This document shows, piece after piece, positions 1 through 64,000 of a stretch of DNA of 64,000 nucleotides. The stretch covers positions 38,874,001 through 38,938,000 of the forward strand of contig NC_134482.1 in assembly GCF_964194025.1 (NCBI RefSeq), read 5' to 3'. Under the pieces are notes generated by a model that worked only from the letters and a program-made list of their open reading frames with translations, was not told the DNA's origin and ran no database searches. Source of the stretch: Convolutriloba macropyga. Taxonomy: Eukaryota. Positions within the stretch are counted from its first letter, which is position 1, and each line of letters opens with the position of its first letter. The translations under genes were made by a program, and so were the position numbers.

Positions 1-3000
1 AAATCAAATTACTTTCCTCCTGTTGCCTGAAGCTATTACACAAGTAATGGTTTCGAATGTTTAGACTCATAACGCAAGTTGTGGGTCGTCACATTCAATT
101 TGAATTTCTTTGAAATATATATTTTCATTCTTGTATAAATTTCAAATCATATGCTTAAAATCAAATTACTTTCCTCCTGTTGCCTGAAGCTATTACACAA
201 GTAATGGTTTCTAGTGTTTAGGCTCATAACGCAAGTTATGGGTCGTCACATTCCGGTTTGAATCTCTTTGGGATATATGTTAAATCTTGAAGTATAAATT
301 TTAAACTACTTGCATTAAATCTAATAACTTTCTTCTAGTTGCCTGAAGCTATTACACAAGTAATGGTTTCAAATGTTTAGACTCATAACGCAAGTTGTGG
401 GTCGTCACATTCAATTTGAATTTCTTTGAAATATATATTTTCATTCTTGTATAAATTTCAAATCATATGCTTAAAATCAAACTAATTTCCTCCTGTTGCC
501 TGAAGCTATTGCACAAGTAATGGTTTCTAGTGTTCAGGCTCATAACGCAAGTTGTGGGTCGTCACATTCAATTTGATTTTCTTTGAGATATGTATTTTCA
601 TTCTTGTGGTATAAATTTCAAAACATATGCTTAAAATCAAACTAATTTCCTCCTGTTGCCTGAAGCTATTGCACAAGTAATGGTTTCTAGTGTTTAGGCT
701 CATAACGCAAGTTATGGGTCGTCACATTCAATTTGAATTTCTTTGAAATATATATTTTCATTCTTGTATAAATTTCAAATCATATGCTTAAAATCAAATT
801 ACTTTCCTCCTGTTGCCTGAAGCTATTACACAAGTAATGGTTTCGAATGTTTAGACTCATAACGCAAGTTGTGGGTCGTCACATTCAATTTGAATTTCTT
901 TGAAATATATATTTTCATTCTTTTATAAATTTCAAATCATATGCTTAAAATCAAATTACTTTCCTCCTGTTGCCTGAAGCTATTACACAAGTAATGGTTT
1001 CTAGTGTTTAGGCTCATAACGCAAGTTATGGGTCGTCACATTCCGGTTTGAATCTCTTTGGGATATATGTTAAATCTTGAAGTATAAATTTTAAACTACT
1101 TGCATTAAATCTAATAACTTTCTTCTAGTTGCCTGAAGCTATTACACAAGTAATGGTTTCAAATGTTTAGACTCATAACGCAAGTTGTGGGTCGTCACAT
1201 TCAATTTGAAATTCTTTGAAATATATATTTTCATTCTTGCATAAATTTCAAATCATATGCTTAAAATCAAATTACTTTCCTCCTGTTGCCTGAAGCTGTT
1301 ACACAAGTAATGGTTTCTAGTGTTTAGGCTCATAACACAAGTTATGGGTTGTCACATGCCGGTTTGAATTCCTTTGAGATATATATTTTTATTCTTGTGG
1401 TATAAATTTCAAAACATATGTTTGAAATCAAATTACTTTCCTCCTGTTGCCTGAAGCTATTACACAAGTAATGGTTTCTAGTGTTTAGGTTCATAACGCA
1501 AGTTATGGGTCGTCACATTCCGGTTTGAATCTCTTTGGGATATAAGTTAAATCTTGAAGTATAAATTTTAAACTACTTGCATTAAATCTAATAACTTTCT
1601 TCTAGTTGCCTGAAGCTATTACACAAGTAATGGTTTCGAATGTTTAGACTCATAACGCAAGTTGTGGGTCGTCACATTCAATTTGAATTTCTTTGAAATA
1701 TATATTTTCATTCTTGTATAAATTTCAAAACATATGCTCGAAATCAAATTACTTTCCTCCTGTTGCCTGAAGCTGTTACACAAGTAATGGTTTCTAGTGT
1801 TTAGGCTCATAACACAAGTTATGGGTTGTCACATGCCGGTTTGAATTCCTTTGAGATATATACTTTTATTCTTGTGGTATAGATTTCAAAACATATGCTT
1901 GAAATCAAATTACTTTCCTCCTGTTGCCTGAAGCTTTTACACAAGTAATGGTTTCTAGTGTTTAGGCTCATAACGCAAGTTATGGGTCGTCACATTCAAT
2001 TTGAATTTCTTTGAGATATGTATTTTCATTCTTGTTGTATAAATTTCAAAACACATGCTTAAAATCAAACTAATTTCCTCCTGTTGCCTGAAGCTATTGC
2101 ACAGGTAATGGTTTCTAGTGTTTAGGCTCATAACGCAAGTTGTGGGTCGTCACATTCAATTTGAATTTCTTTGAGATATGTATTTTCATTCTTGTGGTAT
2201 AAATTGCAAAACATATGCTTAAAATCAAACTAATTTCCTGCTGTTGCCTGAAGCTATTGCACAAGTAATGGTTTCTAGTGTTTAGGCTCATAACGCAAGT
2301 TATGGGTCGTCATATTCAATTTGAATTTCTTTGAGATATATATTTTCATTCTTGTGGTATAAATTTCAAAACATATGCTTAAAATCAAACTAATTTCCTC
2401 CTGTTGCCTGAAGCTTTTACACAAGTAATGGTTTTGTAGTGTTTAGGCTCATAACGCAAGTTATGGGTCGTCATATTCCGGTTTGAATCCCTTTGGGATA
2501 TGTGTTAAATCTTGAAGTATAAATTTTAAACTACTTGCCTTAAATCTAATAACTTTCTTCTAGTTGCCTGAAGCTATTACACAAGTAATGGTTTCGAATG
2601 TTTAGACTCATAACGCAACCTGTGGGTCGTCACATTCAATTTGAATTTCTTTGAGATATGTATTTTCATTCTTGTGGTATAAATTTCAAAGAATATGCTT
2701 AAAATCAAACTAATTTCCTCCTGTTGCCTGAAGCTATTGCACAAGTAATGGTTTCTAGTGTTCAGGCTCATAACGCAAGTTATGGGTTGTCACATTCCGG
2801 TTTGAATTCCTTTGAGATATATACTTTCATTCTTGTGGTATAGATTTGAAAACATATGCTTGAAATCAAATTACTTTCCTCCTGTTGCCTGAAGCTTTTA
2901 CACAAGTAATGGTTTCTAGTGTTTAGGCTCATAACGCAAGTTATGGGTCGTCATATTCCGGTTTGAATCCCTTTGGGATATGTGTTAAAACTTGAAGTAT

Positions 3001-6000
3001 ATATTTGAAACTACTTGCCTTAAATCTAATAACTTTCTTCTAGTTGCCTGAAGCTATTACACAAGTAATGGTTTCGAATGTTTAGACTCATAACGCAAGT
3101 TGTGGGTCGTCACATTCAATTTGAATTTCTTTGAGATATATGTTAATTCTTGAGGTATAAATTTCAAAACATATGCTTAAAATCAAATTACTTTCCTCCT
3201 GTTGCCTGAAGCTATTACACAAGTAATGGTTTTTAGTGTTTAGGCTCATAACGCAAGTTATGGTTCGTCATTTTCCGGTTTGAATCCCTTTCGGATATGT
3301 GTTAAATCTTGAAGTATAAATTTTAAACTATTTGCCCAAAATCTAATAACTTTCTTCTAGTTGCCTGAAGCTAATACACAAGTAATGGTTTCTAGTGTTT
3401 AGGTTCATAACGCAAGTTATGGGTCGTCACATTCCGGTTTGAATCTATTTGGGATATATGTTAAATCTTGAAGTATAAATTTTAAACTACTTGCATTAAA
3501 TCTAATAACTTTCTTCTAGTTGCCTGAAGCTATTACACAAGTAATGGTTTCGAATGTTTAGACTCATAACGCAAGTTGTGGGTCGTCACATTCAATTTGA
3601 ATTTCTTTGAAATATATATTCATTCTTGTATAAATTTCAAAACATATGCTCGAAATCAAATTACTTTTCCTCCTGTTGCCTGAAGCTGTTACACAAGTAA
3701 TGGTTTCTAGTGTTTAGGCTCATAACACAAGTTATGGGTTGTCACATGCCGGTTTGGATTCCTTTGAGATATATTTTTTTATTCTTGTGTTATAAATTTC
3801 AAAACATATGCTTGAAATCAAATTACATTCCTCCTGTTGCCTGAAGCTATTACACAAGTAATGGTTTCTAGTGTTTAGGCTCATAACGCAAGTTATGGGT
3901 CGTCACATTCCGTTTTGAATCTCTTTGGGATATATGTTAAATCTTGAAGTATAAGTTTTAAACTTTTTGCACATAATCTAATAACTTTATTCTAGTTGCC
4001 TGAAGCTATTACTCAAGTAATGGTTTCGAATATTTAGACTCATAACGCAAGTTGTGGGTCGTCACATTCAATTTGAATTTCTTTGAAATATATATTCATT
4101 CTTGTATAAATTTCAAAACATATGCTCGAAATCAAATTACTTTCCTCCTGTTGCCTGAAGCTGTTACACAAGTAATGGTTTCTAGTGTTTAGGCTCATAA
4201 CACAAGTTATGGGTTGTCACATGCCGGTTTGGATTCCTTTGAGATATATTTTTTTATTCTTGTGGTATAAATTTCAAAACATATGCTTGAAATCAAATTA
4301 CTTTCCTCCTGTTGCCTGAAGCTATTACACAAGTAATGGTTTCTAGTGTTTAGGCTCATAACGCAAGTTATGGGTCGTCACATTCCGGTTTGAATCTCTT
4401 TGGGATATATGTTAAATCTTGAAGCATAAGTTTTAAACTTTTTGCACAAAATCTAATAACTTTATTCTAGTTGCCTGAAGCTATTACTCAAGTAATGGTT
4501 TCGAATGTTTAGACTCATAACGCAAGTTGTGGGTCGTCACATTCAATTTGAATTTCTTCGAGATATGTATTTTCATTCTTGAGGTATAAATTTCAAAACA
4601 TATGCTTTAAATCAAACTAATTTCCTCCTGTTGCCTGAAGCTATTGCACAAGTAATGGTTTCTAGTGTTTAGGCTCATAACGCAAGGTATGGGTTGTCAC
4701 ATTCCGGTTTGAATTCCTTTGAGATATATACTTTCATTTTTGTGGTATAGATTTCAAAACATATGCTTGAAATCAAATTACTTTCCTCCTGTTGCCTGAA
4801 GCTTTTACACAAGTAATGGTTTCTAGTGTTTAGGCTCATAACGCAAGTTATGGGTCGTCATATTCCGGTTTGAATCCCTTTGGGATATGTGTTAAATCTT
4901 GAAGTATAAATTTTAAACTACTTGCCTTAAATCTAATAACTTTCTTCTAGTTGCCTGAAGCTATTACACAAGTAATGGTTTCGAATGTTTAGACTCATAA
5001 CGCAAGTTGTGGGTCGTCACAATCAATTTGAATTTCTTTGAGATATATGTTAATTCTTGAGGTATAAATTTCAAAACATATGCTTAAAATCAAATTACTT
5101 TCCTCCTGTTGCCTGAAGCTATTACACAAGTAATGGTTTTTAGTGTTTAGGCTCATATCGCAAGTTATGGTTCGTCATTTTCCGGTTTGAATCCCTTTGG
5201 GATATGTGTTAAATCTTGAAGTATAAATTTTAAACTACTTGCCTTAAATCTAATAACTTTCTTCTAGTTGCCTGAAGCTATTACACAAGTAATGGTTTCG
5301 AATGTTTAGACTCATAACGCAAGTTGTGGGTCGTCACATTCAATTTGAATTTCTTTGAGATATGTGTTTTCATTCTTGTGGTATACATTTCAAAACATAT
5401 GCTTAAAATCAAATTACTTTCCTCCTGTTGCCTGAAGCTATTACACAAGTAATGGTTTCTAGTGTTTAGGCTCATAACGCAAGTTATGGGTCGTCACATT
5501 CCGGTTTCAATCTCTTTGGGATATAAGTTAAATCTTGAAGTATAAATTTTAAACTATTTGCCAAAAATCTAATAACTTTCTTTCTTGTTGCCTGAAGCTA
5601 TTACACAAGTAATGGTTTCGAATGTTTAGACTCATAACGAAAGTTGTGGGTCGTCACATTCAATTTGAATTTCTTTGAGATATAGGTTAATTCTTGAGGT
5701 ATAAATTTCAAAACATATGCTTAAAATCAAATTACTTTCCTCCTGTTGCCTAAAGCTATTACACAAGTAATTGTCTCTAGTATTTAGACTCATAACGCAA
5801 GTTATGGGTCGTCACATTCCGGTTTGAATCTCTTTGGGATATATGTTAAATCTTGAAGCATAAATTTTAAACTACTTGCATTAAAGCTAATAACTTTCTT
5901 CTAGTTGCCTGAAGCTATTACACAAGTAATGGTTTCGAATGTTTAGACTCATAACGCAAGTTGTGGGTCGTCACATTCAATTTGAATTTCTTTGAAATAT

Positions 6001-9000
6001 ATATTTTCATTCTTGTATAAATTTCAAATCATATGCTTAAAATCAAATTACTTTCCTCCTGTTGCCTGAAGCTATTACACAAGTAATGGTTTCTAGTGTT
6101 TAGGCTCATAACGCAAGTTATGGGTCGTCAGATTCCGGTTTGAATCTCCTTGGGATATATTTTAAATCTTGAAGTATTAATTTTAAACTATTTGCCAAAA
6201 ATCCAATAACTTCCTTTCTTGTTGGCTGAAGCTATTACACAAGTAATGGTTTCTAGTGTTTAGGCTCATAACGCAAGTTATGGGTCGTCATATTCCGGTT
6301 TGAATCCCTTTGGGATATGTGTTAAATCTTGAAGTATAAATTTTAAACTACTTGCCTTAAATCTAATAACTTTCTTCTAGTTGCCTGAAGCTATTACACA
6401 AGTAATGGTTTCGAATGTTTAGACTCATAACGCAAGTTGTGGGTCGTCACATTCAATTTGAATTTCTTTGAGATATATGTTAATTCTTGAGGTATAAATT
6501 TCAAAACATATGCTTAAAATCAAATTACTTTCCTCCTGTTGCCTGAAGCTATTACACAAGTAATGTTTTTAGTGTTTAGGCTCATATCGCAAGTTATGGT
6601 TCGTCATTTTCCGGTTTGAATCCCTTTGGGATATGTGTTAAATCTTGAAGTATAAATTTTAAACTACTTGCCTTAAATCTAATAACTTTCTTCTAGTTGC
6701 CTGAAGCTATTACACAAGTAATGGTTTCGAATGTTTAGACTCATAACGCAAGTTGTGGGTCGTCACATTCAATTTGAATTTCTTTGAGATATGTGTTTTC
6801 ATTCTTGTGGTATACATTTCAAAACATATGCTTAAAACCAAATTACTTTCCTCCTGTTGCCTGAAGCTATTACACAAGTAATGGTTTCTAGTGTTTAGGC
6901 TCATAACGCAAGTTATGGGTCGTCACATTCCGGTTTGAATCTCTTTGGGATATATGTTAAATCTTGAAGTATAAATTTTAAACTATTTGCCAAAAATCTA
7001 ATAACTTTCTTTCTTGTTGCCTGAAGCTATTACACAAGTAATGGTTTCGAATGTTTAGACTCATAACGAAAGTTGTGGGTCGTCACATTCAATTTGAATT
7101 TCTTTGAGATATAGGTTAATACTTGAGGTATAAATTTCAAAACATATGCTTAAAATCAAATTACTTTCCTCCTGTTGCCTAAAGCTATTACACAAGTAAT
7201 TGTCTCTAGTATTTAGACTCATAACGCAAGTCATGGGTCGTCACATTCCGGTTTGAATCTCTTTGGGATATATGTTAAATCTTGAAGCATAAATTTTAAA
7301 CTACTTGCATTAAAGCTAATAACTTTCTTCTAGTTGCCTGAAGCTATTACACAAGTAATGGTTTCGAATGTTTAGACTCATAACGCAAGTTGTGGGTCGT
7401 CACATTCAATTTGAATTTCTTTGAAATATATATTTTCATTCTTGTATAAATTTCAAATCATATGCTTAAAATCAAATTACTTTCCTCCTGTTGCCTGAAG
7501 CTATTACACAAGTAATGGTTTCTAGTGTTTAGGCTCATAACGCAAGTTATGGGTCGTCAGATTCCGGTTTGAATCTCCTTGGGATATATTTTAAATCTTG
7601 AAGTATAAATTTTAAACTATTTGCCAAAAATCCAATAACTTCCTTTCTTGTTGGCTGAAGCTATTACACAAGTAATGGTTTCGAATGTTTAGATTCATAA
7701 CGCAAGTTATGGTTCGTCACATTCAATTTGAGTTTCTTAGAGATAAATGTTAATTCTTGAGGTATAATTTTCAAAACATGCCTAAAATCAAATTACTTCT
7801 AGTTGCCTGAAGCTATTACACAAGTAATGGTTTCGAAAGTTTAGACTCATAACGCAAGTTGTGGGTCGTCACATTCAATTTGAGTTTCTTTGAATTAAAT
7901 GCTAATTATTGAGGTATAATTTTCAAAACATGCCTAAAATGAAATTAATTTCCTCCTGCTGCCTGAAGCTATTACACAAGTAATGGTTTCTAGTGTTTAG
8001 GCTCATAACGCAAGTTATGGGTCGTCACATTCAATTTGAGTTTCTTTGAATTAAATGCTAAGTATTGAGGTATAATTTTCAAAACATGCCTAAAATCAAA
8101 TTAATTTCCTCCTGTTGCCTGAAGCTATTACACAAGTAATGGTTTCTAGTGTTTAGGCTCATAACGCAAGTTATGGGTCGTCACATTCAATTTGAGTTTC
8201 TTCGAATTAAATGCTAATTATTCAGGTATAATTTTCAAAACATGCCTAAAATCAAATTAATTTCCTCGTATTGCCTGAAGCTATTACACAAGTAATGGTT
8301 TCTAGTGTTTAGGCTCATAACGCAAGTTATGGGTCGTCACATTCAATTTGAGTTTCTTTGAATTAAATGCTAAAATCAAATTAATTTCCTCCTGTTGCCT
8401 GAAGCTATTACACAAGTAATGGTTTCTAGTGTTTAGGCTCATAACGCAAGTTATGGGTCGTCACATTCAATTTGAGTTTCTTTGAATTAAATGCTAAGTA
8501 TTGAGGTATAATTTTCAAAACATGCCTAAAATCAAATTAATTTCCTCCTGTTGCCTGAAGCTATTACACAAGTAATGGTTTCTAGTGTTTAGGCTCATAA
8601 CGCAAGTTATGGGTCGTCACATTCAATTTGAGTTTCTTCGAATTAAATGCTAATTATTTAGGTATAATTTTCAAAACATGCCTAAAATCAAATTAATTTC
8701 CTCGTGTTGCCTGAAGCTATTACACAAGTAATGGTTTCTAGTGTTTAGGCTCATAACGCAAGTTATGGGTCGTCACATTCAATTTGAGTTTCTTTGAATT
8801 AAATGCTAAAATCAAATTAATTTCCTCCTGTTGCCTGAAGCTATTACACAAGTAATGGTTTCTAGTGTTTAGGCTCATAACGCAAGTTATGGGTCGTCAC
8901 ATTCAATTTGAGTTTCTTCGAATTAAATGCTAATTATTTAGGTATAATTTTCAAAACATGCCTAAAATCAAATTAATTTCCTCCTGTTGCCTGAAGCTAT

Positions 9001-9270
9001 TACACAAGTAATGGTTTCTAGTGTTTAGGCTCATAACGCAAGTTATGGGTCGTCACATTCAATTTGAGTTTCTTTGAATTAAATGCTAAGTATTGAGGTA
9101 TAATTTTCAAAACATGCCTAAAATCAAACTAATTTCCTCCTGTTGCCTGAAGCTATTACACAAGTAATGGTTTCGAATGTTTAGACTCATAACGCAAGTT
9201 GTGGGTCCTCACATTCAATTTGATTTTCTTTGAGATATATTTTAATTCTTGAGGTTTAAATTTATACGAT
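1..9270 (+). repeat. Tandem satellite array, ~156-160 bp monomer, ~58 copies, three monomer subtypes with higher-order repeats; continues off the left edge
   Basis: Core GTTGCCTGAAGCTATTACACAAGTAATGGTTTC...CTCATAACGCAAGTT(A/G)TGGGTCGTCACATT recurs at 22, 179, 338 and so on (e.g. 2403, 2563, 2723), the last near 9142. The remaining ~85 bp alternates between an A type (CAATTTGAATTTC...TTCCTCCT) and a B type (CCGGTTTGAATC...TTCTTCTA); a C type (~156 bp) occupies ~7740-9140. Confidence 0.97.
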
Positions 9271-9280
9271 ATCTTATTAT

Positions 9281-9895
9281 ATGATTTTCTTTGAGGTTAA
9301 TGTTCAGTATTGTTTCTCTTTCCTTAGACAAGAATCGTATTCGTCGGAGATTCTAATCTCCGTGATGCTGAGGGGCTGCTTGCTCTAAACGAGCGAGTTC
9401 GCCGTTATCGGTAAGTATTGTGTTATGTTGTTGGCTTTATCATGTAAATTTACTGACTTTTCTCTTGCTTTTTGCAGCCCGTCTTATAATTGCCAGGGCG
9501 GCCGGAGATCCATTCATCTCAGAGCATTGACCAGTGATCTTCTGAAATACACTCACGTTTTCATCATTTGCGGTGACAACGATTTAAACTCATCGAAAGT
9601 TGACGAAATCTGTAGAAACTTTGAATATGTCATTAAAGCGCTGCATCCGCGCATTGTTAGATTTAGTGGCTTTTTGCCCAGAGCGGATTTTGATCCGGAT
9701 CTGAGGACTAAAAGTAATCTTTATTTAGCTGAAAAGCTTAAAGATAGATACAAAAGCCCGAGACTTATAAAGAAAAGCGACTTTGACGCGAAGGGTAGAG
9801 ACAAGTTTCACCTTCGGCACACAAAAAATGGACTCAATCACATGATGCAGCACTGTTTAAGCTTTCTAGTTGACTCTTTTGGTGAATTACTATAA
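9281..9895 (+). CDS. Spliced SGNH/GDSL-family hydrolase (esterase/lipase fold), ~170 aa; exons 9328-9410 and 9478-9895, with a tentative first exon 9281-9295
   Basis: Exon 9328-9410 follows ...tttccttag and reads TRIVFVGDSNLRDAEG...RRYR (block I GDS). The 67 nt intron 9411-9477 has GTAAGT, a TACTGAC branch point, a pyrimidine tract and CAG, and joins in frame to the 9425-9895 ORF: PSYNCQGG (block II G), HVFIICGDND (block III GxND), GRDKFHL (block V DxxH). The start is uncertain: ATG at 9281 plus a 32 nt GT-AG intron (9296-9327) is in frame. Confidence 0.85.
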
Positions 9896-10045
9896 AAACT
9901 GAGCTTTAAATATGAGCTTCTGAAAAACTGAGCTATCTGAACTCTTCCTTTGTAGTTGTTCTAAAAGATTTCTTTGTAATTGCAATCTTCTGCCTTGTGT
10001 TTTTCTTTCTTTAGGGGAAGAAGATGCAGCAACATTTGATCCGCT

Positions 10046-10462
10046 NNNNNNNNNNNNNNNNNNNNNNNNNNNNNNNNNNNNNNNNNNNNNNNNNNNNNNN
10101 NNNNNNNNNNNNNNNNNNNNNNNNNNNNNNNNNNNNNNNNNNNNNNNNNNNNNNNNNNNNNNNNNNNNNNNNNNNNNNNNNNNNNNNNNNNNNNNNNNNN
10201 NNNNNNNNNNNNNNNNNNNNNNNNNNNNNNNNNNNNNNNNNNNNNNNNNNNNNNNNNNNNNNNNNANNNNNNNNNNNNNNNNNNNNNNNNNNNNNNNNNN
10301 NNNNNNNNNNNNNNNNNNNNNNNNNNNNNNNNNNNNNNNNNNNNNNNNNNNNNNNNNNNNNNNNNNNNNNNNNNNNNNNNNNNNNNNNNNNNNNNNNNNN
10401 NNNNNNNNNNNNNNNNNNNNNNNNNNNNNNNNNNNNNNNNNNNNNNNNNNNNNNNNNNNNNN
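10046..10462. other. Assembly gap (N run)
   Basis: Run of N with a single called base. Confidence 0.99.
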
Positions 10463-10935
10463 TATTCCCATTATTATTTCACTTTTATTATAATTTTTTT
10501 GTTGTTCGTCCTATTCTTTCTCTTTTTCTTGTTCTTGTTCTTCTATTCTTAATTTTTTATTCTTCTTGTTTTTGTTCCNNNNNNNNNNNNNNNNNNNNNN
10601 NNNNNNNNNNNNNNNNNNNNNNNNNNNNNNNNNNNNNNNNNNNNNNNNNNNNNNNNNNNNNNNNNNNNNNNNNNNNNNNNNNNNNNNNNNNNNNNNNNNN
10701 NNNNNNNNNNNNGTTATTATTTTTATTATTTTTTTATTATTGTTTTTAATTTTATTATTCTTATTCTTATTATTCTCATTATTAGATCACTTATATTATA
10801 ATTTTTTTGTTGTTTGTCTTATTCTTTCTCTTATTCTTGGTCTTATTCTTCGTCTTATTCTTAATTTTTTATTCTTCGTGTTTTTGTTCCAATTTTTATT
10901 CTTCTCAGCATTCGTATTCTTTTTCTTATTACTAT
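10463..10935. repeat. Low-complexity (TTA/TTC/TTG)n tract; a similar tract lies at ~11375-11630
   Basis: Degenerate triplet repeats that produce the spurious poly-L/F/I ORFs. Confidence 0.85.
10579..10712. other. Assembly gap (N run)
   Basis: Run of N. Confidence 0.99.
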
Positions 10936-10939
10936 CATT

Positions 10940-11950
10940 TGCAAAAGATATTGCGATCAAGATTTTTGTGAAAGAAGATATTGCAATCGGTATTTTTGCG
11001 AAAGATTTTGCGATCGAAATATTCCAAAAGATATTGCGATGAAAAGTTTTGCGAAAGATAGTGCGCTCAAAAGTATTGCGGAAGAAATTGCGATCAAAAT
11101 ATTGCAACCGAGTTTTGCGAAAGAAGTTATTGAGACCGAATTTTTTTGTTGAAGAAGATATTGCGGTCGAAATTTTCGATAAGCAGTATCTTGTTTTGCA
11201 ATATCTTTGCCAATATTTTGATTCCATTGCCTTCTTTCGTAAATTCGTTAGCAATAACATTTTTCGCAAAATGTTTTATTGCAGCATCGTGTGCAAAATC
11301 TTTGCTCTATTTTGATCAGAATATCTTCATTTGCAAAAACTTCCGTCGCAATATCTTTCGCAAATTTTGTTTGATTTGTTTTTATTAATATATTAATATT
11401 TTTACGATTTTTATTTTTGGAAATTACTATTACTATTATTGTTGCTGTTGTTCTTCTTATCATTGTTCTTATTTTTATTGTTTTTATTATTATTCTTATT
11501 TTTTCTGTTACTCTTATTCTTGTTCTCCTTGTTCTTGTTCTTATTCTTCTTCTAATTCTTGTTTTCTGTGTTATTCTGCTTCTTGTTTTTGTTCTTATTC
11601 CTATTCGTTTTCTTACTCTTACCATTATTATTTGCAAAAGATATTACGGTCAGAATTTTTGTGAAAGACGATTTTGTGATCGAAATTATTGCAAAAAAAT
11701 TTTGCGAAAGAAGATATTGCGATTGAAATTTTTGCGAAAGAACATATTGCGATCAAATTGTTTGCGAAAGAAGATATAGCGATTAAAATATTGCGAACAA
11801 TTTTTGCGAGAGAAGATATAGCGATTGAAGTATTGCAAACGACTTATGTGAAAGCAGATATTGCGGTCAAAACTTTTCCGAAAGAACATATTGTGGAAGA
11901 AGATATTGCGATAAAATTGTTTGCGAAAGAAGATATAGCGATTAAATTAA
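10940..11950. repeat. Degenerate ~30-33 bp minisatellite (GCGAAAGAAGATATTGCGAT...) in both orientations, interrupted by a low-complexity tract
   Basis: Motif on + at ~10940-11180 and ~11630-11950; inverted copies (CGCAATATCTT) at ~11190-11370. Confidence 0.8.
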
Positions 11951-14605
11951 TACGATGTTCGTATGTTTCTTTAGTGTGTTCTCGTTTTCTTCGGTTTTTT
12001 TTTCGTTCTGACCCCAAAAACCTTAAACCATAGTCAATTAGGTCTTAAAAGACAAGCATTTTTGTGTTTGGGGTCAAAAACGAAAAAAAAATTAACTCTG
12101 ATGACTTTATTTTTAAACGCGATGTTCATATGTTTCTTTACTGTGTTCTCGTTTTCTTCTGTTTTTCTTCGTTCTGACCCCAGAAACAGTAAATCATAGT
12201 CAATTTGGTCTTGAAAAACTAGGATTTTCATTTTTGGGTTCAAAAACGAAATAAAATCAACTCTATTGTCTTTATTTTTAAATACGATGTTCATATGTTT
12301 CTATAGTGTGTTCTTGTTTTCTTTGATGTTTTTATGTTCTGAACCCAAAATCTTAAATCATATTCAATTTGGTCTTAAAAGACTAGCTTTTTTGTGTTTG
12401 GGGTCAGAAACGAAAAAAAAATCACCGCTTTTGACTTTATTTTTAAATACGATGTTCGTATGTTTCTTTAGTGTGTTCTCGTTTTCTTCGGTTTTTTTTT
12501 CGTTCTGACCCCAAAAACCTTAAACCATAGTCAATTAGGTCTTAAAAGACAAGCATTTTTGTGTTTGGGTCAAAAACGAAAAAAAAATTAACTCTGATGA
12601 CTTTATTTTAAACGCGATGTTCATATGTTTCTTTACTGTGTTCTCGTTTTCTTCTGTTTTTCTTCGTTCTGACCCCAAAAACAATAAATCATAGTCAATT
12701 TGGTCTCGAAAAACTAGGATTTTCATTTTTGGGTTCAAAAACGAAATAAAATCAACTCTATTGTCTTTAATTTTAAATACGATGTTCATATGTTTCTATA
12801 GTGTGTTCTTGTTTTCTTTGATGTTTTTATGTTCTGAACCCAAAATCTTAAATCATATTCAATTTGGTCTTAAAAGACTAGCTTTTTTGTGTTTGGGGTC
12901 AGAAACGAAAAAAAATCACCGCTTTTGACTTTATTTTGAAATAAGATGTTCGTATGTTTCCTTAGTGTGTTCTCGTTTTCTTCGGTTTTTTTTTCGTTCT
13001 GACCCCAAAAACCTTAAACAATAGTCAATTAGGTCTTAAAAGACAAGCATTTTTGTGTTTGGGGTCAAAAACGAAAAAAAATTAACTCTGATGACTTTAT
13101 TTTTAAACGCGATGTTCATATGTTTCTTTACTGTGTTCTCGTTTTCTTCTGTTTTTCTTCGTTCTGACCCCAGAAACAATAAATCATAGTCAATTTGGTC
13201 TTGAAAAACTAGGATTTTCATTTTTGGGTTCAAAAACGAAATAAAATCAACTCTATTGTCTTTATTTTTAAATACGATGTTCATATGTTTCTATAGTGTG
13301 TTCTTGTTTTCTTTGATGTTTTTATGTTCTGAACCCAAAATCTTAAATCATAATCAATCTGGTCTTAAAAGACTAGCTTTTTTGTGTTTGGGGTCAAAAA
13401 CGAAAAAAAAATCACCGCTTTTGACTTTATTTTTAAATACGATGTTCGTATGTTTCTTTAGTGTGTTCTCGTTTTGTTTGGTTTTTTTTTCGTTCTGACC
13501 CCAAACAGTTTAAATCATAACCAATTTTGTCTTAAAAGAAAAGCATTTTTGTGTTTGGGGTCAAAAACGAAAAAAAAATCAGTTCTGATGCCTTTATATT
13601 TTGAATACGATGCCTCTATTCTTCTTTTTCGTGTTCTTCTTTAGCTGTTTTTTTTTCGTTTTGACCCAAAAACCGTCTAATAATACTTTACTTGCCTTTA
13701 AAAAACGACTAATTTTTCTCTGGGTCAAAAACGAAAAAAAAAATCAGCTCTGATGCCTTTATATTTTGAATACGATGCCTCTATTTTTCTTTTTCGAGTT
13801 CTTCTTTAGCTGTTTTTTTTTCCGTTTTGACCCAAAAACCGTCTAATAATACTTTACTTGCCTTTAAAAAATGATTAATTTTTCTCTGGGTCAAAAACGA
13901 AAAAAAAACCAGTTCTGATGCCTTTATATTTTGAATACGATGCCTCTATTTTTCTTTTTCGTGTTCTTCTTTAGCTGTTTTTTTTTCGTTTTGACCCAAA
14001 AACCGTCTAATAATACTTTACTTGCCTTTAAAAAACGATTAATTTTTCTCTGGGTCAAAAACGAAAAAAAAAATCAGCTCTGATGCCTTTATATTTTGAA
14101 TACGATGCCTCTATTTTTCTTTTTCGTGTTCTTCTTTAGCTGTTTTTTTTGTTTTGACCCAAAAACCGTCTAATAATACTTTACTTGCCTTTAAAAAATG
14201 ATTAATTTTTCTCTGGGTCAAAAACGAAAAAAAAATCAGCTCTGATGCCTTTATATTTTGAATACGATGCCTCTATTTTTCTTTTTCGTGTTCTTCTTTA
14301 GCTGCTTTTTTTTCGTTTTGACCCAAAAACCGTCTAATAATACTTTACTTGCCTTTAAAAAACGACTAATTTTTCTCTGGGTCAAAAACGAAAAAAAAAT
14401 CAGCTCTGATGCCTTTATATTTTGAATACGATGCCTCTATTTTTCTTTTTCCTGTTCTTCTTTAGCCGTTTTTTTTGTTTTGACCCAAAAACCGTCTAAT
14501 AATACTTTACTTGCCTTTAAAAAATGATTAATTTTTCTCTGGGTCAAAAACGAAAAAAAAATCAGCTCTGATGCCTTTATATTTTGAATACGATGCCTCT
14601 ATTTT
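11950..14605. repeat. Tandem satellite, ~165 bp monomer, ~16 copies, each monomer with an internal inverted repeat; two subfamilies
   Basis: TACGATG-type anchor at 11951, ~12118, 12283, 12448 ... 13606, 13771, 13936, 14101, 14263, 14427, 14589. Arms TTTTTTCGTT(C/T)TGACCC and GGGTCAAAAACGAAAAAA occur in each unit. 11950-13600 is a ~496 bp trimer HOR; 13600-14605 is a homogeneous second variant. Confidence 0.95.
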
Positions 14606-14774
14606 TTTATGTCTTTAATTTAAAAAAATTATGTCTTTAAATTTTGTCGGTGTTTTTATACTTTTTGGTCGCTTGCGGCCAATTCAGTGTTGTAGTACTC
14701 TTTTTTAACTGAGTATAGGAAAACAGCTTTTGTTGCTTTTTTGAGGTCCTGTTGATTTTTTTTGCAAGGTCTGC

Positions 14775-15240
14775 CGGCCATTTTTGACGTTTTTTCGATC
14801 AGTTTTGACCTTTTTTTCGGCTATTTTTGACCTTTTTTTCGGCCATTTTTGACGTTTTTTCGATCAGTTTTGACCTTTTTTTCGGCTATTTTTGACATTT
14901 TTTTCGGCCATTTTGGACGTTTTTTCGATCAGTTTTGACCTTTTTTTCGCCTATTTTTGACCTTTTTTTCGGCCATTTTTGACGTTTTTTCGATCAGTTT
15001 TGACCTTTTTTTCGGCTATTTTTGACCTTTTTTTCGGCCATTTTTGACGTTTTTTCGATCAGTTTTGACCTTTTTTTCGGCTATTTTTGACCTTTTTTTC
15101 GGCCATTTTCGACGTTTTTTCGATCAGTTTTGACCTTTTTTTTTCGGCTATTTTTGACCTTTTTTTCGGCCATTTTTGACGTTTTTTCGATCAGTTTTGA
15201 CCTTTTTTTCGGCTATTTTTGACCTTTTTTTCGGCCATTT
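14775..15240. repeat. 65 bp minisatellite (three ~21-22 bp subunits), ~7 copies
   Basis: GGCCATTT recurs at ~65 bp spacing from 14776 to 15233. Confidence 0.95.
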
Positions 15241-15242
15241 GA

Positions 15243-15475
15243 GACTGGATTAAGACTTGGCAAGTCTTGGCCAAGACTTGGATTAAGACTTGCCAAGTCT
15301 TGGCCAAGACTTGGGTTAAGACTTGGCAAGTCTTGGCCAAGACTTGGATTAAGACTTGGCAAGTCTTGGCCAAGACTTGGATTAAGACTTGGCAAGTCTT
15401 GGCCAAGACTTGGATTAAGACTTGCCAAGTCTTGGCCAAGACTTGGATTAAGACTTGCCAAGTCTTGGCCAAGTC
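15243..15475. repeat. 33 bp palindromic minisatellite, ~7 copies
   Basis: Unit GACTTGGATTAAGACTTG(G/C)CAAGTCTTGGCCAA; the array contains the perfect palindrome CAAGTCTTGGCCAAGACTTG. Confidence 0.95.
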
Positions 15476-15875
15476 TGACAAGTCTTAAATGTGTTATGAT
15501 CATAGCTCTGAATCAGTACTGATACCTAGACTTGCAATTAGACTTGCCCAGTACTGATATTGACTTGGCGTTAAGTACGGGACTGTAACAAAGACAAATG
15601 GTGAATATTCTTTGTCGGTATAACTTTCAATAAAACGTTCAATAAATGAAAATCAAAATTGAACGAGTCAATTTTGTATTTATAATTTTAGCTGGCTGTT
15701 TTTCATTTCAGCTGGAGGTTGGAAAACAAAATTGAAATGCAAATTCAGATTCTGCTTCAATTTTTCTGTTTAACCATGAATCATTGAAATAGTGAAAAAA
15801 TGTTACATTGATCCTTTAAAAAAAGGAAATGAAACTATTTCTCTGGTAATTGATCCAACGTCATCAAACTCAAAC

Positions 15876-16071
15876 CTTGTACGAGAACCATTTCGGCATC
15901 TTTGTTCACTGCTAAACAATCCTGTTTTGTCTTTTCCAGTCCCTCTGCATTGCGACCATTGAGACAGAGTTTTGTGATTCCCTTTTCCACAAATTTCACA
16001 GCCGTCTCTTGTCCTATCCCAGAACTAGCTCCAGTTATTATCAGCACTTTCTCATCAGAGAACAGTTTCAT
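15876..16071 (-). CDS. SDR paralog A, exon 1 only (downstream exons not found in window)
   Basis: MKLFSDEKVLIITGASSGIGQETA...VLVQ G|GTTTGA; TGxxxGIG Rossmann motif; 196 nt like the other exon 1 copies; frame intact. Confidence 0.8.
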
Positions 16072-19000
16072 GATTATTTTTCTAACTCTAACAATCAATA
16101 AAATTTAAATTGAGGCGTGATAGTTTGTGTGATTATGAAACAAAAATTTGAGAGAAAAGTCAACAAGTTATTAGGTTGAATTATAGGGTCAGTTTGTTCA
16201 AAACTTTAATGTTATAAATCGGTAAACTGAAGGTTTATAACTGTAAATGTTCAAAACGTAATCTTAAAGCCACAAACTTTGCAAACATCGATCAACTTTT
16301 GTTGGTTGAGTAAATATCACAATATCTTTTCAGGCGGAGTTTTTGGATGCAGGCAACACAGCAATTATTCTTCAGATAAGAACAGGAACTCCCCTTTTGT
16401 ATATTCGAATTATGTCCAAGGCCTAAGTCGAAATCGACGACAAATTTGGTTTCAAAATTTAAAAACAAAATTTTGTTGACATGGATTGTCATCTCATTCA
16501 TAACCCAGGTTGCCCATTTTACTTAGAACTTTGAAAAATAAGAATGAAAACTTATACTTATACTAAGTATCAAAGTAATTAGTACTTTTATAATAACTAG
16601 TGAAGATACTTATGCGTAGAAAACGTCCAAAACTTAGTAAGTCTCTATGTATAAAGTCTTGCCATGATTTCAACGGAACCGTACCCAAAAATGTTACGTT
16701 CTGGTTTTCAAAATATGACCTCATAAAATCAATATTAAAAATAAGGTTCAATTCAATTGAGTTATATTTTCATAATTTTTTACCAGCTAGCTTTTTTTAA
16801 CAATAAGGAAACAAAATGTATCATAGCATTTGTGGTGACGTCACAACATTAAAAGATCGAAAGAGATTAGATCGAAAACATTAAGATTGTGAGAGTAAAG
16901 CAAAAATATATATTTTTTGTTGCTTATTATTGCAATTTATTGCAAGCTTAAACATAAGATTATAGCGTATGGCCTAACGAGCAATAGCTATACCGCAGCA
17001 GCTTGTGGAATTTGATATGAATCTATTGAAACGGAACATATTGCCACGACCGAATATGTTTTGCGCCCAATCTGCGCCTTGAATAAATTTGTTTTCGATC
17101 TGTTGTCCAAATTTTCCTTTTCGATCTGCTTTCTTTTGATCTTCGTCATCACTGCACCATCATTTAAAAATTCTACTTTTTTATTTGAAATGTTTGCACC
17201 ATTTGCCTGTTTGTCGACAAAAGCGCCATTGACCCTTGATCGACGCAATGATACCCAAATTTGGGTCCCAGCTTGAATCAAATATGTCCAGACGAAAAAT
17301 GAGGGCTTCGTGCGCTCAAAATGACATAGTATAGAAACATCGAAAAAAGCACAAAAATCTCTGGCCCTTTGATATGTACGCCCGAAAGTCTGAAAAACTT
17401 GCGAAAGTCTGACATGAACGCACGAAAATCTAAAATGTTCTTGTGCTCATAATTAGACTTTCGTCTGTTTATGTCCAAACTTAGGTGCATTCATGGTCAA
17501 ATTGTAGTGCGTTCATGTCTTTAATTAAGTGCATTCATGTTCATGTACGCACCAAAAAAAACTTAACTTTTTGGGGCTTGCAAGTATCCATTATAGATGA
17601 GAAAAAGAAGTTACTTTTTTAAAAAATTTGTTCTAGATTTCTGAAACTAACATAAACATATAGCATCACGTCAAACTCATCAAACGGACACAAAACAAAA
17701 AGGCACCGATCGAGAAAGCATTAGACACAATATGCAGTAGAGAAACGCAAAACCGCCCAATTTTATTTACGTGTTTTGAAAAAAAATACAGGAAAATTAC
17801 AAAAATCTAAGTCTTGCTCCTAGACAAGATAGACTAATTTTTTTGTTGACTTCATTTTCATTGTGAAACTTCTATACAAAAACAAATATCTAGGCGCACA
17901 AAAGTTTGGACATTATTGCACAAAACTCTGATGATAGCATGAAATTCTGGGCATAAATTCATCCCGTCTTGTTATAGACACTTGCTGTCCGGTATGGTCT
18001 TTAAATACTTGCTTCCGTATGGGGCCTCAACGTGGTTATAGTTTAGAAAAAGATCAAACCTGTCCGCGACTCGTGCTGAAAACAGTCTCAAAAAGGAGGA
18101 CGCCCTCCCATTGGCTCGATTACTTCAAACATAAAAATTTAAGCCCTGCATTCAAAAGTCGACTCTGACATCTAGAAAAAACACGCAATAGAGCACTGAG
18201 AAATGTTTGATTTGTAAAACTCTATCAAAAGTTCAACTCAATTTCTTTTAACAATTGTTGTTTGCGTTAAAAGACATAAAAATATTTTGACTGGCAGAAG
18301 TTTCAGAAAAATTCTCAATTTTTTTTTACCTTGCGCAGTGTATTTACAATCTCAAAATTTTCAAACTTTTGTTATTAAGGAAACACACAACTTACTTATT
18401 ATTTTCAGTGGTTGGCACAAGCTCTGTTTTCATAAGGTATCCTTGATGCACACTTTTTTAAAACTTTCTTTATATGTATAATCTACGAAATTATAGCCCC
18501 CACCCTAATGATATATTTACAGTAATTGGTGGGGAGGGAGTTGAGGTTAACTTTATATGATCACAGAACAGTGGTTTTATATTTAACGATCCCTTAAAAT
18601 AAAAGGACGGGGCTCCACATGCTAAAAATCAAGTGTCGATTTCTAGAACAGTCGACAACAGGCGCTTTTATATTAATGACTGGTACCAACCAATTTTAAT
18701 TTGCACTGTTAGCTACCAAGTCTAGTTTTACACCATAGCAGCTGAGCAGTTTAGGATCTTTTTTCGTTTGGCCCCAGATATACAGAGCACCTGCTGTTAG
18801 ATATTAAGACAATAAGAAATATATTTTATCGTGCTGTAGGGGGCTCAGGTAGTACTAAAAAAAACAAGCTTGCAGTTTATCAAGCTAATAGAGTTCATAC
18901 GCCATGAGAGCTTTGGTGCAGCGGACAGACCGTGGTTCTCGTTTCATGATTGACCATACGGATTGACCATACAATCTAATAAAGTGATTGACCATACGGA

Positions 19001-20320
19001 TCTATTCTGTTTCTGTTCCCCCCCCCCCCCAGCTTAGTGGGCTTATATTTTTTTTGCGCCCCCAGGCGCACGTGCTATTTTTTACATGGTAACGTGCTAT
19101 ATAACAATAGATAAATTGTAACTGTGATAAAACACTGGGCGAAAACAGAATAGTTCCGATCATACACACAAACTCGGTCCAAGTGGACGTTTGTAATTCT
19201 ATCAAAAATCACAATAGTCGGTCAAGCAAAAAATGGATGAAGAAAATTTCTAGTTTCTTCATTCCGTTATAAGCCTGAGGATCACACTTGAGACCAAATG
19301 GCTAAACATTTTTTTAACATTTTTTTGAGACCAACTGAAAATAAAGTAAAGTTTTTACTTTCTTTTATTCTTGAATTAATTTCGAAGAAATGGGCTTTTT
19401 AACTACAGTGAAAGAAATCTTACATAAGGCGTCCAATTCTTTAAACTTTTGACAATGAATTATGATATTTGAATGCATAAAATTAAATGCATGTTCTAGT
19501 AAGCTTAACGGAATAAAGCCATGACCTCAATTTCTCAGATTTAAAATACTCGAAGCAAAATTATTCTTCACAAGAGTTTCTGTGAGCTTCTTTTCGATGT
19601 CCCCCTTGGAATTTTTTTATACTAATTTGAAAAATAATAAATTAATTTATTAAAAAGTAATAGACCGATCAAAAATTTACTGACCGATGGTTTTCAAGAT
19701 CTGCTATCACTTTTTAGGTATTATTCATGTTTCAGAAGTCTCAAGGGAAAACATTGAAATTGATGAAATTTATTTGATTTGTCTTTAATTTTTTTGTGCC
19801 CTTTCAATGGCAAGTGTCATTGCCCAAATAGAATAACTCAATATTTTGGTTTTTCCCATGAAAGATTTGTTTTAATTATCAACTCGTTCTTATAAGTCTT
19901 ACTGTCCATAACTGTTCTTCCGATTTGACTTATACATTTGTAAAGGGGGGAATGGTGATGAAATATTGACCTTTTCATAAAGAATATGATGAGATTCTGC
20001 ATTTGTCCTTAAAATTCAACAAAAAATTGCCACAATGTTTAATAACAATCAAGTGCGGTCTAAAACGATAAATGTTTAAAAATTCTCAAAATTAGTCATT
20101 CCTCTACAAATTTGACAATTTGTGTTCTCTATGTTGACAGATTTGGCGGGGGTCTATAATGGGAAAAGTACTGAATTTTATATCAATTTATGATGTGTAG
20201 AAAAGATTCTGGATACGTTTTTTCTGAGTTAATCTAAGGTGTACTTCAGAGAAGTTCGAAGTTTTTTCCTTTGCGACAATGATTGAAGTTTATCTGCTCA
20301 TCCATCTTGCTCTTTAGTTT

Positions 20321-20541
20321 TTACTGCCAGACGTTTCTGCATGCTAGACCTCCATCTTGTAAAACCGAAGAACCGTTCAGGAAATTCGCTTCATCGGATG
20401 CTAAGAATACAACCAACTTAGCCACATCTTCCCCGGTTCCGTTTCTCCCCAATGGAGTTAGTTTCCTAAGATTATCCCAATATGGCTCCACGACTTCTTT
20501 TGGAAGACCCATCCTCTCAACGAAATTTGTCTCAACGACTC
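20321..20541 (-). CDS. SDR paralog B, exon 3 (last); whole gene 36788-20321, 261 aa classical SDR oxidoreductase
   Basis: aaag|GA GTC GTT GAG ACA: (G)VVETNF...TPLGRNGTGEDVAKLVVFLASDEANFLNGSSVLQDGG...stop; 221 nt in all three paralogs. Confidence 0.9.
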
Positions 20542-20579
20542 CTTTGAGTATTTTTAACAGACAAGCAATTATTGACGAT

Positions 20580-20730
20580 CTACCCTAGACGAACTCCGAC
20601 GCTTATCTTGCAAGATCTTGCAAGATTCTTGCAAATGACACTTATCTTGCAAGATGCAAGATCCGGACGCCTATATTGCAAGAATCTTACAAGATCTTGC
20701 AAGATAGACGTCGAAAAATCTTAAAGAAAA
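20580..20730. mobile_element. MITE-like fragment built of TCTTGCAAGA palindromes; related patches near 36290-36350, 38160-38270 and 62260-62330
   Basis: Clustered TCTTGCAAGA palindromes; termini not resolved. Confidence 0.45.
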
Positions 20731-21451
20731 AATTGCAATTTTAAAGACCGATTAACTCAAAAATCATGTTCTCTTATGAGTTATCTTAAGACCACTCTTC
20801 AATCTTGGAGAAAAATATACTCTTATAATTTATGCTGTTTACATACTTGTCTTTGAGGTATCCATTGAAATAAAGTTCAATTTAAATTTGTAGAATGTCA
20901 ATCAGATTGAAATTTTATAAACACATCTCAAAACATATTTATGTAGACAGAACAAAAATTGGGAAAATTAATTCTGTAAAACTGAAATTTAAACAAAGCG
21001 TTAACAAAGCATATAAAAACGAAGCATAAAAGATTAATATAATGAGAACCCTGGAAGCGATCCTGAGAAGGAATACATTCTTCATGTAAGATTCTTGCAA
21101 CATTATAAATCAATCCTCTGTTATTATCTAAAGGTTGATTTTGAATACATTTCGGAAGATTCCTGCATGATCTGAAGTGACAAAGTTTTTCATCTGGATT
21201 CCTCGACTACTTTCAGAAGTCATTTAAATAATTTTTAAATCACGCTATGCGAAACATAATAGAAACTGTCAGTAATGAATGTACTGAAACAAACTACAGA
21301 AGTACAATTTTTCGCTGTAACGTTTAAAAAACGTACTTGTACAGTTTTTCAAAAAAGAACAAAAAAAACTTGAAACAACCGAGCTAAACAAAAAACAGAC
21401 AATGTTGCTCAGCAAAGAAAATTGAAACAAAAATTGCTTGTCAAAATTTCC

Positions 21452-21820
21452 CTGGGCTAATACTGTTAGCCCGAATCCCATTTTTTCCTTCTTCAATTGT
21501 AATACACCGTGTGAACATATCCAAGGCTGCCTTGCTCATACAGTAGAACGCGTGATTCGGTACCGGGTTTGTAGCAAGAACCGAGGAATTGTTCACAATA
21601 TTCCCTTTAGTTAGTCTCAAATACGGAATGCAAAGTTTGGTCAATTTGACAGCCATTTTGAGATTGATGTCAAAAACTGTTTCGTAAGAATCCATCGAGG
21701 GGTCAACAAGAGGTGCCCCGACTGACATTCCAGCATTGTTGAACAAAATGTCGATTTGTCCAAATTTATCGATAGTTTCTTTCACTATGTTTTCACACAC
21801 ACCGTCTGCTTGTAGATCAC
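21452..21820 (-). CDS. SDR paralog B, exon 2
   Basis: ttctgttcag|GT GAT CTA: (G)DLQADGVCE...ILFNNAG...NNSS...YCMSK...RANSISP(G); catalytic N-S-Y-K motifs; 369 nt; followed by a GG donor. Confidence 0.92.
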
Positions 21821-22586
21821 CTGAACAGAAAAATTGGCAAACATCTATAAGACGATTTAAAAGAATTTTATTTCAATATCAAAATGAAATTGCGTTTCAA
21901 TTATAAATTGAAAAATAGAAATGTTGAGTATCATTTGTGAGATTTGATGTTTTTGAGGACAACTTTTGCTTGTTTCGGGAGGAATCAATTGGCAAATATG
22001 AGATAATAATCTTTTTGCCGACAATTTTTGACAGTAAAGCTTCAGAAAGTAAATTGGAGAATTTTAGTTTTTTTGTTTGTTTAAAGGTTAATGAAACTGA
22101 ATTTTAAAAATTTTTGCCCCTTGCTAGATAGACATAGATCTAGACTTACTATAAAAATCTTAAAATCTGAAGAAAAAGAAAGGTTGCAGTACACAAAACT
22201 TTTTAATGATGTGGTATGTCTTAGTTCTACAATATTCTGCATGCACTAAACTGAACATTTTGATGACAGAACATTTATTAAGCTGTAATAACAAAAACCA
22301 AAACAATTTGTAGATGCAGTAGTTCATAAACAAATAGATTTAAGTGAAAAAGTTGTCGTCAAAATAAATTTTTGTTGTTCAATAAAACGTGATGCTGACA
22401 CTTAAATTGTTTATCTCTGATTGGTCATAAAAAGTTTTTTAACAGCAAGCTCAAATTTTCTTAGAAAATGTCATAGTCAGTAGTGGTCGGTTCGTACATT
22501 GGTAGATAATTAAAGCATCCTAATGCATCTCTTAGTAATACGGGCCGTAATTTTGACTACCAGCAGAGATAAATAAATATAAGAAA

Positions 22587-22920
22587 CCCGGGTCCAGCTT
22601 TTGTCAAAAAATAATGTAAGATTAGCGGTGAATAGCGCTGAAAAAAACTTTCTTTTATCTTTTAGCGTTAAGTGCGGTGAAAGCTGTAAATCTTTTTAGC
22701 ATTTGGGATTTTTAGCGGTGAAAATTTTTTTTTCACCGCATTCTGTTGGTACCGATGAAATTTTTTTTTTCACCGCTTAAGCGGTGAAAAAAAATTCACC
22801 GCTTGAATATTTTTTTTTCTACGCATTCATCGCGTTGAGCGCAAATCTTACATTTTTACTCAAATTCACCGCAAATCTTACATCTTTTAGCGATTTTTAG
22901 CGGTGACACCTCGACCCGGG
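22587..22920. mobile_element. MITE-like element with short TIRs and internal CACCGC/GCGGTG inverted motifs
   Basis: Left end CCCGGGTCCAG, right end CTCGACCCGGG; many internal inverted GCGGTGAA/TTCACCGC motifs. Confidence 0.65.
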
Positions 22921-23829
22921 AAAAAACTATTACTGTTAGCTGGGTCCCTTATTTTTTTGTTATACTTACCTGCAAAAAGGCTATTGTAATTTTGTATTGT
23001 AAAGATGCTAATAACGTTAAATCAGGCGGTTGCTCGAGCAATGTATGTTTTGAAAGGTTCAACAGAACGTCAGTGTTGACTAATTTTTCCTTTGTACATT
23101 TTGAACCAATCAGAAAAAGGCAAAATATTTGGAAGTTACACTTTTTTAATTGCAGAAGGTTATGAAGTCAAAAATATGTGGGTTGATGAAATGGACGCAT
23201 TCATTTCTGATTTTGAGAAATTTAATTGTATGTGTTCTAACACAAGTTGTTCAAAAGAAAATAAAAATTATTTAATCGAATTATTACGAATTGTCGGAGC
23301 ATTCAATTGGCCTGAATCATTAAATGAGTAGCACATACTTATTCTTGCCCCACTCTTGCTTTTGAGATTCCTGCTATGCAATAGCACAAAACTCTTTTGT
23401 GGTTTTATAAAAATTTGATTTACTGGAGCACACAAAATAATTTCATCTGTTTTCGATTGATGTTACTCACAAAAATCAGATTTCAATTATTGCATGAAAT
23501 TTTTCCTGTCAAAAACAGTTTATTTTTCAAATAAATTATTATTTGTATTGTTCGATATATTAATTAAGGGCAATTCCTAAGGTTTCTTGAAATTCTTTCA
23601 AATTTAACCTGTTATTATTTTTGTGTTTCAATTTAATGAAATAAGTAGCAATTTAGAATTGCAGAAAAAAATGATTTGAAAATAATGTGGGAAAAAATGT
23701 TCTTGATATGATGCTTCTTGAACAGATGCGCAGCGTCAAACCATCATTTGCAATGAAAAAAAAACTAACATACGGAAGAGCTTTTCTTTCTAGAATTTTT
23801 ACACAATTTTTGTTTCAAAAATTGCATAA

Positions 23830-25544
23830 TGTCATTGTTTCGAAGAAACAGCAGGAAACTTAGAAGTCTTCTCTGATTAAGTTTAAAAAACGAAAGCAGA
23901 ATTTACATGACGAACTCAGATGTTCTGTCGACAAAAGTTGGCCACAAAACTATAAACTTGAATCTTATTCTAATTTTGTCATGAATCTATCATGATGTTA
24001 TTGACCAATTGATCAGGAGTCAGAAGTCAAACTTTTTGAGTTTTGGAAATAAGATTTCAACCTCCAACTGATAAACTTGATTTTACCAAGATCATGAATA
24101 ACTCACATGAAAAGTAGCGAAAATGTGAAAACAGGTCGTGGACTCGTAACTAAAATCTTTTCACTTGTCAATAATGTAAAATATTGTTAGCTAATCTAAA
24201 TTTTTTCTGTATTTTTTCGGATAGATAAATACGAGCTAATTTTTTTCTGGTTCATTTTCATTTCAAAAGTGAACTTATTGAATTTTTTGACAATGATGTC
24301 CAGACCACCAACAGATACAGAAATTTTGGATCTAGGGCTTGCAGAACCAACTACAGCGTGGATTATGAGTTTTGTTACGAAATGTTGACCAGAGAAGAAA
24401 GAGGACAGGATCAAAACCGATGGTTTTACAGTGGACCTACAGTTAACCAATCTCGTTTTTTTTTATGTGCGGGCAAGATGCAATTGTTAAAATTAGGAGC
24501 CTAATGAGCCCTGGGAATCTGACAGACACTCCGATTAAAGAAATCAAATTGGCGAAGCAAAATTATGATTTTCCTAAAGAGATAATAGTAGGGGCAGAAA
24601 AGGTTAGTTTCTGTTCATATTAGAAGGTGTAGGAAAATGAGACGTTGATTTGCTAGCACGTTTTAGAGAATAAATACGCTATTGTGACTGCGAAAGTTTC
24701 AACAAAATGGTCAACCATATTGCGGGGCGCTGAAGCTAAACTTAGACTAATATAGGGTTTTAAAGCAAAAGCAGTAATATGGATTGGTGGAATGATTGAG
24801 AGCTTGCAGTTCAGATGTCAAGAAACGGCCTTTGGAAAAGTTTCACCAGAAACTAAGCGCATTATAGTGCAAAAACAAATTGTATACAGCCTCAAAACGA
24901 CCACTCTAAAACCAAACTAAAACTTTATAGCTATTAAAACCAACAAAATGATAGCTAAGTGTTGAGTTATGCCACATTCTAGTAGACATTGCCAGTGCTA
25001 ATTAAAAAATGCACCAACTGTGCAAAGCAGGGACACTTTCATTTTTTTCGAAAAGCAAACAAAATTTGACTGCTATTAAAAGCAACAATAAAGGCATTAG
25101 GTTTTTAGGCAAGCCACATTCTAGTAGACATTGTCCAGTGCTAATTAAAAAATGCAATAACTGTTAAAAGGAGGGATACTTCTTAATAATGTGTGGAAGC
25201 AAAACCCAGCCATATTCAGGTAAGCATAAAAAGAAAAAAGCGGTTGCGAAGAAAGAAATCTATTCCTCTTTTCAAGCTTTTCTAATAGAAGCGGAGATGA
25301 GAAGATAATTTACTAGATAACAAATCTTTAACATGTCTGGGCCATGGGAATATATTACAAGAAGTTTCTGAAGATTAAAATACTGCAGGCAGACTTAGGT
25401 GCGGATAGCAAAGTGATTTCATTTACAATGTGGACTGTGCTTAGAAGACTCTTGTTATATGGTGAGATAGGACAACCCAAATTTTGTGATGCTTATCAAT
25501 TAACGCTTCTGTGATCACTTATTTGTGACGTCGATTGGAAAGGA

Positions 25545-25601
<57 letters not shown>

Positions 25602-28533
25602 TCACACTCATAAACAACTAGCACTTGTGCAGTCTGAGACAGAATTTGGATTGTTTAGAAGAGACCTTTTACCTAACCACAGTGTAAACAGGGTCACCAA
25701 ACGTTTGCCTGTTTTGAAGGGTTACAAAGCCCATGTGAAGCTGAAACCAGAATCAGAACCAATGTTCTACAAAGCCATAATAATACCTTTAAGACAAGGT
25801 TAGAGAGAAGCTGGAGAAGTTGGTGAAGAACAGAGAATCCTTGATCCGGTATAGCCAAGAAGAGTCACTAATTCATCTTCAGTGGTGTGGTAGAGAAGCG
25901 TGAGTGAACAGCTGAGACTTTGTGTGGATTTGAAAGTGCATATCAAAGGCAAAGTCATGGATGATTGTTATCCAAAATCAGACATGGATACGATCTTCCA
26001 CAATGTCCATGCGGCCTCATGGTTCGGCAAAATCAATCTCTCAAATGCCAACTATCAAATTGACGACGGCAAAAGACATAGGCACAATCAACAAACATTT
26101 GGGACTGTTCAATATGCGCCGACTACATCAGGGATCAAAAAATTTTTCAATCTTCCAGAGTTGCATCGAATCAACACTCAAAGGAATGAAAAATGTTGTG
26201 ATTTTTCATGACCATGTGTTGGTCTATTGAAATACCAGATTGGCAATGGAATGCTTCAAGAGAAAAAGTTACTTCGTGAGGAAAACATTACTATTACTGA
26301 GAAAAAAACTAACTCAAAAACAGTCGATAGCATTAATTTTTTTGGACACTTCATTTCAATAGAAGGAATAGCACCAGATACCAATCAGGTTTAAGAAATT
26401 TTTTTAAAAAAATAGTGTAGTAGCACTAACTAACAACAAACAACTCAACCCGTTTGTTGTGCTAGCAAATTTTTACGGAAGAATGATTCCTATTTTTGCA
26501 ACATCTATGCTGCCCTAAAATGACATGAGAAATAGTAATTTCTCATGGAACAAATACACCGAAAAGCTTTCAATGTCAAAGAAATGAATTATGTACTAAC
26601 ACATTTGTACAGCCATAAGTTTTGCCAAAAGATGCAACAGCTACTACTGACGCCTCTGAAAAGCCATTGGTGGGGTTCTTTCAAAAGAAGGACATGCAGT
26701 TACATTTGTATCAAAAAATTTGACGCTGGTGCAAAACTACTAAAAAATAAAACGAGAAGCACTGCCGATTGTCTTCACGGTCACAAGATTAAAGCAGTTC
26801 CTTCTTGGAAGACAATTTACCCCACAGACGGACCAAAAAACCACTCAACTATCTTTTTGCACCAGACGTTGAGATCCAGAAGACAGCATCAGCTAGAATC
26901 ACAACTTGGGAAATTGCACTATATGGGTTTCGACTTTGAGTTGACGTACACGCCAGGAGAGCAAATACCCTACGCAGATGCATTGAGAAAAATGGGTTTA
27001 GATGATGTCGAATCCGACAACAATCGAGTGTGCTTCGCAATCAATCTTATCGACCAAAACTACGACACTTGAATTTGGCAAAAATTGCATGAGTCGCATC
27101 CTGGGAAAAATGAAAACATGGCCTTAGTCAAAATAATAGCACGCTGGCCTGGCATAAACCAAGACGTTCAAACATTTTTTTAAGAAATTCCCTAATTGTC
27201 AAGTGAACGGGCTTAGCCTGGGAAAAACAGTCTCCGCGTGGCCAAAAGCCAAAGTTTAGCAAGAGCTTCAAATGGACTCGGGTTATGTTAAGGTCCAAAG
27301 CAATATCCATGTAATTGTTCATTTGGGTTCTGACTGGATGGTAGCTTTCCCCCGCGTGAAGTAGAACAACAAAAACAGTCAAAACATATCTTACTTAAAT
27401 TTTTGCAAGATTCCGAATACCCAGAATTTTAGTATCTCATAATGGCTCTAAAGTTCTAAGGGGCGATCTTTAAAAAAGAACAAATCATTGGGAATTAAGA
27501 AAATGGAGTCATCCGTCTATCTTCTAAGAGCTAATGGACAGTGAAGCGGGCACTTCAAGCGTGGAGTTCTAATCGTGCCTTTTTAAATGGAGCATTCCCG
27601 CATAAGGGCATTGATGACACATTGCAACACTTCAAAAGCAAAGGGCAAATTTCCAGTTGAACTTTTATTGGAACGCACAGTGAGACAACCAGCAGTTACC
27701 GAATTTGACTTCTGCTAAACCATTCTATTCAAAGCCAATGAAAAAAGAGGCAGAGAATTCCCGGTGCCTTCAACAATAGAGAGGGCTAGAACACCTCTTT
27801 CATACAACCGAAAAACTCAATTGGGACTATTCGAGTGAGCAAAAATCAAATTCCGAAACTAAACGAAGACAATGTGAAACCAGTGAGGAAGACCATAGCT
27901 CAATCAGAACCACAAGTTCTGAACACACATGTGAGACCTTCATATCAAGCCAAGCGTCTGCAGCCACATCAACTGCAGAGCAATCTCAATCCTAATCATC
28001 AGAGCTTTTACGAGCATCAATAGGAATTAGAAAACAACCCTACAGATTTGGAACGCCTCTACCCAAAAATCTGGCTTAAAAAAGAGGGAGGACGTGATGG
28101 TTTTGGAGAAATATCAAGAAACTTTATTGTTGTTTCGATAAATATTCGCCAGTAAACTAAATTTGAATACTATTCTAACTTTGTCTTGGCGCTATCATTG
28201 CCTTATTGGCCCATTAATCACGTGTCGGAAGTAAAAATTCTTTGAGCTATGGCAATTTGATTTCAAACTCCAACTGATGAACTCAATTTTACCAACATTA
28301 TGAAGGATTCTCATGAATATTACCGACAATAGAACATAGGGTCCGTGACTCGGAACTGAAATCTTTTCGCATGGTAATCATGTAAAATATTTTTTGCTAA
28401 TTTAAATATCCTCTGTTTATTTTTGTATAGATAATTACTATAAATAAGAGCTAATTTTTGTATATTTTCAAATCCCAGTTTAATTTAAATTTGAACGTAT
28501 TGAACTGTTGAACCGTGTTATCGACCACGACAC
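23830..28533 (+). mobile_element. Decayed full-length Ty3/Gypsy LTR retrotransposon inside SDR-B intron 1
   Basis: Diverged LTR pair ~23830-24312 and 28095-28533, with a PPT (AAAAAGAGGGAGGACG) before the 3' LTR TG. Gag remnants include CPVLIKKCTNCAKQGHF zinc-knuckle repeats. RT remnants: LRLCVDL...YP...FGKINLSNANYQI and GLF..RL..G..IFQ, with YxDD decayed to FHDH. RNase H remnants TTDAS and FDFELTYTPG..IPYADAL; integrase remnants LHESHPG and WPGINQDV. Many stops and frameshifts. Confidence 0.88.
25547..25598. repeat. (CA)n microsatellite (duplicated at ~30983-31042)
   Basis: Direct read. Confidence 0.95.
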
Positions 28534-29884
28534 ATGAAGTCGAAAAAAGACTTTATACTCGAGTGTCATCATCTGGAGAAAGCAACTCAATGTTGGTGTC
28601 AAGAAAACACTGTTTCACTTTTTCTTCAGTCAAATGGTGCATCAAAAATTAGCAAGCTCATTTACCTTTTCTGTAAAGTCATCCAACTTAAATGGACTCC
28701 AATTTAATCATTTTCATGGTTAAATTGTTGCTCCTTTCACTCATTCTGTTTTTTTCCATTTAGTCAGCAAAGCTTATTACAATTAAAGAATTTGAATTGT
28801 TTTGTCGCGCTGTGTTTTTTTAAGTTCTGTGTACACATTTTCATGATTTTTGAAGTCAAATTGGAGTAGTAATTTTGGTCACGCCGAAACACGAAATGGA
28901 GCAAAAAGGCGAGTGGTTTTGCGGCGTGAAATTGTTTGCTCTAATTTTAAAATAGAGTGACAAAACGGTGTTTGAACAACAATTCGCTTTGTCGCTAGTG
29001 GTTTTTTTGTTCACATGCGGCTATTTCACTTTGATTTTTACTGTTTTTTTAAATTTTTTTTTGATTGGATATTTTTTCTAATTGGTTTTCCCACTCCATT
29101 CATAGTTCATTCGAGACCTAGTTTTTGTTCGAACTTAATTTTGTTTTCGCGCTAGCGGTTTTTTGTTCCCATACGGCATATTGACCTTATTTTTTGGTTT
29201 TGTTTTCTTTTTTATCTGTTTTGATTAGAAATGGTTTTTCCAATTCACTCATAGTCCGTTCTAAGTTTAGTTGTTTGTTTATTCTGTTAAAATTCTTTGA
29301 ATTGTACTTCGGCACTTGTCCTGCTATGATTTTATGTTTCTGCTGAAATTTTGGATAGCCAAGATAGACCAGTACTAAATTTTTCCATTCAATATCTTGA
29401 ACCCAAAGCTCATGCTCAAAAAGTTAAATTTATTTTTTTAGTTAAGTATTAATTTCTGGAAAAGTAATTGTTTAATTTCTGACATGTTGTTCATCTCCTT
29501 TCACATTTAATTTTTCAATTGAATATGTGATTATATCTTGTATTTGTGATGTATTTGGCCTGTTTTTAAAACAAAAACCAAAAGTTTCATGGTATACCTT
29601 TAGCCAGTTTTTGGGTACGTTTTTGGAAAAATTATAAGAGTTTGGGATAATGGGGACACTTGACAAAATTTGGTATATCATAGCAAGATCATGTTACCCG
29701 CACCTAACGCTTAGCTAATATCTGTACTGATTCAGAACAATTTCAGAGAAATTTTGATTTTCAGTACAGATTCAGAACAATATCAGAATAGTTTCTGCAT
29801 CGATTCTGAAACCTTTCTGGTTCAGAGCAAAATTCAGAATCAGTGTTCTCTGCATTTCCTTTGAATCAGTGTTCTCTGCATTTC

Positions 29885-30155
29885 CTTGTGTTAGAACACA
29901 TACAATTAAATTTCTTAAAATCAGACATGAATGCGTCCGTTTCATCAACCCGCATATTTTTGACTTCATAACCTTCTGCAATTAAAAAAGTGTAACTTCC
30001 AAATATTTTGCTTTTATCTGATTGGTTCAAAATGTACAAGGGAAAAATTAGTCAACATTGACGTTCTGTTGAATCTTTCAAAACATACATTGCTCGAGCA
30101 GCCACCTGATTTAACGTTATTAGCATCTTTACCATACAAAATTACAATAGCTTTT
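29885..30155 (-). repeat. Inverted copy of ~22975-23246 at the duplication junction
   Basis: CTTGTGTTAGAACACA...CAAAATTACAATAG is the reverse complement of CTATTGTAATTTTG...TGTGTTCTAACACAAG. Confidence 0.9.
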
Positions 30156-30174
30156 TTATAATGCAAGAAGAAGT

Positions 30175-31006
30175 TGTACACAGCCTAAAAACGACCACTC
30201 GAAAACCAAACTAAAACTTTATAGCTATTAAAACCAACAATATGATAGCTAGGTGTTGAGTTATGCCATATTCTAGAGGACCGTGTCCAGCGCTAAGTAA
30301 AAAAGGCAACAACTGTGCAAAGGAGGGACAATTTCATTTTCTTCAAAAACCAAACAAAATTTGACTGCTATTAAAAGCAACAATAAAAGCATTAGGTTTC
30401 AGGCATGCCACATTCTAGTAGACATTGTCCAGTGCTAATTAAAAAAATGCACCAACTGTGCAAAGCAGGGACACTTTCATTTTTTCGAAAACCAAACAAA
30501 ATTTGATTGCTATTAAAAGCAACAATAAAGGCATTAGGTTTTTAGGCAAGCCATATTCTAGTAGACATTGTCCAGTGCTAATTAAAAAATGCACTAACTG
30601 TTAAAAGGAGGGATACTTTTTAATAATGCTTGAAGCAAATCCCAGCCATATTCAGGTAAACATAAAAAGAAAAAAGCTGTTGCGAAGAAAGAAAACCATT
30701 CCTCTTTTCAAGCTTTTCTAATAGGAGCGAAGATGAGAAGATAATTTACTAGATAACAAATCTTTAACATGTCTTGGCCATTGGAATATTTTACGAGAAA
30801 TTTATGAAGATTAAAATAATGCAGGCGGACTCAGGTGCAGATAGCAAAGTGATTTCATTTACAATGTGGACTGTGCTTAGAAGACTCTTGTTATAAGTTA
30901 ATATAGGACAACCCAAATTTTATGATGCTTATCAATTAAAGCTTCTGTGATCACTTACTTGTGACGTCGAGTGGAAAGGAAGCACACCCACACACACACA
31001 CACACA

Positions 31007-31045
<39 letters not shown>

Positions 31046-33977
31046 TCACACTCATAAACAACTAGTACTAGTGCAGTCTGAGACAGAATTTGGATTGTTT
31101 AGAAGAGACCTTTTACCTAACCACAGTGTAAACAGGGTCACCAAACGTTTGCCTGTTTTGAAGGGTTACAAAGCCCATGTGAAGCTGAAACCAGAATCAG
31201 AACCAATGTTCTACAAAGCCATAATAATACCTTTAAGACAAGGTTAGAGAGAAGCTGGAGAAGTTGGTGAAGAACAGAGAATCCTTGATCCGGTATAGCC
31301 AAGAAGAGTCACTAATTCATCTTCAGTGGTGTGGTAGAGAAGCGTGAGTGAACAGCTGAGACTTTGTGTGGATTTGAAAGTGCATATCAAAGGCAAAGTC
31401 ATGGATGATTGTTATCCAAAATCAGACATGGATACGATCTTCCACAATGTCCATGCGGCCTCATGGTTCGGCAAAATCAATCTCTCAAATGCCAACTATC
31501 AAATTGACGACGGCAAAAGACATAGGCACAATCAACAAACATTTGAGACTGTTCAATATGCGCCGACTACCTCAGGGATCAAAAAATTTTTCGATCTTCC
31601 AGAGTTGCATCGAATCAACACTCACAGGAATGAAAAATGTTGTGATTTTTCATGACCATGTGTTGGTCTATTGAAATACCAGATTGGCAAGTGAATGCTT
31701 CAAGAGAAAAAGTAACTTCGTGAGGAAAACATTACTATTACTGAGAAAAAAACTAACTCAAAAACAGTCGATATCATTAATTTTTTTGGACACTTCATTT
31801 CAATAGAAGGAATAGCACCAGATACCAATCAGGTTTTAGAAATTTTTTTAAAAAAATAGTGTAGTAGCACTAACTAACATTAAACAACTCAACCCGTTTG
31901 TTGTGCTAGCAAATTTTTACAGAAGAATGATTCCTATTTTGGCAACATCTATGCTGCCCTAAAATGACATGGGAATTAGTAATTTTTCATGGAACAAATA
32001 CACCGAAAAGCTTTTAATGTCAAAGAAATGAATTATGTACTACCACATTTGTACAGCTATACATTTTGCCAAAAGATGCAACAGTTACTACTGACGCCTC
32101 TGAAAAGCCATTGGTGGGGTTCTTTCAAAAGAAGGACATGCAGTTACATTTGTATCGAAAAATTTGACGCTGGTGCAAAACTACTAAAAAAATAAAACGG
32201 GAAGCACTGCCGATTGTCTTCGCGGTCACAAGATTCAAGCAGTTCCTTCTTGGAAGACAATTTACCCTACAGAAGGACCACAAAACCACTCAACTATCTT
32301 TTTGCACCAGACGTTGAGATCCAGAAGACAGCATCAGCTAGAATCACAACTTGGGCAATTGCAGTATATGGGTTTCGACTTTGAGTTGACGTACACGCCA
32401 GGAGAGCAAATACCCTGCGCAGATGCATTGAGAAGAATGGGTTTTGTTGATGGCGAATCTGACAACAATCGAGTGTGCTTCGCAATCAATCTTATCGACC
32501 AAAACTACGACACTTGAATTTGGCAAAAATTGCATGAGTCGCATCCTGGGAAAAATGAAAACATGGCCTTAGTCAAAATAATAGCACGCTGGCCTGGCAT
32601 AAACCAAGACGTTCAAACATTTTTTTAAGAAATTCCCTAATTGTCAAGTGAACGGGCTTAGCCTGGGAAAAACAGTCTCCGCGTGGCCAAAAGCCAAAGT
32701 TTAGCAAGAGCTTCAAATGGACTCGGGTTATGTTAAGGTCCAAAGCAATATCCATGTAATTGTTCATTTGGGTTCTGACTGGATGGTAGCTTTCCCCCGC
32801 GTGAAGTAGAACAACAAAAACAGTCAAAACATATCTTACTTAAATTTTTGCAAGATTCCGAATACCCAGAATTTTAGTATCTCATAATGGCTCTAAAGTT
32901 CTAAGGGGCGATCTTTAAAAAAGAACAAATCATTGGGAATTAAGAAAATGGAGTCATCCGTCTATCTTCTAAGAGCTAATGGACAGTGAAGCGGGCACTT
33001 CAAGCGTGGAGTTCTAATCGTGCCTTTTTAAATGGATCATTCCCGCAAAAGGGCACTGATGACACATTGCAACACTTCAAATGCCGAGGGCAAAATTCCA
33101 GTTGAACTTTTATTGGAACGCACAGTGAGACTACCAGCAGTTACCGAATTTGACTTCTGCTAACCCATTCTATTCAAGGCCAATGAAAAGACGCAGAGAA
33201 TTCCCGGTGCCTTCAACAATAGAGAGGGCTTGAAAACCTCTTTCATACAACCCAAAAACTCAACTCGGACTATTCGAGTGAGCAAAAATCAAATTCCGAA
33301 ACTAAACGAAGACAATGTGAAACCAGTGATGAAGACCATAGCTCAATCAGAACCACAAGTTCTGAACACACATGTGAGACCTTCATATCAAGCCAAGCTT
33401 CTGCAGTCACATCAACTGCAAAGCAATCTCAATCCTAATCATCAGAGCTTTTACGAGCATCAATAGGAATTAGAAAACAACCCTACAGATTTGGAACGCC
33501 TCTAACCAAAAAGCTGGCTTAAAAAAGAGGGAGGACGTGATGGTTTTGAAGAAATATCAAGAAACTTTATTGTTGTTTCGATAAATATTCGCCAGTAAAC
33601 TAAACTTGAAAACTATTCTAACTTTGTCTTGGCGCTATCATTGTCTTATTGGCCCATTAATCACGGGTCGGAAGTAAAAATTCTTTGAGCTATGGCAATT
33701 TGATTTCAAACTCCAACTGATGAACTCAATTTTACCAACATTATGAAGGATTCTCATGAATATTACCGACAATAGAACATAGGGTCCGTGACTCGGAACT
33801 GAAATCTTTTTGCATGGTAATCATGTAAAATATTTTTTGCTAATTTAAATATCCTCTGTTTATTTTTGTATAGATAATTACTATAAATAAGAGCTAATTT
33901 TTGTATATTTTCAAATCCCAGTTTAATTTAAATTTGAACGTATTGAACTGTTGAACCGTGTTATCGACCACGACACA
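30175..33977 (+). mobile_element. Second, 5'-truncated copy of the decayed Gypsy element (gag 3' end, pol, PPT, 3' LTR ~33538-33977), produced by the segmental duplication
   Basis: Shares disabling lesions (e.g. FHDH, the same RT frameshift) with copy 1 and extends into the same 3' flank. Confidence 0.88.
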
Positions 33978-35159
33978 TGAACTCGAAAAAGGACTTTATA
34001 CTCGAGTGTCATCATCTGGAGAAGGCAACTCAATGTTGGTGTCAAGAAAACACTGTTTCACTTTTTCTTCAGTCAAATGGTGCATCAAAAATCAGCAAGC
34101 TCATTTACCTTTTCGGTAAAGTCATCCAACTTAAATGGACTCCAATTTAATCATTTTCATGGTTAAATTGTTGCTCCTGTCATTCATTCTGTTTTTTTTC
34201 CATTTAGTCAGCAAAGCTTATTACAATTAAAGAATTTGAATTGTATTGGGGCGCTGTCTTTTTTTATGTTCTGTGTACACATTTTCATGATTTTTAAAGT
34301 CAAATTGGAGTAGTAATTTTGGTCACGCCGAAACACGAAATGGAGCAAAAAGGCGTGTGGTTTTGCGGCGTGAAATTCTTTGCTCTAATTTTAAAATAGA
34401 GTGACAAAACGGTGTTTGAACAAAAATTCGCTTTCTTGCTAGTGGTTTTTTGTTCACATGCGGCTATTTCACTTTGATTTTTACTGTTTTTTCAATTTTT
34501 TTGATTGGATTTTTTTCTAAATGGTTTTCCCACTCCATTCATAGTTCATTCGAGACCTAGTTTTTGTTCGAACTAAATTTTGTTTTCGCGCTAGCCGTTT
34601 TTTTGTTCCCATACGGCATATTGACCTTAATTTTTGGTTTTGTTTTCTTTTATATCTGATTTGTTTAGAAATGGTTTTTCCAATTCACTCATAGTCCGTT
34701 TTAGGTTTAGTTGTTTGTTCATTCTGTTAAAATTCTTTGAATTGTACGTTGGGACTTGTCCTGCTATGATTTTATATTTCTGCTGAAATTTTGGATAGCC
34801 AAGATAGACCAGTACTAAATTTTTCCATTCAATATCTTGAACCCAAAGCTCATGCTTAAAAAGTTAAATTTATTTTTTTAGTGAAGTATTAGTTTCTGGA
34901 AAAGTAATTGTTTAATTTCTGACATGTTGTTCATCTCCTTTCACATTTAATTTTTCAATTGAATATGTGATTATATCTTGTATTTGTGATGTATTTGGCC
35001 TGTTTTTAAAACAAAAACCAAAAGTTTCATGGTATACCTTTAGCCAGTTTTTGGGTACGTTTTTGGAAAAATTATAAGAGTTTGTGATAATGGGGACACT
35101 TGACAAAATTTGGTATATCATAGCAAGATCATGTTACCCGCACCTAACGCTTAGCTAAT

Positions 35160-36085
35160 ATCTGTACTGATTCAGAACGTTTTCAGAGAAATTTTGATTT
35201 TCAGTACTGATTCAGAACAATATCAGAATATTTTCTGCATCGATTCTGAAACCTTTCTGGATCAGAGCAAAATTCAGAATCAGTGTTCTCTGCATTTCCT
35301 TTGAATTAGAGGAAATTTCAGAATTCGTTTCTGACTTGCCTCTGAATCAGAATGAAAATCAGAATTTTTTCTCAACCCTGCAGAGAAACACAATCAAAAA
35401 TTTCATCATTTTTTAAGCGTTTTAATTAGTTTTTGGAACAAAATGCCAACAACTTTAGCCGAAAAAAGAAATAACATCTTTCCTGATGTATTCTGGTATT
35501 GTGATGCAAATTGATATCGACTCTTCGTACAGTTCCTGATTCTTTGACTATTTTTGGTTTTATACCAACTGTAGGGGCTATGTGAACTGTGAATATGCAA
35601 AAGATGTAGCCACCATACGTTTATTTGAGAATAATTGTCTTCATAAAGAGGTTGTCACTGCCGGTCCCTAGCCCGGAATGAAAAGGGAGGAGGGTTTAAA
35701 CCACACAGAGCTTATCGAAAAATCTCAAAAAGTCAGTTTTGACTTGGCTTGAGAAAGTTTCCGACAACCCATTATATAAATCTCTTCATTTTCTACAGGT
35801 ATTATTTGAAATTATATAATTAAGGACCTGAGAGCGAAAACAAGGGTAAAACATAGCTTGGCTCACGAACATAGTTATGAATTTACCCTATATCAGAGAA
35901 AAATCGGAGTCTGATTCAGAGCCTGATTCAGAGTCTGAATCAGAGTCTAAATCAGATAAAATTCTGATTCTGATTCAGACCCCTGATTCAGAGTCTGATT
36001 CAGACAAATTCAGGGCAAAATGTGACCTGAATCAGACTCTGAATCAGTACTGATAACGTTCTGAATTTCGTTCTAATTCAGTACT
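35160..36085. mobile_element. Foldback/MITE-like element with TCTGATTCAGA/TCTGAATCAGA repeats in both arms and unrelated central DNA
   Basis: Left GTACTGATTCAGAACGTT versus right TCTGAATCAGTAC and AACGTTCTGAAT. Confidence 0.55.
35659..35694 (+). ncRNA. Twister-ribozyme-like fragment (3' half: P4/L4 and GGAGGG)
   Basis: TGCCGGTCCCTAGCCCGGAATGAAAAGGGAGGAGGG closely matches the twister segment UGCCGGUCCCAAGCCCGGAUAAAAGUGGAGGG; the cleavage-site strand was not found. Confidence 0.5.
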
Positions 36086-36592
36086 CAATTTTCCTTGGAG
36101 TCAAATTTATCCAATAGGGAAATTCACTTGTTCTGATAAGCAGCTGAAATTCTTGTGAAGGTTGCGGAAACAGATGAAAATATCTGACAATGTTCTACAA
36201 ATACTGAACTCAAATTGCCCTATTGAGGAACTTTTTGAGATCAAATTAGTCAATTCAATGCTGACCCTAGTAACGATGGAATTGAATATTTGTAAGAAAG
36301 CATCTTGCAAGATTATGAACTTGCAAGAAAGAAGCTTGCAAGATTATGAATTCACTTGGAAACGAAAATGAAACGAGAACCGAAAGACAAAAATTCTTAC
36401 AGTTTGAGATACCTCTACAAGGAGTTATGGGCATGTCTTTTTTCATGAAATCTGTTTGTTGACGTCATAGTAAACAAAATAAAACGATGATATATTTAGC
36501 AATAGTAGTTCGCCAGAGAACCAACAACCAAACAAATTTTGTTCTGAACTGCATCAGATAAGAGCTCGGCTATTAAGAAAATGAAAACTAAC

Positions 36593-36788
36593 CTTGCACC
36601 AATAAAACTTCAGCATCTTTGTTCACTGCTAGACAATCTTGCTTTGTCTTTTCCAAAGCTTCTGCATTACGACCACTGAGAGACAGTTTTGTGATTCCCT
36701 TTTCCACAAATTTCACAGCCGTGTCCTGTCCTATCCCAGAACTAGCTCCAGTTATAATCACCACTTTCTCATCAGAGAACAGTTTCAT
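36593..36788 (-). CDS. SDR paralog B, exon 1
   Basis: MKLFSDEKVVIITGASSGIG...LLVQ G|GTTAGT; 196 nt; phase 1 matches exon 2 at 21820 across a 14.8 kb intron. Confidence 0.88.
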
Positions 36789-39700
36789 GATTATAACGAA
36801 TTTTCGAACAAAAAGTGTAACTAAACCATTGACAAATATGAACAGATAAATAAGCTTATTGATTGAACAATATTAAAATTATCAGAGCCGAAAAGTTATA
36901 TCAGGTTAAACCAAACAAGCTTTAGCAGTAATTACATTGAATAGTAGAACTGTCGTGAACTTAAAAGTGATCACAAAACGTCTCAACATTATGCAACTAA
37001 AATAATAGCAAAGTGCGATCTACAAATAATTGAAGAGCAACATTTCGATGGCATTATGTTTATTAATGATATTAAGTTAACTGCCGGAATTAAGATTTGA
37101 TCAACTATTTACTCGGAGTAAACTAGCTATGCTATATTTCCTGTGGTTTTTAGAGGTAGGCAACTATATTTTAATTCAGATACTGCAAAAAAATCGAAGA
37201 TAAAAGGAGTCTAAATGCGATTTCGATGCTGTTTCATGGTTTCAGAGAAGTAACTTCTCTTTATATGGGGGATAATTTTTTTCTGGTAGTTAGTTTTTAT
37301 CGAAATTGACCAGGGAACCGACACTTTTAACTAAGAAAAACCCAAATCATTCGAAAGAATTTTGCCTAATATTCGATAATTTTATGCTTAATATATCTCT
37401 ATTACCAGTATACTTATGTTAGTAATTAGATAAACTTTAAGTTAAACTGCACTGGTGCAATCCGCGTTTTGTCCGGCTGAGTTGCTGCTTCAGAATCTAG
37501 AGAAGCAAAAATAAAAAAATTCAAGGTTTGCAGAAACGCTGACCTAAGAAAAGAAATTGAATTGACCCATGAAAAATCTATGCTCAACGCAGAATGCTCT
37601 TGGAAAATTTTTTGCTCGACGCATGAAAAGACTTCTCCTTGACAATGAGTATGAAACAAAACGGTGTATTTTTTTGAATACAGGCCCTCCCCGATGGAGT
37701 TTGAGTTTTTAAGTCAAACCGTAGATCTGTAAAAATGTTTTCAACGTCAAAACGAAACAATGATAAAAGAAAAAAACATTGAAAGAACGACAAAACCACG
37801 CATTTAAAACTTACAGAAATTTGAGAACTCCTGTTATTGGAGTTGAGAAAATTGCTTTTCCTGACGCTCTCTTTTTGTCATTTCTGAAAAAAAAGAGTGT
37901 GTTCCTTGTCAAATGGTGTTTCGAGTTGACAAAATATCACAATCTTGCTTATAGTTCCGGGATTTTTCTGGAACGAAACATAATATTTGTCCATACTTAT
38001 ATCTACTACGAAGTTCATACTTATTTCTACTACCAAAAATATGTTTGCAAAAATTTTTTCCGGAATATTTGTGTCCACCCGATACCAGTTTGTCCAAATG
38101 GGAACATCTCATAAGAACTAAACATATCGGTCAAGGTAAAAAAATTGCAAATTACCACAAATCTTGCAGATGAAGCCATATTTATAATTTATTTTTCTAG
38201 AAAGGACCTTGTAATATTTGAAACCATCTTACAAGAATGTTGCAATACATTAGAAACATCTTGCAAAAATCCTAGATGTTGAATCCGTTTTTTCATTCCC
38301 TTGTCAATAGGATTTTATTCTCAGAAAAAATCTATTGCACCGTTTTTTGCGCTAATTGGCCAACCACTGTACAATCAGAAATGAGTAGTCATAAAGAATC
38401 CTGATGGTGTTTGTTTTCCGAAAAACCAGAAATTTGATTTTTTTTTTGGTCAAAGACAGTCATTGTTTTCATCAAACGCATTTAAAAAACTGAACTAATA
38501 AAGAGTAAATAAATATACTCATACAAGTTATTCTAAAAATTGCAGGGCAACAGAGATCGCTTGCACGAAGTTTGCTATTTCTTTGTCTTTCTTTTGTTCT
38601 GTTCTTTTTAATCAGGCAGATACTTTGAGACATTGTCCCTTAATTCTTTCACGCACGCCTCCCGGATGTAAAGATGTTTTTGAGACCAGATGACATTCTG
38701 AATCATTTCGATCTTTGTTAGCTACGGACCAAGGATGCATCTAGTAAAAATTTGCTCTTGCCAAAACTTAGAGAACTCTTTTTCACTAGTTAAAAAATAT
38801 ACTGTTGCTCGTCATCAACCTTCACAAACACTGTCTCTTCAGTGCAGCGCCTTGCACGTCAACTTTTTCGGATTACTTTTTATTAAACGTTTTTTTCTGT
38901 TGATTTTTTAATAAGTATTTGTCATTTTGAGCAGTTTGCAAAAAAATCACTTTTGGAAACTATGGATATCTATTAAACCATCTTGTAGAGCTTACATGTC
39001 ATTATGTCAATATATTGGATAAAAATCTACTTTAAACAGCGCAACGTTTCTTTTTCATCCTCCATTGTCAAAGTTGAAAAACTGACTTCCAATCTAGTTA
39101 AATAAAATATGTTTTCTCCAGATGGTACAGAGAACTGTTTTTTTAATACTAAAGACTATTGAAATCAGTTTCCTCGAAAAACCCTGTTGTGCGAATTCGT
39201 TTTGATTCTCTTAAGAATCAATTAATATGTTCTGAAAAACATGAAAACCGAACGTTCGTTCCCTTCAATTCAACTTGCTCTGAAATTTTATGCGTTATTA
39301 TTTCATTTTGGAAAAAAATACGCCATAAAAATGCTGACGTGAGCTCATGATTTTTCTTCATTTAGGAAAGAGTCGTATGTGTATATTAATTTTTCTAACA
39401 ATACTGAGCGTAGTTTCTCTTGTATATGTTTTCATCAAACGAAGAGCTCCTATTCTGAACCCAATTCCTTAGAATGAAAACCAAATTATTTTTCAATACC
39501 AGTTTTTTCGGCTGACCTTTTAAAGATTATGTTTATCTCATGCTTTGGCTTTTTGAGCAGCTGGCAGCGGTTTATAGGAAACAATTAGATTTTATTTACC
39601 TTTATAACCACTGATATTTTTATTTTCGTTTTCAGTGACATAATTGAAATCGAAGCGTTTTCCTTTTTTGTTGCCATCCTGCTCTGATCTCGTTGACCAA

Positions 39701-40347
39701 AAAGACATAGTTAAAGTTTAAAACAAGCACTTCTTTTGAATTTTTCCTTTTGCCTCCAGTGTACGTAACGAGTGGCTTTAAGACTCCAGTTGTTGTGGAA
39801 ATGCCTATAAACAGAATGAAATATGGTTCTAGGGCAATAGATAGAAACTGAGAACTAGGAATCAAATTAAATTTATTCAAATTATTGTCTTGGCTAGACT
39901 TCTTCATCAAAAATGTGATCGTTTTTTCCTTCAACTTATTTGTAAGTTGCAGATTGACAGCTTCAAAAGCATTTTTGTATAATTCTTTGGTAATTCGCTA
40001 ATTTTTTTCAATTGATCCAACAAAAAAGTTAAAGTATGAAGTTTACCGGCCTTTTCGTGGTCTGTTTTCTTACCTCTCATTTGAAAGAAATTTGTATTAG
40101 ATAAACTTCGGAAGTCTTTAATGAATAAAAAACAATATTTGTTTCTTGTACAATGATTTATAAAAAGAACTAACTAATTACAATAACTCAAACAGTCCAG
40201 CAAAGATATATTTCAGTTTGTGCAGAAAAAGTTCCAGATATTTTTTATAAATTCTTTTGCAGTCTTCGAAACTTTTGTCCAAGTTTTTCTTCTTCTGTGA
40301 ATATCTATAAGTCACACTAATCATTTTTGCAGCCGACTGTCAGGTTT

Positions 40348-40568
40348 TCACTGAATGACATTTCTGCACGCTAGACCTCCATCTTGTAAAACTGAAGAAC
40401 CGCTTAAGAAATTCGCTTCATCGGATGCTAAGAATACAACCAAATTAGCCACATCTTTCCCAGATCCGTTTCTGCCCAGTGGAGTTTGTTTCCTAAGATT
40501 ATCCCAGTACGGTTCCAAGAATTCCTTGGGAACACCAATGCTCTGCGCGAAATTTGTCTCAATTATCC
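40348..40568 (-). CDS. SDR paralog C, exon 3; whole gene 44532-40348
   Basis: taaag|GG ATA ATT GAG: (G)IIETNF...TPLGR...FLASDEANFLSG...DGG...stop; 221 nt. Confidence 0.9.
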
Positions 40569-41128
40569 CTTTAAATGGTTCAGAACAGGTAAGCAATCAT
40601 TGAATTGTACAGTGTAGGATTTTTATTTAATTTCCTCCCCATGAGAAAGAACGTTCGCATAATTTGAGTTGCGCTGTCAATTATAGTTGGCAACAAAAAT
40701 GAGGCACGTAATCTTAATAAGGTGAAAATTAATTGTCAAGTTTGTTTGTTTAATTGTTAACATTGTTTTACGAAGAAGAAGACATACTGACAACTTTTAT
40801 AACGCGTAAAAGAATTTAGAATTGACAAGCATTTCAAAAATTGGCTAAAAATACCCAATTTTGTTGTAAAAAGTGGAGGCAAGTTATGGTCATCTCAACT
40901 CCTCAACTCGAGGTCCTCGTTCAAAATTGCTTCTATTAGGTCTTTCAAAAACGCACGGAAGAGAGGCGAGGTGCGTGGAAAATTCCATGGAAAATGATCA
41001 ACTGCTAAGTGACCAGATGTTTGTCTAAATCTGATTTTCAGCGAGCCGCATATGATTTTAAGTAAACCTGAAGACGGTCGGTTTTGAAAACCTTATTGAA
41101 TATTCAATGATTGCATGTCAAAACTTCC

Positions 41129-41497
41129 CAGGGCTGATACTATTCGCCCGAATCCCATTTTTGCCCTCCTCAACAGCAATGCACCGCGTGAACATATCGA
41201 GAGCCGCCTTGCTCATAGAATAAAACGAGTGATTCGGCACCGGGTGGGTAGCGAGAATTGAGGAATTGTTCACAATATTTCCTTTGGTTAGTCTCAAATA
41301 GGGTATACAGAGTTTGGTTAACTTGACCGCCACTTTGAGGTTGATGTCAAAAACAGGTTCGTAAGAATCCATTGATGGGTCGCAAAGTGGTACGCCTACT
41401 GACATCCCAGCATTGTTGAATAAAATATCAATTTGACCAAAATTTTCGATAGTCTCTTTCACTAACTTTTCACACACGCCGTCGGTTCGTAGATCAC
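41129..41497 (-). CDS. SDR paralog C, exon 2
   Basis: ggtttag|GT GAT CTA: DLRTDG...NNAG...NNSS...YSMSK...SISP(G); 369 nt; followed by the GG donor GGAAGT. Confidence 0.92.
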
Positions 41498-44333
41498 CTA
41501 AACCGAAATAAAGTTTTATATCCGAAGATAGGTTTTTTCTTAGGATTTTGATTTGGTCACGAATTGTATTTTTATACAAAAATCAAATCTGATTCGAATG
41601 AAGCAAAGATGGTCAAAGATGGCCTCAAACGAGGTCATAGATATTGTGCAATTTTTTGACCGGGGATCCTTCTGAACTATGTAAAGCAATCTGTTGAAAT
41701 CAGTTGAAAATTGGGCTCCATTTCTGTTTTTTTTTTCAATTGTCAGCTTAATGCGCTGAATAGCAATGATAAACTATGGTATCAAAAAACTAGGTACATC
41801 TAGAAAATTTTTCAAAAGCTTCACAAACTTTAAAAAAAAATACAATGTTTTGGATTCAGATCATCAATCTAGTAAGGAGTCATTAGGTTTCAGCTTTTTC
41901 TGAAAATTTTTCTAAAAACTGCGTGTCTCTGTGTAACTGTTGCTCCAAACTTGTTCATAATTTTTCAGATTCTGATCGGGACTATTTATTGACAATTCTT
42001 GTACCTCCAGCACCTTTTTTTGAACATGTTTGGCTTGGATCGTCGAAATGCAGAGCAGCCTCATTTTGAAAAAGAAGTCTTAAAGGTGCATTTTTTGTAA
42101 TTTTTTGTCTTTAAGCGAAAAAGAAGACTTAATTTTTTGCGAAAAAGAAGACTTAAAGGTGCATTTTCTGTGTTTGAAAGTCTGCCAAACAGTTTCCGCC
42201 CCTCTGATTGAATTGCACCCAAAAGTATAGATGATTGCTTGTCCGAACTAGATTTTGTTGTCTGGCCTGTTACTTTTTTGTTATCCTTTGTATGCTTGCT
42301 GTGTACAAGATCTTGATTCTGAGCTGCGCTGCTTTTGTTAGTTCAGCGCCGACGACAGTAAAACAACCACGTTTTCTGTTAAAAACCGAGAAAAAGAGAA
42401 TGAAATCCAGGTTAAAATTTCAACATTTCACGCCTTTTTTTCATGCCTAAGCGCAGATTAAAATTTTCGAGCAAAAGTTACGCTTGAAGAACCAAACTTG
42501 TACGTTGCTTTTTAATACTGAACTGAATTTTGAAAGAAAAGGTCTCTGAAATTACGTTTTCAGCGCTTTCAATTCTTTTCTCACGTTGGGTTCAATCCTT
42601 TTTTTAGCCCTTTTCAAGCTGATTTTTTAGCCTGTTTTCACGACACACGCTAGAAAACGTGAATCTGTTTTCATTATCCCTTTTGATATCGTTTCAAAGG
42701 AAAAGGACTGATATGCGCAAACAGATGATGCAGTAAAAAATTGTAAGGAATTGTAATCATTACTCTATTGCGCAATGAGCAAAATTATTTTTACATTTTG
42801 TCTTGTTTGCGAATTTTCTGCAAAATTTTAATTAAGAGATGTTTATGAGCTGAATTTATTGTAAAGCAATATAACGCTGATCATTTGCATATTTTGGTTT
42901 TTAAAGCTCGTGTCTGGCAGTAATTGGAACTTTTTAAGAGCGCAATCTGATATTTAATTCATCAGATTTTCAGAGAAAGTGTAACATAGTTTTGATTACG
43001 TGAGCAAAAAACAGCTCTTCACTAGTAAAAGGACTTCAAAAATGGCAAATAAAGACTTCAAAAGGAATTCAAATGCTGTTGACTTTCTAGCTAGGACAAT
43101 TGTCGGAAATAAAGTCCATTGTTCAATTTTGCTCAGCAAAGAAGTAAAAACGCTAACTGTGGTTATTCTTAGACAATATTCTTGTCTTCTCCAAAACCAA
43201 TTTTTTTCAATTATGTATTAATCTGGTTATATTCCGTCTTTTTGTTGATACCTAAAAAATACATAGGCTTCCATTTCTTTTAGTTTTAGTCAATCGTATG
43301 AGTAACAGAATTCAGCATTTTTTCTTCCTTCTTTAAGGAAAATAACACCAAAGAAATTTTTACGCTTCATATAACTATGATTTTATTTTTGTTTCAGCAT
43401 GCGAATGCTGTTTCTCCTTTGTGTTACTATTTGTTATATTATGGCAAGTAAATAAAATTTTGTACACTCGTTATAATTAACATTTTTCGTCGCATAATGT
43501 ATGTTGCTCTTTCCTTAGCATCTTAAAAGAATTCTTTTTTAAAATAAAAAATAGTAACAAATACATACAAAGCATTTTTGCTGTTTATCAATCCGCAGCA
43601 TTTCGGAAAACTAATTGGGTTTTGCTTGCTTAAAACTCCGGAAAATTGAATATATCATTTTTTTCTTAAAGTTTCATTGACATCAATTCACTCTTTTACT
43701 TAATTCTCTTTTAAAGCGCCTGTTAGTAAAGTCACATATTTTAACGGTTTCATATAAAGAAGATTTAATCAGACTGCGGATTTCTAAGAATTTTTTTTCT
43801 TCTTCTAAGGGATAATGTTTCAAATATGTAATTATCTTTTCAATTCCTTGCATTGAATCATTTGGTTCTCAGCAAACATTTTTTTGTAAGTCTTGTAGAA
43901 AACTTTTTTTGTCAAATATTTAATATTGAGTGTTTTAATTTGTCTTTCTATGCTCCAACGGTTACCCGTAGATGAAATAGGATCATAACTGTTAATTTTC
44001 AGTGGTTTATTTTTCAGCGGATAGCGTAGATAACGTTAAGGTTAAAGTGCAGAGTTTGCAACAAAACTTGGTATTGACTAGTTCAGATCGTGCCTTCAAA
44101 TTGTGATTTTTTTTCAAAATCAACAAATAAAAAGCTAAATTCTCTACTAGGCTACTACTTAAAGGTTCGTGCGTTGAAAAGTTTTTAAAACCTAAATGTC
44201 TCAATTTTTTAAAGCGTTTTACCAATGCTTCTGAGGTATGGAATTTTGATCCCTTCAGTCTTTGGCTTTGCTCAAATAAAAAAGAACGTTTGGTTACAAA
44301 GTCAAAAGTCAAAAAATTTTACGTTTATCAAAC

Positions 44334-44532
44334 CTTGTACCAGCAACACGTCAGCATCTTTGTTAACTGCTAGGCAGTCCTGTTTTGTTTTCTCCAACCC
44401 TTCAGCATTGCGGCCATTGAGAGATAAATTTGTGATTCCCTTTTCCACAAACTTCACAGCCGTCTCTTGTCCTATTCCAGAACTAGCTCCGGTTATAAGG
44501 ACAACTTTCTCGTTCGAGAATAAGTTCATCAT
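44334..44532 (-). CDS. SDR paralog C, exon 1
   Basis: MMNLFSNEKVVLITGASSGIG...LLVQ G|GTTTGA. Confidence 0.9.
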
Positions 44533-47169
44533 TTTGCTTCGTAGAAGGAATGAAGGGTGATCAAAAGATAAAACTATATGGATAGATCGACCCTTTAAGA
44601 AATTTTACAATTGAATTAGAGTAAAATGATTCAATTGATTCGGTTTGTTCGACTGATTTTGTTGTAGAATTATTTTTACGTATATAAAGCAATAAATAGT
44701 TCTTACACACAGATTTAATTACAAAAGGTCTTGGTAGTTCAACAAAACGCAATGCTGCTTGTTCAAAAAGAGAGTTTAAACGAGTTTAACTTACGCGGTA
44801 CGCCTCCAGATAAACTAATAAGAATTTACGTATACTAAAAATGGTAAAAGTAACAAATTTTGATCTCATCTTCGAATGAAAGTGGTGCGAAAATATCAGC
44901 AATTAGATGTGTTCGCATATTTTTGGTACAAAGACGTAGAATTATTTAGAAGTTTTCTGTTTCAAATAAGCAAATGAAAAAAAAAGATAACGTTTCACTT
45001 TTTTATTATCTTTAAACATTCTGAGTAAGGAGTTTTTCAGAAAAAGAAAAAACGACTATGATTAAATTATCTGCTGAAACACATTGGTCTTTGTTTTGAA
45101 TTTCCTCAAAGAATAAAAGAATTTTACTACCTTTTTTAGTTAAAACATTTCAAAAAATTTAATTTAAGCATTAATTATCAAAAATGTTATCCGTTTTCCA
45201 AATTTTTTACCGCTTTTTTCATAGACAACGGCAAGTTTGATTTAAAAAATATCTTTATTGAACGTGGTGTGAAGATTTATAGTGTTTTCATTTTAATTTG
45301 TTGTTTTGTTTTTTATTTCATTTTGTAGTAAATATTTATAACTGCAATGAAAACGAAAATAAATTATTCTTTTTGCTAGCAAAGCTCGTCGCAATTGTCG
45401 TCTGCTCTAATGTCATTCGCTATTACTCATCCTATTTATGACATTCTTTGGGGAGCAGATCATGTGTGACAAAGCAAAAGTTCATGCTTAGATTGCTATT
45501 AAAATGATTCAATAAATTATTTTAGGAAGTAGAAGAGAGCATTTTGTTAGAAAAAAGCATGAAATGGTTTTTGAAAAAACCACCAATTTGATACGATGAA
45601 AAATAATGGGTCAAGTGCGCTTCACGACATGTGTGACAGGAGAAAAAAATTGGAAAACAATAGTTATCTCAATATGCTGATTATATCGAGTTGCTTTTGT
45701 GGGTTTTTTCGCGTATTTTTGCAGGACAACCGAAAATCAGTGTTGATTGACTCTTTGGCTTTAAGTTTTTTTCTATTTTTCATTTATTGTCATTACCACA
45801 CTTTATGGCCTCTGGAAAATTCAAAATTTTCCCTTTTTGTGTTGTACGGTAGTTTTGGACATTTTATAATTCAACAGGAATGGTGTGGTTTGTAATAATT
45901 AACAAAAATAACCATCACGCCTAAATTGTTTCAATTGGAATGCCTCTCACTTTTATTCTTTTTAAATAAGTTAGAAGAATATGAAATGTTGAATTTTAGA
46001 CATATCTAACCCACTAACAATCTAATCATGAAAGGAGCTCTTTTGGTGAAAATTAGTTTTTGTAAGCTCTCAGTCAGGCAACACATGCAAATTTGAAACC
46101 GATTTCCAAATATTCTCGAAAGATTTTCTGATGATTTCAACTAAGCTAGATATCAGGTCTTTAGCTGTCAATTAAACATAATTGACACGAAGTATATAAA
46201 CAAAAAAAAATAAATCATGTTTTTTCATCACTTCTGCGCGTGTAAATTGCTACCCAATCTTCGCAAAAACTTCAAAGTCTAAATCCTGGCCTTCGCCAGC
46301 TGAAACTTACAAATCGAAATGCCAGTCTTGAATAAGTTTCCAAAACATTGAGGTCGGGAGAACATGGATGCCATCACTGATTGACAACCTCCTAATGGGT
46401 TCACACAGATTGATGTGTTCAACTTTTTAAATCTATAATTCAAAAGATTTTAAAAATTTGTTTTCTAATGGGCTAAAATTTATCTCTCGAGTAGCTAGAT
46501 CATCTGAAAACACCTCAAAAATATGATTGATATCATTGGGTGAAAGTAAGCGAAATGTATTATTTGGTATCAGTTTTCAAGCCCAGAAGTGACATCAAGC
46601 CAAAAAAAAACAGAAAGAAATTTAATTTGTCCATTTTGATTTAAGAAATTAACTTTTGTAAGTTTTAACAAAGTCTTACCCATGACTAGGCAGACTAGCA
46701 ACATTTGTCTTCAGATTTTTCCAATACTGAAAAGGAAAAATTTGCTTTTAGAGCGGTCTAATATTAATATAGGTTTAGCTTAAGGTTTTGTGGTTATTTT
46801 TCGGAATTCGCTTTATCCAAAATTAACGTTTGAAACGAGATGACAAAGTTATATCAAAAACTTTATAAGTAAACAGGTTTTTCCTTTCATTTCAATTTCT
46901 GTTTTCCGTCGTCATTCAAAAATTCATTTTTTACAATTAGAAAAGTTTTTCTGCTGGCTTGATTTCAATTCGCCACCTTTTTCGAATCCTAATGCAGAGT
47001 TAAAATGTTGATATCTGCCGAATTGATTTAACGATGTTTTTAGTATTTTATAATTTCATATAGTTAAAAAAAGTGAAAACGTAGTGAGTCTTGCCTCAAT
47101 TGGGTGAAATAAAATTCCGTTTTTCACATAGGTTATATCAGTCACCTTGCCTCCCCTCCCACCTACACA

Positions 47170-47193
47170 ACAACATACACATACACACATACG

Positions 47194-47262
<69 letters not shown>
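47170..47262. repeat. Compound (CA)n(TA)n microsatellite
   Basis: Direct read. Confidence 0.95.
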
Positions 47263-48121
47263 ATACACTCGCACTCACGTGCACACACAGGTTTCCCGTT
47301 CACAATTTCGTCAATATCGTACCTGTCTTGGATCGGATCTTAAATCTCCATCCACTGGCGGGAATATAAACATGCTCGCATGCTGAAAATCGTGGAAAAT
47401 CGTGACATAAGTTTTGGAAAAAGTTTACAAAAATTATTTTTCCACAATTTCTGAGGGGGTTTTTCACTTTCTGCAAAAGCCACAAATCGTGAACAACCGT
47501 GACGAAACATTGTCATATTTTTCCACGACTTTGCCAAATGGGCTCAACAAGGTTATTTGAACGTTTTGCTGCATAATGCAAGTTAAGCCATTGTTTGAAA
47601 AAAAAACATATTTGTCAATGAAGAAGATGACATCTAAATAGTCAAGAAATGTTTCCCAGTCTCTGCAAGACATACTGACTATTAATTTTTCTTAAAAAAT
47701 GGCTCCTTGAGCATCATTTTCAATTTACTTCAGAAGAAAATCGATAGATGCCATTTTGAAGTTCTCAAATCTCTAAAATCTTTTAAGTATTTTGAACTGC
47801 TGATTGTACTCACTTTTGAAAAAAAAAACATCCCATTTCTCTCGCTATTTGTTTGACAAATTTCTTCGAAGAATTTCCTTCTCAATCAGTGTGAATTAAT
47901 TAGTTTTTAGTCAAATGAACACCAGCAAAGGCTATATATTGTTCCATTAGGAATAAAATCACTGCATCTATAAACCACTCAACACAATCGAGAACACGTT
48001 AGAATATATCAAATAATATAAAAGTAGTTAGGCCAAAAAACTTCTAGTCTTACTTCACCGCAGTAAACGAAATTGGGATGTAAATGCTTTGTTTTCATTG
48101 CCAATTGTGAGTAACAAATAG

Positions 48122-48127
48122 TTTATT
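48122..48127 (-). promoter_or_regulatory. Candidate polyadenylation signal AATAAA for SDR-D
   Basis: About 120 nt downstream of the stop at 48245; AT-rich background makes a chance match possible. Confidence 0.35.
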
Positions 48128-48244
48128 CAAACATAGTAATGAAAACAAGATTTTGTTCACAGGGGGGAGGGGGGAGGGGGAGGATACAGTTCCATTACCA
48201 GTCAGGTTCTATTTTGCGAAACTTTTCAATCAATCAACAAGTTT

Positions 48245-48465
48245 TCACTGAAGGAAATTTCTGCATGCAAGTCCGCCATCCAACAAAACCAAACTTCCGT
48301 TCAGGAATTCCGCCTCGTCCGATGCGATGAAAGCGACCAACTTAGCCACATCTTGACAGGTTGCGATTCTTCCAAGGGGGGTGTCCTTACCAACTTTATC
48401 ACAGTACCATTCCATGAGTTCTTTGGATAGTCCGTGTTTCTCGCCAAATGGTGTGTGGACCAATC
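48245..48465 (-). CDS. SDR paralog D, last exon (exon 4); whole gene 62641-48245
   Basis: acgcag|GA TTG GTC: (G)LVHTPFG...TPLGRIA...FIASDEAEFLNG...DGG...stop; 221 nt. Confidence 0.9.
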
Positions 48466-51400
48466 CTGCGTTGTTTTCAGAATTCAATTCGAACCTTTTC
48501 TTTAGAAGTTTACGGATGGAAATGTTTTTTTTAATCAGGCTGAAGATAATTAGAAGAAGCAAACTAGCTTTTGATGTTGTCCTGGATATAACGATAAGTT
48601 AATTTTAGTCTAATTGCATGTCTGATCAGTACTGACTAAGTACAAATATCAGCAGTACTGATTAATGATCAAAATGGGACACGTTTAAAGATTTTTTACA
48701 AAAAAAAAATTGGAATTCACTCCCGAAATTTTTGCTTAAATTATTTTTGAGAAGTCCAACTGACTTGATAGCCGAGTTCCTGAGACGACCATCATAAAGT
48801 TTTTTTTTAAAAAACTGTACGTATAAAAAGCATTGACAACGTCTCGGGAAAATGACTTCTTTAAAATTAATCATCCATTTGTATCTGTTTGTAAGTAAAA
48901 TCATGATAAACAGAAGTAGTTATATTAATCGGTTTCTGCGCTTTTTTTGGTCACCCATTTTTTTTCCGCACAATTCAAAATAGTATTTGCAGTATGCATG
49001 GTATTTGCAGTTGTGCTGTTTGTATGGTCTTGACAGCTAGCTCAGATCACTTAACAACTTGATCAATTAGTGAATTAATAAACAAATTTTAAATTACTTC
49101 TGAATCAAATAAGCTTCACTTCGTGTTAAATATTTTTCAAACAAACTTTTTCAGAATTTCAAAGTTTTAAATTGCTCTGGTCCGTTCAATAAAAACCAAA
49201 TCAGATAAATGAGCAAATTTCATGATAAACAACTAGTAGTTTTGTTTATAAGGCGAAGAAGTAGATGTGTTTAAAGATAGGAACGCAAACAGCAGTTTTA
49301 TCCATTTACAAGAAAATATGTATCTAAAATATTTCAATTTTTTAATCAAGCTACGCAGGCAGCGTTTCAGAAAACAGTTTTGTTTATGGCCCTAGGAACC
49401 GTGCAAAATTTGAAGTGAAGTTTTGTGGTATTAAAATAGTCTGTGTGGTTGACTTTTTGAACTCAAGGAGACCTGATTCATATATGACAAATATGAAAAA
49501 TTGTACCTCATGTTTCTGTGTTTTTAGTTGCCCATCTTTTTCAGCATTCTCGTTCACATGCTTTTGCTCACACATTTGCCTATTTAGAATAATTCAGTTT
49601 ATTTTTAGTTTTGAGAACACTTACATTCCAAAACAAAATATAATTTTTTATTTTTTCAAGAATTAAAATATTGGTTTTTACTAATTCATTATTAAATAGA
49701 GGCAAAAAATTTGGTATTGAGTTTTGTATAAAAAATTAAACGTTATGTTAGATTTAGGAGATTTCATTCAATAAAGTTAAAAGTTAAATATTAAAATGTC
49801 GAGTAAAATTTAAAATTCATCCTTGAGGACCCTAGTTTTTAACTTGAACCCTTGTTCGCGGAGGGTTATTTGTTCAACATGGCATGACTTCAATTTTGGA
49901 AAACTGAAATGAACGTACTGTTGTTAAGTAAACGTTTAAAAACGTATAGTTCTAACGCGTTCTTTTCTTTGAAATTTGCGACAAAATTTGAATTTACTTA
50001 ACTTTTCTGTTGGGTTTCAAAATAGGTAATATATAAAAATTTACACGGCGGGATTAATATCAGCTGTTTCATTGTTGACCTGGTTCAAACGCATGGATAC
50101 TTTTTGGTAGTCTCCATATCTTCTTAGAAACCTCCTTTGCAAGTTTTTCTTTTTGAACAGTACGACGACTATTTAATTTCATAAATCTACAGAAAATACA
50201 TTTCCAGAAAAAAATCTATTCCTCTTTTCTTGAGGGTTAGTTATAAATGTAGTAGACGAAATTGACAACAATTCGGCAAAACCTCTGGAAATCAACGGAG
50301 TCTCCTGATTTGTGAATGAGCGCAAACGGAAAAATTCTAAGGGGTTGACTCAACGCGAGAAGTCCTCGTTCGCATTAAAATTTTTACAGCAGAAGCAGAA
50401 AAACCCGACTGTCAAACTCCGAAAAAACTACCGTCTGAAATAAAAGACTGGGTATTTGGTATGTATTGTTGTCCAAGTAATGGAAAATAATATCCACCAT
50501 AAAGATTTTAAAAAGCGGATTATTCAAGCTAACATTTGAATTCAAATTTGCTTTCATTAATGCGCAAAAAGGGGTCAAACAAATCTGAAAGCGCAACCGA
50601 GATCCGTGGTCCTCTAATTTTTTGTTGACAGGTTGCGTCAAAGTTATTCAATCAAATTTCAGTTTTTTGTAGTCGTAGAGTAAACTCTGCTGACAGATTA
50701 CAAAAAAGCAGAATGACATTACATAGTAAAAGCTGTGGGATAAAATTCACTGAGCAGTGAGATCGTACAATTCTTAAAGATTAGGGATAAGATGATTGAA
50801 TCACTACGAAGTCCAAAACCAAAACGGTTCATCACCGCAAAATTTAAAAAGTTCAAGTTTCAATTTTATTTAAATTTGTCCGTGTTTTTTAAAGCTTTTA
50901 CGCACAAAAACTGAGTTCACGATATTTGGTAAGAGCAACAGAAAAAACCTCAATGAACAGATAAATATACTTTCCCTTTTCATAGACAACAAGCTTGAAG
51001 TAAAATTTTGAGGGGCTCGCATTGACAGCAATTTGAGGACGTGTCAGGGAAAGTTAATCATGCCCTACAAAATAGCCCATAGAATACAAACAATTTAAGC
51101 TATTAAAAAATCTATTCCACAGAAACTATTGAGACTCGTCTAAAACGCCCTGTTATTAGGTCTTTTCCACAACTCAGCAGTTATCATTGACGCATTTGAA
51201 TAAATTTACATCCTTATTGGATCCTTGGAAAAACCGTTAAACTGAGAATTACTGGCAGCATAGACTTAAAATTGAACTTAATAAAGACACAAATGCAGTC
51301 GGAAAATGCTCCACGTAAAACTTCTTTGGAAACAAAATATTAGATTAAGTTCAGAATTCAAAAATGCTTACGATCTGCTTGTACACCGTCATCTGAAGGT

Positions 51401-51895
51401 CCATTAATCACTTGGAAACTTTATGAGTCGAAAAGAAAAAGTTGTGTTAGAACCTAAAATTTGTTTTCAACTGAAAAACAAATTTCAATACTAGATTCCT
51501 GACATTAGAATCAAACAAGAAATTTCCCCAAACTATAGAGAAAGACATTCTTCTTTTCAGTTTTTAAACTAACTCCTTGTTTGTGGAAGGTTAGTTGTTC
51601 TACATGGCGTGACTCTCAATTTGAGAAAACGAATTAGACTTAATAATGTCGGGCTGACGTATGAAAACGTATTTTTTAAAGCGGCTTTTTAAATACGCGA
51701 ATAAATTTGAACTTCAATCCAAACGGAAAAATTCAACTCGTTTTTTTATATACGCGAATAAATTTGAAATTCAATCCAAAATCTGTAATGCCTAAAATAT
51801 GCCAAAATTTTTCCAATAATCATGACTAAACTCCACTTCGTTTTTCAAAGACGATATGTTAGAGAAACATCACTGAGTCCTGAAAACAATCATCC

Positions 51896-52048
51896 CTGGA
51901 TTAACGTTGTTTGCGCGAATCCCGTTTTTTCCCTCCTCGACTGCAATGCATTTTGTCAGCATATCCAGAGCAGCTTTCGACATACAATAGTGGGCATAAT
52001 TTGGCATTGGATTCGTTGCCAGAAATGACGAATTGTTTATAATATTTC
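51896..52048 (-). CDS. SDR paralog D, exon 3 (second half of the ancestral exon 2)
   Basis: atgcag|GA AAT ATT: (G)NIINNSS...YCMSK...RANNVNP(G); 153 nt; 216+153 = 369 nt as in paralogs B and C. Confidence 0.88.
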
Positions 52049-52050
52049 CT

Positions 52051-52390
52051 GCATATTTTCCGTTATTGCCATCCGACCCCGGGTAGACCAAAAGTTGTTA
52101 TATACACAGTTATACAGAATCTGCCATTCCGTAGTATAAATCATCATCAAATACTATAGCCGGAAAATATAAAATTTCTCAGGTGACCGAATTTAGATAC
52201 CGTAATTGAGTGGTAAAAATGGCTCAAATTAACTCAGGTGGTCAATGATTTTGATTGGTTGAAAACTCTCACGGTCCGCTAAGGCATGCCCTGACCTGTA
52301 TGGCATATAGCCTAATAAAGTATTTACCGAAGCAAAAATATGAAACAACTAGGTGGTGGGGGGGGGGGGGGGGCAAAGCGGAAAATATCC
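52051..52390. mobile_element. 340 bp non-autonomous TIR element (MITE) with 8 bp TSD, forming a gained intron in SDR-D (introner-like)
   Basis: TSD TATTTCCT at 52043-52050 and 52391-52398. Imperfect TIRs GCATATTTTCCGTTATTGCC (+, from 52051) and GGATATTTTCCGCTTTGCC (-, from 52390). Absent from the same position in paralogs B and C. Confidence 0.85.
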
Positions 52391-52396
52391 TATTTC

Positions 52397-52612
52397 CTTT
52401 TGTTTTCCTCAAATGGGGAATACAGAGCTTTGTCATTCTGACTGCTGATTTGATGTTGATGTCAAATACAGTATCGAAAACTTCCATCGAAGGGTCGCTT
52501 AATTCGCTGCTAAAACTAGAGCCAGCATTGTTGAACAATATATCCAGTCGACCAAATTTTTCCACTGCTTCGTTTACTATTTTCTCACAAACTCCCTCAG
52601 TTCGTAAGTCAC
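52397..52612 (-). CDS. SDR paralog D, exon 2 (first half of the ancestral exon 2)
   Basis: ttcgttcag|GT GAC TTA: DLRTEGVCE...ILFNNAG...PHLRKTK(G); 216 nt; followed by a GA donor. Confidence 0.88.
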
Positions 52613-52789
52613 CTGAACGAATGATATGAAACTAATTTATTTGAAAGTAAGAAACGTTTTTATAAAAAATGGTCAAACAAAAAAGAACTTTTTCAATAAT
52701 ATGAATTTGTCAGCATAATTCTTTTTGTATTTATTTTAACGAATGGATCAAAAATGGATGGTTTGCCAAGTTGAGCTCCCAGAATAAAA

Positions 52790-55400
52790 ATCCATAAGTT
52801 CGGACCGTCCCAGACAAACCATGTATATGTACAGACTGCCCCAGATGGAACGTACCTATGTCCAGACTTTCGTGCGTTCAAAAACATTTGTGCGTTCTTC
52901 ATGCGCTCAAACGTCCCTAAGTCCAAATCGTGCGTTCAAAGTTTCGACAACCCCCAGGTGCGTTCATTTCGGTCAGCACATATCGACTTTCTTTTGGTCT
53001 ATAACCTCACTCTGAGCTTCCTGGAAAAAAAACAACCCAACCCCGACTGTCGGAGAGATCTATTTCTTAACATTCACCTACTGAAATATTCAAAAGATTA
53101 ACACTAAAATAAAAATTACAGAAAATTTTTACCATCAGCGTATTTTAAAAAACCTGACCATGTTTTGTTTCTTGTTTTAAAACCGTCGAAAACGAATTAT
53201 TATCTGAAAAACATCGATTTTTACGATTTCAAAATTGCAAGATATATCAAAGAAAATGAAGCAAAAAAAAATCAATTCAAAAAATTCAATGCCAAAAATT
53301 TTCTATTATTCAACATGCATCTTATTGTGCAATTGCTGTGAGCTGAGCCGGTGATTTGTGAGTTTAAAAAGCTATAAGATAAACTGAGAAAATTTAAATT
53401 TAATTTCTTGAGGTCCCAGACAAAAAGACCATATCTCCAGACTGTTCCGGACAAAACATGTCTATGTCCAGACTGCCCCAGACGGAACGTACCTATGCCA
53501 AGAATCTCTTGTGTGCAAACAATTTTTTGCGTTATTCGTGCGTTCAAATGTCCCTATGTCCAGACTTTCGTGCGTTCAAAGTTTCTTCTTTCAAGACTAT
53601 CGTGCGTCAAAATTGCCTATAATTAGACTATTGTGCGTTCAATCGTGTTTCCAGACCGTGTAATTTTGAAGGCACATCACCCCCTTGTGCGTTCAATTCC
53701 GTCTCTACATATAGACTTTTGGTCTCTGACAATAATGGGGTTTCCCAGAAAAATCAAACCCCGGACAAAGAAATCTATTTCTTGACAATCTCATAATGAA
53801 TTACTCGAAAGTTCAACAAGAAACTAAAAATACATTAATTTTTTACCCTGAACGTAACCTAAAATAACCTGACAATATTTTGCTTCTTTTGAAACCGTCG
53901 AAAACGAAGTATCATCTGAAAAACGTCGACTTTTATTATTTCAAAATTGCAAGGTAAATCGGAGAAATTGAAGCAAAAAAAATCAATTCATAAAATTCAA
54001 AGCTAAAATTTTTTCTATTATTTAACATGCATCTTAATGTACAATTGCTGTCAACTGAGCCGGTGATTTGTGAGTATAACAAGCTATAACAAAAACTAAG
54101 GAACTTTAACTTTAATTTCTTGAGTTCCCAGTCCAAAATTCCATGGACGTCCTCGACAAAATCTTTCTATGTCCACACCGCTCCTGACGCAACATACCCA
54201 AGTCCAGAATTTCGTGCATTCTAGAAAGCTTGTGCGCTCATCGTGCGTTCAAACGTCCCTATGTCCAGACTTTTGCGCGTTCAAAAAATTTCTTTTGCGT
54301 TGTTCATGCGTTCAAATGTCCCTATGTCCAGACTCGTGCGTTCAAAGTTTCTCATGCCTAGAATATCGTGCTTTCAAAGTTTGTAAAGACTATCGTGCGT
54401 TTAAAAGCTATGGGTACAAAAATTTTTGGTCTATCCGGAGTTATTACCATCCGACCCCGGGTTGACAAAAAATTGTTAAATATCCGGTTTTTGAAACTCT
54501 GCCATTACATAGTATAAATTATATCATGGGATACTAAAGCCGTAAACTCTAAATTGTCTCAAGTGAATGCATTCAAATACAGTAATTGAAAGGTAAAACT
54601 GGGTCAATTTAACTCAGGTGGTCGATGATTTTGACTGGTTGTCAACTCCCACGGTAGGTTACCAAACCAAAATATGAAACAACTTGGCGGGGGGGGGGGT
54701 CAAATCGGAAAAGATCCTATTTCCTTTTGTTTTACTCAAACGCGGAATACAATCGTTGAAGAATAAAGTCACTCGTCCCAATTTTTTCCACTGCTTCGTT
54801 TACTATTTTCTCACAAATAACTCCCTCAGTTCGTAAGTCACATGAACGAATGTTAAAATTTATTTTGAAACTAACATATTTTAATTGCATAATTTTTTTT
54901 TAAATCGGTCAGACAAAAAGGATTTTTTTCAATATTATAATTTTGTCAGCATATTTTTTTTGTATTTATTTTAACAATTGGCTAAAAATCAATAGTTTCC
55001 CAAGTTGAGGTCCCAGAACGAGAATCCATATGTCTGGACCATCCGAGACAAAACATGTCTATGTCCAGACTCCACCAGACAGAACACACCTAAGTCCAGA
55101 CTTTCGTGTGTTCCAAAAAAAATGTGCAAAAAATGTGCGTTTTTCGTGCATTCAAACATCCCTATGTCCAGACTTTCGTGTATGCAAACTTCCTTGTGTC
55201 CAGACTATCGTGCGTTCATTCGCATTTCTTGTAATTCTGAGCGCACGATATCCACTTGTGCGTTCCTTTTAGTCTGTACATATCGAATTTCAGTCTAGGA
55301 CCTCAGTCTGGGTTTCCTAGAAAAATCAAACCCCGGTTGAAGAAATCTATTTCTTAACCTTCTCATGCTCAATTACTCGAAAGTTCGACAAAAAGTGAGC
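52790..55400. repeat. Locally duplicated repeat family with TATGTCCAGACTTTCGTGCGTTCAAA subrepeats (about 4 blocks); a related patch lies near 17280-17550
   Basis: Blocks at ~52790-53000, 53410-53720, 54130-54410 and 55005-55320; 53140-53850 resembles 53860-54430. Confidence 0.75.
54440..54850 (-). pseudogene. Decayed duplicate of SDR-D exon 2 plus most of the adjacent MITE intron
   Basis: Aligns by eye to ~52062-52620. About 100 nt of the exon are deleted and the acceptor CAG is mutated to CAT. Confidence 0.85.
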
Positions 55401-56184
55401 TGATTTTACATAAGTACAAGCCTGGCAAATGGTTTGGCCTAAAGTCTGCTCTTGACCAATGTCTGGCCAATGTTCTTGACAGCTGTGTGCTCAGATTCTG
55501 CTTGGTATTGCTGTTCAGTCTGCCCAATCGTCTTGAAAACATTCTGCCTGATGGTCCGGACAACGGCCTAGCCTAGTGTCTTTTCGGTCTGGCGAACGTT
55601 ACGGACAAAGTCGGTTTACTCTGACCAATGGTCGCCAATGTCTGTTTGCTCTGGCCAAGAGCAGCCAAAGTCTGTTCGGTCTGGCCAATAACTAACTGTG
55701 GGTATAGTCGGCCTGGAGCCCCTGTTCCCAATCTAAGTCTTTCAAGCCATTACTCGCCTTGAGTTGCTGACTCCTTCCTTAAGAACAGTTCCAAGAACTT
55801 GGGGGTATAATATAAATATCAAAGTTTTTGTACCAGTTGTTTTTTCATAAAATTATGTTTTTTAGACATTTGGCCACAATTTTACCGTAGCTGGCGCATT
55901 TAAAAAGCTTTCGAACAAGTTCGAAGAAATGCAACTAATAGACTATTACATTACCCAGAAAACACACGTGAAACACAAGAAATCACTGTACCCAGAAAAC
56001 ACAAGTAGTTCTATTATTAGAGAGTCCTTTCATGAATTAAACGTGCTAACAGCAAGCGCTTATAAAAAACGAGCAGGAGTCTGATCACGGCTGAGTATTG
56101 TCTGAATGGGTTTGATCATGACTCATTAAAGTCTGGATGGGTCTGATCATTAACGCCCACCTCAATATTAGTACAGTTTCTCAA

Positions 56185-58160
56185 AAGTGTTGCATTTTTC
56201 TACGGATGCGCTGAATTTGCGCTGAAAAATTGTAAGAAATAAGCTGAAACTTTGCTCTATCTACTTTTCTCTCAAAAGCGCTGAAGTTTTTCTGGAGATT
56301 TGCTGAATTTGCACGGAAACTTTGTAAGAATTGCGTTGAAATCTTATTGTATCTACGTTTTCTTAAGAACGCTGAACTTTCCTACGGATGTGCTGAAATT
56401 GCGCTCAAACTTTGTAAGAAAAGCACTGAAATTTTGTTGTTTATACGTTCTCTTAAAAGCGCTGAATTTTTTTAAGGAAGTTCTGAATTTGCGCTGAAAC
56501 TTTGTAAGAAATGCGCTGAAATTTTATTGTGTTTACGCTTATCTAATAGCACTAAAATTTATTTATGGATGCGCTGAAATTGCGCTGAAAATTTTCTTCG
56601 GATGTGCTGAATGTGCAATCAAATTTTGTAGAAAACGCGCTGAATTTTTATTGTTTTTACGTTTTCTTAAAAGCACTGAAATTTTATTTGGGGAAGTGCT
56701 GAATTTGCCCTGAAACTTTGTAAGAAATGCGCTAAAATTTTTTTGTTTCTTCTTTTTCTTAAAAGCACTGAAATTTTATTTGGGGAAGTGCTGAATTTGC
56801 CCTGAAACTTTGTAAGAAATGCGCTAAAATTTTTTTGTTTCTACGTTTTCCTAAAAGCACTGAAATTTATTTACGGATGCGCTGAATTTTCTCTGAAAAT
56901 TTCTACGGGTGTGCTGAATGTGCAATAAAACTTTGTAAGAAATGTGCTGAAATTTTATTGTTTTTACGTTTTCTAAAAAAGCGCTGATATTTTTTTACAG
57001 ATGCGCTGCTTTGCGCAGAAATTGTGTAAGAAATGCCCTGATTTTTTCTTTTCTCTACGTTTTCTCAATAGCGCTGAACTTTTTCTGCAGATGTGCTGAA
57101 TTTGGGCTGAAACTTTGTTTAAAAAGCGCTGAAATTTTGTTGTAGCTATGTTTTCTCAAAAGCGCTGAATTTTTTTACGGATGTGCTGAATTTGCGCTGG
57201 AACTTTGTAGGATATGCGCTGAAAATCTATTGTATCGACAAATTCTTAAAAGCGCTGAAATTTTCCGCGGATGTGTTGAATTTGCGCTGAAACTTTGTGA
57301 GAGTTGCGCTGAAATTTTTTTGTATCTACATTTTCTTAAAAGTGCTGAAGTTTTTTCACGGATGTGCTGAATTTGCGCTGAAACTTTGTGAGAATTGCGC
57401 TGAAATTTTTTTGTATCTACTTTTATTTAAAAGTGCTGAAGTTTTTTCACGGATGGGTTGAATTTGCGCTGAAACTTTGTAAGATTTGCGCTGAAAGTTT
57501 ATTGTTTTTACGCTTTTCTAAAGGCACTGAAGTTTATTTACGGATGTGCTGAATGTGCGATAAAATTTTGTAGGAAACGCGCTGAATTTTTATTGTGTTT
57601 ACAGTTTCTTAAAAGCGCTGAAATTTTATTTAGGGAAGCGCCGAATGTGCGATGAAACTTGTTGCTTTGAAAATTTATTGTTTTCACGTTTTCTTAAAAT
57701 GGCTGAATTTTTATACGGATGCGCTGAATTTGCGATAAAAATTTGTAAGAAATGAGCTGAAAAAAAGTGCTGAAGCTCTCGCAAGAATTGTACTCAAAAT
57801 GCGCTGAAAGTATGCAGGATGGGATAAATTTGCGCCGAAACTTTGTAAGATTTGCGCTGAAATTTTTTTTTGTATCTACGTTTTCTTAAAAGCGCTGAAC
57901 TTTTCTACGGATGTGCTGACTTTGCGCTGAAATTTTGTAAGATATGCACTGAAAAAAAATGCTGAAACTTTTGCAAGAATTGTACTCAAAATGCGCTGAA
58001 AATATGCAAGAAGTACGCTGAATTTGCGCTGAACTTCTGAAATTTCAGCGCGTTTTCAAAGTTTTGGAGCATTTCAATGTATTAAGCGCTTTTCTTACAT
58101 ATTATCAGCGCATTCAGCGTACTTCTTATAAAAAAAATGCGCTAAAACGGCGCTGACATC
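56185..58160. repeat. ~90 bp degenerate minisatellite of GCGCTGAA motifs (~20 copies) ending in inverted TTCAGCGC-type motifs; probably the interior of a non-autonomous DNA element
   Basis: GGATG(T/G)G anchor at ~57180, 57270, 57361, 57452 and 57543. Confidence 0.88.
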
Positions 58161-61100
58161 TGGACACGAGTACTTTTTTTTCGTTTGATCTCATTATCGC
58201 CTCTCATGGCGTGTCAATGAGTTGAAATTTACCAAAATCACTAATTTGTAAGGTCTTACTTGTTTGCTGACTTTGTTGGTTTATACTTTAAGATAAGTAA
58301 TGTGTTTAATTTCTTAATAACTAAAAATAGACATTGATTTCGGTTTCTTAGCGCTATTTTACAAGTTTTATGAGCAGATAGTTTTGAAAAAACATTCTTC
58401 GAACAAAAATTACCTCTAAGCCCATAATAAGTTTTCAGTAGAGGACAAACGTTTTTCCGTTAACCGGGCTGACGACAATAAACCCATCATAGTTACCATA
58501 TCAAAGTCATGTATTTTGCGTATTGTATCTTGGATACAATATCAAAGAACATAAAAAAACACAAGGTCTCTTATGACATATTTTGGATCGCATATTAAGC
58601 ACAATGTGACAATATTTTTAAATAATGGAAAAACTTTTCTGTGGCGACTTAGATTCCTTATACAACACCATAGAAATCTATGGCTCAGAAAAGACCTACA
58701 ATATAAAAATTCCGCATCCGTTTTTTATGGTTGAAGGAACTTCAATTAACTTGATAGAAAGATAGGAAGACAAAAGAAAACAAGGTTGAGAAAAAGATGA
58801 ATTCATGGCGTCAAGATCATATATGGTGTCTTAGAGACCATAGCCAAGACCATAATATTTTCTTGGATAGCATTTTCGAGATCATACAAGTTACCTTTTG
58901 AGATAATGGAATGAAAAGCATTCACTTGGTTACTACATTTAATTTTTTGCCGAATCTTAGAAAACTTTTCAAAGATCATATGTGTTGTATTAGATACCAT
59001 ACCCAAGACAATAACATTTTCTTGGATACCATATCCAAGATCATAAAACACTCGATCTGAGAGAAGTTCATCAACATTGTGTTGCTCTGCTAAAACTACG
59101 TTTTATACGCAAAATCTTTGAAAAATTACCAAAGATCATATATGGCTTCTTAGCAACTTCATACACGAGATTATGCCTTGAGTTGGATGGAACTATATGC
59201 TCTTTAATACGGTATCTAAGAACTAATTTCATCTAAATTATTTAAGTTCAGGAAAAACATTTTGAGTCAATAGAGCAATAGTTGTTCTACTTAAGTTGCT
59301 AAATGATGTTTTCAATCACTTTTTAAATGAAACCAACCGATTTTGTCGAATGTAGCCAAATTGCCACAAAATACGATTGAGTTAGACCTCATTTGGAGTA
59401 ACTGAGTTTTGGTATGACTAGTCAAGTTTGTCTTATCTGCTTCCCACAATATTACCAATCTTTGTCAGAAAAAACTGTCTCTTTTTCAATATTAAAAATG
59501 CTTGAAACATAAAGTTGAAAAGGAGGCTTGGTAATGAGCGTTCGCACATATTGTTCCAACCCAGCTGATCCACGTTGATTCAAATGTCTACCAAAGGCGG
59601 AAGAGATACAAATTTTTCAAAAATCACATATCATTCAACAAAAAATTAGATGAAAAAATAATGCTTTATTAGAGAGCCGATGAGACTTGCCATCAATGAG
59701 AGTACAGGACAAGACACACCAAGGTACATATAATGACAAAGATTAGTTACGACCAAAACTCAATGTCCATATTTAAAAGATACAAAATGAAAAAGAAATC
59801 AGAAAACGCTTTTCTTAAATAAATTCAACCTGCACTTCAATAGATGATCATTGGATAAGATAAAATATCTCTCAATAATGGGACTCTGTGACAGACCTAC
59901 AAGAATATCAAAAGAGTCGGAGTTCAAAAATGATTTTCTCTTTTTGAAATTAACCACTTTTAAACCGATTGAAACAAATATGTATCAACTCGGCCCATTA
60001 AAAAGTTCAACTCGGCCCATTAAAAAGGCCGAGTTTCATTAATACCTCATAGGAATATATTGAGACTTGTCATTATCCATATTATGTTGGACGACTGCAA
60101 CAATAACGGCAAAAATGAAACAAAAAACAATTAGATTTAACAGGAACGGTACAGCAAGCGCTAACTCCAACTCGGCAAAACATTAGTGCAATAACTTGGA
60201 AAGGAAACAAAAACCTCAGAATGGGCAAATGTCCAATAATTATCCCTTTCTTATGAAAATGCGTAATATCAAAGCCAGAAAACCATTGGTTTAAAAATTA
60301 TGAAGTATGAATCTTGTTTTGCTGAAAGGAGTATGAAACCTGTCGTTACAGAGACTCAGCTACAAAACTGAAAGAAATACGGTTAATTTGAAAAAACTCA
60401 TAAGTCCACAGATTTTCTTTACAACAAAAATTTTCAAAAACCCAAACAAACCTTGCGCTTTCAAGTTAAAACAAAACAAAGAAAAGTTTCAGATGCTTAT
60501 GAAGCCACTTGTGCTTATTATTATTGAGATCGAATCATAGGACGACAAAAAGCAGCAAATGCGGACAGAACAAACATTTTCACAAACGATTTATTAAAAC
60601 AACAATGATGAAAATATTATGCCTGTAATACATTGAAAACAGTTAAAAACTTTAAGCTGACGAAAAAGGTTGTACGCTTTGCTTGGCTCTCTTTTGATTT
60701 CAACTGCGTCTTATAGGTAAAGGGTCTTTGTGAAAAAGACAACAAAAGGAACCACAAATTTTGAGGGCAGCCATAGAAAACTCAAAAATTTATTATGAGA
60801 ACATAATTCTAAGCTCTATAGACATCAGTCAAAACATAACAAAAATATTGTTTACAAACAAAAGTAGACATGCTCGGTCAAAAATGAGACTCAGTAACTT
60901 GCTGACGACACACAGAACAAAATATGGGAATAACAAAAAAATTATTTAAAGAAATTAATTCGAAGTCTTTAAAACTGTTAGCTATAAAATGAAATAAAGA
61001 AATAAATTCAATTAAAACCTTGCTTGTCATCAATTTGTCGAAGGACAACAAAAAGAACAAAAACTAGAAGCAAAAACAGAAAAGACTAAAAAAATTGATA

Positions 61101-62445
61101 GAGCACGGATTCACGGCCGTTAAAACTATAGGCTATTCATTGAAGTCTATGAAAAAGTTTTTTGCGCAATCTTTCAATGCCATATGGAGCTTAGTTTTTG
61201 ACAAAAATTGAAAAGGGAACAAGTAAAAGCTTCGAATAGAATCAATTATGCTAAGATTCACAAAACTTTTGTTCAATTTCGTTGTAGGAAAGCCAAAAAT
61301 CATTACTTAAAAATTTCAATAAGAACCAAATCGATTCATTAATTAAAAAGACATAGTCGTGAGGCTGCAAAAAAATGAAAAAAAAAGAAAGCAAAACAAA
61401 AGAAATCATTTGAAGTTTACAAAGACACATTGTCAAGTCTGAAGAAAAACTATATTTTCATAGTGCATTTTTTTGTTGTCAATGAAATCTGTCATTGATT
61501 AGGCCTTGATTTGGAATCATTTTTGTCAATAATCAACATAAGATAAACAAAATTCTAACAGTACAACTATATTTTTTTATATTTTAGCAGTTTTCAAAGA
61601 TTCTGAGAGCAGGTGTTATTCTCTTCTTCCTGCATATTTAAAAAAGTAGTTTTCAAAATCGTATTTTGAGCCAATTTTGATTTGAAAAGGTCTTGAGCAC
61701 AAAAAGTTAGCAGAGTTATTAACCAAAAAACTCGGATAAAACATATTGGCAAACATTCTCTATCCTTAAAAATTTATTTAAAAAACGGAAAACAAGAATA
61801 AAAACAACAGATTTCACTCTACTTTTCCCAAAACTTTAAAGCACGATAACTCCTTGTAAAAAAAAACAAAAATCAAAAATCTTTTTAATTCCCTTCTCTA
61901 CAATGGACGGGCTTTCTAATGATACCAGTCTCAACTCTGCGATGAATATATCGATCGGCCAAAATTAACTGAATAAAAAAAGTAATTTCAGTATATAGTT
62001 CGTCCCCCCACAAGGGGGCCGGAACAATTATCTAAAAGTGAATCTTCAAACATCGGATCTTTGCATCATAATTTTTTGGTACTCTTCACAACAGGAATTG
62101 GAAAAAAAGTACGAATTTACGACTGCCTCTAAATACCTGTGAAGAGACATTTGTTAGATTTATGCGCCGTGCCTCAAACTTTTGAATTAATGGACTCAAT
62201 CACTCTTAAATAAAAGTAGTTTCTTTGTGAGACCAAAGTCCAAATCCTGCCGTTATTTTGAAGGATTCTTGCAAGACTTTTGCAAGATTTTACATTATGA
62301 TAACAGAATCTTGCATGATTAATTCTTGAAATATAAAACGTCTTCTCGGACGATTACCGTCTGTTCGCTCGATCATACAAGATAACCGGTGGAATTGGAC
62401 TACAGGAGAAGAAATTTCTCAAAATGTTTGAAATGTTTTACAAAC

Positions 62446-62641
62446 CTTGAACTAATAAAACTTCAGCATCTTTGTTCACTGCTAGACAATCTTGTTTTGT
62501 CTTTTCCAGTCCTTCGGCATTGCGACCATTGAGACATAGTTTTGTGATTCCCTTTTCCACAAATTTCACAGCCGTGTCTTGTCCTATTCCAGAACTAGCT
62601 CCAGTTATTATCACCACTTTCTCATCAGAGAATAACGGCAT
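62446..62641 (-). CDS. SDR paralog D, exon 1
   Basis: MPLFSDEKVVIITGASSGIG...LLVQ G|GTTTGT; 196 nt; phase 1 matches the exon at 52612. Confidence 0.88.
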
Positions 62642-64000
62642 GATAAATATGGTTGATTGAAGATACCTAATTGTTCTCTTGAGTCTTTCCTTGAATAAAT
62701 CAACCCCCCCTCCCCTCCCCCAGGTTAGTGGTCATATAAGGTATAGGTAGCTCCCCTCTCACCCTCAATTCACATTACTCTATAAGCTAGGCTATAATAT
62801 TGTGGAGGGGGGGGGGGTCTATAATGGGAAAGACCCGTTTCGTCTTACTGTAACAAAAAGTATGAATTGAAAGTGTTCAGATTAAACTAAACCTTTAAAT
62901 AGTTAAAAGTAAAGAAGTCAAAAGAGTTTAAGTGAAAGTACTCCCTCGCAAAACTTGTAAATGTTTCCTGCTGCAGACGCTTGAGCGGAAAAGTTCTAAC
63001 AAATTATAATAACCAGAAGAATTTAATCTGATCTCAGTTTGAATTGAGGAATTTATGTTAGCTGTTGGTTTCCTAGTTTCGTTCAAAATGTTGAACAAGC
63101 TGTTTTGTAAGACCATGCGATATCAATTTCTTTCACGTTTACACGAAATGGGTCTTTGAGTGGGGTTTTGATTCTACTTGTTCCAGAAATTTTGCAATTC
63201 AGCAACCTTCAACATTTTGGCGTGTCTCGTAATACTTTCCAATTATCAGAAAAAAGTATTCATGTATTTTTCCAGCAAGCAAAATGCTCTAAAATCTATT
63301 CAAACGATATGGAATAATTAAACAAAATTATTTTCTACCAGTAAACATTAGAGTTCCAATCCTTGCCCCCCCCCCCCCCCCCCCCCCCCACAGCTAATTA
63401 TGGGCATATAACTTTACGCCCCTCAGGTGGACATGCTTTTTTTACATAGCAGCGTGCTATATATGCGCACAAAAATTGTGATAGGGGTAATTTATTGGAC
63501 ATTAAAAATCCTGGGGGGGGAGTCATTCGCAATTTGACTAAACGAAGGGGTAGATGCCGAAAATTGTGATCTACAAGTCATTGAAGTGTACTTAGGTATC
63601 TTCCGTAAAATCTTCAGAAGGTACTTACTAAAATAGTCCACAGATTTGTCATTGAAACGGGATTAGGAATTTCATAGTTTTCTAGTAATAATAATGATCA
63701 GGTTAAATCGATAATAAAAAAATATGGAAATTACTGATAAATCTGCAAAACTTAATAATAACCCGGACCTGAGTCTAATGATATTTCAGTACTAAATCAT
63801 AAAAGTTTCGTTATGATTTTTACTATGGCCAAAGTTCTGATCACGACACTTTATAGACATTTCACAGTGTTTTTCATGGTAAAATTCTGAATTTTTTTCT
63901 GAAAATATGAGCTTCAATTCTGTGAATACTATAGACATTATGAACTTTTTGGCTGTATTTGGACTGAGCAGTTTAAAAAATTGCCATCAGAAAAACCCAA

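Follow-up and report, generated by a model that had tools for sequence, protein, structure and literature searches.

Transposons of the CMC/EnSpm (CACTA) group are characterised by terminal inverted repeats (TIRs), subterminal repeats, a 2-bp target-site duplication (TSD) and a DUF1258/Transposase_21 DDE transposase with CxxC and HxxxH motifs, together with a second ORF and internal satellites. The satellites inside DNA transposons are commonly regarded as junk or as protein-binding sites in DNA. SGNH/GDSL esterases are known from retroelements, namely from the ORF1p of ZfL2-1, CR1 and RTEX elements, from ORF3 of bdelloid LTR elements and from Penelope-like elements (PMC3905857, PMC5408684), and the sections of these two papers that we consulted make no mention of DNA transposons as carriers.

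Here we analyse a 64,000-nucleotide stretch of DNA (the window) in which an element sharing all of these CMC/EnSpm features carries both an SGNH hydrolase gene and a long array of hairpins on the sense strand. An earlier note had proposed that the array and the gene may form one unit, possibly carried as cargo by a large mobile element.

A CMC/EnSpm transposon and its SGNH gene

The element is 32 kb long, belongs to the CMC/EnSpm class of cut-and-paste DNA transposons and has the gene order ORF1, transposase, hairpin array, SGNH. Its 40-bp right TIR (15542..15581) matches the left end at G000:C16:38857519 in 35 of 40 nucleotides, and a 2-bp TSD, AC on either side, follows at 15582..15583. All four copies having both ends show such duplications (AC, CT, TA and TA), and seven of seven copies have the right end in common between unrelated flanks. 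The termini read CCC..GGG, and CCC ends are frequent among animal EnSpm families. The 5'-CA..TG-3' termini typical for most CMCT lineages (PMC12730594) are absent. The subterminal motif CAAGTC/GACTTG occurs 9 times within 600 nt of the left end of the element and 25 times within 600 nt of the right end, where 65-bp and 33-bp repeats carry CAAGTC in both orientations (14775..15473). Further inside lie a 165-bp satellite (11949..14595) that lacks the hairpins described below and a low-complexity segment with 15-45-bp repeats (10046..11948); the latter is a simple repeat of 3-bp period in other element copies.

The host site is an SDR intron. The first coding SDR exon (15876..16071, minus strand) is in phase with the next one, found beyond the opposite end of the element, so the insertion sits antisense between two in-phase exons, in keeping with the antisense placement given in the earlier note. 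Upstream of the array lies a transposase with SET and DDE domains, one of the gene types that the earlier note had suggested looking for. Its open frame of 1030 aa is present in three other copies; the Pfam matches are DUF1258 (E=1.5e-11, above the cut-off), SET (E=3e-6) and Transposase_21 (E=3e-4, below the cut-off), and the frame contains CHFC and HSLRH, which fit the C(2)C and H(3-4)H motifs defined for CMC transposases (PMC12730594). A CR1/L2 ORF1p would stand upstream of an RT-bearing ORF2; the neighbour here is a DDE transposase inside TIRs, and the element is a DNA transposon rather than a CR1/L2 element or a Helitron. ORF1, a candidate BEN-domain protein, gave no BEN match when its single exons were scored one at a time against Pfam. 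No related locus was found in the metagenome contigs searched. The element is a large cut-and-paste transposon that has spread recently.

The SGNH gene lies on the plus strand, with 64 bp between the end of the array and the acceptor at 9327. Exon 1 (9328..9410) opens at a phase-0 acceptor, lacks an ATG and holds the catalytic Ser codon (9352-9354) in G-D-S. A 67-nt GT-AG intron (9411..9477), whose position is shared by the A, B and C families, separates it from exon 2 (9478..9895, stop at 9893-9895), which contains GG, G-D-N-D and D-K-F-H. Blocks I (GDS), II (G), III (GxND) and V (DxxH) are all intact, as had been read earlier. In 28 family-A copies GDS is kept in 27, GDND in 24 and DxxH in 26; the block-V Asp is variable in C families. 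The gene is under purifying selection, with a dN/dS of about 0.09 between A and B135; in 15 further pairs dS has reached saturation.

The SGNH assignment is based on motifs, profile matches and the model of a homologue, P0066. Pfam gave no match to the protein of the window, and exon 2 modelled alone folds poorly (pLDDT 41). P0066, 31% identical to exon 2, yields a model with pLDDT 93.6 that Foldseek places with SGNH esterases (E=1.7e-8, Z 16.9); this comparison, suggested in the earlier note, supports the SGNH fold by way of the homologue. A stand-alone gene of this kind (~165-180 aa) is found in many families and likely encodes an active accessory esterase ancestral to the clade. Past the SGNH stop, another pyrimidine-tract AG acceptor is present (9995..10014, plus strand), likewise in two B copies.

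How the genes begin was also analysed. In 27 of 27 rows an AG acceptor stands 2-5 nt ahead of the ATG of the transposase. The SGNH exons of the A and B families lack an ATG, and no coding exon was found upstream of them; ATG-bearing SGNH genes do occur in the C families. The earlier note had pointed to an ATG exon, ATGATTTTCTTTGAG at 9281, resembling monomer sequence, TGATTTTCTTTGAG at 9221. Both are present, and the micro-exon (9281..9295, plus strand) appears to be a derived copy of the monomer tail. As a start it is unlikely because it would require a 32-nt intron, is absent from the two most diverged family-A copies and lies out of frame in another one; nothing corresponding to it exists in B families.

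The host carries a spliced-leader (SL) gene cluster. We rejected the array as an SL RNA gene array, since the SL motif, which in an SL gene is followed by a GT donor, is absent from the window and the element loci examined and the true SL genes cluster elsewhere; shuffled sequences gave equally good SL-monomer duplex energies. The SL was likewise dropped as AUG donor, as its sequence lacks an AUG and terminates with an in-frame TAG. Four transposase frames yielded no conserved phase-0 consensus donor for a transposase-SGNH fusion, although three of the four share one site at 304 nt. A search for longer fused SGNH forms gave a single match that looks like intron read-through and counts as weak evidence.

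Across copies, the SGNH exon lies 4-15 kb downstream of the transposase in 29 of the 31 transposase ends of the family, an array precedes SGNH in 30 of 30 top loci, and the order transposase-array-SGNH is kept in 20 of 20 loci of ~70% identity. Exact core matches number 825 genome-wide, with 878 expected if cores were confined to the 29 paired elements. Array and SGNH gene travel together as cargo within a large mobile element, which upholds the cargo proposal.

A dedicated unit of array and SGNH gene is not supported. In 11 of 18 families the array is found on the 5' side of the transposase. Among 14 extended distant-family loci, the nine with a transposase all have a hairpin array, in eight of them 5' of the transposase and not beside SGNH; the five with SGNH and no transposase have none. 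In a clade that is more distant still, eight loci hold transposase and SGNH and lack recurrent R[C/G]WR hairpins. Given the 5' placement and this distant clade, the array follows the transposase rather than SGNH. Arrays occupy the gap from a stop codon to the next acceptor, on either side of the transposase. Family-A arrays differ ~4-fold in length, and copies of the B type manage with 4-10 monomers, which suggests that copy number is loosely constrained.

Sense-strand hairpins of the array

In the window the array spans 1..9263 (plus strand) and comprises 59 anchored monomers of 124-161 bp, each with a conserved ~73-nt two-hairpin core and a variable U-rich spacer; the characteristic monomer length is 156-161 bp. 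Including the part upstream of the window, it has about 78 monomers over 12.4 kb and starts at G000:C16:38870840, 134 nt past the transposase stop. Mean identity over 56 monomers is 92.4% in the core and 78.4% in the spacer. Each monomer contains two ~10-bp hairpins: for example, an 11-bp hairpin with loop ACAA and two fixed G.U pairs (8993..9018, plus strand) is followed by a 10-bp hairpin with loop GCAA that sits atop a 3x3 internal loop and a 5-6-bp outer stem (9020..9059, plus strand).

The core folds far better than chance as sense RNA (z = -6.3 and -7.0, with 0 of 200 shuffles as good), confirming the structured same-strand array of the earlier note. The antisense core gives z of -0.8 and -2.1 and the spacers 0.0 and -1.7. 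Across families with transposases 41-66% identical, the arms covary and the 4-nt loop keeps to R[C/G]WR; families with unrelated spacers and with periods from 62 to 307 bp share this loop class. Four different arm sequences are found under one loop class within a single family, and 9 of 10 stem positions are altered on both sides in hairpins that were picked for pairing.

Strand-symmetric detection in 21 arrays returned 27 distinct recurrent hairpins with 31 G.U and 7 A.C variants (61% G.U in shuffles, p=0.005). Loops of the R[C/G]WR class, a consensus derived from the same data, number 16 in sense and 2 in antisense (5% in shuffles). In 455 family-A monomers, pair types at a frequency of at least 5% comprise 11 G.U, 0 A.C and 2 other, and rarer types 6 G.U, 17 A.C and 43 other (Fisher p=9e-5, common versus rare); four A.C variants, at stem ends, reach 10-16 of the 455. 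These p-values overstate the case because the loop consensus came from the tested data, pairing was itself a criterion in selecting the hairpins, and neither monomers nor families are independent by descent. Counts of 37:43 and 24:21 reveal no mutation bias of the sense strand. Folding in sense only, covarying arms, a fixed loop and G.U rather than A.C variants, with no mutational bias, point to a selected RNA structure.

Comparison of the arrays with Rfam covariance models of known RNAs (ribozyme, snoRNA, miRNA) yielded nothing at E<=10; across six loci there was none in arrays at E<=1, and six sub-threshold matches all lie outside the hairpin arrays. By visual comparison with consensus sequences, we also considered hammerhead, twister, pistol, HDV-like and H/ACA RNAs and dropped them because the core letters of those classes are not kept between families.

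Candidate roles of the array

On balance, we lean towards a reading in which array and SGNH gene are internal parts of the CMC/EnSpm element and the sense hairpins likely act as RNA docking sites for gene control. The array would be transcribed together with the same-strand genes, each of which would begin at a splice acceptor, by cis-splicing or through the host spliced leader. The tandem hairpins of the element RNA could then present repeated docking sites for a putative stem-loop-reading protein that recognises stem length and the R[C/G]WR loop. Many bound hairpins may adjust which splice sites are chosen, how 3' ends form or how much read-through occurs from one gene to its neighbour, and the docking protein would thereby govern processing at the transposase gene boundary. 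Several observations count against this reading: copy number is loosely constrained, a distant clade does without hairpins, some A.C variants occur at stem ends, C-family arms resemble the A/B subterminal DNA motif, and the A and B SGNH exons have neither an ATG nor a coding exon found upstream. A bolder version, which we put forward tentatively and hold to be doubtful, is an MS2-like system in an animal cut-and-paste clade: tens of tetraloop RNA hairpins beside the transposase would be bound by an element protein (SGNH or ORF1), and the resulting RNP would choose transposase or accessory mRNA from an operon-like transcript.

The hairpins might instead be double-stranded palindromic DNA sites for ORF1, forming a tandem anti-silencing or enhancer platform like the VANC targets in VANDAL elements. 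VANC motifs build up by tandem repeats in non-coding VANDAL parts (sections of PMC5735166), the arrays here lie immediately upstream of genes, the transposase has a SET domain, and C-family arms contain CAAGT...ACTTG, resembling the A/B subterminal DNA motif. Such sites predict as many G.T as A.C variants; the common variants stand at 11:0, and it is the oriented loop that is kept while arms change, a single family having as many as four different arms. The subterminal motif of family A itself occurs once in 12.4 kb of family-A array, and the right-end motif of C_1265 differs from that of its array. We regard duplex sites as unlikely. Still less probable is that the SGNH protein itself binds the hairpins, as in Oskar-OSK, with an RNP that localises or autoregulates element transcripts. 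SGNH is present in every hairpin-bearing family examined, binding in trans needs no adjacency, family-A exon 2 has a net charge of +8, and OSK aligns to the model of the homologue. Against this, the eight distant loci have SGNH without hairpins, and net charge runs from -6 to +15 over hairpin-bearing families, uncorrelated with hairpin presence. Catalytic residues are kept here, whereas OSK lacks the triad (sections of PMC10792757), and the ZfL2-1 esterase shows no oligo(A) RNA binding in the part of PMC3905857 consulted. Active esterases also align better than OSK, and SGNH is probably not the hairpin reader.

Integron attC sites and IS200/IS605 ends are hairpins of single-stranded DNA, and the array could in principle form similar structures, in a non-template strand or cruciform, for a recombinase or nuclease. 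Strand-specific folding does persist, more weakly, under DNA parameters (z of -2.8 and -3.2 versus about -1.2). Yet the element frames scanned gave no HUH or tyrosine-recombinase match, cassettes between repeats are absent and, to our knowledge, cut-and-paste transposition has no single-stranded intermediate, which makes this quite improbable. Least probable of all in our estimate is an ordinary internal satellite in which functionless palindromes only seeded slippage. The highly variable array length would fit, and the other satellites of the element (165, 355, 65 and 33 bp) are without such hairpins; however, the core is more conserved than the spacer, the G.U bias depends on frequency, and one loop class is common to families with unrelated spacers and periods.

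Comparison with known systems

The arrays bear marks of selected RNA structure on either side of the transposase gene, across families with transposases only 41-66% identical. If the docking reading holds, they would represent a natural tag of multivalent hairpins and an RNA-level control layer for cut-and-paste elements. DNA transposons also join the several retroelement classes for which SGNH esterases have been reported as cargo; in retroelements this cargo has been linked to membranes, and for a DNA transposon such a role is less evident. With a stand-alone enzyme of ~170 aa and a 73-nt RNA, the enzyme and hairpin questions are directly testable. A search of titles and abstract starts in the open-access literature turned up no account of CACTA/EnSpm elements with SGNH cargo or of DNA transposons with hairpin arrays.

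As in the retroelements, the SGNH domain on this mobile element is catalytically intact by its sequence, but the carrier is a DNA transposon, the gene stands alone, and 4C1B is matched only at E=1.4. The OSK domain of Oskar (5A4A) shares the SGNH fold with the model of the homologue (Z 13.3, rmsd 3.0, 154 aligned); OSK has lost the triad, according to the sections of PMC10792757 consulted, whereas the element protein retains Ser and His and has no LOTUS domain. PMC8502044, in which oskar, SGNH and esterase do not occur, gave no support for an Oskar-like gene in adintoviruses. VANC targets in VANDAL elements are likewise short motifs in tandem arrays in non-coding transposon parts that diverge between families; in the consulted sections of PMC5735166 they are linear duplex motifs, whereas here pairing on one strand and the loop are kept as the arm sequence changes. 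The Ur element of nematode operons is also an intercistronic signal upstream of an acceptor in an SL trans-splicing host (PMC7668243). Ur is, however, one short motif that stands ~50 nt away from the acceptor, and the gaps holding it measure ~100-200 nt, while the element arrays are tens of hairpins across 0.5-15 kb. Compared with described CMC/EnSpm transposons, the present element has CCC rather than CA ends and a SET domain fused to the transposase, and it adds a third gene, the SGNH hydrolase, and a sense-strand hairpin array beside the transposase.

The transposon around the array and the SGNH gene

The tandem array of 156-161-bp monomers, inside which the window already begins, runs to about 9263 and is followed on the same strand by a spliced SGNH gene with a G-D-S exon (9328-9410), a 67-nt intron and a second exon (9478-9895). 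The earlier note, which proposed array and gene as one unit, had these coordinates and motifs right. The feature is real: a CMC/EnSpm transposon to which two things have been added, a structured array of hairpins on the sense strand and the SGNH gene. We found no description of either as a CMC/EnSpm addition in the open-access literature searched.

The right end of the element, at window 15581, is common to seven copies with unrelated flanks, and its left end is at G000:C16:38857519 in the same genome. The two termini are identical at 35 of 40 nt, and a 2-bp duplication flanks all four copies that have both ends. The window copy is 32,063 bp long; three others span 21-24 kb. The array is preceded by a multi-exon ORF1 and by a 1030-aa transposase frame, which is open in three copies and broken by one stop in the window copy. 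The transposase matches DUF1258, SET and, weakly, Transposase_21, and contains the CxxC and HxxxH motifs described for CMC elements (PMC12730594).

The element runs antisense to two in-phase SDR exons that bracket it and that we infer to be one gene. Further SDR exons, a paralogue cluster, lie on the minus strand at 15835-21872. The window also holds broken frames resembling LTR-retrotransposon pol by eye (25504-27394) and a separate ~91-bp tandem array (56177-57954); similar 94/187-bp arrays flank another element copy. The left arm of the element (L032:4283-10000) carries 355-bp repeats and a reverse-strand fragment like a LINE 3′ end, duplicated in this copy.

Linkage across families

Querying the genome with SGNH exon 2 gave 150 scored matches out of 678 candidates, and the monomer core lies immediately 5′ of the gene in 30/30 best loci. 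Family A, that of the window copy, numbers 31 SGNH acceptors and as many transposase 3′ ends, which form 29 same-orientation pairs spaced 3.95-15.2 kb apart. Two transposase ends lack an SGNH partner; of the two unpaired acceptors, one adjoins an assembly gap and the other is a tandem duplicate. A genome-wide count of the exact core motif gave 825 occurrences, compared to 878 expected from the 29 paired arrays alone, so free arrays are not common.

The order transposase, array, SGNH holds in 20/20 fetched loci of the B families (60-74% amino-acid identity), with array periods of 111-433 bp. For the C families (35-44%), 14 of 23 loci were extended. All nine extended loci with a transposase have a sense-strand hairpin array (eight between ORF1 and transposase, one after the transposase), compared to none of the five without. 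An unextended C locus with a 5′-truncated transposase (L071) has no array within 8.5 kb. Five SGNH genes (L076, L083, L086, L087, L059) have no transposase within 18 kb, and the right end at L087 resembles that of a C-family element, C_1313. Some transposase-free loci may be non-autonomous derivatives retaining SGNH alone.

More distantly, in eight of ten loci with intronless SGNH genes a ~30%-identical transposase precedes the gene, and recurrent R[C/G]WR-loop hairpins are absent from these eight. Therefore, either SGNH predates the array or the distant clade lost it. A tree of 26 transposase fragments splits 18 hairpin-bearing from 8 hairpin-free rows at 100/100. The array thus follows the transposase. 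It lies 3′ of the transposase in 7 hairpin-bearing rows and 5′ in 11; at least two changes of position on this tree are weakly supported.

The remaining two distant loci comprise one without clear context and one adjoining polymerase-like frames. At L143/L144 (G000:C15:25976500) an intronless SGNH relative lies 3′ of frames with protein-primed PolB-like motifs, which suggests that a Polinton-like element carries this cargo too. Distant-clade elements (L133-L152) also have satellites of ~180 bp and ~174 bp close to their termini, common across families.

The SGNH gene and its start

No Pfam family matched the window SGNH exon. A profile built from 25 copies recovered 85 relatives, and in the widened alignment 15 of 59 members match Lipase_GDSL_2 below cut-off. 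Among the PDB entries that this alignment matches are GDSL lipases, PAF-acetylhydrolase and, more weakly (E=1.4), the ZfL2-1 ORF1 esterase. The model of an intronless homologue (P0066, pLDDT 93.6) best matches SGNH esterases (E=1.7e-8; Z 16.9, rmsd 2.1, 154 aligned), with OSK lower (Z 13.3). Family A retains the catalytic blocks, and 21 of 28 copies are fully open. dN/dS is about 0.09 between family A and B135, a B-family member, dS being saturated in the other 15 pairs. Non-LTR, LTR and Penelope-like retroelements are reported to carry SGNH cargo (PMC3905857, PMC5408684). The literature searched yielded no report of it in CACTA/EnSpm.

In every family a phase-0 acceptor opens exon 1. Of the 17 C loci in which exon 1 could be located, 11 have an ATG immediately after the acceptor AG, compared to 0 of 17 B loci; several distant-clade genes also have an ATG 0-5 nt behind an AG. 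Accordingly, the SGNH gene is ancestrally stand-alone. Of 28 family-A copies, 26 contain the ATG proposed earlier at 9281, one of them out of frame, and the two most diverged lack it. Since ORF1 has phase-0 donors, an ORF1-SGNH fusion is a candidate for families A and B. The acceptor after the SGNH stop (window 9995-10014; also L029 and L030) is conserved and possibly starts a further exon; in B families it is followed by simple or 30-bp repeats that contain long open frames.

In 27/27 rows an AG precedes the transposase ATG by 2-5 nt. A spliced leader known from an acoel (PMC9911081) occurs at 2,580 places in this genome, 1,274 with GT next, and a tandem gene cluster exists. With such a leader present and acceptors preceding the genes, operon-like processing is possible. 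The leader cannot itself supply an AUG. Its RNA genes form a ~1.26-kb tandem cluster (L177, G000:C9:23191300-23197900). Many dispersed copies (L111-L116 among the loci), some in tandem, have no following GT and are likely retroposed trans-spliced mRNAs.

The array as a single-strand structure

The array is a single-strand structure. On the sense strand, and only there, its 73-nt core forms two hairpins; the core is 92% conserved, compared to 78% for the spacer. A search that took no account of strand or loop recovered 27 distinct recurrent hairpins from 21 arrays, 16 with an R[C/G]WR loop in sense orientation and 2 with one in antisense; the loop consensus derives from the tested data and the copies are related, so we weigh the pattern and set p-values aside. 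Of the four arrays without a detected hairpin, three are not transposase-adjacent and the fourth has a 6-7-bp stem. No Rfam match was found in the arrays.

Non-Watson-Crick pairs in the recurrent hairpins comprise 31 G.U, 7 A.C and 22 other. Among 455 family-A monomers from seven copies, G.U accounts for 11 of the common pair variants, A.C for 0 and other types for 2, compared to 6, 17 and 43 of the rare ones. Mutation elsewhere in the element is strand-symmetric, so the G.U bias is not mutational. In 24 hairpins chosen for pairing, and hence partly circularly, pairing holds in 90% of cells, and both sides vary at 9 of 10 positions.

All three element genes are encoded on the strand that folds, and arrays span from a stop codon to roughly 15-150 nt before the next acceptor. 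In the simplest reading, the array would be transcribed into an RNA platform of many ~10-bp stems with R[C/G]WR loops; one protein would read the repeated stem-loops, and the bound platform might, at the transposase boundary, influence which splice site is chosen, cleavage or read-through. The second stem-loop of the spliced leader RNA (L177), with a 10-bp stem, a C-GUUA-G loop and an outer stem, has a geometry like that of the second core hairpin, and GTTA loops are a variant in monomers of a B-family member, B204. Putative mimicry between the two is possible.

The main rival to an RNA platform is a VANC-type platform made of duplex DNA (PMC5735166). As for the reader, the SGNH protein itself is possible but unsupported: it occurs without arrays, its charge ranges from -6 to +15, and it retains the catalytic triad, which is absent from OSK (PMC10792757). 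The Ur element (PMC7668243) is only loosely analogous to the array.

What the first reader, a model, noticed from the sequence alone, without database searches (positions are those of the whole stretch)
1..9270. The 160 bp satellite monomer looks like a strand-specific structured RNA (or ssDNA) module
Seen: on the + strand the conserved core folds as hairpin 1, GAAGCTATTAC-ACAA-GTAATGGTTTC (11 pairs, two G.U). It is immediately followed by GAATGT-[3x3 loop]-GACTCATAAC-GCAA-GTTGTGGGTC-[loop]-ACATTC, a 10 bp stem capped by a GNRA tetraloop. The frequent variants swap Watson-Crick and G.U pairs (GAC/GGC, GTTG/GTTA, TTAC/TTGC, CTAT/CTGT, AATGT/AGTGT) or change only the loop (GCAA to GAAA or ACAA); a minority break pairs. 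The variable half can form a third long hairpin with different sequences in type A (TTTGAA...TTCAAA) and type B (GGTTTGAA...TTTAAACT). On the minus strand these positions would be A.C mismatches, so the fold is strand-specific. Inference: a tandem array of a structured ncRNA or hairpin substrate rather than neutral satellite. It loosely resembles SL-RNA architecture (donor-like AA|GTAA in stem-loop 1, U-rich AATTTGA after stem-loop 2), but I recognise no known family.
Basis: partly seen in the sequence, partly recalled or inferred. Interest (0 to 1): 0.75.

Follow-up and report, generated by a model that had tools for sequence, protein, structure and literature searches.

The report
Hairpin repeat array inside giant transposon
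The "160-bp satellite" is not free satellite DNA: it is a 12-kb tandem array carried inside a 32-kb jumping gene of the acoel worm Convolutriloba macropyga, its repeat unit folds into two hairpins on one strand only, the common sequence variants keep that fold, and whether it acts as RNA could not be tested.

Summary
Observation confirmed. Window 1-9262 holds 59 monomers of 156-161 bp (two are cut to 124 bp). Each has a conserved 75-nt core that folds on the + strand into the two hairpins described (core z = -6.9; minus strand z = -1.8).

The context changes the reading. The array is 12.4 kb and starts 3.2 kb before the window. It is an internal block of a 32,063-bp CACTA/EnSpm-type DNA transposon with 20-bp inverted ends, 2-bp target duplications and a SET-domain/Tnp2 transposase. 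The array always lies between the transposase ORF and an SGNH-hydrolase exon, on the same strand. At least 30 copies are 95-99% alike. The roughly 2,000 monomers in the assembly match that copy number. The scan had already found this transposon family on other DNA.

Structured-RNA reading: partly supported.
- Rfam gives no match.
- No base pair shows a change on both sides.
- Among transitions at Watson-Crick pairs, all sites split 28 G.U-forming to 31 A.C-forming. Those at 5% frequency or more split 14 to 2 (p 0.002), and unpaired sites show no such bias.

The spliced-leader idea is refuted: the known acoel leader occurs about 2,600 times in this genome. No RNA run could be found, so transcription remains untested.

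The parts
1..9262 (+). Tandem array of 59 monomers of 156-161 bp (two cut to 124 bp). It is the 3' three quarters of a 12,423-bp array that starts at L034:6840, 3,160 bp before the window. Positions 1-7780 form a roughly 476-bp three-monomer higher-order repeat. Positions 7934-9233 form a 436-bp repeat (156+156+124).
819..844 (+). Hairpin 1 of one type A monomer (monomer 791-947): 11 pairs, two of them G.U, with an ACAA loop. It recurs in every monomer.
845..886 (+). Hairpin 2 of the same monomer: 6-bp outer stem, 3x3 internal loop, 10-bp inner stem (854-877) with a GCAA loop.
9328..9410 (+). SGNH-hydrolase exon carrying the GDS block. It follows a pyrimidine tract and AG (9326-9327). The in-frame stop at 9325-9327 sits directly before it and there is no ATG, so it must be spliced to something upstream. 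The exon borders are inferred from the sequence only.
9478..9895 (+). Second SGNH exon, with GGR, GDND and D..H blocks. It follows a GT-AG intron at 9411-9477 (inferred). Pfam gives no match for this piece.
9263..10045 (+). Unique transposon segment directly after the array. It is present at 33 places at 86-100% identity (31 of them at 92% or more), and 8 further matches are weaker or partial. In all 12 loci fetched, the array lies just upstream on the same strand.
10713..15561 (+). 3' part of the transposon. It consists of further tandem repeats: 27-45-bp units at 10938-11941, a 165-bp unit x16 at 11949-14595, 22/65-bp units at 14775-15240, and 33-bp subterminal units with AGACTTG/CAAGTCT motifs at 15242-15473. 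The N block at 10046-10712 was not read.
15562..15581 (+). 3' terminal inverted repeat, ending ...GTACGGG. It is followed by the 2-bp target duplication AC (15582-15583). Six other copies lose homology within a few bases of this point (window 15581-15592), and the printed ends of all seven copies finish on the same GTACGGG.

Best explanation
The 160-bp array is an internal block of a recently active 32-kb CACTA/EnSpm-type cut-and-paste transposon of Convolutriloba macropyga.

Shown:
- It lies 134 bp after the stop of the SET-domain/Tnp2 transposase ORF and directly before an SGNH-hydrolase exon. All are on the + strand.
- It travels with every copy examined.
- Each monomer has a conserved 75-nt core that forms two hairpins on the + strand only.

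Statistical: in the lineage that gave rise to the copies, only changes that keep + strand pairing through G.U became common. The mutations seen as rare variants, which are mostly decay after insertion, are not biased.

Inferred:
- The array is transcribed as part of a + strand precursor of the element. The SGNH exon has a splice acceptor and no start codon, so the array would be an intron or an outron.
- The repeated double hairpin acts in that RNA as a multi-copy binding or processing platform for a protein of the element or the host. The conserved core and variable U/A-rich spacer resemble Xist repeat A.
- A role as + strand single-stranded DNA hairpins is not excluded.
For: - Transposon context: the flank 9263-10045 occurs at 30 or more loci at 95-99% identity, always with the array upstream. 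The 8.3 kb upstream of the array is 98-99% identical in four copies. Copies share precise ends, inverted ends and 2-bp duplications AC, AT and TT.
- Transposase: SET domain at E 1.5e-6. Homologues carry PF02992 Tnp2, PF06869 and PF00856.
- Fold: + strand z is -6.9 to -3.5, minus strand -1.8 to +0.8.
- Direction of change: 14 G.U-forming against 2 A.C-forming transitions at 5% frequency or more, p 0.002. Common versus rare gives Fisher p 0.00026. Unpaired sites split 7 to 9. For the core alone the split is 6 to 0.
- Other repeats of the same element lack the asymmetry.
- The SGNH exon has no start codon and is preceded by a splice acceptor.
Against: - No pair has changes on both sides (0, against 2.0 expected from shuffles). 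The paired fraction is 94.4% against 94.5% shuffled, and the covariation score is not above shuffles.
- No Rfam family matches.
- The core is limited to about 2,000-2,100 monomers of one young family, so there is no deep conservation.
- The strand and the helices were chosen after seeing the data.
- Some common changes are adjacent (AA to GG) and may be single events.
- One of the two A.C cases depends on the alignment.
- There is no evidence of transcription. The four runs found are DNA: contigs cross the putative intron unspliced, and their total length is about the genome size.
- A possible polyadenylation signal (AATTAAA) lies between the transposase stop and the array.
Confidence: 0.45

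Rival explanations
1. Neutral transposon-borne tandem repeat. A short segment inside the element was amplified by slippage and unequal crossing-over. The hairpins are leftover imperfect palindromes. At most they promote expansion as DNA secondary structure during replication. The G.U bias is chance combined with choosing the strand after the fact.
For: - The same element holds at least five other tandem-repeat families. One of them has a long palindrome.
- Array length varies between copies, from under 10 kb to 15 kb.
- There are no compensatory changes.
- The core is not found outside this family.
- Satellites born from CACTA elements are known (PMC7320549, PMC8978399).
Against: - Common variants split 14 to 2, rare variants 14 to 29 and unpaired sites 7 to 9.
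- All mismatches in the consensus stems are G.T on the + strand. None is A.C and none is a transversion.
- The core is much more conserved than the other half of the monomer.
Confidence: 0.33
2. An array of double-stranded DNA binding sites. The conserved core holds short palindromes (ATTAC..GTAAT and CATAAC..GTTATG). These would be bound by a sequence-specific protein, for example the DNA-binding proteins that earlier notes of this scan report in the same element. Each transposon copy would thereby gain a protein-coated block of nucleosome-length units.
For: - The pattern of a conserved core and a variable spacer resembles satellites with protein boxes.
- The unit length is about 160 bp.
- The element encodes a SET domain and a weak HMG-like ORF.
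- Earlier notes report BEN-fold genes in the family. This was not tested here.
Against: - A duplex site gives no reason for strand-specific G.T against A.C changes.
- The perfect palindromes are only 5-6 bp.
- The similarity of the two hairpins to each other is not significant (303 of 2000 shuffles score as well).
Confidence: 0.17
3. A tandem array of genes for a known small RNA: spliced-leader RNA, a self-cleaving ribozyme satellite, or a snoRNA.
For: - There is a donor-like AA|GUAA in hairpin 1 and AAUUUGA after hairpin 2.
- The arrangement is tandem, as in many spliced-leader RNA and ribozyme satellites.
Against: - The canonical acoel leader is a different sequence and is present about 2,600 times (PMC9911081).
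- No Rfam match at E up to 10, including all ribozyme and snoRNA families.
- By eye there is no hammerhead core and no H/ACA or C/D boxes.
- The array lies inside a transposon.
Confidence: 0.03

Closest known systems
Internal and subterminal tandem repeats of CACTA/EnSpm (CMC superfamily) transposons, and satellites derived from them (for example Chenopodium, PMC7320549 and PMC8978399)
   Same: Tnp2-type transposase, short inverted ends, 2-bp target duplication, repeated subterminal motifs, and long internal tandem arrays that move with the element.
   Different: - This is an animal (acoel) element of 32 kb with a SET domain joined to the transposase.
- The array is 10-15 kb.
- The monomer shows a strand-specific double hairpin with a G.U-only pattern of change, which I have not seen described for CACTA repeats.
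Xist repeat A and similar repeated stem-loop modules in long RNAs
   Same: Tandem units made of a conserved hairpin-forming core with a tetraloop, separated by a variable U/A-rich spacer. Many copies would act as a platform for proteins.
   Different: This is a resemblance of layout only. Here there is no evidence of transcription, no known partner protein, 60-95 copies instead of about 8, and a location inside a transposon.
Transcribed satellites with self-cleaving ribozymes (newt satellite 2, Schistosoma Sm-alpha, cave-cricket pDo500)
   Same: Tandem monomers of 150-350 bp with a strand-specific fold in a conserved part.
   Different: No hammerhead, HDV-like, twister, pistol or hatchet match in Rfam, and no catalytic core seen by eye.
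Spliced-leader RNA gene arrays
   Same: Tandem arrangement, a first stem-loop holding a GU donor-like site, and a U-rich stretch after the second stem-loop.
   Different: The species already has the leader known from Symsagittifera, identical in sequence. The monomer shares only GCCT with it.
Mouse L1 5' monomer arrays
   Same: A tandem array of roughly 200-bp units inside a mobile element, upstream of and on the same strand as a coding part.
   Different: L1 is a retrotransposon with 2-7 monomers that act as promoters. Here there are about 80 monomers in a DNA transposon, and promoter activity is untested.

Membership tests
CACTA/EnSpm (CMC) DNA transposon | Transposase of the Tnp2 / Transposase_21 type | tested here: met
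   The ORF at L034:5132-6706 has 92 homologues. Many carry PF02992 together with PF06869 and PF00856. Its own Pfam matches are SET at 1.5e-6 and a weak DUF1258 at 5e-4.
CACTA/EnSpm (CMC) DNA transposon | Terminal inverted repeats and a short (2-3 bp) target duplication | tested here: met
   The ends are CCCGTAC... and ...GTACGGG, about 20 bp and imperfect. The 2-bp duplications are AC, AT and TT in three copies. The ends do not read CACTA.
CACTA/EnSpm (CMC) DNA transposon | Many copies with identical boundaries at unrelated sites | tested here: met
   Six other copies lose homology within a few bases of one point (window 15581-15592), and the printed ends of all seven copies finish on GTACGGG. 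Three copies share the 5' end. The flanks are unrelated.
Free-standing satellite DNA | Arrays that exist independently of a mobile element | tested here: not met
   Every chromosomal array among the listed matches lies next to the transposon's SGNH segment. The one match on the small unplaced contig C3920 could not be paired with a listed SGNH hit. The 2,036 monomers in the assembly equal about 30 copies x 65 monomers.
Structured RNA supported by covariation | Base pairs kept through changes on both sides | tested here: not met
   0 of 27 pairs show this, against a shuffle mean of 2.0. The covariation score is 0.089 against 0.092.
Structured RNA supported by covariation | Excess of structure-compatible over structure-breaking substitutions | tested here: met
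   14 to 2 among common transitions, p 0.002. Rare variants split 14 to 29 and unpaired sites 7 to 9. The test was chosen after seeing the data.
Spliced-leader RNA | The leader matches the sequence found on the mRNAs of the species or its close relatives | tested here: not met
   The 32-nt leader of S. roscoffensis (PMC9911081) is present unchanged at 100 or more places and at 2,612 places with up to 3 mismatches. The control gives 0. It is absent from the window and from all fetched loci.
Spliced-leader RNA | The leader is found at the 5' ends of mRNAs | not testable with these tools
Any Rfam family (ribozymes, snoRNA, snRNA, tRNA-like) | Match to the covariance model | tested here: not met
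   cmscan of window 1-10000, both strands, at E up to 10: 0 matches.

The most novel reading that the evidence does not exclude
A giant DNA transposon carries its own array of about 80 structured RNA modules. These would be kept by selection in the active lineage and would act together with the element's SET-domain transposase and accessory DNA-binding proteins. For example, the array could be a repeat-RNA platform that brings the element's chromatin enzyme to its own locus: a transposon-encoded counterpart of Xist repeat A.
Probability: 0.1. Interest if true: 0.85.

Novelty: new variant of a known kind. Interest (0 to 1): 0.5.

Why it matters
Tandem arrays inside DNA transposons are usually treated as neutral filler or as the seed of new satellites. 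Here the changes that spread in the array keep base pairing on one strand only, while later decay does not. That points to a function for the transcript, or the single strand, of a transposon-borne repeat.

If RNA data confirm it, this would be a rare case of a cut-and-paste element that depends on a repeated structured RNA. It would also give a handle on what the unusual SET-domain transposase family of acoels does.

If RNA data are negative, the case is an ordinary transposon-borne repeat with an odd palindrome.

Tried and rejected
- Rfam at E up to 10 on both strands: nothing.
- Hammerhead, H/ACA and C/D boxes by eye: CUGAAG precedes hairpin 1, but there is no GAAA after it, no hinge and no ACA box. 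Rejected.
- Spliced-leader RNA: rejected.
- Coding repeat: rejected. The longest stop-free run is 33-48 aa on + and 70 aa on the minus strand, and monomer lengths are not multiples of three.
- Hairpins 1 and 2 as an internal duplication: 12 of 16 identities, not significant, 303 of 2000 shuffles score as well.
- Mutational strand bias as the cause of the G.U excess: unpaired sites split 7 to 9, so not supported.
- RNA evidence: the only runs found are DNA contigs.
- Diverged relatives of the element (SGNH matches at 72-77% identity) could not be fetched.
- A search for the SGNH protein in public assemblies found only genome contigs and no transcript-derived ones.
- The N block at 10046-10712 was left unread. 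Fetched loci of this and other copies carry letters there, and I did not print or analyse them.
- The SGNH exons were examined one by one.
Full report
**What is in the sequence**

Window 1-9262 is a head-to-tail array. TRF gives period 159 with 52.7 copies over 1-8361. It also gives higher-order periods of 476 (three monomers) and, from 7934, 436 (156+156+124). Anchoring on an 11-mer gave 59 monomers spaced 152-161 bp apart, plus two cut to 124 bp.

Positions 22-95 vary at only a few sites that define subtypes. Positions 96-158 vary at about every second site.

The stretch is non-coding. The longest stop-free run is 33-48 aa on + and 70 aa on the minus strand.

**The fold**

The two hairpins are the minimum-free-energy structure of the + strand.

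| Sequence | + strand RNA z | minus strand RNA z |
|---|---|---|
| 78-nt core | -6.9 (-33.4 kcal/mol, 90% of the ensemble) | -1.8 |
| Type A monomer | -6.2 | -1.0 |
| Type B monomer | -3.7 | +0.8 |
| Type C monomer | -3.5 | -0.6 |

With DNA parameters the + strand gives -3.1 and -2.4 and the minus strand about -1.

The asymmetry comes from G.U pairs. Pairs 32-51, 34-49 and 67-84 are G.U in 97-100% of monomers. No stem position is A.C in the consensus.

**What the array belongs to**

The 783 bp after the array (9263-10045) occur at 33 places at 86-100% identity, 31 of them at 92% or more. Eight further matches are weaker or partial. In all 12 loci fetched, the array lies directly upstream on the same strand, and homology continues beyond the N block.

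Fetching the surroundings of seven copies showed the following:
- The array starts at L034:6840, 3,160 bp before the window. It is 12.4 kb here, 10.9-15 kb in three other copies and under 10 kb in three more.
- The 8.3 kb upstream of it is 98-99% identical between copies. A 355-bp tandem repeat of variable copy number precedes that stretch.
- Six other copies lose homology within a few bases of window 15581, and the printed ends of all seven copies finish on the same letters.

The ends are inverted repeats (CCCGTAC... and ...GTACGGG). Repeated CAAGTCT motifs lie next to them. They are flanked by 2-bp duplications: AC here, AT and TT in two other copies. This copy spans C16:38857519-38889581, which is 32,063 bp.

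**Genes upstream of the array**

Upstream lie a 494-aa ORF with a SET domain (1.5e-6) and, after one stop codon in the same frame, a 524-aa ORF. Homologues of the second ORF carry Pfam Transposase_21 (Tnp2), DUF1258 and SET. The element is therefore a CACTA/EnSpm-type cut-and-paste transposon with a SET-domain transposase.

**Species**

The genome length of 1,175.98 Mb identifies the assembly as Convolutriloba macropyga (PMC13650328).

**Earlier notes of this scan**

After I had worked this out, earlier notes of this scan turned out to describe the same family on other DNA. They add BEN-fold genes, which I did not test.

**Abundance**

A 30-mer of hairpin 1 with up to 3 mismatches occurs 2,036 times, with control 0. 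That is about 30 copies times 65 monomers. A 19-mer gives 2,471 against a control of 312. No further, more diverged family carries this core. The array is therefore not a free satellite. It is confined to one young transposon family.

**Is the fold under constraint?**

- No pair has a change on both sides. Shuffles give 2.0 +/- 1.2.
- 94.4% of cells are paired, against 94.5% after shuffling.
- The covariation score is not above shuffles.

By the usual covariation standard there is no support. That is expected in a family this young.

*Direction-of-change test.* At a Watson-Crick pair a transition gives either G.U, which is tolerated on the + strand, or A.C, which is tolerated on the minus strand. 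Under neutrality the two are equally likely, whatever the linkage between sites. I used all helices of the type A fold and 462 monomers.

| Class of site | G.U-forming | A.C-forming | Test |
|---|---|---|---|
| All variant sites | 28 | 31 | mutational input unbiased |
| Common (5% frequency or more) | 14 | 2 | binomial p 0.002 |
| Rare | 14 | 29 | common vs rare: Fisher p 0.00026 |
| Unpaired sites, common (A>G or C>T against T>C or G>A) | 7 | 9 | no mutational strand bias |

For the two core hairpins alone, on an ungapped alignment, the common sites split 6 to 0.

The copies share the order of monomer variants near the 3' end of the array. Common variants therefore arose in the master lineage, and rare ones are mostly decay after insertion. 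The contrast is what selection on + strand pairing in the active element would produce.

*Caveats.*
- The strand and helices were chosen after seeing the data.
- Two of the common changes are adjacent pairs (AA to GG).
- One A.C case (T95C) depends on the alignment.
- There are only about a dozen independent events.

*Controls.* Two other tandem repeats of the same element behave differently. The 165-bp unit has a long palindrome that folds equally on both strands (z -4.0 and -4.6). The 355-bp unit does not fold.

**Known families**

Rfam gives no match at E up to 10. The spliced-leader idea is refuted. Acoels do trans-splice, and the 32-nt leader published for S. roscoffensis (PMC9911081) is present unchanged at 100 or more places here. 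With up to 3 mismatches it occurs at 2,612 places, with control 0. It shares only its first four letters with the monomer.

**Transcription**

This could not be tested. The single run search returned four runs of one study, of unknown kind. Laying them showed contigs crossing the putative SGNH intron unspliced, and their total contig length is about the genome size. They are therefore DNA.

The diverged relatives, which would give the best covariation test, could therefore not be read.

One indirect point bears on transcription. The SGNH exon at 9328 follows a pyrimidine tract and AG. An in-frame stop sits directly before it, and it has no ATG. It must therefore be spliced to something upstream. 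That makes a + strand precursor crossing the array plausible, but it is an inference.

**Verdict**

The array is cargo of a giant CACTA-type transposon (shown). Its monomer core is a strand-specific double hairpin (shown). The pattern of common versus rare changes suggests that pairing on the + strand mattered in the active lineage (moderate, post hoc). That it works as RNA is an inference, and what it does is unknown.

The main rival is a neutral transposon-borne repeat with leftover palindromes.

Noticed in passing
window 11949-14595: A second tandem repeat of the same transposon (165 bp x 16, with a 495-bp higher-order unit). Each unit holds a long inverted repeat of about 25 bp (T-run CGTTCTGACCCCAAA ... 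TTTGGGGTC ... A-run). It folds equally well on both strands (z -4.0 and -4.6).
   Followed up: partly
G000 genome-wide (for example C1:6265183-6265214): The 32-nt spliced leader published for Symsagittifera roscoffensis is present letter for letter in C. macropyga. It occurs at 2,612 dispersed places with up to 3 mismatches, far more than a usual spliced-leader RNA gene family. These may be leader RNA genes spread by a mobile element, or retrocopies of trans-spliced mRNAs.
   Followed up: no
L034:3638-6706 (upstream of the window): The SET-domain ORF (494 aa) and the transposase ORF (524 aa) are in the same frame, separated by one stop codon at L034:5123-5125. This copy is therefore either just broken or has a small intron there.
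   Followed up: no
window 9328-9895: The SGNH-hydrolase exons have the GDS, GGR, GDND and D..H blocks but no start codon of their own. The first exon begins at a splice acceptor. The gene may be an alternative 3' part of the transposase transcript, as with the two products of plant En/Spm.
   Followed up: partly
window 8809-10045 in runs X1-X4: In the DNA contigs the summed word depth over the monomer core is 250-660 times that over the SGNH segment. The assembly holds about 48 monomers per SGNH copy. The arrays may be under-assembled, but the tool warns that this depth is not a copy number.
   Followed up: no
L033:3519-10000 (5' part of the element): After the 5' end comes a 355-bp tandem repeat whose copy number differs between copies (ends at -13.3 kb here, -9.7 kb in two others). 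There are also two identical-length 131-aa ORFs 1,458 bp apart with no Pfam match.
   Followed up: no
window 10046-10712: Loci fetched from the genome, including the window's own place, carry letters where the window reads N. They were not read, printed or analysed.
   Followed up: no

What the first reader, a model, noticed from the sequence alone, without database searches (positions are those of the whole stretch)
20542..21451. The non-canonical introns have base-paired ends; pairing is kept while sequence changes
Seen (pre-mRNA sense): in B, GACAAGCAATT 9 nt after the donor pairs with AATTGCTTGTC 18 nt before the acceptor end (+ strand 21432-21442 and 20560-20570). In C, GCAATCATTGAAT pairs with ATTCAATGATTGC (13 bp perfect; 41102-41114 and 40593-40605). 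In D, a different sequence, TTGTTTTCAGGACTCAGT, pairs with ATTGAATTCTGAAAACAA (10 bp perfect, ~18 bp with G.U and one mismatch) 5-6 nt from each splice site, across 3.4 kb of repeat-filled intron. I see no such stems in the three GT-AG intron 1s. Inference: the terminal stem juxtaposes the splice sites and replaces the GT and polypyrimidine signals, i.e. structure-guided splicing, probably domesticated from transposon TIRs. This is the best candidate for an undescribed system in the window.
Basis: partly seen in the sequence, partly recalled or inferred. Interest (0 to 1): 0.9.

Follow-up and report, generated by a model that had tools for sequence, protein, structure and literature searches.

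The report
Stem-closed non-GT introns in an acoel
In a cluster of duplicated dehydrogenase genes of the acoel worm Convolutriloba macropyga, one intron starts with GG or GA instead of GT, has a weak pyrimidine tract, and has ends that base-pair. Matching mutations on both sides have kept the pairing, so it most likely helps the cell remove the intron.

Summary
Observation confirmed and extended. The window is Convolutriloba macropyga DNA with tandem SDR genes on the minus strand.

- **The three stems are real.** They sit exactly where stated and beat chance (1/3000, 0/3000 and 21/3000 shuffles). The GT-AG first introns of the same genes show nothing.
- **Five more paralogs.** I fetched them from the same genome. 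All eight carry an intron at the same codon (NPG|xxxT, phase 1), and only a G[G/A]...AG junction is in frame in all eight.
- **The intron is removed in frame.** Exon 3 is under purifying selection (dN/dS 0.08-0.36), while synonymous sites are mostly saturated.
- **The arms are conserved.** They remain recognisable: 83% of core cells pair, 7 of 12 core columns show changes on both sides, and each arm pairs better with its own partner than with other paralogs' arms (p≈4e-4).
- **Signals.** The junctions keep spliceosome-like AG|GRA...AG|G. The 3' T-tract is weaker than in intron 1 in 8/8.

Best reading: U2-type GR-AG introns whose splice sites are brought together by a selected long-range helix, probably of transposon (TIR) origin. 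A Symsagittifera roscoffensis homolog has an independent GA-AG intron with an 11-bp stem.

Relatives are known in Fritillaria, Euglena, copepod GA/GG donors and fish structured introns. I found no acoel report in the library. This scan noted the same class elsewhere in this genome. Splicing itself was not seen in RNA.

The parts
20542..21451 (-). SDR-B non-canonical intron (GG-AG reading, 910 nt) between exon 2 (...SISPG) and exon 3 (VVETNF...)
   Evidence: the junction is forced by a stop 3 codons into the intron and by the conserved PG-xxxT motif. The gene table with L001 lists a 261-aa product for this gene.
21432..21442 (-). B 5' stem arm GACAAGCAAUU (intron nt 10-20); extends to 14 of 15 positions paired
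   Evidence: present in the whole-intron MFE with pair probabilities of about 1
20560..20570 (-). B 3' stem arm AAUUGCUUGUC (19-29 nt before the acceptor)
40569..41128 (-). SDR-C non-canonical intron (GG-AG, 560 nt)
   Evidence: RefSeq model XP_075262557.1 (P0001) reads through into it and stops at SISPGKF*.
41102..41114 (-). C 5' stem arm GCAAUCAUUGAAU
40593..40605 (-). C 3' stem arm AUUCAAUGAUUGC
48466..51895 (-). SDR-D non-canonical intron (GG-AG, 3430 nt), same codon position as in B and C
51872..51889 (-). D 5' stem arm UUGUUUUCAGGACUCAGU; the inner part (CUCAGU) is homologous to the family's ancestral arm, the outer 10 bp are D-specific
48471..48488 (-). D 3' stem arm AUUGAAUUCUGAAAACAA
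52049..52396 (-). SDR-D extra intron (GA-AG reading, 348 nt). It is a MITE with the 8-bp target duplication AGGAAATA and TIRs GGATATTTTCCG/CGGAAAATATGC, and it splits what is one 369-nt exon in the other paralogs.
   Evidence: a second copy of the element lies at 54440-54725 (80% identity)
21821..36592 (-). SDR-B intron 1, canonical GT-AG with a T-rich tract; control without end pairing
41498..44333 (-). SDR-C intron 1, GT-AG control
52613..62445 (-). SDR-D intron 1, GT-AG control
20324..20541 (-). SDR-B last exon (72 codons plus the split Gly codon), intact and under purifying selection
21452..21820 (-). SDR-B exon 2 (369 nt)

Best explanation
These are real introns of a tandem family of short-chain dehydrogenase genes in the acoel Convolutriloba macropyga. 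They are most likely removed by the ordinary (U2-type) spliceosome, but they belong to a special class.

- The donor is AG|G[G/A]A instead of AG|GUA, and the 3' end has a weak pyrimidine tract.
- A 10-17-bp helix forms between a segment starting 7-13 nt after the donor and a segment ending 5-22 nt before the acceptor. It closes off the 0.5-3.4 kb interior.
- The helix leaves the donor hexamer and the terminal AG single-stranded and holds the two splice sites next to each other. This (inferred) compensates for the weak donor and weak U2AF signal.

Shown: the helix is older than the eight-fold gene duplication and has been kept by purifying and compensatory selection.

Inferred: it began as the terminal inverted repeats of a DNA transposon that landed in the exon, as a younger MITE did in gene D. 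There, splicing from the AG|GA of one target-site copy to the AG|GA of the other would restore the reading frame.
For: - **Organism and genes.** RefSeq model P0001 equals gene C exons 1-2, and the XP_ accessions belong to C. macropyga.
- **Same intron in eight paralogs.** B, C and D are in the window; A, Z, E, F and G are in L001-L004. All have the intron at the same codon and phase, none starts with GT, and all end with AG.
- **Only one junction works everywhere.** GR-AG at CAG|G is in frame in all eight. The nested GC/GT sites used by some Gnomon models add 3-27 residues inside the PG-xxxT motif. By my own reading of the sequences, the shared GC site would be out of frame in A and G.
- **Exon 3 is functional.** It is intact in all eight, with dN/dS 0.08-0.36. 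dS exceeds 1 or is incalculable for every pair except B-C and F-G. So the intron is removed in frame and the duplication is old.
- **RefSeq agreement.** The model of A (261 aa, no insertion) uses the GA-AG junction, and B's product is also 261 aa.
- **Arms are conserved.** Mean pairwise identity is 0.60 and 0.53 in the arms against 0.35 and 0.27 deeper in the intron. B and C interiors are unalignable while about 20 nt at each end are 85-89% identical.
- **Covariation.** 80 of 96 core cells pair. Changes on both sides occur in 7 of 12 core columns. Percent paired and the covariation score are reached by 0 of 2000 column shuffles, and slid registers give 26-46% pairing.
- **Own partner fits best.** Cognate arms give a mean helix of 13.25 against 10.2 for non-cognate arms, permutation p=3.5e-4. 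Energy is -20.0 against -14.4, p=7e-4.
- **Comparison with intron 1.** The helix is longer than in the first intron of the same gene (seven GT-AG, one GC-AG) in 8/8, and T content at -3..-25 is lower in 8/8.
- **Whole-intron folding.** The terminal helix is in the MFE for 6 of 7 introns folded, with pair probabilities of about 1.
- **Independent cases.** S. roscoffensis homolog intron 2 is GA-AG with the direct repeat AGGAAA and an 11-bp perfect stem, while its other two introns are GT-AG. D intron 2 is a MITE with a TSD and TIRs.
- **Junction features match known GA/GG donors.** The copepod pattern is obligate exon AG and A at +3 (PMC5714493).
Against: - No RNA data were available, so neither the exact junction nor the lariat was seen. 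RefSeq models are indirect evidence.
- Gnomon chose other, canonical nested sites for four paralogs. I read these as artefacts but cannot exclude them as real isoforms.
- The stem alignment was anchored by hand with the pairing in view, especially for D. The eight sequences are related, so shuffle counts are not probabilities.
- G.U pairs (10) are not clearly commoner than A.C mismatches (7) in the core. There is therefore no strand-specific proof that the constraint acts on sense RNA.
- No branch site could be assigned. In D only 5 nt follow the helix.
- No repeat family carrying these arms was found in about 190 kb, so the transposon origin of this intron is inference.
Confidence: 0.6

Rival explanations
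1. The stems are functionless relics. They are the decaying terminal inverted repeats of the transposon that created the intron. Splicing depends only on the AG|GRA and AG signals and a permissive spliceosome.
For: TIR plus TSD introns of recent origin exist in the same gene and in S. roscoffensis. C's outer stem and B's inner stem show uncompensated breaks. F and G have only 10-11 pairs in the ungapped helix measure.
Against: The duplication is old (dS saturated) and the intron interiors are randomised. Both arms are nevertheless conserved above background. They also carry 7 columns with changes on both sides and pair best with their own partner. Neutral decay predicts no cognate advantage.
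Confidence: 0.12
2. The introns are removed by a non-spliceosomal, hairpin-dependent machinery, like the nonconventional introns of euglenids, which are released as circles.
For: Shared features are non-GT ends, a weak pyrimidine tract, an end-to-end helix and slidable junctions with short direct repeats. Pairing is essential in Euglena (PMC12501133).
Against: The Euglena code (N3-CDG ... CH'G-N5-6|R) is absent: positions +4..+6 are AAA, AAT, ATT, AGT, CAA or TGA. The helix distance to the junctions varies (7-13 and 5-22 nt). The junctions keep spliceosomal AG|G..A and AG|G in 7-8 of 8. The same genes use ordinary GT-AG introns.
Confidence: 0.1
3. The helix is selected for something other than splice-site juxtaposition. 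Examples are controlled intron retention, a binding site for a double-stranded-RNA-binding protein or editing enzyme, or stability of the excised intron.
For: Selection on pairing is shown, but its purpose is not. RefSeq has a read-through (retained-intron-like) model for gene C.
Against: The helix always flanks both splice sites at short distance and leaves the donor hexamer and the AG free. It goes with weak splice signals in 8/8. The same architecture appears in unrelated non-GT introns. This geometry is what a splicing role predicts.
Confidence: 0.1
4. Gene-model artefact: the real mRNAs use nearby canonical GT-AG or GC-AG sites, or these copies are pseudogenes.
For: Gnomon models of Z, F, G and an E-like copy use nested canonical sites.
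Against: B, C and D have stops 3-8 codons into the intron, and no in-phase GT/GC donor lies before the stop. The nested sites insert 3-27 residues into the conserved PG-xxxT motif. By my reading, the shared GC site is out of frame in A and G. All eight last exons are intact with dN/dS well below 1.
Confidence: 0.03

Closest known systems
GA/GG-donor (GV-AG) U2-type introns of the copepod Eurytemora affinis and of larvacean tunicates (PMC5714493; PMC13326754)
   Same: The donor has G at +1 and A or G at +2. The exon ends in AG (7 of 8 here), A is at +3 (8 of 8), and the 3' end is a normal AG. The introns are constitutive and needed for the full-length protein, and they break automated gene models.
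   Different: No terminal helix is mentioned in the copepod paper read here, and its acceptors are said to look like canonical ones. Here the T-tract is weaker and a conserved end-to-end helix is present.
MITE/introner-derived non-canonical introns (Fritillaria borealis, Amoebophrya, Polarella, Micromonas; review PMC11282704)
   Same: Terminal inverted repeats lie near both ends, and short direct repeats at the junctions make the boundary slidable. The intron is lineage-specific: it is absent at this site in the S. roscoffensis homolog. A clear MITE-made example lies in gene D.
   Different: Fritillaria mainly uses AG/AC and AG/AT with YAY triplets; here the ends are GR-AG. The SDR intron is old and single-origin, and no repeat family was detected. 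Here the pairing itself is shown to be under compensatory selection, which none of the papers I read reports for those systems.
Euglenid nonconventional introns (PMC12501133; PMC11282704)
   Same: Ends are non-GT, there is no pyrimidine tract, and the ends base-pair to bring the splice sites together. Junctions are slidable, and these introns coexist with conventional introns in the same genes. In Euglena the pairing is experimentally essential.
   Different: The Euglena motif CAG/CTG at fixed spacers (3 nt and 5-6 nt) is absent. The acoel junctions keep spliceosomal consensus. The Euglena machinery is unknown and its product is a circle, and neither point is known here.
Structure-dependent introns of teleost fish, with (AC)n/(GT)n ends (Lin et al. 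2016, PMC4691745); by my own recollection, also yeast introns with 5'ss-branchpoint complementary boxes
   Same: Complementary sequences near the two ends of a spliceosomal intron bridge the splice sites and lessen the need for the pyrimidine tract/U2AF2.
   Different: The fish stems are simple repeats in introns with normal GT-AG ends. Here the arms are unique sequences that co-vary, and the donor is non-canonical.

Membership tests
GA/GG-donor U2-type introns (E. affinis / tunicate GV-AG type) | Intron begins G then A or G (not T/C) and ends AG | tested here: met
   six start GG (D, C, B, Z, F, G), two start GA (A, E), and all eight end AG. It is the only reading in frame in all eight.
GA/GG-donor U2-type introns (E. 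affinis / tunicate GV-AG type) | Exon ends in AG and intron position +3 is A (PMC5714493) | tested here: met
   exon AG in 7/8 (C has TG); +3 A in 8/8
GA/GG-donor U2-type introns (E. affinis / tunicate GV-AG type) | Removed by the major spliceosome (lariat, branch point) | not testable with these tools
   No RNA data; no convincing branch site found by eye
MITE/introner-derived introns (Fritillaria type) | Terminal inverted repeats next to a target-site duplication at the exon junctions | tested here: inconclusive
   For the SDR NPG intron, inverted repeats are present. The only junction repeat is CAGG/AGG, which is also the splice consensus. D intron 2 clearly meets the feature: 8-bp TSD plus TIRs.
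MITE/introner-derived introns (Fritillaria type) | Many similar copies of the element in the genome | tested here: not met
   no other match to the arms (up to 2 mismatches) in the window plus six loci (about 190 kb), apart from the paralogs. The whole genome was not searched. D intron 2 has a second copy at 54440-54725.
MITE/introner-derived introns (Fritillaria type) | AG/AC or AG/AT termini with YAY triplets (PMC13326754) | tested here: not met
   the only readings that fit the window's B, C and D together are GG-AG and GA-GG
Euglenid nonconventional introns | Code 5'-N3-CDG ... CH'G-N5-6 | purine exon (PMC12501133) | tested here: not met
   +4..+6 is AAA, AAT, ATT, AGT, CAA or TGA. The helix starts at +7 to +13 and ends 5-22 nt from the acceptor.
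Euglenid nonconventional introns | Base pairing between the two intron ends | tested here: met
Euglenid nonconventional introns | Excision as a full-length circle by a non-spliceosomal machinery | not testable with these tools
   needs RNA experiments
U12-type (minor spliceosome) introns | Donor /RTATCCTT and branch site TCCTTAAC 10-15 nt from the acceptor | tested here: not met
   donors are GGAAAT, GGAAGT, GAAAAA and similar. Only C and D have a weak TTCTGAA near the 3' end.
Structure-bridged spliceosomal introns (teleost AC/GT class) | Complementary segments at both ends of the intron, with a reduced pyrimidine tract | tested here: met
   helix longer and T content lower than in intron 1 (seven GT-AG, one GC-AG) of the same gene in 8/8
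Structure-bridged spliceosomal introns (teleost AC/GT class) | Arms made of simple (AC)n and (GT)n repeats; GT-AG ends | tested here: not met
   unique-sequence arms; GR donors

The most novel reading that the evidence does not exclude
Convolutid acoels have a distinct, structure-dependent splicing mode. GR-AG introns with weak pyrimidine tracts are recognised only when a terminal helix pairs their ends. This requirement has been held by compensatory evolution for a very long time, and it lets DNA transposons that land in coding exons be spliced out precisely. It would be a bilaterian-animal counterpart of the Euglena nonconventional-intron code, possibly with its own helper factor.
Probability: 0.4. 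Interest if true: 0.8.

Novelty: new variant of a known kind. Interest (0 to 1): 0.62.

Why it matters
- **A possible function for transposon-derived stems.** Hairpin-ended non-canonical introns are usually read as fresh transposon scars. Here one such intron predates an eight-fold gene duplication, and its stem has been kept by compensatory substitutions. That argues the stem is a working splicing signal in an animal. The idea is directly testable with stem-breaking and restoring mutations and with existing RNA-seq.
- **How exonic transposon insertions might be tolerated.** The target-site copy AG|GA would serve as both donor and acceptor.
- **Gene annotation.** RefSeq models of this family are truncated (C) or carry false insertions (Z, F, G, an E-like copy). 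Acoel gene sets, which are widely used in debates on early bilaterian evolution, are probably damaged wherever this intron class occurs.

Tried and rejected
- RNAduplex energies of 60-nt ends against mononucleotide shuffles separated the classes only weakly (z -1.9 to -3). AT-rich ends form many loose duplexes. I used perfect-match and helix-length statistics instead.
- The WC+GU helix statistic gives false positives on T- or G-runs, for example S. roscoffensis introns 1 and 3.
- An Rfam scan of the window found nothing.
- A protein-atlas search gave no help with the organism. Identification came from the protein search.
- U12-type, Euglena-code and Fritillaria AG/AC readings were each tested on the eight junctions and not met.
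- The tRNA-endonuclease bulge-helix-bulge idea was rejected. The junctions lie 6-12 and 5-22 nt from the helix and keep AG|G.
- A mirtron-like small-RNA hairpin was rejected because the loops are 0.5-3.4 kb.
- Searching the window and loci for a repeat family carrying the arms gave only the paralogs and one probable chance match at 42229.
- G.U versus A.C asymmetry, as a test for sense-strand RNA constraint, gave no clear signal (10 vs 7).
- Direct transcript evidence: no transcript-derived protein of this species turned up for these genes in either protein search.
- I did not use the count of structure pairs, because a concatenated 5'+3' alignment cannot be given by reference. The same measures were computed in a script.

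Full report
**1. What the window is**

The window is AT-rich (about 33% GC) animal DNA. Stop-to-stop frames and tblastn show a tandem family of short-chain dehydrogenase/reductase (SDR) genes on the minus strand.
- Gene B: exon 1 at 36593-36788, exon 2 at 21452-21820, last exon at 20324-20541.
- Gene C: 44334-44532, 41129-41497, 40351-40568.
- Gene D: exon 1 near 62641, then 52397-52612, 51896-52048, 48248-48465.
- Gene A: only exon 1 lies in the window (15874-16071).

A protein search returned a RefSeq protein of Convolutriloba macropyga (XP_075262557.1). It equals exons 1 and 2 of gene C and then reads into the intron, ending SISPGKF*. The genome is therefore this acoel worm, chromosome OZ077313.1.

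**2. The observation**

The intron limits 20542-21451 are the GG-AG reading of a junction that can slide by 3-4 nt.

The non-GT status is forced.
- Reading on from exon 2 hits a stop after 3 codons in B and C and after 8 in D.
- No in-phase GT or GC donor lies before the stop.
- Joining at G|GG...AG|G gives complete 261-262-residue SDR proteins for B and C, with the conserved PG-xxxT motif intact.

The longest perfect complement between the first and last 50 nt is 11 (B), 13 (C) and 10 (D). These values are reached by 1, 0 and 21 of 3000 dinucleotide shuffles, and by 0.3%, 0.08% and 0.8% of random same-strand pairs from the window. The three GT-AG first introns of the same genes score 5-6, which is the chance level.

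**3. Extending the sample to eight paralogs**

The first protein search and its follow-up look-ups led to five more paralogs in the same genome: A and Z in L001, E in L002, F in L003, G in L004. A second search, with A's protein as query, returned the RefSeq models of several of them.

All eight genes have an intron at exactly the same place, after the first base of the Gly codon of N-P-G. None starts with GT: six start GG and two start GA. All end with AG.

The exon ends in AG in 7 of 8, and position +3 is A in 8 of 8. The acceptor is CAG|G or AAG|G. Apart from +2, these are spliceosomal junctions. They show the same peculiarities as the GA/GG donors of the copepod Eurytemora affinis: obligate exon AG and A at +3 (PMC5714493).

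**4. Is the intron really removed there?**

No RNA data could be reached, so the argument is evolutionary.
- The last exon is an intact 72-codon frame in all eight genes, with pairwise dN/dS of 0.08-0.36.
- Synonymous divergence exceeds 1 or is incalculable for every pair except B-C and F-G. The exon is therefore translated in frame in genes that have been separate for a long time.
- The RefSeq model of A (261 aa, NVNPG|LIGTPF with no insertion) uses the GA-AG junction, and B's product is also 261 aa.
- For Z, F, G and an E-like copy, Gnomon chose nested GC-AG or GT-AG sites. These add 3-27 residues in the middle of PG-xxxT. By my own reading of the sequences, the shared GC site would be out of frame in A and G.
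- Only GR-AG works in all eight, so I read those models as artefacts of a canonical-site preference. C's model is simply truncated.

**5. The stems in all eight**

Each intron has a helix of 10-17 pairs (WC plus G.U, at most one mismatch). It starts 7-13 nt after the donor and ends 5-22 nt before the acceptor. The donor hexamer and the terminal AG are always left unpaired.

Seven of the eight helices are built from one homologous pair of arms, roughly GCUCAGCAAUCAYUG and CARUGAUUGCUGAGC. D keeps a decayed version of this inner helix and adds a D-specific outer 10-bp helix.

When whole introns of 0.5-2 kb are folded, the terminal helix is part of the minimum-energy structure in 6 of 7 cases, with pair probabilities near 1. 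In A the probability is 0.55.

Compared with the first intron of the same gene (seven GT-AG, one GC-AG), the helix is longer in 8 of 8. The T content of positions -3 to -25 is lower in 8 of 8.

**6. Is the pairing selected?**

Three lines say yes.
- **Conservation.** The arms have mean pairwise identity 0.60 (5' arm) and 0.53 (3' arm), against 0.35 and 0.27 for the next 19 positions inward. The interiors of B and C cannot be aligned at all, while about 20 nt at each end are 85-89% identical. In the close pair F-G, the first 19 nt are identical apart from one indel, while the next ~80 aligned positions are only about 70% identical.
- **Covariation.** In the 12 core positions, 80 of 96 cells form a standard pair. 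Seven columns carry changes on both sides, for example C-G in A, Z, F, G and D against A-U in E, B and C, or U-A against C-G. Percent paired (83% against 71%) and the covariation score (0.46 against 0.26) are reached by 0 of 2000 column shuffles. Sliding the partner by 1-3 nt gives 26-46% pairing. Leaving out D changes little.
- **Cognate advantage.** Each 5' arm pairs better with its own 3' arm than with those of other paralogs: 13.25 against 10.2 pairs, permutation p=3.5e-4, and -20.0 against -14.4 kcal/mol, p=7e-4. Independent neutral decay of the two arms predicts no such advantage.

Caveats:
- I anchored the arm alignment by hand, knowing the pairing.
- The sequences are related, so the shuffle counts are not probabilities.
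- There are also uncompensated breaks, in C's outer part and B's inner part.
- G.U pairs are not clearly commoner than A.C mismatches (10 against 7), so the sense-RNA level of the constraint is inferred, not shown.
B and C share one ancestral stem and differ by one compensated pair plus several breaks.

**7. Origin**

The S. roscoffensis homolog (P0060, L005) has no intron at this codon, so the intron looks lineage-specific.
- That gene has another non-GT intron, GA-AG, flanked by the direct repeat AGGAAA. It has an 11-bp perfect stem, UCAAUUUCAUU/AAUGAAAUUGA. Its two other introns are GT-AG.
- In the window, gene D has an extra intron (52049-52396) that splits the exon which is continuous in all other paralogs. 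It is a MITE with the 8-bp target duplication AGGAAATA and TIRs GGATATTTTCCG/CGGAAAATATGC. A second copy lies at 54440-54725.
- In both young cases the duplicated target reads AG|GAAA. One copy can act as donor and the other as acceptor, and removal restores the coding sequence. This is the mechanism described for introners and Fritillaria MITE introns (PMC11282704).
- For the old SDR intron the junction repeat (CAGG) cannot be told apart from the splice consensus. No repeat family with its arms was found in about 190 kb. Its transposon origin is a reasonable inference, not a result.

**8. Mechanism**

- Shown: a conserved, co-varying long-range helix next to both splice sites, a non-U at +2, a weaker T-tract, and otherwise spliceosomal junctions.
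- Inferred: the helix shortens the effective distance between donor and acceptor/branch region. This makes up for poor U1 and U2AF signals. The same has been shown for fish introns whose structured ends replace the need for U2AF2 (PMC4691745) and, by my own recollection, for yeast introns with complementary 5'ss and branch-point boxes.
- Rivals:
  - A non-spliceosomal, Euglena-like route remains possible, but the Euglena code is not met (PMC12501133).
  - A pure relic explanation is contradicted by section 6.
  - Another function for the helix cannot be excluded.

**9. Novelty**

Hairpin-ended, transposon-derived non-canonical introns are known in Fritillaria, Amoebophrya, Polarella and euglenids. 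GA/GG donors are known in a copepod and in larvaceans.

The acoel genome papers I could read do not mention non-canonical introns. Library searches linking acoels with such introns found nothing. The library is incomplete.

New here are the combination GR-AG plus a closing helix in a bilaterian worm, and evidence from eight old paralogs that the helix is kept by compensatory evolution.

Earlier notes of this scan report the same class elsewhere in this genome (s1-217420, s1-250063, s1-220339, s1-214594). I did not test those claims. They agree with a genome-wide phenomenon.

**10. Limits**

I read no sequence corresponding to the window's N runs. From A's first intron in L001 I used only the first and last 60 nt.

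Noticed in passing
window 40351-44532 (gene C); L001:50809-53006 (Z); L003:8859-11330 (F); L004:8351-11104 (G): RefSeq gene models of this SDR family are damaged by the non-GT intron. C is truncated at SISPGKF*. Z, F, G and an E-like copy carry 3-27-residue insertions after NPG, because nested GC-AG or GT-AG sites were used.
   Followed up: yes
window 15874-16071, 36591-36788, 44332-44529, 62444-62641: Exon 1 of the paralogs is far more alike (88-100% protein identity to B) than the rest of the genes (D is only 47-63% identical to B in its later exons). This suggests gene conversion or much stronger constraint on exon 1.
   Followed up: no
window 25500-28050 and 30950-33500: Two near-identical copies of a retroelement-like block, about 5.4 kb apart, with broken pol-like frames and (CA)n runs, lie inside the 14.8-kb first intron of gene B.
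   Followed up: no
window 54440-54725: A second copy (about 80% identical) of the MITE that forms gene D's extra intron lies 2 kb upstream in D's first intron.
   Followed up: partly
L005:3726-4070 (Symsagittifera roscoffensis OY783241.1): The SDR homolog has a GA-AG intron with the 6-nt junction repeat AGGAAA and an 11-bp perfect terminal stem. The intron class is therefore not confined to Convolutriloba.
   Followed up: partly
L006:3001-3774: An intronless 257-aa SDR paralog (P0059) sits on another contig of the same ENA assembly that holds C. macropyga paralog copies.
   Followed up: no
L002:5928-10052: The first intron of paralog E is GC-AG, while the other seven first introns are GT-AG.
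   Followed up: no
L001:10001-46047, spanning window 1-16071: Gene A's first intron is about 34 kb. It spans the window's 160-bp satellite array, the N runs and the SGNH-hydrolase-like frame at 9389-9892 on the opposite strand.
   Followed up: no

Follow-up and report, generated by a model that had tools for sequence, protein, structure and literature searches.

In the acoel Convolutriloba macropyga, eight paralogs of a tandem SDR (dehydrogenase) gene family carry an intron in one and the same codon, and this intron begins with GG or GA. The near-universal intron start is GT. We analysed a window of 64,000 nucleotides (contig NC_134482.1, assembly GCF_964194025.1, positions 38,874,001 to 38,938,000), which contains the paralogs B, C, and D on the minus strand. 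Each of them presents a frame of 786 nt (261 aa) with zero internal stops once the introns are removed. This frame requires the removal of 21451-20542 in B (910 nt), 41128-40569 in C (560 nt), and 51895-48466 in D (3430 nt). The initial annotation had proposed these coordinates, lengths, and junction letters, together with stop-free exons, and all were reproduced; the frame of D also needs the exact removal of a D-specific insertion of 348 nt. We consider it probable, on balance, that these segments are real introns derived from one intron that preceded the duplications, and that the major spliceosome removes them, aided by a stem that a transposon probably left.

The exons are well defined. 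In B, exon 1 (36593-36788) is followed by a canonical intron 1 with the donor G|GTTAGT (36592-21821). Exon 2 (21452-21820) covers positions 51-173 of the Pfam adh_short_C2 profile. Residues 20-65 of exon 3 (20321-20541, stop included) cover positions 190-235. Paralog C has exon 1 at 44334-44529, with a canonical G|GTTTGA donor, exon 2 at 41129-41497, and exon 3 at 40348-40568. The last two match the profile, exon 3 from position 176. In D, exon 1 (62446-62641) ends at a canonical G|GTTTGT donor, and exon 2 consists of two parts, 52397-52612 and 51896-52048. The second part and exon 3 (48245-48465) match Pfam. Exon 2 measures 369 nt in B and C, and exon 3 measures 221 nt in the three genes. Paralog A is represented in the window by exon 1 (15876-16071, minus strand), identical to residues 1-65 of the NCBI model P0015. 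Its exons 2-3 lie beyond the window start, and the gene spans about 36 kb.

The three introns share the borders G|GG...AG|G. Their donors are CCA G|GGAAAT in B, CCT G|GGAAGT in C, and CCA G|GGATGA in D. The junction follows the first base of the Gly codon in the SDR 'PG' motif, the phase-1 position proposed at first. On the Pfam profile, exon 2 ends at position 173 and exon 3 resumes at 175/176, so the split Gly is position 174. It lies exactly between the exons; therefore, no micro-exon is missing. The chains of PDB homologues are continuous across this join. Likewise, a transcript contig of a relative (Logan ERR1712226, 985 nt, 56% identical) reads an uninterrupted NPGLIETS. Between the introns of B and C, an alignment is possible for the first 24 nt and the last ~36 nt only. 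Both genes share an in-frame stop four codons past the donor. The B intron region also carries a very high-copy repeat at about 20474-20741.

Because of a direct repeat of 2-4 nt at the junctions, 4-5 registers in B, C, and D would yield an identical mRNA. GT-AG, GC-AG, and AT-AC are absent among all the equivalent registers listed for these genes. The AG acceptor in every copy appears only in the register of the initial annotation. The region from -17 to -3 is 33-60% pyrimidine in the non-canonical introns, whereas intron 1 of these genes reaches 73-80%; this agrees with the acceptor difference noticed before. A canonical U2-type GT-AG or GC-AG intron was rejected, because no such register exists and no pyrimidine-rich tract precedes the AG. 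U12-type (minor) introns are marked by a /RTATCCTT 5' site and a TCCTTAAC-like branch site at 10-15 nt from the 3' end. This type was rejected as well. The 5' ends read GGAAAT, GGAAGT, GGATGA, GAAAAA, and similar, and by inspection the branch motif is missing from the last 45 nt.

Five further paralogs (A, P0011, P0012, P0013, and P0014) have an intron at the same codon, outside the window. Three of these introns are GG-AG and two are GA-AG; all likewise have no GT, GC, or AT-AC register. The eight paralogs together present six GG-AG and two GA-AG introns. The donor G|G-R-A and the terminal AG are conserved in 8/8 copies. The exon side is (C)AG in seven of the eight, with the exception of C (CTG|GGA). 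All eight go back to a single ancestral intron and therefore represent one origin, not eight.

All eight introns also present a stem of 9-15 bp between their ends. The 5' arm lies within +7 to +27, and the 3' arm occupies a segment 6-37 nt upstream of the 3' end. Among the copies, the first paired position varies from +7 to +15, and the last one from 6 to 25 nt ahead of the 3' end. In B, the 5' arm (+10 to +24; 21428-21442) pairs with 20560-20574 (19-33 nt before the 3' end) over 15 positions, with one mismatch. In C, the arms are 41102-41114 (+15 to +27) and 40593-40605 (25-37 nt before the end), and the MFE and centroid folds alike have the intron closed by the stem. In D, they are 51878-51889 (+7 to +18) and 48471-48482 (6-17 nt before the end). 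The D stem retains the TCAG/CTGA core of the family, with different outer pairs.

The end-to-end duplex energy is -18 to -21 kcal/mol in all eight introns (z -2.4 to -4.8). For intron 1 of seven of these genes, it is -5 to -10 kcal/mol (z +0.2 to +1.6; Mann-Whitney p = 1.6e-4, 8 vs 7). No such stem is present in the canonical GT-AG intron 1 of these genes. In a common register, the stem has two-sided changes at eight columns, plus G.U pairs. Such pairs are formed in RNA and not in DNA. Pairing covers 79.5% of positions between an arm and its own partner, 69% when the partner is taken from another paralog, and 28-46% when the arms are slid. The observed pairing is reached by 48 of 5040 partner permutations. 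The covariation signal, drawn from related sequences, is of moderate strength (about 1% by permutation). The conserved, covarying stem is the feature that most sharply separates this intron class from intron 1.

The initial annotation had concluded that the genome has a second intron class with relaxed donors. Judged from sequence, in one gene family, a non-GT class beside GT-AG appears to stand. The eight paralogs, the selection on exon 3, the exact join on the profile, the model P0015, and the D insertion all point to it. The word 'relaxed' is incomplete, because the donor is G|G-R-A in every copy and is accompanied by the covarying stem.

The stem might also define the cuts by itself. In such a structure-guided excision, the intron would leave as a circle and no spliceosome would take part, as has been proposed for the euglenids. 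We know of no pathway of this kind in animals, and we consider it unlikely here. It would account for the pyrimidine-poor 3' region, and for the paired ends with short direct junction repeats, which recall the nonconventional introns of euglenids as outlined in PMC11282704 and PMC3935182. The 3' arm of D ends 5 nt from the AG and leaves almost no room for a branch site, which also fits this mechanism and counts against our preferred explanation. Nevertheless, the euglenid type is marked by variable non-canonical borders and a stem at a fixed short distance, and we found the opposite. The borders are constant (+1 G, +2 R, +3 A, and terminal AG in 8/8), and the exon side resembles a normal 5' site. 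The distance from the stem to the junction changes (+7 to +15 at the 5' end; 6 to 25 nt at the 3' end), which is unfit for a measuring mechanism. In these features, the acoel introns do not fit the euglenid type. Moreover, the non-canonical introns of Fritillaria are removed by the U2 spliceosome (10.1101/2025.08.15.670264).

Cryptic canonical sites, used instead of the GG or GA donor, would leave small deletions or insertions beside the PG motif. B and C offer in-frame GT (-12) and GC (-6) alternatives with the same acceptor, and four NCBI models (P0011-P0014) were built on GT or GC sites inside the intron, with intron-derived residues as padding. However, this explanation is quite improbable. 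No cryptic alternative is common to all paralogs, and D has neither the GT at -12 nor the GC at -6, in line with the earlier claim that no nearby GT/GC site is shared by the three genes. The alternatives of B and C delete the conserved S-I-S-P and change Gly to Arg, although B and C show three differences in the codons of N-S-I-S-P, every one of them synonymous. The 'coding' stretches that P0013 and P0014 take from the intron bear no relation to each other or to the family profile. In P0015 and all the homologues, PG is directly followed by x-x-x-T/P. In the model P0015 (paralog A, 261 aa), the GA-AG intron is taken out exactly at NPG|LIG, a join that is impossible from any GT, GC, or AT register.

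The NCBI models disagree among themselves: beside the exact one stand a truncated one and four that rely on other sites. For the SDR cluster, the public models are visibly damaged in this way, by one truncation and by intron sequence as padding in four. An annotation of the C. macropyga genome that accepts only GT-AG would mispredict many proteins. The protein collection searched had no transcript-derived protein of these SDR genes.

The truncated model, P0001 (paralog C, 192 aa), reads through the donor and stops at ...SISPGKF. Together with the stop that B and C share beyond the donor, it could suggest that the genes end there or are pseudogenes, with exon 3 as a relic. This is very improbable. 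Exon 3 is open and in frame in the eight paralogs and corresponds to the C-terminal third of the SDR fold, a part that a complete domain requires. It is under purifying selection, with dN/dS values of 0.19-0.28, among them 0.28 (B vs C) and 0.19 (B vs D), at saturated dS (0.4 to >1.5 among paralogs). The allelic variants of B comprise 10 synonymous and 2 non-synonymous changes. Nine of the variants are in exon 2, all at third codon positions, and 8/9 are synonymous.

At the DNA level, we considered contigs from four public runs of whole-animal DNA. They agree with the assembly across the acceptor, so the junction is not an assembly error, and no variants at either junction are listed in the four runs. 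An excision from somatic DNA (programmed elimination), which would leave the element absent from the mRNA and whose layout of inverted plus short direct repeats is present, is hardly credible, because contigs span the intron borders at full depth, the intron depth equals the exon depth, and no joined, intron-less form was seen in these runs.

The D-specific insertion (52049-52396, minus strand) interrupts exon 2 and is not present in B and C. Its inverted repeats are fully terminal, and a clear direct repeat of 8 bp, AGGAAATA, marks a target duplication. A copy with 80% identity lies at 54440-54723. The insertion can be removed as a GA-AG intron, a register with the same layout as the old intron, which speaks for the transposon model. 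Its sequence makes it a candidate for a separate, younger GA-AG intron. Inverted repeats at or near both ends, the mark of transposon-derived introns, are found in 8/8 copies of the old intron. Its junctions repeat only 2-4 nt (AGG, GGG, CAGG), possibly by coding constraint (coding GG). In a search of ~145 kb (the window and the sequences L001-L004, a weak test), the 70-nt ends of the eight introns had no matches other than themselves and close paralogs. Given the lack of a dispersed-repeat match in these sequences, and a short repeat explicable by coding GG, the origin of the stem as a remnant of DNA-transposon inverted repeats is weakly supported.

In the spliceosomal explanation that we prefer, the ancestral intron would have arisen before the tandem duplications of the SDR cluster. 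Its signals would be the sites (C)AG|G-R-A (5', with GG or GA for GT) and AG|G (3'), together with an RNA stem of 9-15 bp that would loop out the entire intron body and draw both splice sites together. The cutting, most likely by the major (U2-type) spliceosome, would occur at exactly these nucleotides. The match to U1/U6 at -3 to +1 and at +3/+4, plus the stem, might offset the missing U at +2. Finally, the stem may come from transposon inverted repeats and may have been kept since then by selection at the RNA level. A bolder version is conceivable, and we propose it tentatively. Acoels might have a second splicing code, in which a required stem just inside both ends stands in for the U at donor +2 and allows faithful G|GG or G|GA splicing. 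Compensatory evolution would have kept this stem long after the death of the transposon. If such a code is true, transposons that land in exons would be harmless at once.

To our knowledge, non-GT introns are very rare in most animals, with the larvacean tunicates and one copepod as known exceptions. The genome note and the other acoel literature searched do not mention unusual splicing. If RNA confirms these introns, an acoel would represent a further, independent animal lineage with a non-GT intron class.

The closest donors are the GA-AG and GG-AG introns of the copepod Eurytemora affinis and the larvacean Oikopleura dioica (Robertson 2017, cited in PMC7072748; Frey & Pucker 2020, PMC7072748). 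As far as that article describes them, they share with the acoel introns the G at +1, the purine at +2, the A at +3, the exon-side AG, the AG acceptor, and canonical GT-AG neighbours. In our family, (C)AG|GGA or (C)AG|GAA occurs in 7/8 copies and the AG acceptor in 8/8. However, the lineage differs, GG is commoner than GA (6 vs 2), and the acoel introns have a stem, whereas the relevant parts of PMC7072748 mention no conserved end stem.

Fritillaria borealis has transposon-derived non-canonical introns (Henriet et al. 2019, summarised in PMC11282704; 10.1101/2025.08.15.670264). It is likewise an animal with inverted-repeat DNA elements in genes, which are taken out as introns with non-GT starts. 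According to these summaries, the need for the U2 spliceosome was demonstrated in Fritillaria; here it is presumed. In Fritillaria, about 95% of introns are non-canonical, and the inverted repeats form the borders themselves, mostly AG-AC or AG-AT. In contrast, the acoel introns have a standard 3' AG, a stem 7-15 nt inside the 5' site, and canonical introns as neighbours within each gene.

The introners of Amoebophrya and the euglenid nonconventional introns resemble ours in their paired ends, short direct junction repeats, and likely transposon origin, in the portions of PMC7789003, PMC11282704, and PMC3935182 that concern them. Nevertheless, these sources describe protists with highly variable borders, and the euglenid pathway yields circles. 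The acoel borders are fixed and spliceosomal-looking.

In yeast, zipper stems within the intron shorten the distance between splicing signals, and the RPS17B stem is needed for efficient splicing (10.1101/2022.07.22.501175). The stem of the putatively spliceosomal acoel intron would act in a similar way. However, the yeast stems connect the 5' site with the branch point of GT-AG introns, begin no closer than 10 nt to the 5' site, and show little conservation (10.1101/2022.07.22.501175). The acoel stem comes to within 5-24 nt of the 3' site, in an intron with a non-GT donor. None of the other systems clearly shows an old intron in which compensatory change has preserved the end-to-end stem over at least eight gene duplications. 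With a stem maintained in this way, the replacement of part of the splice-site code by RNA structure becomes directly testable with minigenes.

In the SDR dehydrogenase paralogs B, C and D, the intron that splits the glycine codon of the PG motif (the PG intron) begins with GG and ends with AG. It occupies positions 21451-20542 in B, 41128-40569 in C and 51895-48466 in D. The junction letters of the initial annotation match the sequence, and this observation is solid. The junctions carry short direct repeats, namely AGG in B, GGG in C and CAGG in D, which leave four or five equivalent registers for one mRNA. No register gives GT-AG, GC-AG or AT-AC in any of the three genes. An AG end is obtained in every copy only with G|GG...AG|G. 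A U12-type intron is ruled out by sequence.

The reading frame places the junction precisely. Joined to exon 1, the exons of each of the three genes make a stop-free frame of exactly 786 nt (261 aa). The Pfam profile adh_short_C2 follows exon 2 to position 173 and resumes in exon 3 at 175/176. Thus, the split glycine is position 174, and these coordinates rule out a missing micro-exon between exons 2 and 3. Solved SDR structures show no break at the matching position. The GT at -12 and the GC at -6 were considered as main donors in B and C. The initial annotation had argued against nearby GT/GC alternatives. These two sites are in frame, but they would cost S-I-S-P and change the glycine, and D has neither of them. 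In addition, B and C differ at three positions within the N-S-I-S-P codons, and all three changes are synonymous. We rejected both sites as main donors on these grounds.

All these genes lie on the minus strand. The first exons are located at 16071-15876 (A), 36788-36593 (B), 44529-44334 (C) and 62641-62446 (D), and all four terminate at a canonical phase-1 donor, CAA G|GT. Exons 2 and 3 are found at 21820-21452 and 20541-20321 in B, at 41497-41129 and 40568-40348 in C, and at 52612-51896 (interrupted) and 48465-48245 in D. The later exons of A are past the window start. Its intron 1 of about 34 kb (window 1-16071 plus locus L006, outside the window) houses the window's satellite array and masked N runs. 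The window is AT-rich (GC about 33%) and, repeats aside, has little further content. At 20474-20741, 22484-23000 and 19000-19133, the word depth of the DNA runs jumps from about 50 to 10,000-160,000. Therefore, these stretches belong to families of hundreds to thousands of copies. The high-copy stretch within the PG intron of B is made of palindromic CTTGCAAGAT units. A C-rich tract of CCCCCT type directly follows the stop codon of D (48165-48195, minus strand).

Exon 3 shows dN/dS values of 0.28 (B-C), 0.19 (B-D) and 0.20 (C-D), with dS from 0.4 to more than 1.5. The values for exons 1 and 2 are 0.04-0.15. Among the heterozygous coding variants of B in four public runs, 10 of 12 are synonymous. 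Exon 3 would not stay under such constraint in a gene that terminates at the read-through stop. The depth of the four runs is 40-60 and even across exons, introns and flanks. Heterozygous sites are present, and no spliced joint appears in the runs mapped over these regions. Taken together, these features mean that the four runs are DNA. A run search limited to RNA-Seq libraries gave no hits. No transcript-derived full-length protein of A, B, C or D was found; all matches to the 192-aa query model were NCBI models or genome ORFs.

Protein searches identify the organism as Convolutriloba macropyga, an acoel. Five additional paralogs of C. macropyga, at loci outside the window (L001-L004 and L006), are each interrupted by an intron at the identical codon. 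The borders are G|GG...AG in the genes of the NCBI protein models P0012, P0013 and P0014, and G|GA...AG in those of A (P0015) and P0011. The exons of the ENA contigs ERZ25071359, at first attributed to a relative, match the NCBI models of C. macropyga exactly, so the contigs represent the same species and provide paralogs only.

The NCBI models disagree at the PG intron. P0001 (192 aa), which is paralog C, reads through the GG donor and ends in ...SISPGKF, with the stop right after (PGKF*). P0011-P0014 are built on cryptic sites and carry 3-27 intron-derived residues, unconserved among paralogs; three models have 17-27 of them. In one model of the cluster, the donor is a GC lying 10 nt downstream, and three residues are gained. 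P0015 (261 aa) is the sole exact model among P0001 and P0011-P0015. It has the join NPG|LIG, which is impossible with any canonical register. The NCBI pipeline accepts non-canonical junctions where alignments support them. At the end of exon 1, the P0011 paralog (L004, about 5929) has a GC donor, AAAG|GCTTGC; the other paralogs have GT.

The two ends of the PG intron are predicted to form a stem. In each of the eight introns, the 5' arm starts between +7 and +15, and its pairing partner ends 6-25 nt short of the 3' end. We calculated duplex energies between the 40 nt at the start of each intron and the 45 nt at its end, with shuffles as the reference for the z scores. The eight non-canonical introns gave -18 to -21 kcal/mol (z -2.4 to -4.8). 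In contrast, seven of the genes gave -5 to -10 kcal/mol (z +0.2 to +1.6) for their canonical intron 1, with zero overlap between the two sets (Mann-Whitney p = 1.6e-4). The introns of B and C can be aligned solely at the first 24 nt and the last ~36 nt, at an exon dS of 0.4-1.0. Seven paralogs in a common register show pair-keeping changes on both sides in eight columns. At column 8, for example, A and P0012-P0014 have C-G, whereas B, C and P0011 have A-T. Several stem pairs are G.U, a pair that forms in RNA only. The 5' arm pairs at 79.5% of positions with its own 3' arm, at 69% with those of other paralogs and at 28-46% when slid. Only 48 of 5040 partner reassignments were as good as the observed one. 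The stem of D retains the TCAG/CTGA core, and its outer pairs differ. In C, both the minimum-energy fold and the centroid fold close the intron by the stem. The C intron as a whole is not more stable than shuffles (z -0.65), so the special feature is the terminal stem only. No Rfam matches were found in the window.

The initial annotation had proposed a second intron class with relaxed donors. At the level of sequence, a distinct class of putative GG/GA-AG introns is well supported, and the conserved predicted stem sharpens its definition. Unusual introns are not mentioned in the C. macropyga genome note (PMC13650328) or in the other acoel papers searched.

In a relative, a metatranscriptome contig contains an uninterrupted NPGLIETS. 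SDR homologues about 53% identical (L007 5001-5480; L008-L010 5001-5306, all in other assemblies; ERZ25878734 and ERZ25071366) have a canonical GT intron. In L007-L010 it is in the same phase, four codons downstream of the PG position, after PGFVDT, and the PG intron is absent. With their intron four codons away, the ERZ25878734 and ERZ25071366 homologues are uninformative on the PG intron as a cross-species test. The sister subfamily P0017, P0018 and P0019, on another chromosome or contigs, consists of uninterrupted single ORFs of 257-261 aa (49-55% identity to P0001). This suggests an intronless subfamily, in which case the PG intron would be specific to the tandem cluster.

D alone has a second interruption of 348 nt (52396-52049, minus strand). 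Its inverted repeats are terminal (11/12), its direct repeat AGGAAATA is 8 bp long, and it can be read in a GA-AG register. Its exact removal is required for the frame of D. A long C run lies within it (52345-52375, minus strand). A second copy, 80% identical, is located at 54440-54723, about 2 kb upstream of exon 2 of D, and is consistent with being part of a decayed local duplicate. In its layout, the young insertion matches the old PG intron. It supports a scenario where an inverted-repeat element inserts in an exon and is then treated as an intron. For the old PG intron we only infer a transposon origin, since its ends match no dispersed repeat (zero copies in ~145 kb searched) and its junction repeat is just 2-4 nt.

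We favour the major spliceosome as the cutting machinery that would remove the PG introns. The exon side agrees with a normal 5' site, as do positions +1, +3 and +4. The 3' end reads AG|G, and the borders do not vary. The main rival is a euglenid-like, non-spliceosomal excision. The even depth of the four DNA runs over intron, exons and flanks contradicts an excision of the element from the DNA. For the favoured major spliceosome, other systems offer comparisons. RNA-seq supports GA-AG introns with this sequence context in two animals, a copepod and a larvacean (PMC7072748). Fritillaria requires the U2 spliceosome for its non-canonical introns (10.1101/2025.08.15.670264). In yeast, stems are known that draw splicing signals together (10.1101/2022.07.22.501175).

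What the first reader, a model, noticed from the sequence alone, without database searches (positions are those of the whole stretch)
52043..52398. Intron gain caught in the act: a MITE with an 8 bp TSD creates a precise GA-AG intron in SDR-D
Seen: a 340 bp element with ~19-20 bp imperfect TIRs is flanked by the TSD AGGAAATA (gene sense). Splicing AAA G|GAAATA...ATATGCAG|GA AAT removes the element plus one TSD (348 nt, 52396-52049) and restores TKGNI exactly as in paralogs B and C, which lack this intron. Donor and acceptor dinucleotides both come from the duplicated AG|G. The TIRs supply the same kind of terminal stem as the GG-AG introns. Unspliced, the element introduces a stop. Established: introners are TIR elements that create introns by co-opting TSDs. 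Inference: with relaxed donors, TIR insertions at AGG-containing targets become spliceable, linking this element to the origin of the non-canonical class.
Basis: partly seen in the sequence, partly recalled or inferred. Interest (0 to 1): 0.87.

Follow-up and report, generated by a model that had tools for sequence, protein, structure and literature searches.

The report
Transposon insert acting as an intron
A 340-base jumping-gene insertion sits inside the coding sequence of a dehydrogenase gene of the acoel worm Convolutriloba macropyga. The gene has stayed under selection since, so the insert is most likely cut out of the RNA as an intron lacking the usual GT start; it is an old, established event of a kind known from a few other organisms, not a fresh one.

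Summary
A 340-bp element (52051-52390, minus-strand gene) with paired ends (11/12 core) and a perfect 8-bp duplication AGGAAATA interrupts exon 2 of SDR paralog D. Removing 348 nt (52396-52049, GA...AG) gives an intact 261-codon ORF, gap-free against paralogs B and C, which have empty sites.

The genome is the acoel Convolutriloba macropyga.

No RNA could be examined. Four indirect lines suggest the insert is removed from the mRNA:
- A second haplotype carries the same insert. Exons differ at 1/587 sites (synonymous) against 67/4131 non-coding sites (p = 0.002). The element itself differs at 5/340.
- A decayed duplicate (54440-55170) has the same exon/element junction, with non-coding K = 0.23.
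- RefSeq calls D protein-coding with 307 aa. Of the two-intron models tried, only exact GA-AG excision plus a nested GT-AG intron 2 gives that length with a canonical intron.
- The element's ends pair (-34 kcal/mol), as do the family's GG-AG introns; the GT-AG introns do not.

"Caught in the act" is wrong: the insertion is old and on both haplotypes. Multi-copy MITE status is untested, and an in-frame GG-AG alternative (342 nt, +2 aa) is not excluded. The same scan noted similar introns elsewhere in this genome.

The parts
62446..62641 (-). SDR-D exon 1 (ATG to ...VQ, ends in phase 1)
   Evidence: TGASSGIG motif and a canonical donor G|GTTTGT. The exact 67-aa ORF is found on ENA contig ctg35955.
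52613..62445 (-). Intron 1 of SDR-D (GT-AG, 9.8 kb); contains the decayed duplicate D'
   Evidence: Its ends show no pairing beyond chance (z = 0.2).
52397..52612 (-). SDR-D exon 2, part before the insert (GDLRTEGV...LRKTK + G)
   Evidence: There are 0/216 differences between the haplotypes.
52391..52398 (-). Target-site duplication, copy 1 (AGGAAATA). The proposed donor is G|GA at 52397|52396.
   Evidence: Position 52391 is A in the window and G in the second haplotype, so this base behaves as non-coding.
52051..52390 (-). 340-bp non-coding TIR element
   Evidence: No tRNA or Rfam match. Haplotype divergence is 5/340, which is intron-like. The only other copy found is D'.
52379..52390 (-). 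5' terminal inverted repeat core GGATATTTTCCG
   Evidence: 11/12 complementary to 52051-52062.
52051..52062 (-). 3' terminal inverted repeat core CGGAAAATATGC
   Evidence: end duplex of -34 kcal/mol, z = -4.5 against shuffles.
52043..52050 (-). Target-site duplication, copy 2 (AGGAAATA). The proposed acceptor AG is at 52050-52049.
52049..52396 (-). Putative GA-AG intron (348 nt = element plus one TSD)
   Evidence: its removal gives an intact ORF; it reproduces the RefSeq product length of 307 aa.
51896..52048 (-). SDR-D exon 2, part after the insert (NIINNSS...YCMSK...NPG)
   Evidence: There is one synonymous haplotype difference, at 51987.
48466..51895 (-). Intron 2 of SDR-D, GG-AG with paired ends; position shared with B and C
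   Evidence: duplex -21 kcal/mol, z = -2.6. Haplotype divergence is 57/3403.
48245..48465 (-). SDR-D exon 3 with stop codon
   Evidence: The RefSeq CDS ends at 48245. There are 0/218 haplotype differences.
54440..55170 (-). D': decayed partial duplicate of intron-1 tail, exon 2a and the element, with the same exon/element junction. The acceptor AG has become AT, 103 nt of exon are deleted, and the element's 3' TIR is truncated.

Best explanation
A non-autonomous DNA transposon with terminal inverted repeats inserted into exon 2 of SDR paralog D of Convolutriloba macropyga, at the target AGGAAATA, which was duplicated. The gene was not killed. The insert is most likely removed from the pre-mRNA as an intron with a non-GT start and an AG end.

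The register that restores the ancestral protein exactly is G|GA...AG|G (52396-52049). In that register the donor comes from TSD copy 1 and the acceptor from TSD copy 2. The former TIRs pair and bring the two sites together, as in the older GG-AG introns of the same gene family.

What is shown: the insertion anatomy, the empty paralog sites, the end pairing, the age, and the selective constraint after insertion. What is inferred: the splicing itself, the exact donor, and a role for the stem. The confidence given (0.55) is for this exact GA-AG register; removal by splicing in either in-frame register is about 0.75.
For: 1. Conceptual removal gives a 261-codon ORF, gap-free against B and C, with TGxxxGIG, NNAG, the NNSS serine, YxxxK and PG all intact.

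2. A second haplotype (ENA ctg38019, locus L003) has the element at the same site. Exons 2a+2b+3 differ at 1/587 sites, and that change is synonymous. Non-coding DNA differs at 67/4131 sites (Fisher p = 0.0024). Under neutrality about 7.1 non-synonymous changes are expected and 0 are seen (P = 8e-4). The element itself diverges like an intron, at 5/340.

3. The decayed duplicate D' shares the junction, so the insertion predates it. Non-coding K2P is 0.23 against 0.098 in the exon. Of 7 exon changes that could be assigned to a lineage, 0 fall on D. If D had evolved neutrally for that long, an open frame would survive stop-creating substitutions with P about 0.05. The indel load seen in non-coding DNA lowers that further.

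4. RefSeq (Gnomon) calls D a protein-coding gene of 307 aa ending at 48245. Among two-intron G*-AG models that keep the SDR frames, only exact excision 52396-52049 together with a nested canonical GT-AG at 51873-48582 in intron 2 gives 307 aa with a canonical intron. Nesting a canonical intron inside the GG-AG intron is what RefSeq demonstrably did in paralog P0151. A canonical in-frame alternative inside the element (GT at 52327) exists, but no tested model combining it with a second intron gives 307 aa: 284 or 330 aa with the two obvious intron-2 choices, and it is absent from the solutions.

5. The terminal duplex of the element is -34 kcal/mol (z = -4.5). The GG-AG introns of B, C and D score z = -2.5 to -3.3. 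The three GT-AG introns score z about 0.

6. RefSeq models A (P0153) and B are 261 aa, meaning exact GG-AG splicing is accepted in this genome's annotation.
Against: No transcript of D was found, so there is no direct junction evidence. The protein collections hold no D-like product of 40-128 aa or 155-492 aa, but they also hold no transcript-derived product of any paralog in this cluster.

The RefSeq junction is inferred from a product length, not read from the record. It could also rest on protein homology rather than RNA. RefSeq did not use the exact GG-AG intron 2 for D, which argues against good RNA-seq support for this gene.

The element contains strong canonical donor-like sites (CGG|GTAAAT at 52327, CAG|GTCAGG at 52295) that could compete with the proposed donor. 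Use of 52295 with the 52049 acceptor would give a premature stop.

The GA donor lacks the GG seen in the confirmed non-canonical introns here.

The exon-versus-intron diversity contrast could be somewhat inflated by alignment noise in AT-rich introns. Exons against the element alone is 1/587 versus 5/340.
Confidence: 0.55

Rival explanations
1. The insert is spliced, but at the element's own first bases as a GG-AG intron (52390-52049, 342 nt). This leaves six extra bases, so the protein reads TKGN-RN-IINN in the window haplotype and TKGN-GN-IINN in the other.
For: It is in frame and open. GG is the donor class seen in the family's own intron 2 (G|GGAAAT, G|GGAAGT, G|GGATGA) and in other notes on this genome. 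In the second haplotype the site reads ATG|GGATCT, close to C's CTG|GGAAGT.
Against: To reach the RefSeq length of 307 aa, this register needs a GA donor for the nested intron 2, which is implausible for an ab initio join. It puts a 2-aa insertion next to the conserved strand carrying the catalytic serine. The base before the donor is A in the window haplotype, not G.
Confidence: 0.2
2. This is a plain inactivating insertion. SDR-D is a pseudogene, or is becoming one, and the element is simply retained or the gene is silent. The resemblance to an intron is a by-product of the TSD.
For: Any TIR/TSD insertion restores the ORF when the element and one TSD are removed. No D transcript was found. 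The family is large and redundant, with at least 7 paralogs. Strong internal canonical donors could derail splicing.
Against: The ORF is intact over 261 codons even though the insertion is older than a duplicate with K = 0.23. Haplotype differences are about ten times rarer in exons than in flanking non-coding DNA, and the only exon change is synonymous. All assignable changes since the duplication fall on D', not D. The stem of D's intron 2 is still present. RefSeq calls D protein-coding.
Confidence: 0.15
3. The element is removed by a non-spliceosomal, structure-dependent pathway of the kind proposed for euglenid nonconventional introns, with the hairpin rather than the dinucleotides defining the cut sites.
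For: End pairing is very strong. The proposed junctions lie in a direct repeat, as is reported for euglenid nonconventional introns and Amoebophrya introners (PMC11282704, PMC7789003).
Against: Every non-canonical intron seen here keeps a 3' AG and a 5' G. That points to a permissive U2-type spliceosome, as in larvaceans. Nothing tested here addresses the machinery.
Confidence: 0.05

Closest known systems
Introner elements / MITE-derived introns of Micromonas, Aureococcus and other eukaryotes (reviewed in PMC11282704, which cites Gozashti et al. 2022)
   Same: A short non-autonomous TIR element with a TSD sits inside a coding exon. One or both splice sites are supplied by the duplicated target. 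Removal of the element plus one TSD restores the message.
   Different: For Aureococcus, PMC7789003 reports canonical splicing motifs and repeats of constant length; PMC11282704 reports a 3-nt TSD for Micromonas. That classical introners form large, near-identical families is my own recollection, not read here. This element has a proposed GA (or GG) donor, an 8-bp TSD, and only one insertion event has been seen so far.
MITE-derived non-canonical introns of the larvacean Fritillaria borealis (Henriet et al. 2019, as summarised in PMC11282704 and PMC13326754)
   Same: An animal genome in which TIR-bearing insertions in genes are tolerated because the spliceosome removes introns that break the GT rule. 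The non-canonical introns are lineage-specific, and the introns show inverted terminal repeats (PMC11282704).
   Different: The prevalent termini in Fritillaria are AG-AC and AG-AT, and fewer than 10% of its introns are GT-AG. Here the 3' AG and the 5' G are kept (GG-AG, GA-AG), and GT-AG introns coexist in the same gene. The host is an acoel, not a tunicate.
G*-AG introns of Oikopleura dioica
   Same: The same dinucleotide class: GA-AG, GG-AG and GC-AG handled by a permissive major spliceosome.
   Different: I know of no transposon scar (TIR plus TSD) or terminal stem reported as a general feature there. The phylum is different.
Introner elements of Amoebophrya and nonconventional introns of euglenids (PMC7789003, PMC11282704)
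   Same: Non-canonical borders, 8-20 nt inverted repeats that pair the intron ends, and short direct repeats overlapping the exon/intron boundaries.
   Different: Those are protists with highly variable borders and, for euglenids, probably a different excision pathway. Their direct repeats are 3-5 nt. Here there is an 8-bp TSD and a conserved G...AG.

Membership tests
Transposon-derived (introner-type) spliceosomal intron | Transposon scar: terminal inverted repeats and a target-site duplication at a site that is empty in homologues | tested here: met
   An 8/8 TSD, an 11/12 TIR core, and empty sites in B, C and three other paralogs.
Transposon-derived (introner-type) spliceosomal intron | The element is removed from the mature mRNA | tested here: inconclusive
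   No transcript was available. Indirect support comes from post-insertion constraint and from the RefSeq length of 307 aa matching exact excision.
Transposon-derived (introner-type) spliceosomal intron | Splice sites supplied by the TSD or the element ends | tested here: met
   By sequence, the only exact register ending in AG takes GA from TSD copy 1 and AG from TSD copy 2. Whether these sites are used in vivo was not shown.
Transposon-derived (introner-type) spliceosomal intron | Member of a multi-copy family with many independent genic insertions | tested here: inconclusive
   Only D and its duplicate D' were found in the window plus about 40 kb of other loci, on both haplotypes. The 1.18-Gb genome could not be searched.
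MITE of the hAT, P or Merlin superfamily | 8-bp target-site duplication | tested here: met
   Exactly 8 bp; the ninth base differs on both sides.
MITE of the hAT, P or Merlin superfamily | Superfamily-typical terminal motif (hAT YARNG; P CATG...; Merlin GG...) | tested here: inconclusive
   The termini are GGAT(A/C)TTTTCCG and GCATATTTTCCG. These do not fit YARNG. The GG start fits Merlin only by my recollection of that family.
MITE of the hAT, P or Merlin superfamily | Autonomous partner with matching TIRs encoding the transposase | not testable with these tools
   The acoel genome is not in any DNA collection that can be scanned here.
Hairpin-ended G*-AG introns of this genome (SDR intron 2, and the INTS4, RPE and HSP70 notes) | 5' G, 3' AG, no GT, and intron ends that pair beyond chance | tested here: met
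   the element scores z = -4.5; intron 2 of B, C and D scores z = -2.5 to -3.3; the GT-AG introns score about 0. The donor would be GA rather than GG.
Fritillaria-type non-canonical introns | Prevalent AG-AC / AG-AT termini | tested here: not met
   The termini here are GA/GG...AG.

The most novel reading that the evidence does not exclude
Acoels have independently evolved a splicing system that removes hairpin-ended transposon insertions from coding exons whatever the second base of the donor. This locus would preserve the birth certificate of one such intron: TSD, TIRs, empty paralog sites, a dead duplicate as a neutral control, and two haplotypes. If so, the origin of a whole class of non-canonical animal introns, and a structure-assisted choice of splice site, becomes directly testable outside tunicates.
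Probability: 0.4. Interest if true: 0.8.

Novelty: new member of a known kind. Interest (0 to 1): 0.6.

Why it matters
Introns born from transposons, and spliceosomes that tolerate non-GT donors, are documented in a few algae, protists and larvacean tunicates. Full-text searches here found nothing on this for acoels.

This locus is an unusually legible example. The transposon scar is intact and paralogs give the empty site. A decayed duplicate and a second haplotype provide internal neutral controls. Older GG-AG introns with the same end-pairing architecture sit in the same genes.

If RNA data confirm the junction, the locus shows how a TSD containing AG|G can supply both splice sites under a relaxed donor rule. 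It also flags a practical problem: RefSeq models in this genome are often wrong at such introns.

Tried and rejected
1. Transcript evidence through the protein collections. A search with full-length paralog P0003, with D exon 2a and with D exon 3 found no transcript-derived D product. It found no Logan product of any paralog of this cluster either, so the blank says nothing about expression.

2. Reading the RefSeq D protein directly. It is not returned by the searches. I only have its length and CDS end and reconstructed the model by enumeration.

3. tRNA or Pol III content of the element, prompted by other notes on this genome: none found.

4. Other copies of the element: none in the window or in loci L001-L005 apart from D and D'.

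5. N-terminal extension as the source of the 46 extra RefSeq residues: rejected. A stop lies 31 codons upstream of the ATG and there is no in-frame ATG between.

6. An exact GG-AG intron 2 combined with a 210-nt intron inside the element: no pair with usable splice sites.

7. Fritillaria or Oikopleura as the source organism: rejected once the hits named Convolutriloba macropyga.

8. Whole-intron fold: only z = -1.8. The signal is in the ends.

Full report
**What is there**

The window is AT-rich eukaryotic DNA (33% GC). It carries a tandem cluster of short-chain dehydrogenase/reductase (SDR) genes, all on the minus strand.

Each gene has three exons:
- Exon 1 is 196 nt and runs from the ATG to ...VQ. 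Its donor is canonical, G|GT.
- Exon 2 is 369 nt, from GDL... to ...NPG.
- Exon 3 runs to the stop.

Intron 1 is GT-AG. Intron 2 starts GG and ends AG in B, C and D, at the same position in all three.

Conceptual splicing gives 261-residue proteins for B, C and D. They align without a gap and keep TGxxxGIG, NNAG, the NNSS serine, YxxxK and PG.

**The observation**

On the gene strand, AGGAAATA occurs at 52398-52391 and again at 52050-52043, with exactly 340 bp between. The element begins GGATATTTTCCG and ends CGGAAAATATGC. This is an 11/12 inverted-repeat core that extends imperfectly.

Taking out 52396-52049 (348 nt, GA...AG) gives ...LRKTKGNIINNSS... If the element is left in, the reading frame hits stops.

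B and C are uninterrupted at this site. So are the genomic ORFs of three further paralogs.

The finding is therefore accurate as a description. Two qualifications apply. First, restoring the ORF by removing the element plus one TSD is true of every such insertion. Second, the TSD means only one register (GA-AG) is both exact and ends in AG.

**Organism and annotation**

Protein searches place the window in the acoel Convolutriloba macropyga:
- XP_075262557.1 equals paralog C's exons 1+2.
- Locus L001 from OZ077313.1 is 100% identical to window 54532-31118.
- The genome is 1.18 Gb (PMC13650328).

RefSeq calls B as 261 aa, which means exact GG-AG splicing. It calls C as 192 aa, truncated by reading into the GG-AG intron. 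It calls D as a protein-coding gene of 307 aa whose CDS ends at 48245.

I could not retrieve the 307-aa sequence, so I enumerated gene models. Among two-intron models with G*-AG borders that keep the SDR frames, six give 307 aa. Only one of these contains a canonical intron: exact excision 52396-52049 together with a GT-AG intron 51873-48582 nested inside the true intron 2.

Nesting a canonical intron inside the GG-AG intron is what RefSeq did in paralog P0151, where I mapped the exons (AAC|GTCATT ... TTAAG|).

A canonical in-frame intron inside the element also exists (GT at 52327 to the AG at 52049). With it the product would be 284 or 330 aa with the two obvious intron-2 choices, and it does not appear among the two-canonical-intron solutions. 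So RefSeq most likely removed the element exactly.

Whether that choice rests on RNA-seq or on protein homology is unknown. RefSeq did not use the exact GG-AG intron 2 for D, which suggests that RNA support for this gene is thin.

**Age of the insertion**

Upstream, inside intron 1, lies a decayed partial duplicate, D' (54440-55170). It holds the tail of intron 1, a shortened exon 2a, the identical AGGAAATA|GGAT junction and most of the element.

In D' the acceptor AG has become AT, 103 nt of exon are deleted, and the duplication breakpoint cuts the 3' TIR.

The insertion therefore predates this duplication. Non-coding divergence between D and D' is 118/589 sites (K2P about 0.23). The shared exon part differs at 11/120 sites (0.098; Fisher p = 0.004).

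Using B and C as outgroups, 7 of the 11 exon differences fall on D', none on D, and 4 are ambiguous. Six of the seven cluster next to the deletion and may not be independent events.

If D had drifted neutrally for half that divergence, simulation gives about a 5% chance of no stop codon. The indel rate seen in non-coding DNA is 8 events per 589 nt, which makes an intact frame less likely still.

**A second haplotype**

An ENA assembly (ERZ25071359) holds two contigs for this region.
- ctg35955 matches the window at 99.99%.
- ctg38019 (L003) is a diverged second copy of the locus. It is most likely the other haplotype, though possibly another individual.

L003 carries both D' and D, with the element at the same site.

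| Region | Differences between the two copies |
|---|---|
| Exon 2a | 0/216 |
| Exon 2b | 1/153 (TAT to TAC, synonymous) |
| Exon 3 | 0/218 |
| Putative intron | 5/340, plus a poly-C length change |
| Intron 2 | 57/3403 |
| Tail of intron 1 | 5/388 |

(All.)

Exons against non-coding DNA is 1/587 versus 67/4131 (Fisher p = 0.0024). About 7 non-synonymous changes are expected under neutrality and none is seen (P = 8e-4).

Both copies carry the element, so all of this constraint acted on a gene that contains it. The element itself evolves like intron.

With D' as the outgroup, the two polymorphisms at the 5' end can be assigned:
- G at 52391 (intron position +6) is derived in L003.
- A at 52386 is derived in the window haplotype, and it improves pairing with the 3' arm.

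**Structure**

The first and last 45 nt of the putative intron form a duplex of -34 kcal/mol (z = -4.5 against shuffles). Intron 2 of B, C and D gives z = -2.5 to -3.3. The three GT-AG introns give z about 0.

**Interpretation**

The most likely reading is a transposon-derived intron. A TIR element with an 8-bp TSD landed in a coding exon. It is now removed from the pre-mRNA by a spliceosome that tolerates G-not-T donors, with the ends held together by the former TIRs.

I put about 0.75 on removal by splicing. This splits into about 0.55 for the exact GA-AG register and about 0.2 for the in-frame GG-AG register, which leaves two extra residues. About 0.15 goes to a plain inactivating insertion.

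Evidence against efficient exact splicing:
- The element contains two good canonical donor-like sites (52327 and 52295).
- There is no direct RNA evidence at all.

- 'Caught in the act' is wrong. The insertion is on both haplotypes, and it is older than a duplicate that has since diverged by about 23%.
- 'MITE' as a multi-copy family, the hAT/P assignment, and the proposed link to the origin of the whole non-canonical class are untested. Only this one insertion event was seen in roughly 100 kb, and the genome cannot be scanned with these tools.

**Comparison with what is known**

Transposon-born introns that take splice sites from the TSD are established in Micromonas, Aureococcus and others. 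MITE-derived non-canonical introns are described in Fritillaria borealis, mostly with AG-AC or AG-AT termini. Hairpin-ended introns with boundary direct repeats are described in Amoebophrya and euglenids (PMC11282704, PMC13326754, PMC7789003).

The G*-AG class is known from Oikopleura (my own knowledge, not read here).

Full-text searches found nothing on non-canonical introns or introners in acoels.

Other notes of this scan report GG-AG introns with paired ends elsewhere in this genome. One follow-up states exact removal from RNA for such an intron in INTS4. I did not check those notes myself.

I therefore file this as a new member of a known kind, in a new animal lineage, with an unusually complete set of internal controls.

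Noticed in passing
window 41118-44532 (C); locus L005 3001-5475 (P0151): RefSeq models mishandle the GG-AG intron 2 of this SDR family. C is truncated to 192 aa by reading into the intron. P0151, P0003 and P0152 carry 17-27 spurious residues; for P0151 I mapped these to a canonical GT-AG intron nested inside the real one (P0003 and P0152 were not mapped). Only A and B (261 aa) are spliced exactly.
   Followed up: partly
window 62446-62641, 44334-44529, 36593-36788, 15876-16071: Exon 1 of the four paralogs is much more alike than exons 2 and 3. For example, B-D dS is 0.41 in exon 1 but above 1.2 elsewhere. This suggests gene conversion confined to exon 1.
   Followed up: partly
window 25674-29866 and 31118-35305: A segmental duplication of about 4.2 kb at 97% identity lies inside the 15-kb intron 1 of paralog B.
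   Followed up: no
window 56177-57954: A satellite array with a unit of about 91 bp (74-87% matches, about 20 copies) lies in intron 1 of SDR-D. The second haplotype is highly variable here.
   Followed up: no
window 52850-53000, 53400-54400, 55000-55400: Dispersed repeats of a '...GAACGCACGAAAGTCTGGACATAGG...' unit flank D' and the start of exon 2. They may have mediated the D/D' duplication.
   Followed up: no
window 39600-44700 versus L003 14400-20030: Divergence between the two haplotype contigs is very uneven. It is about 1.6% in non-coding DNA around D, but 6-13% in introns and 2-5% in exons around paralog C. The 'C' copies may not be strict alleles.
   Followed up: partly
window 52295 and 52327 (minus strand): There are two strong canonical donor-like sites inside the element (CAG|GTCAGG and CGG|GTAAAT). 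The second would give an in-frame GT-AG intron that leaves 23 element-encoded residues.
   Followed up: partly
window 1-16071 and beyond the window start: Paralog A (XP_075263236.1) has exon 1 in the window, but its exon 2 lies about 18 kb before the window start. Its intron 1 is therefore about 34 kb.
   Followed up: partly
window 10046-10712: Three runs of N (550 bases in total). They were left untouched.
   Followed up: no
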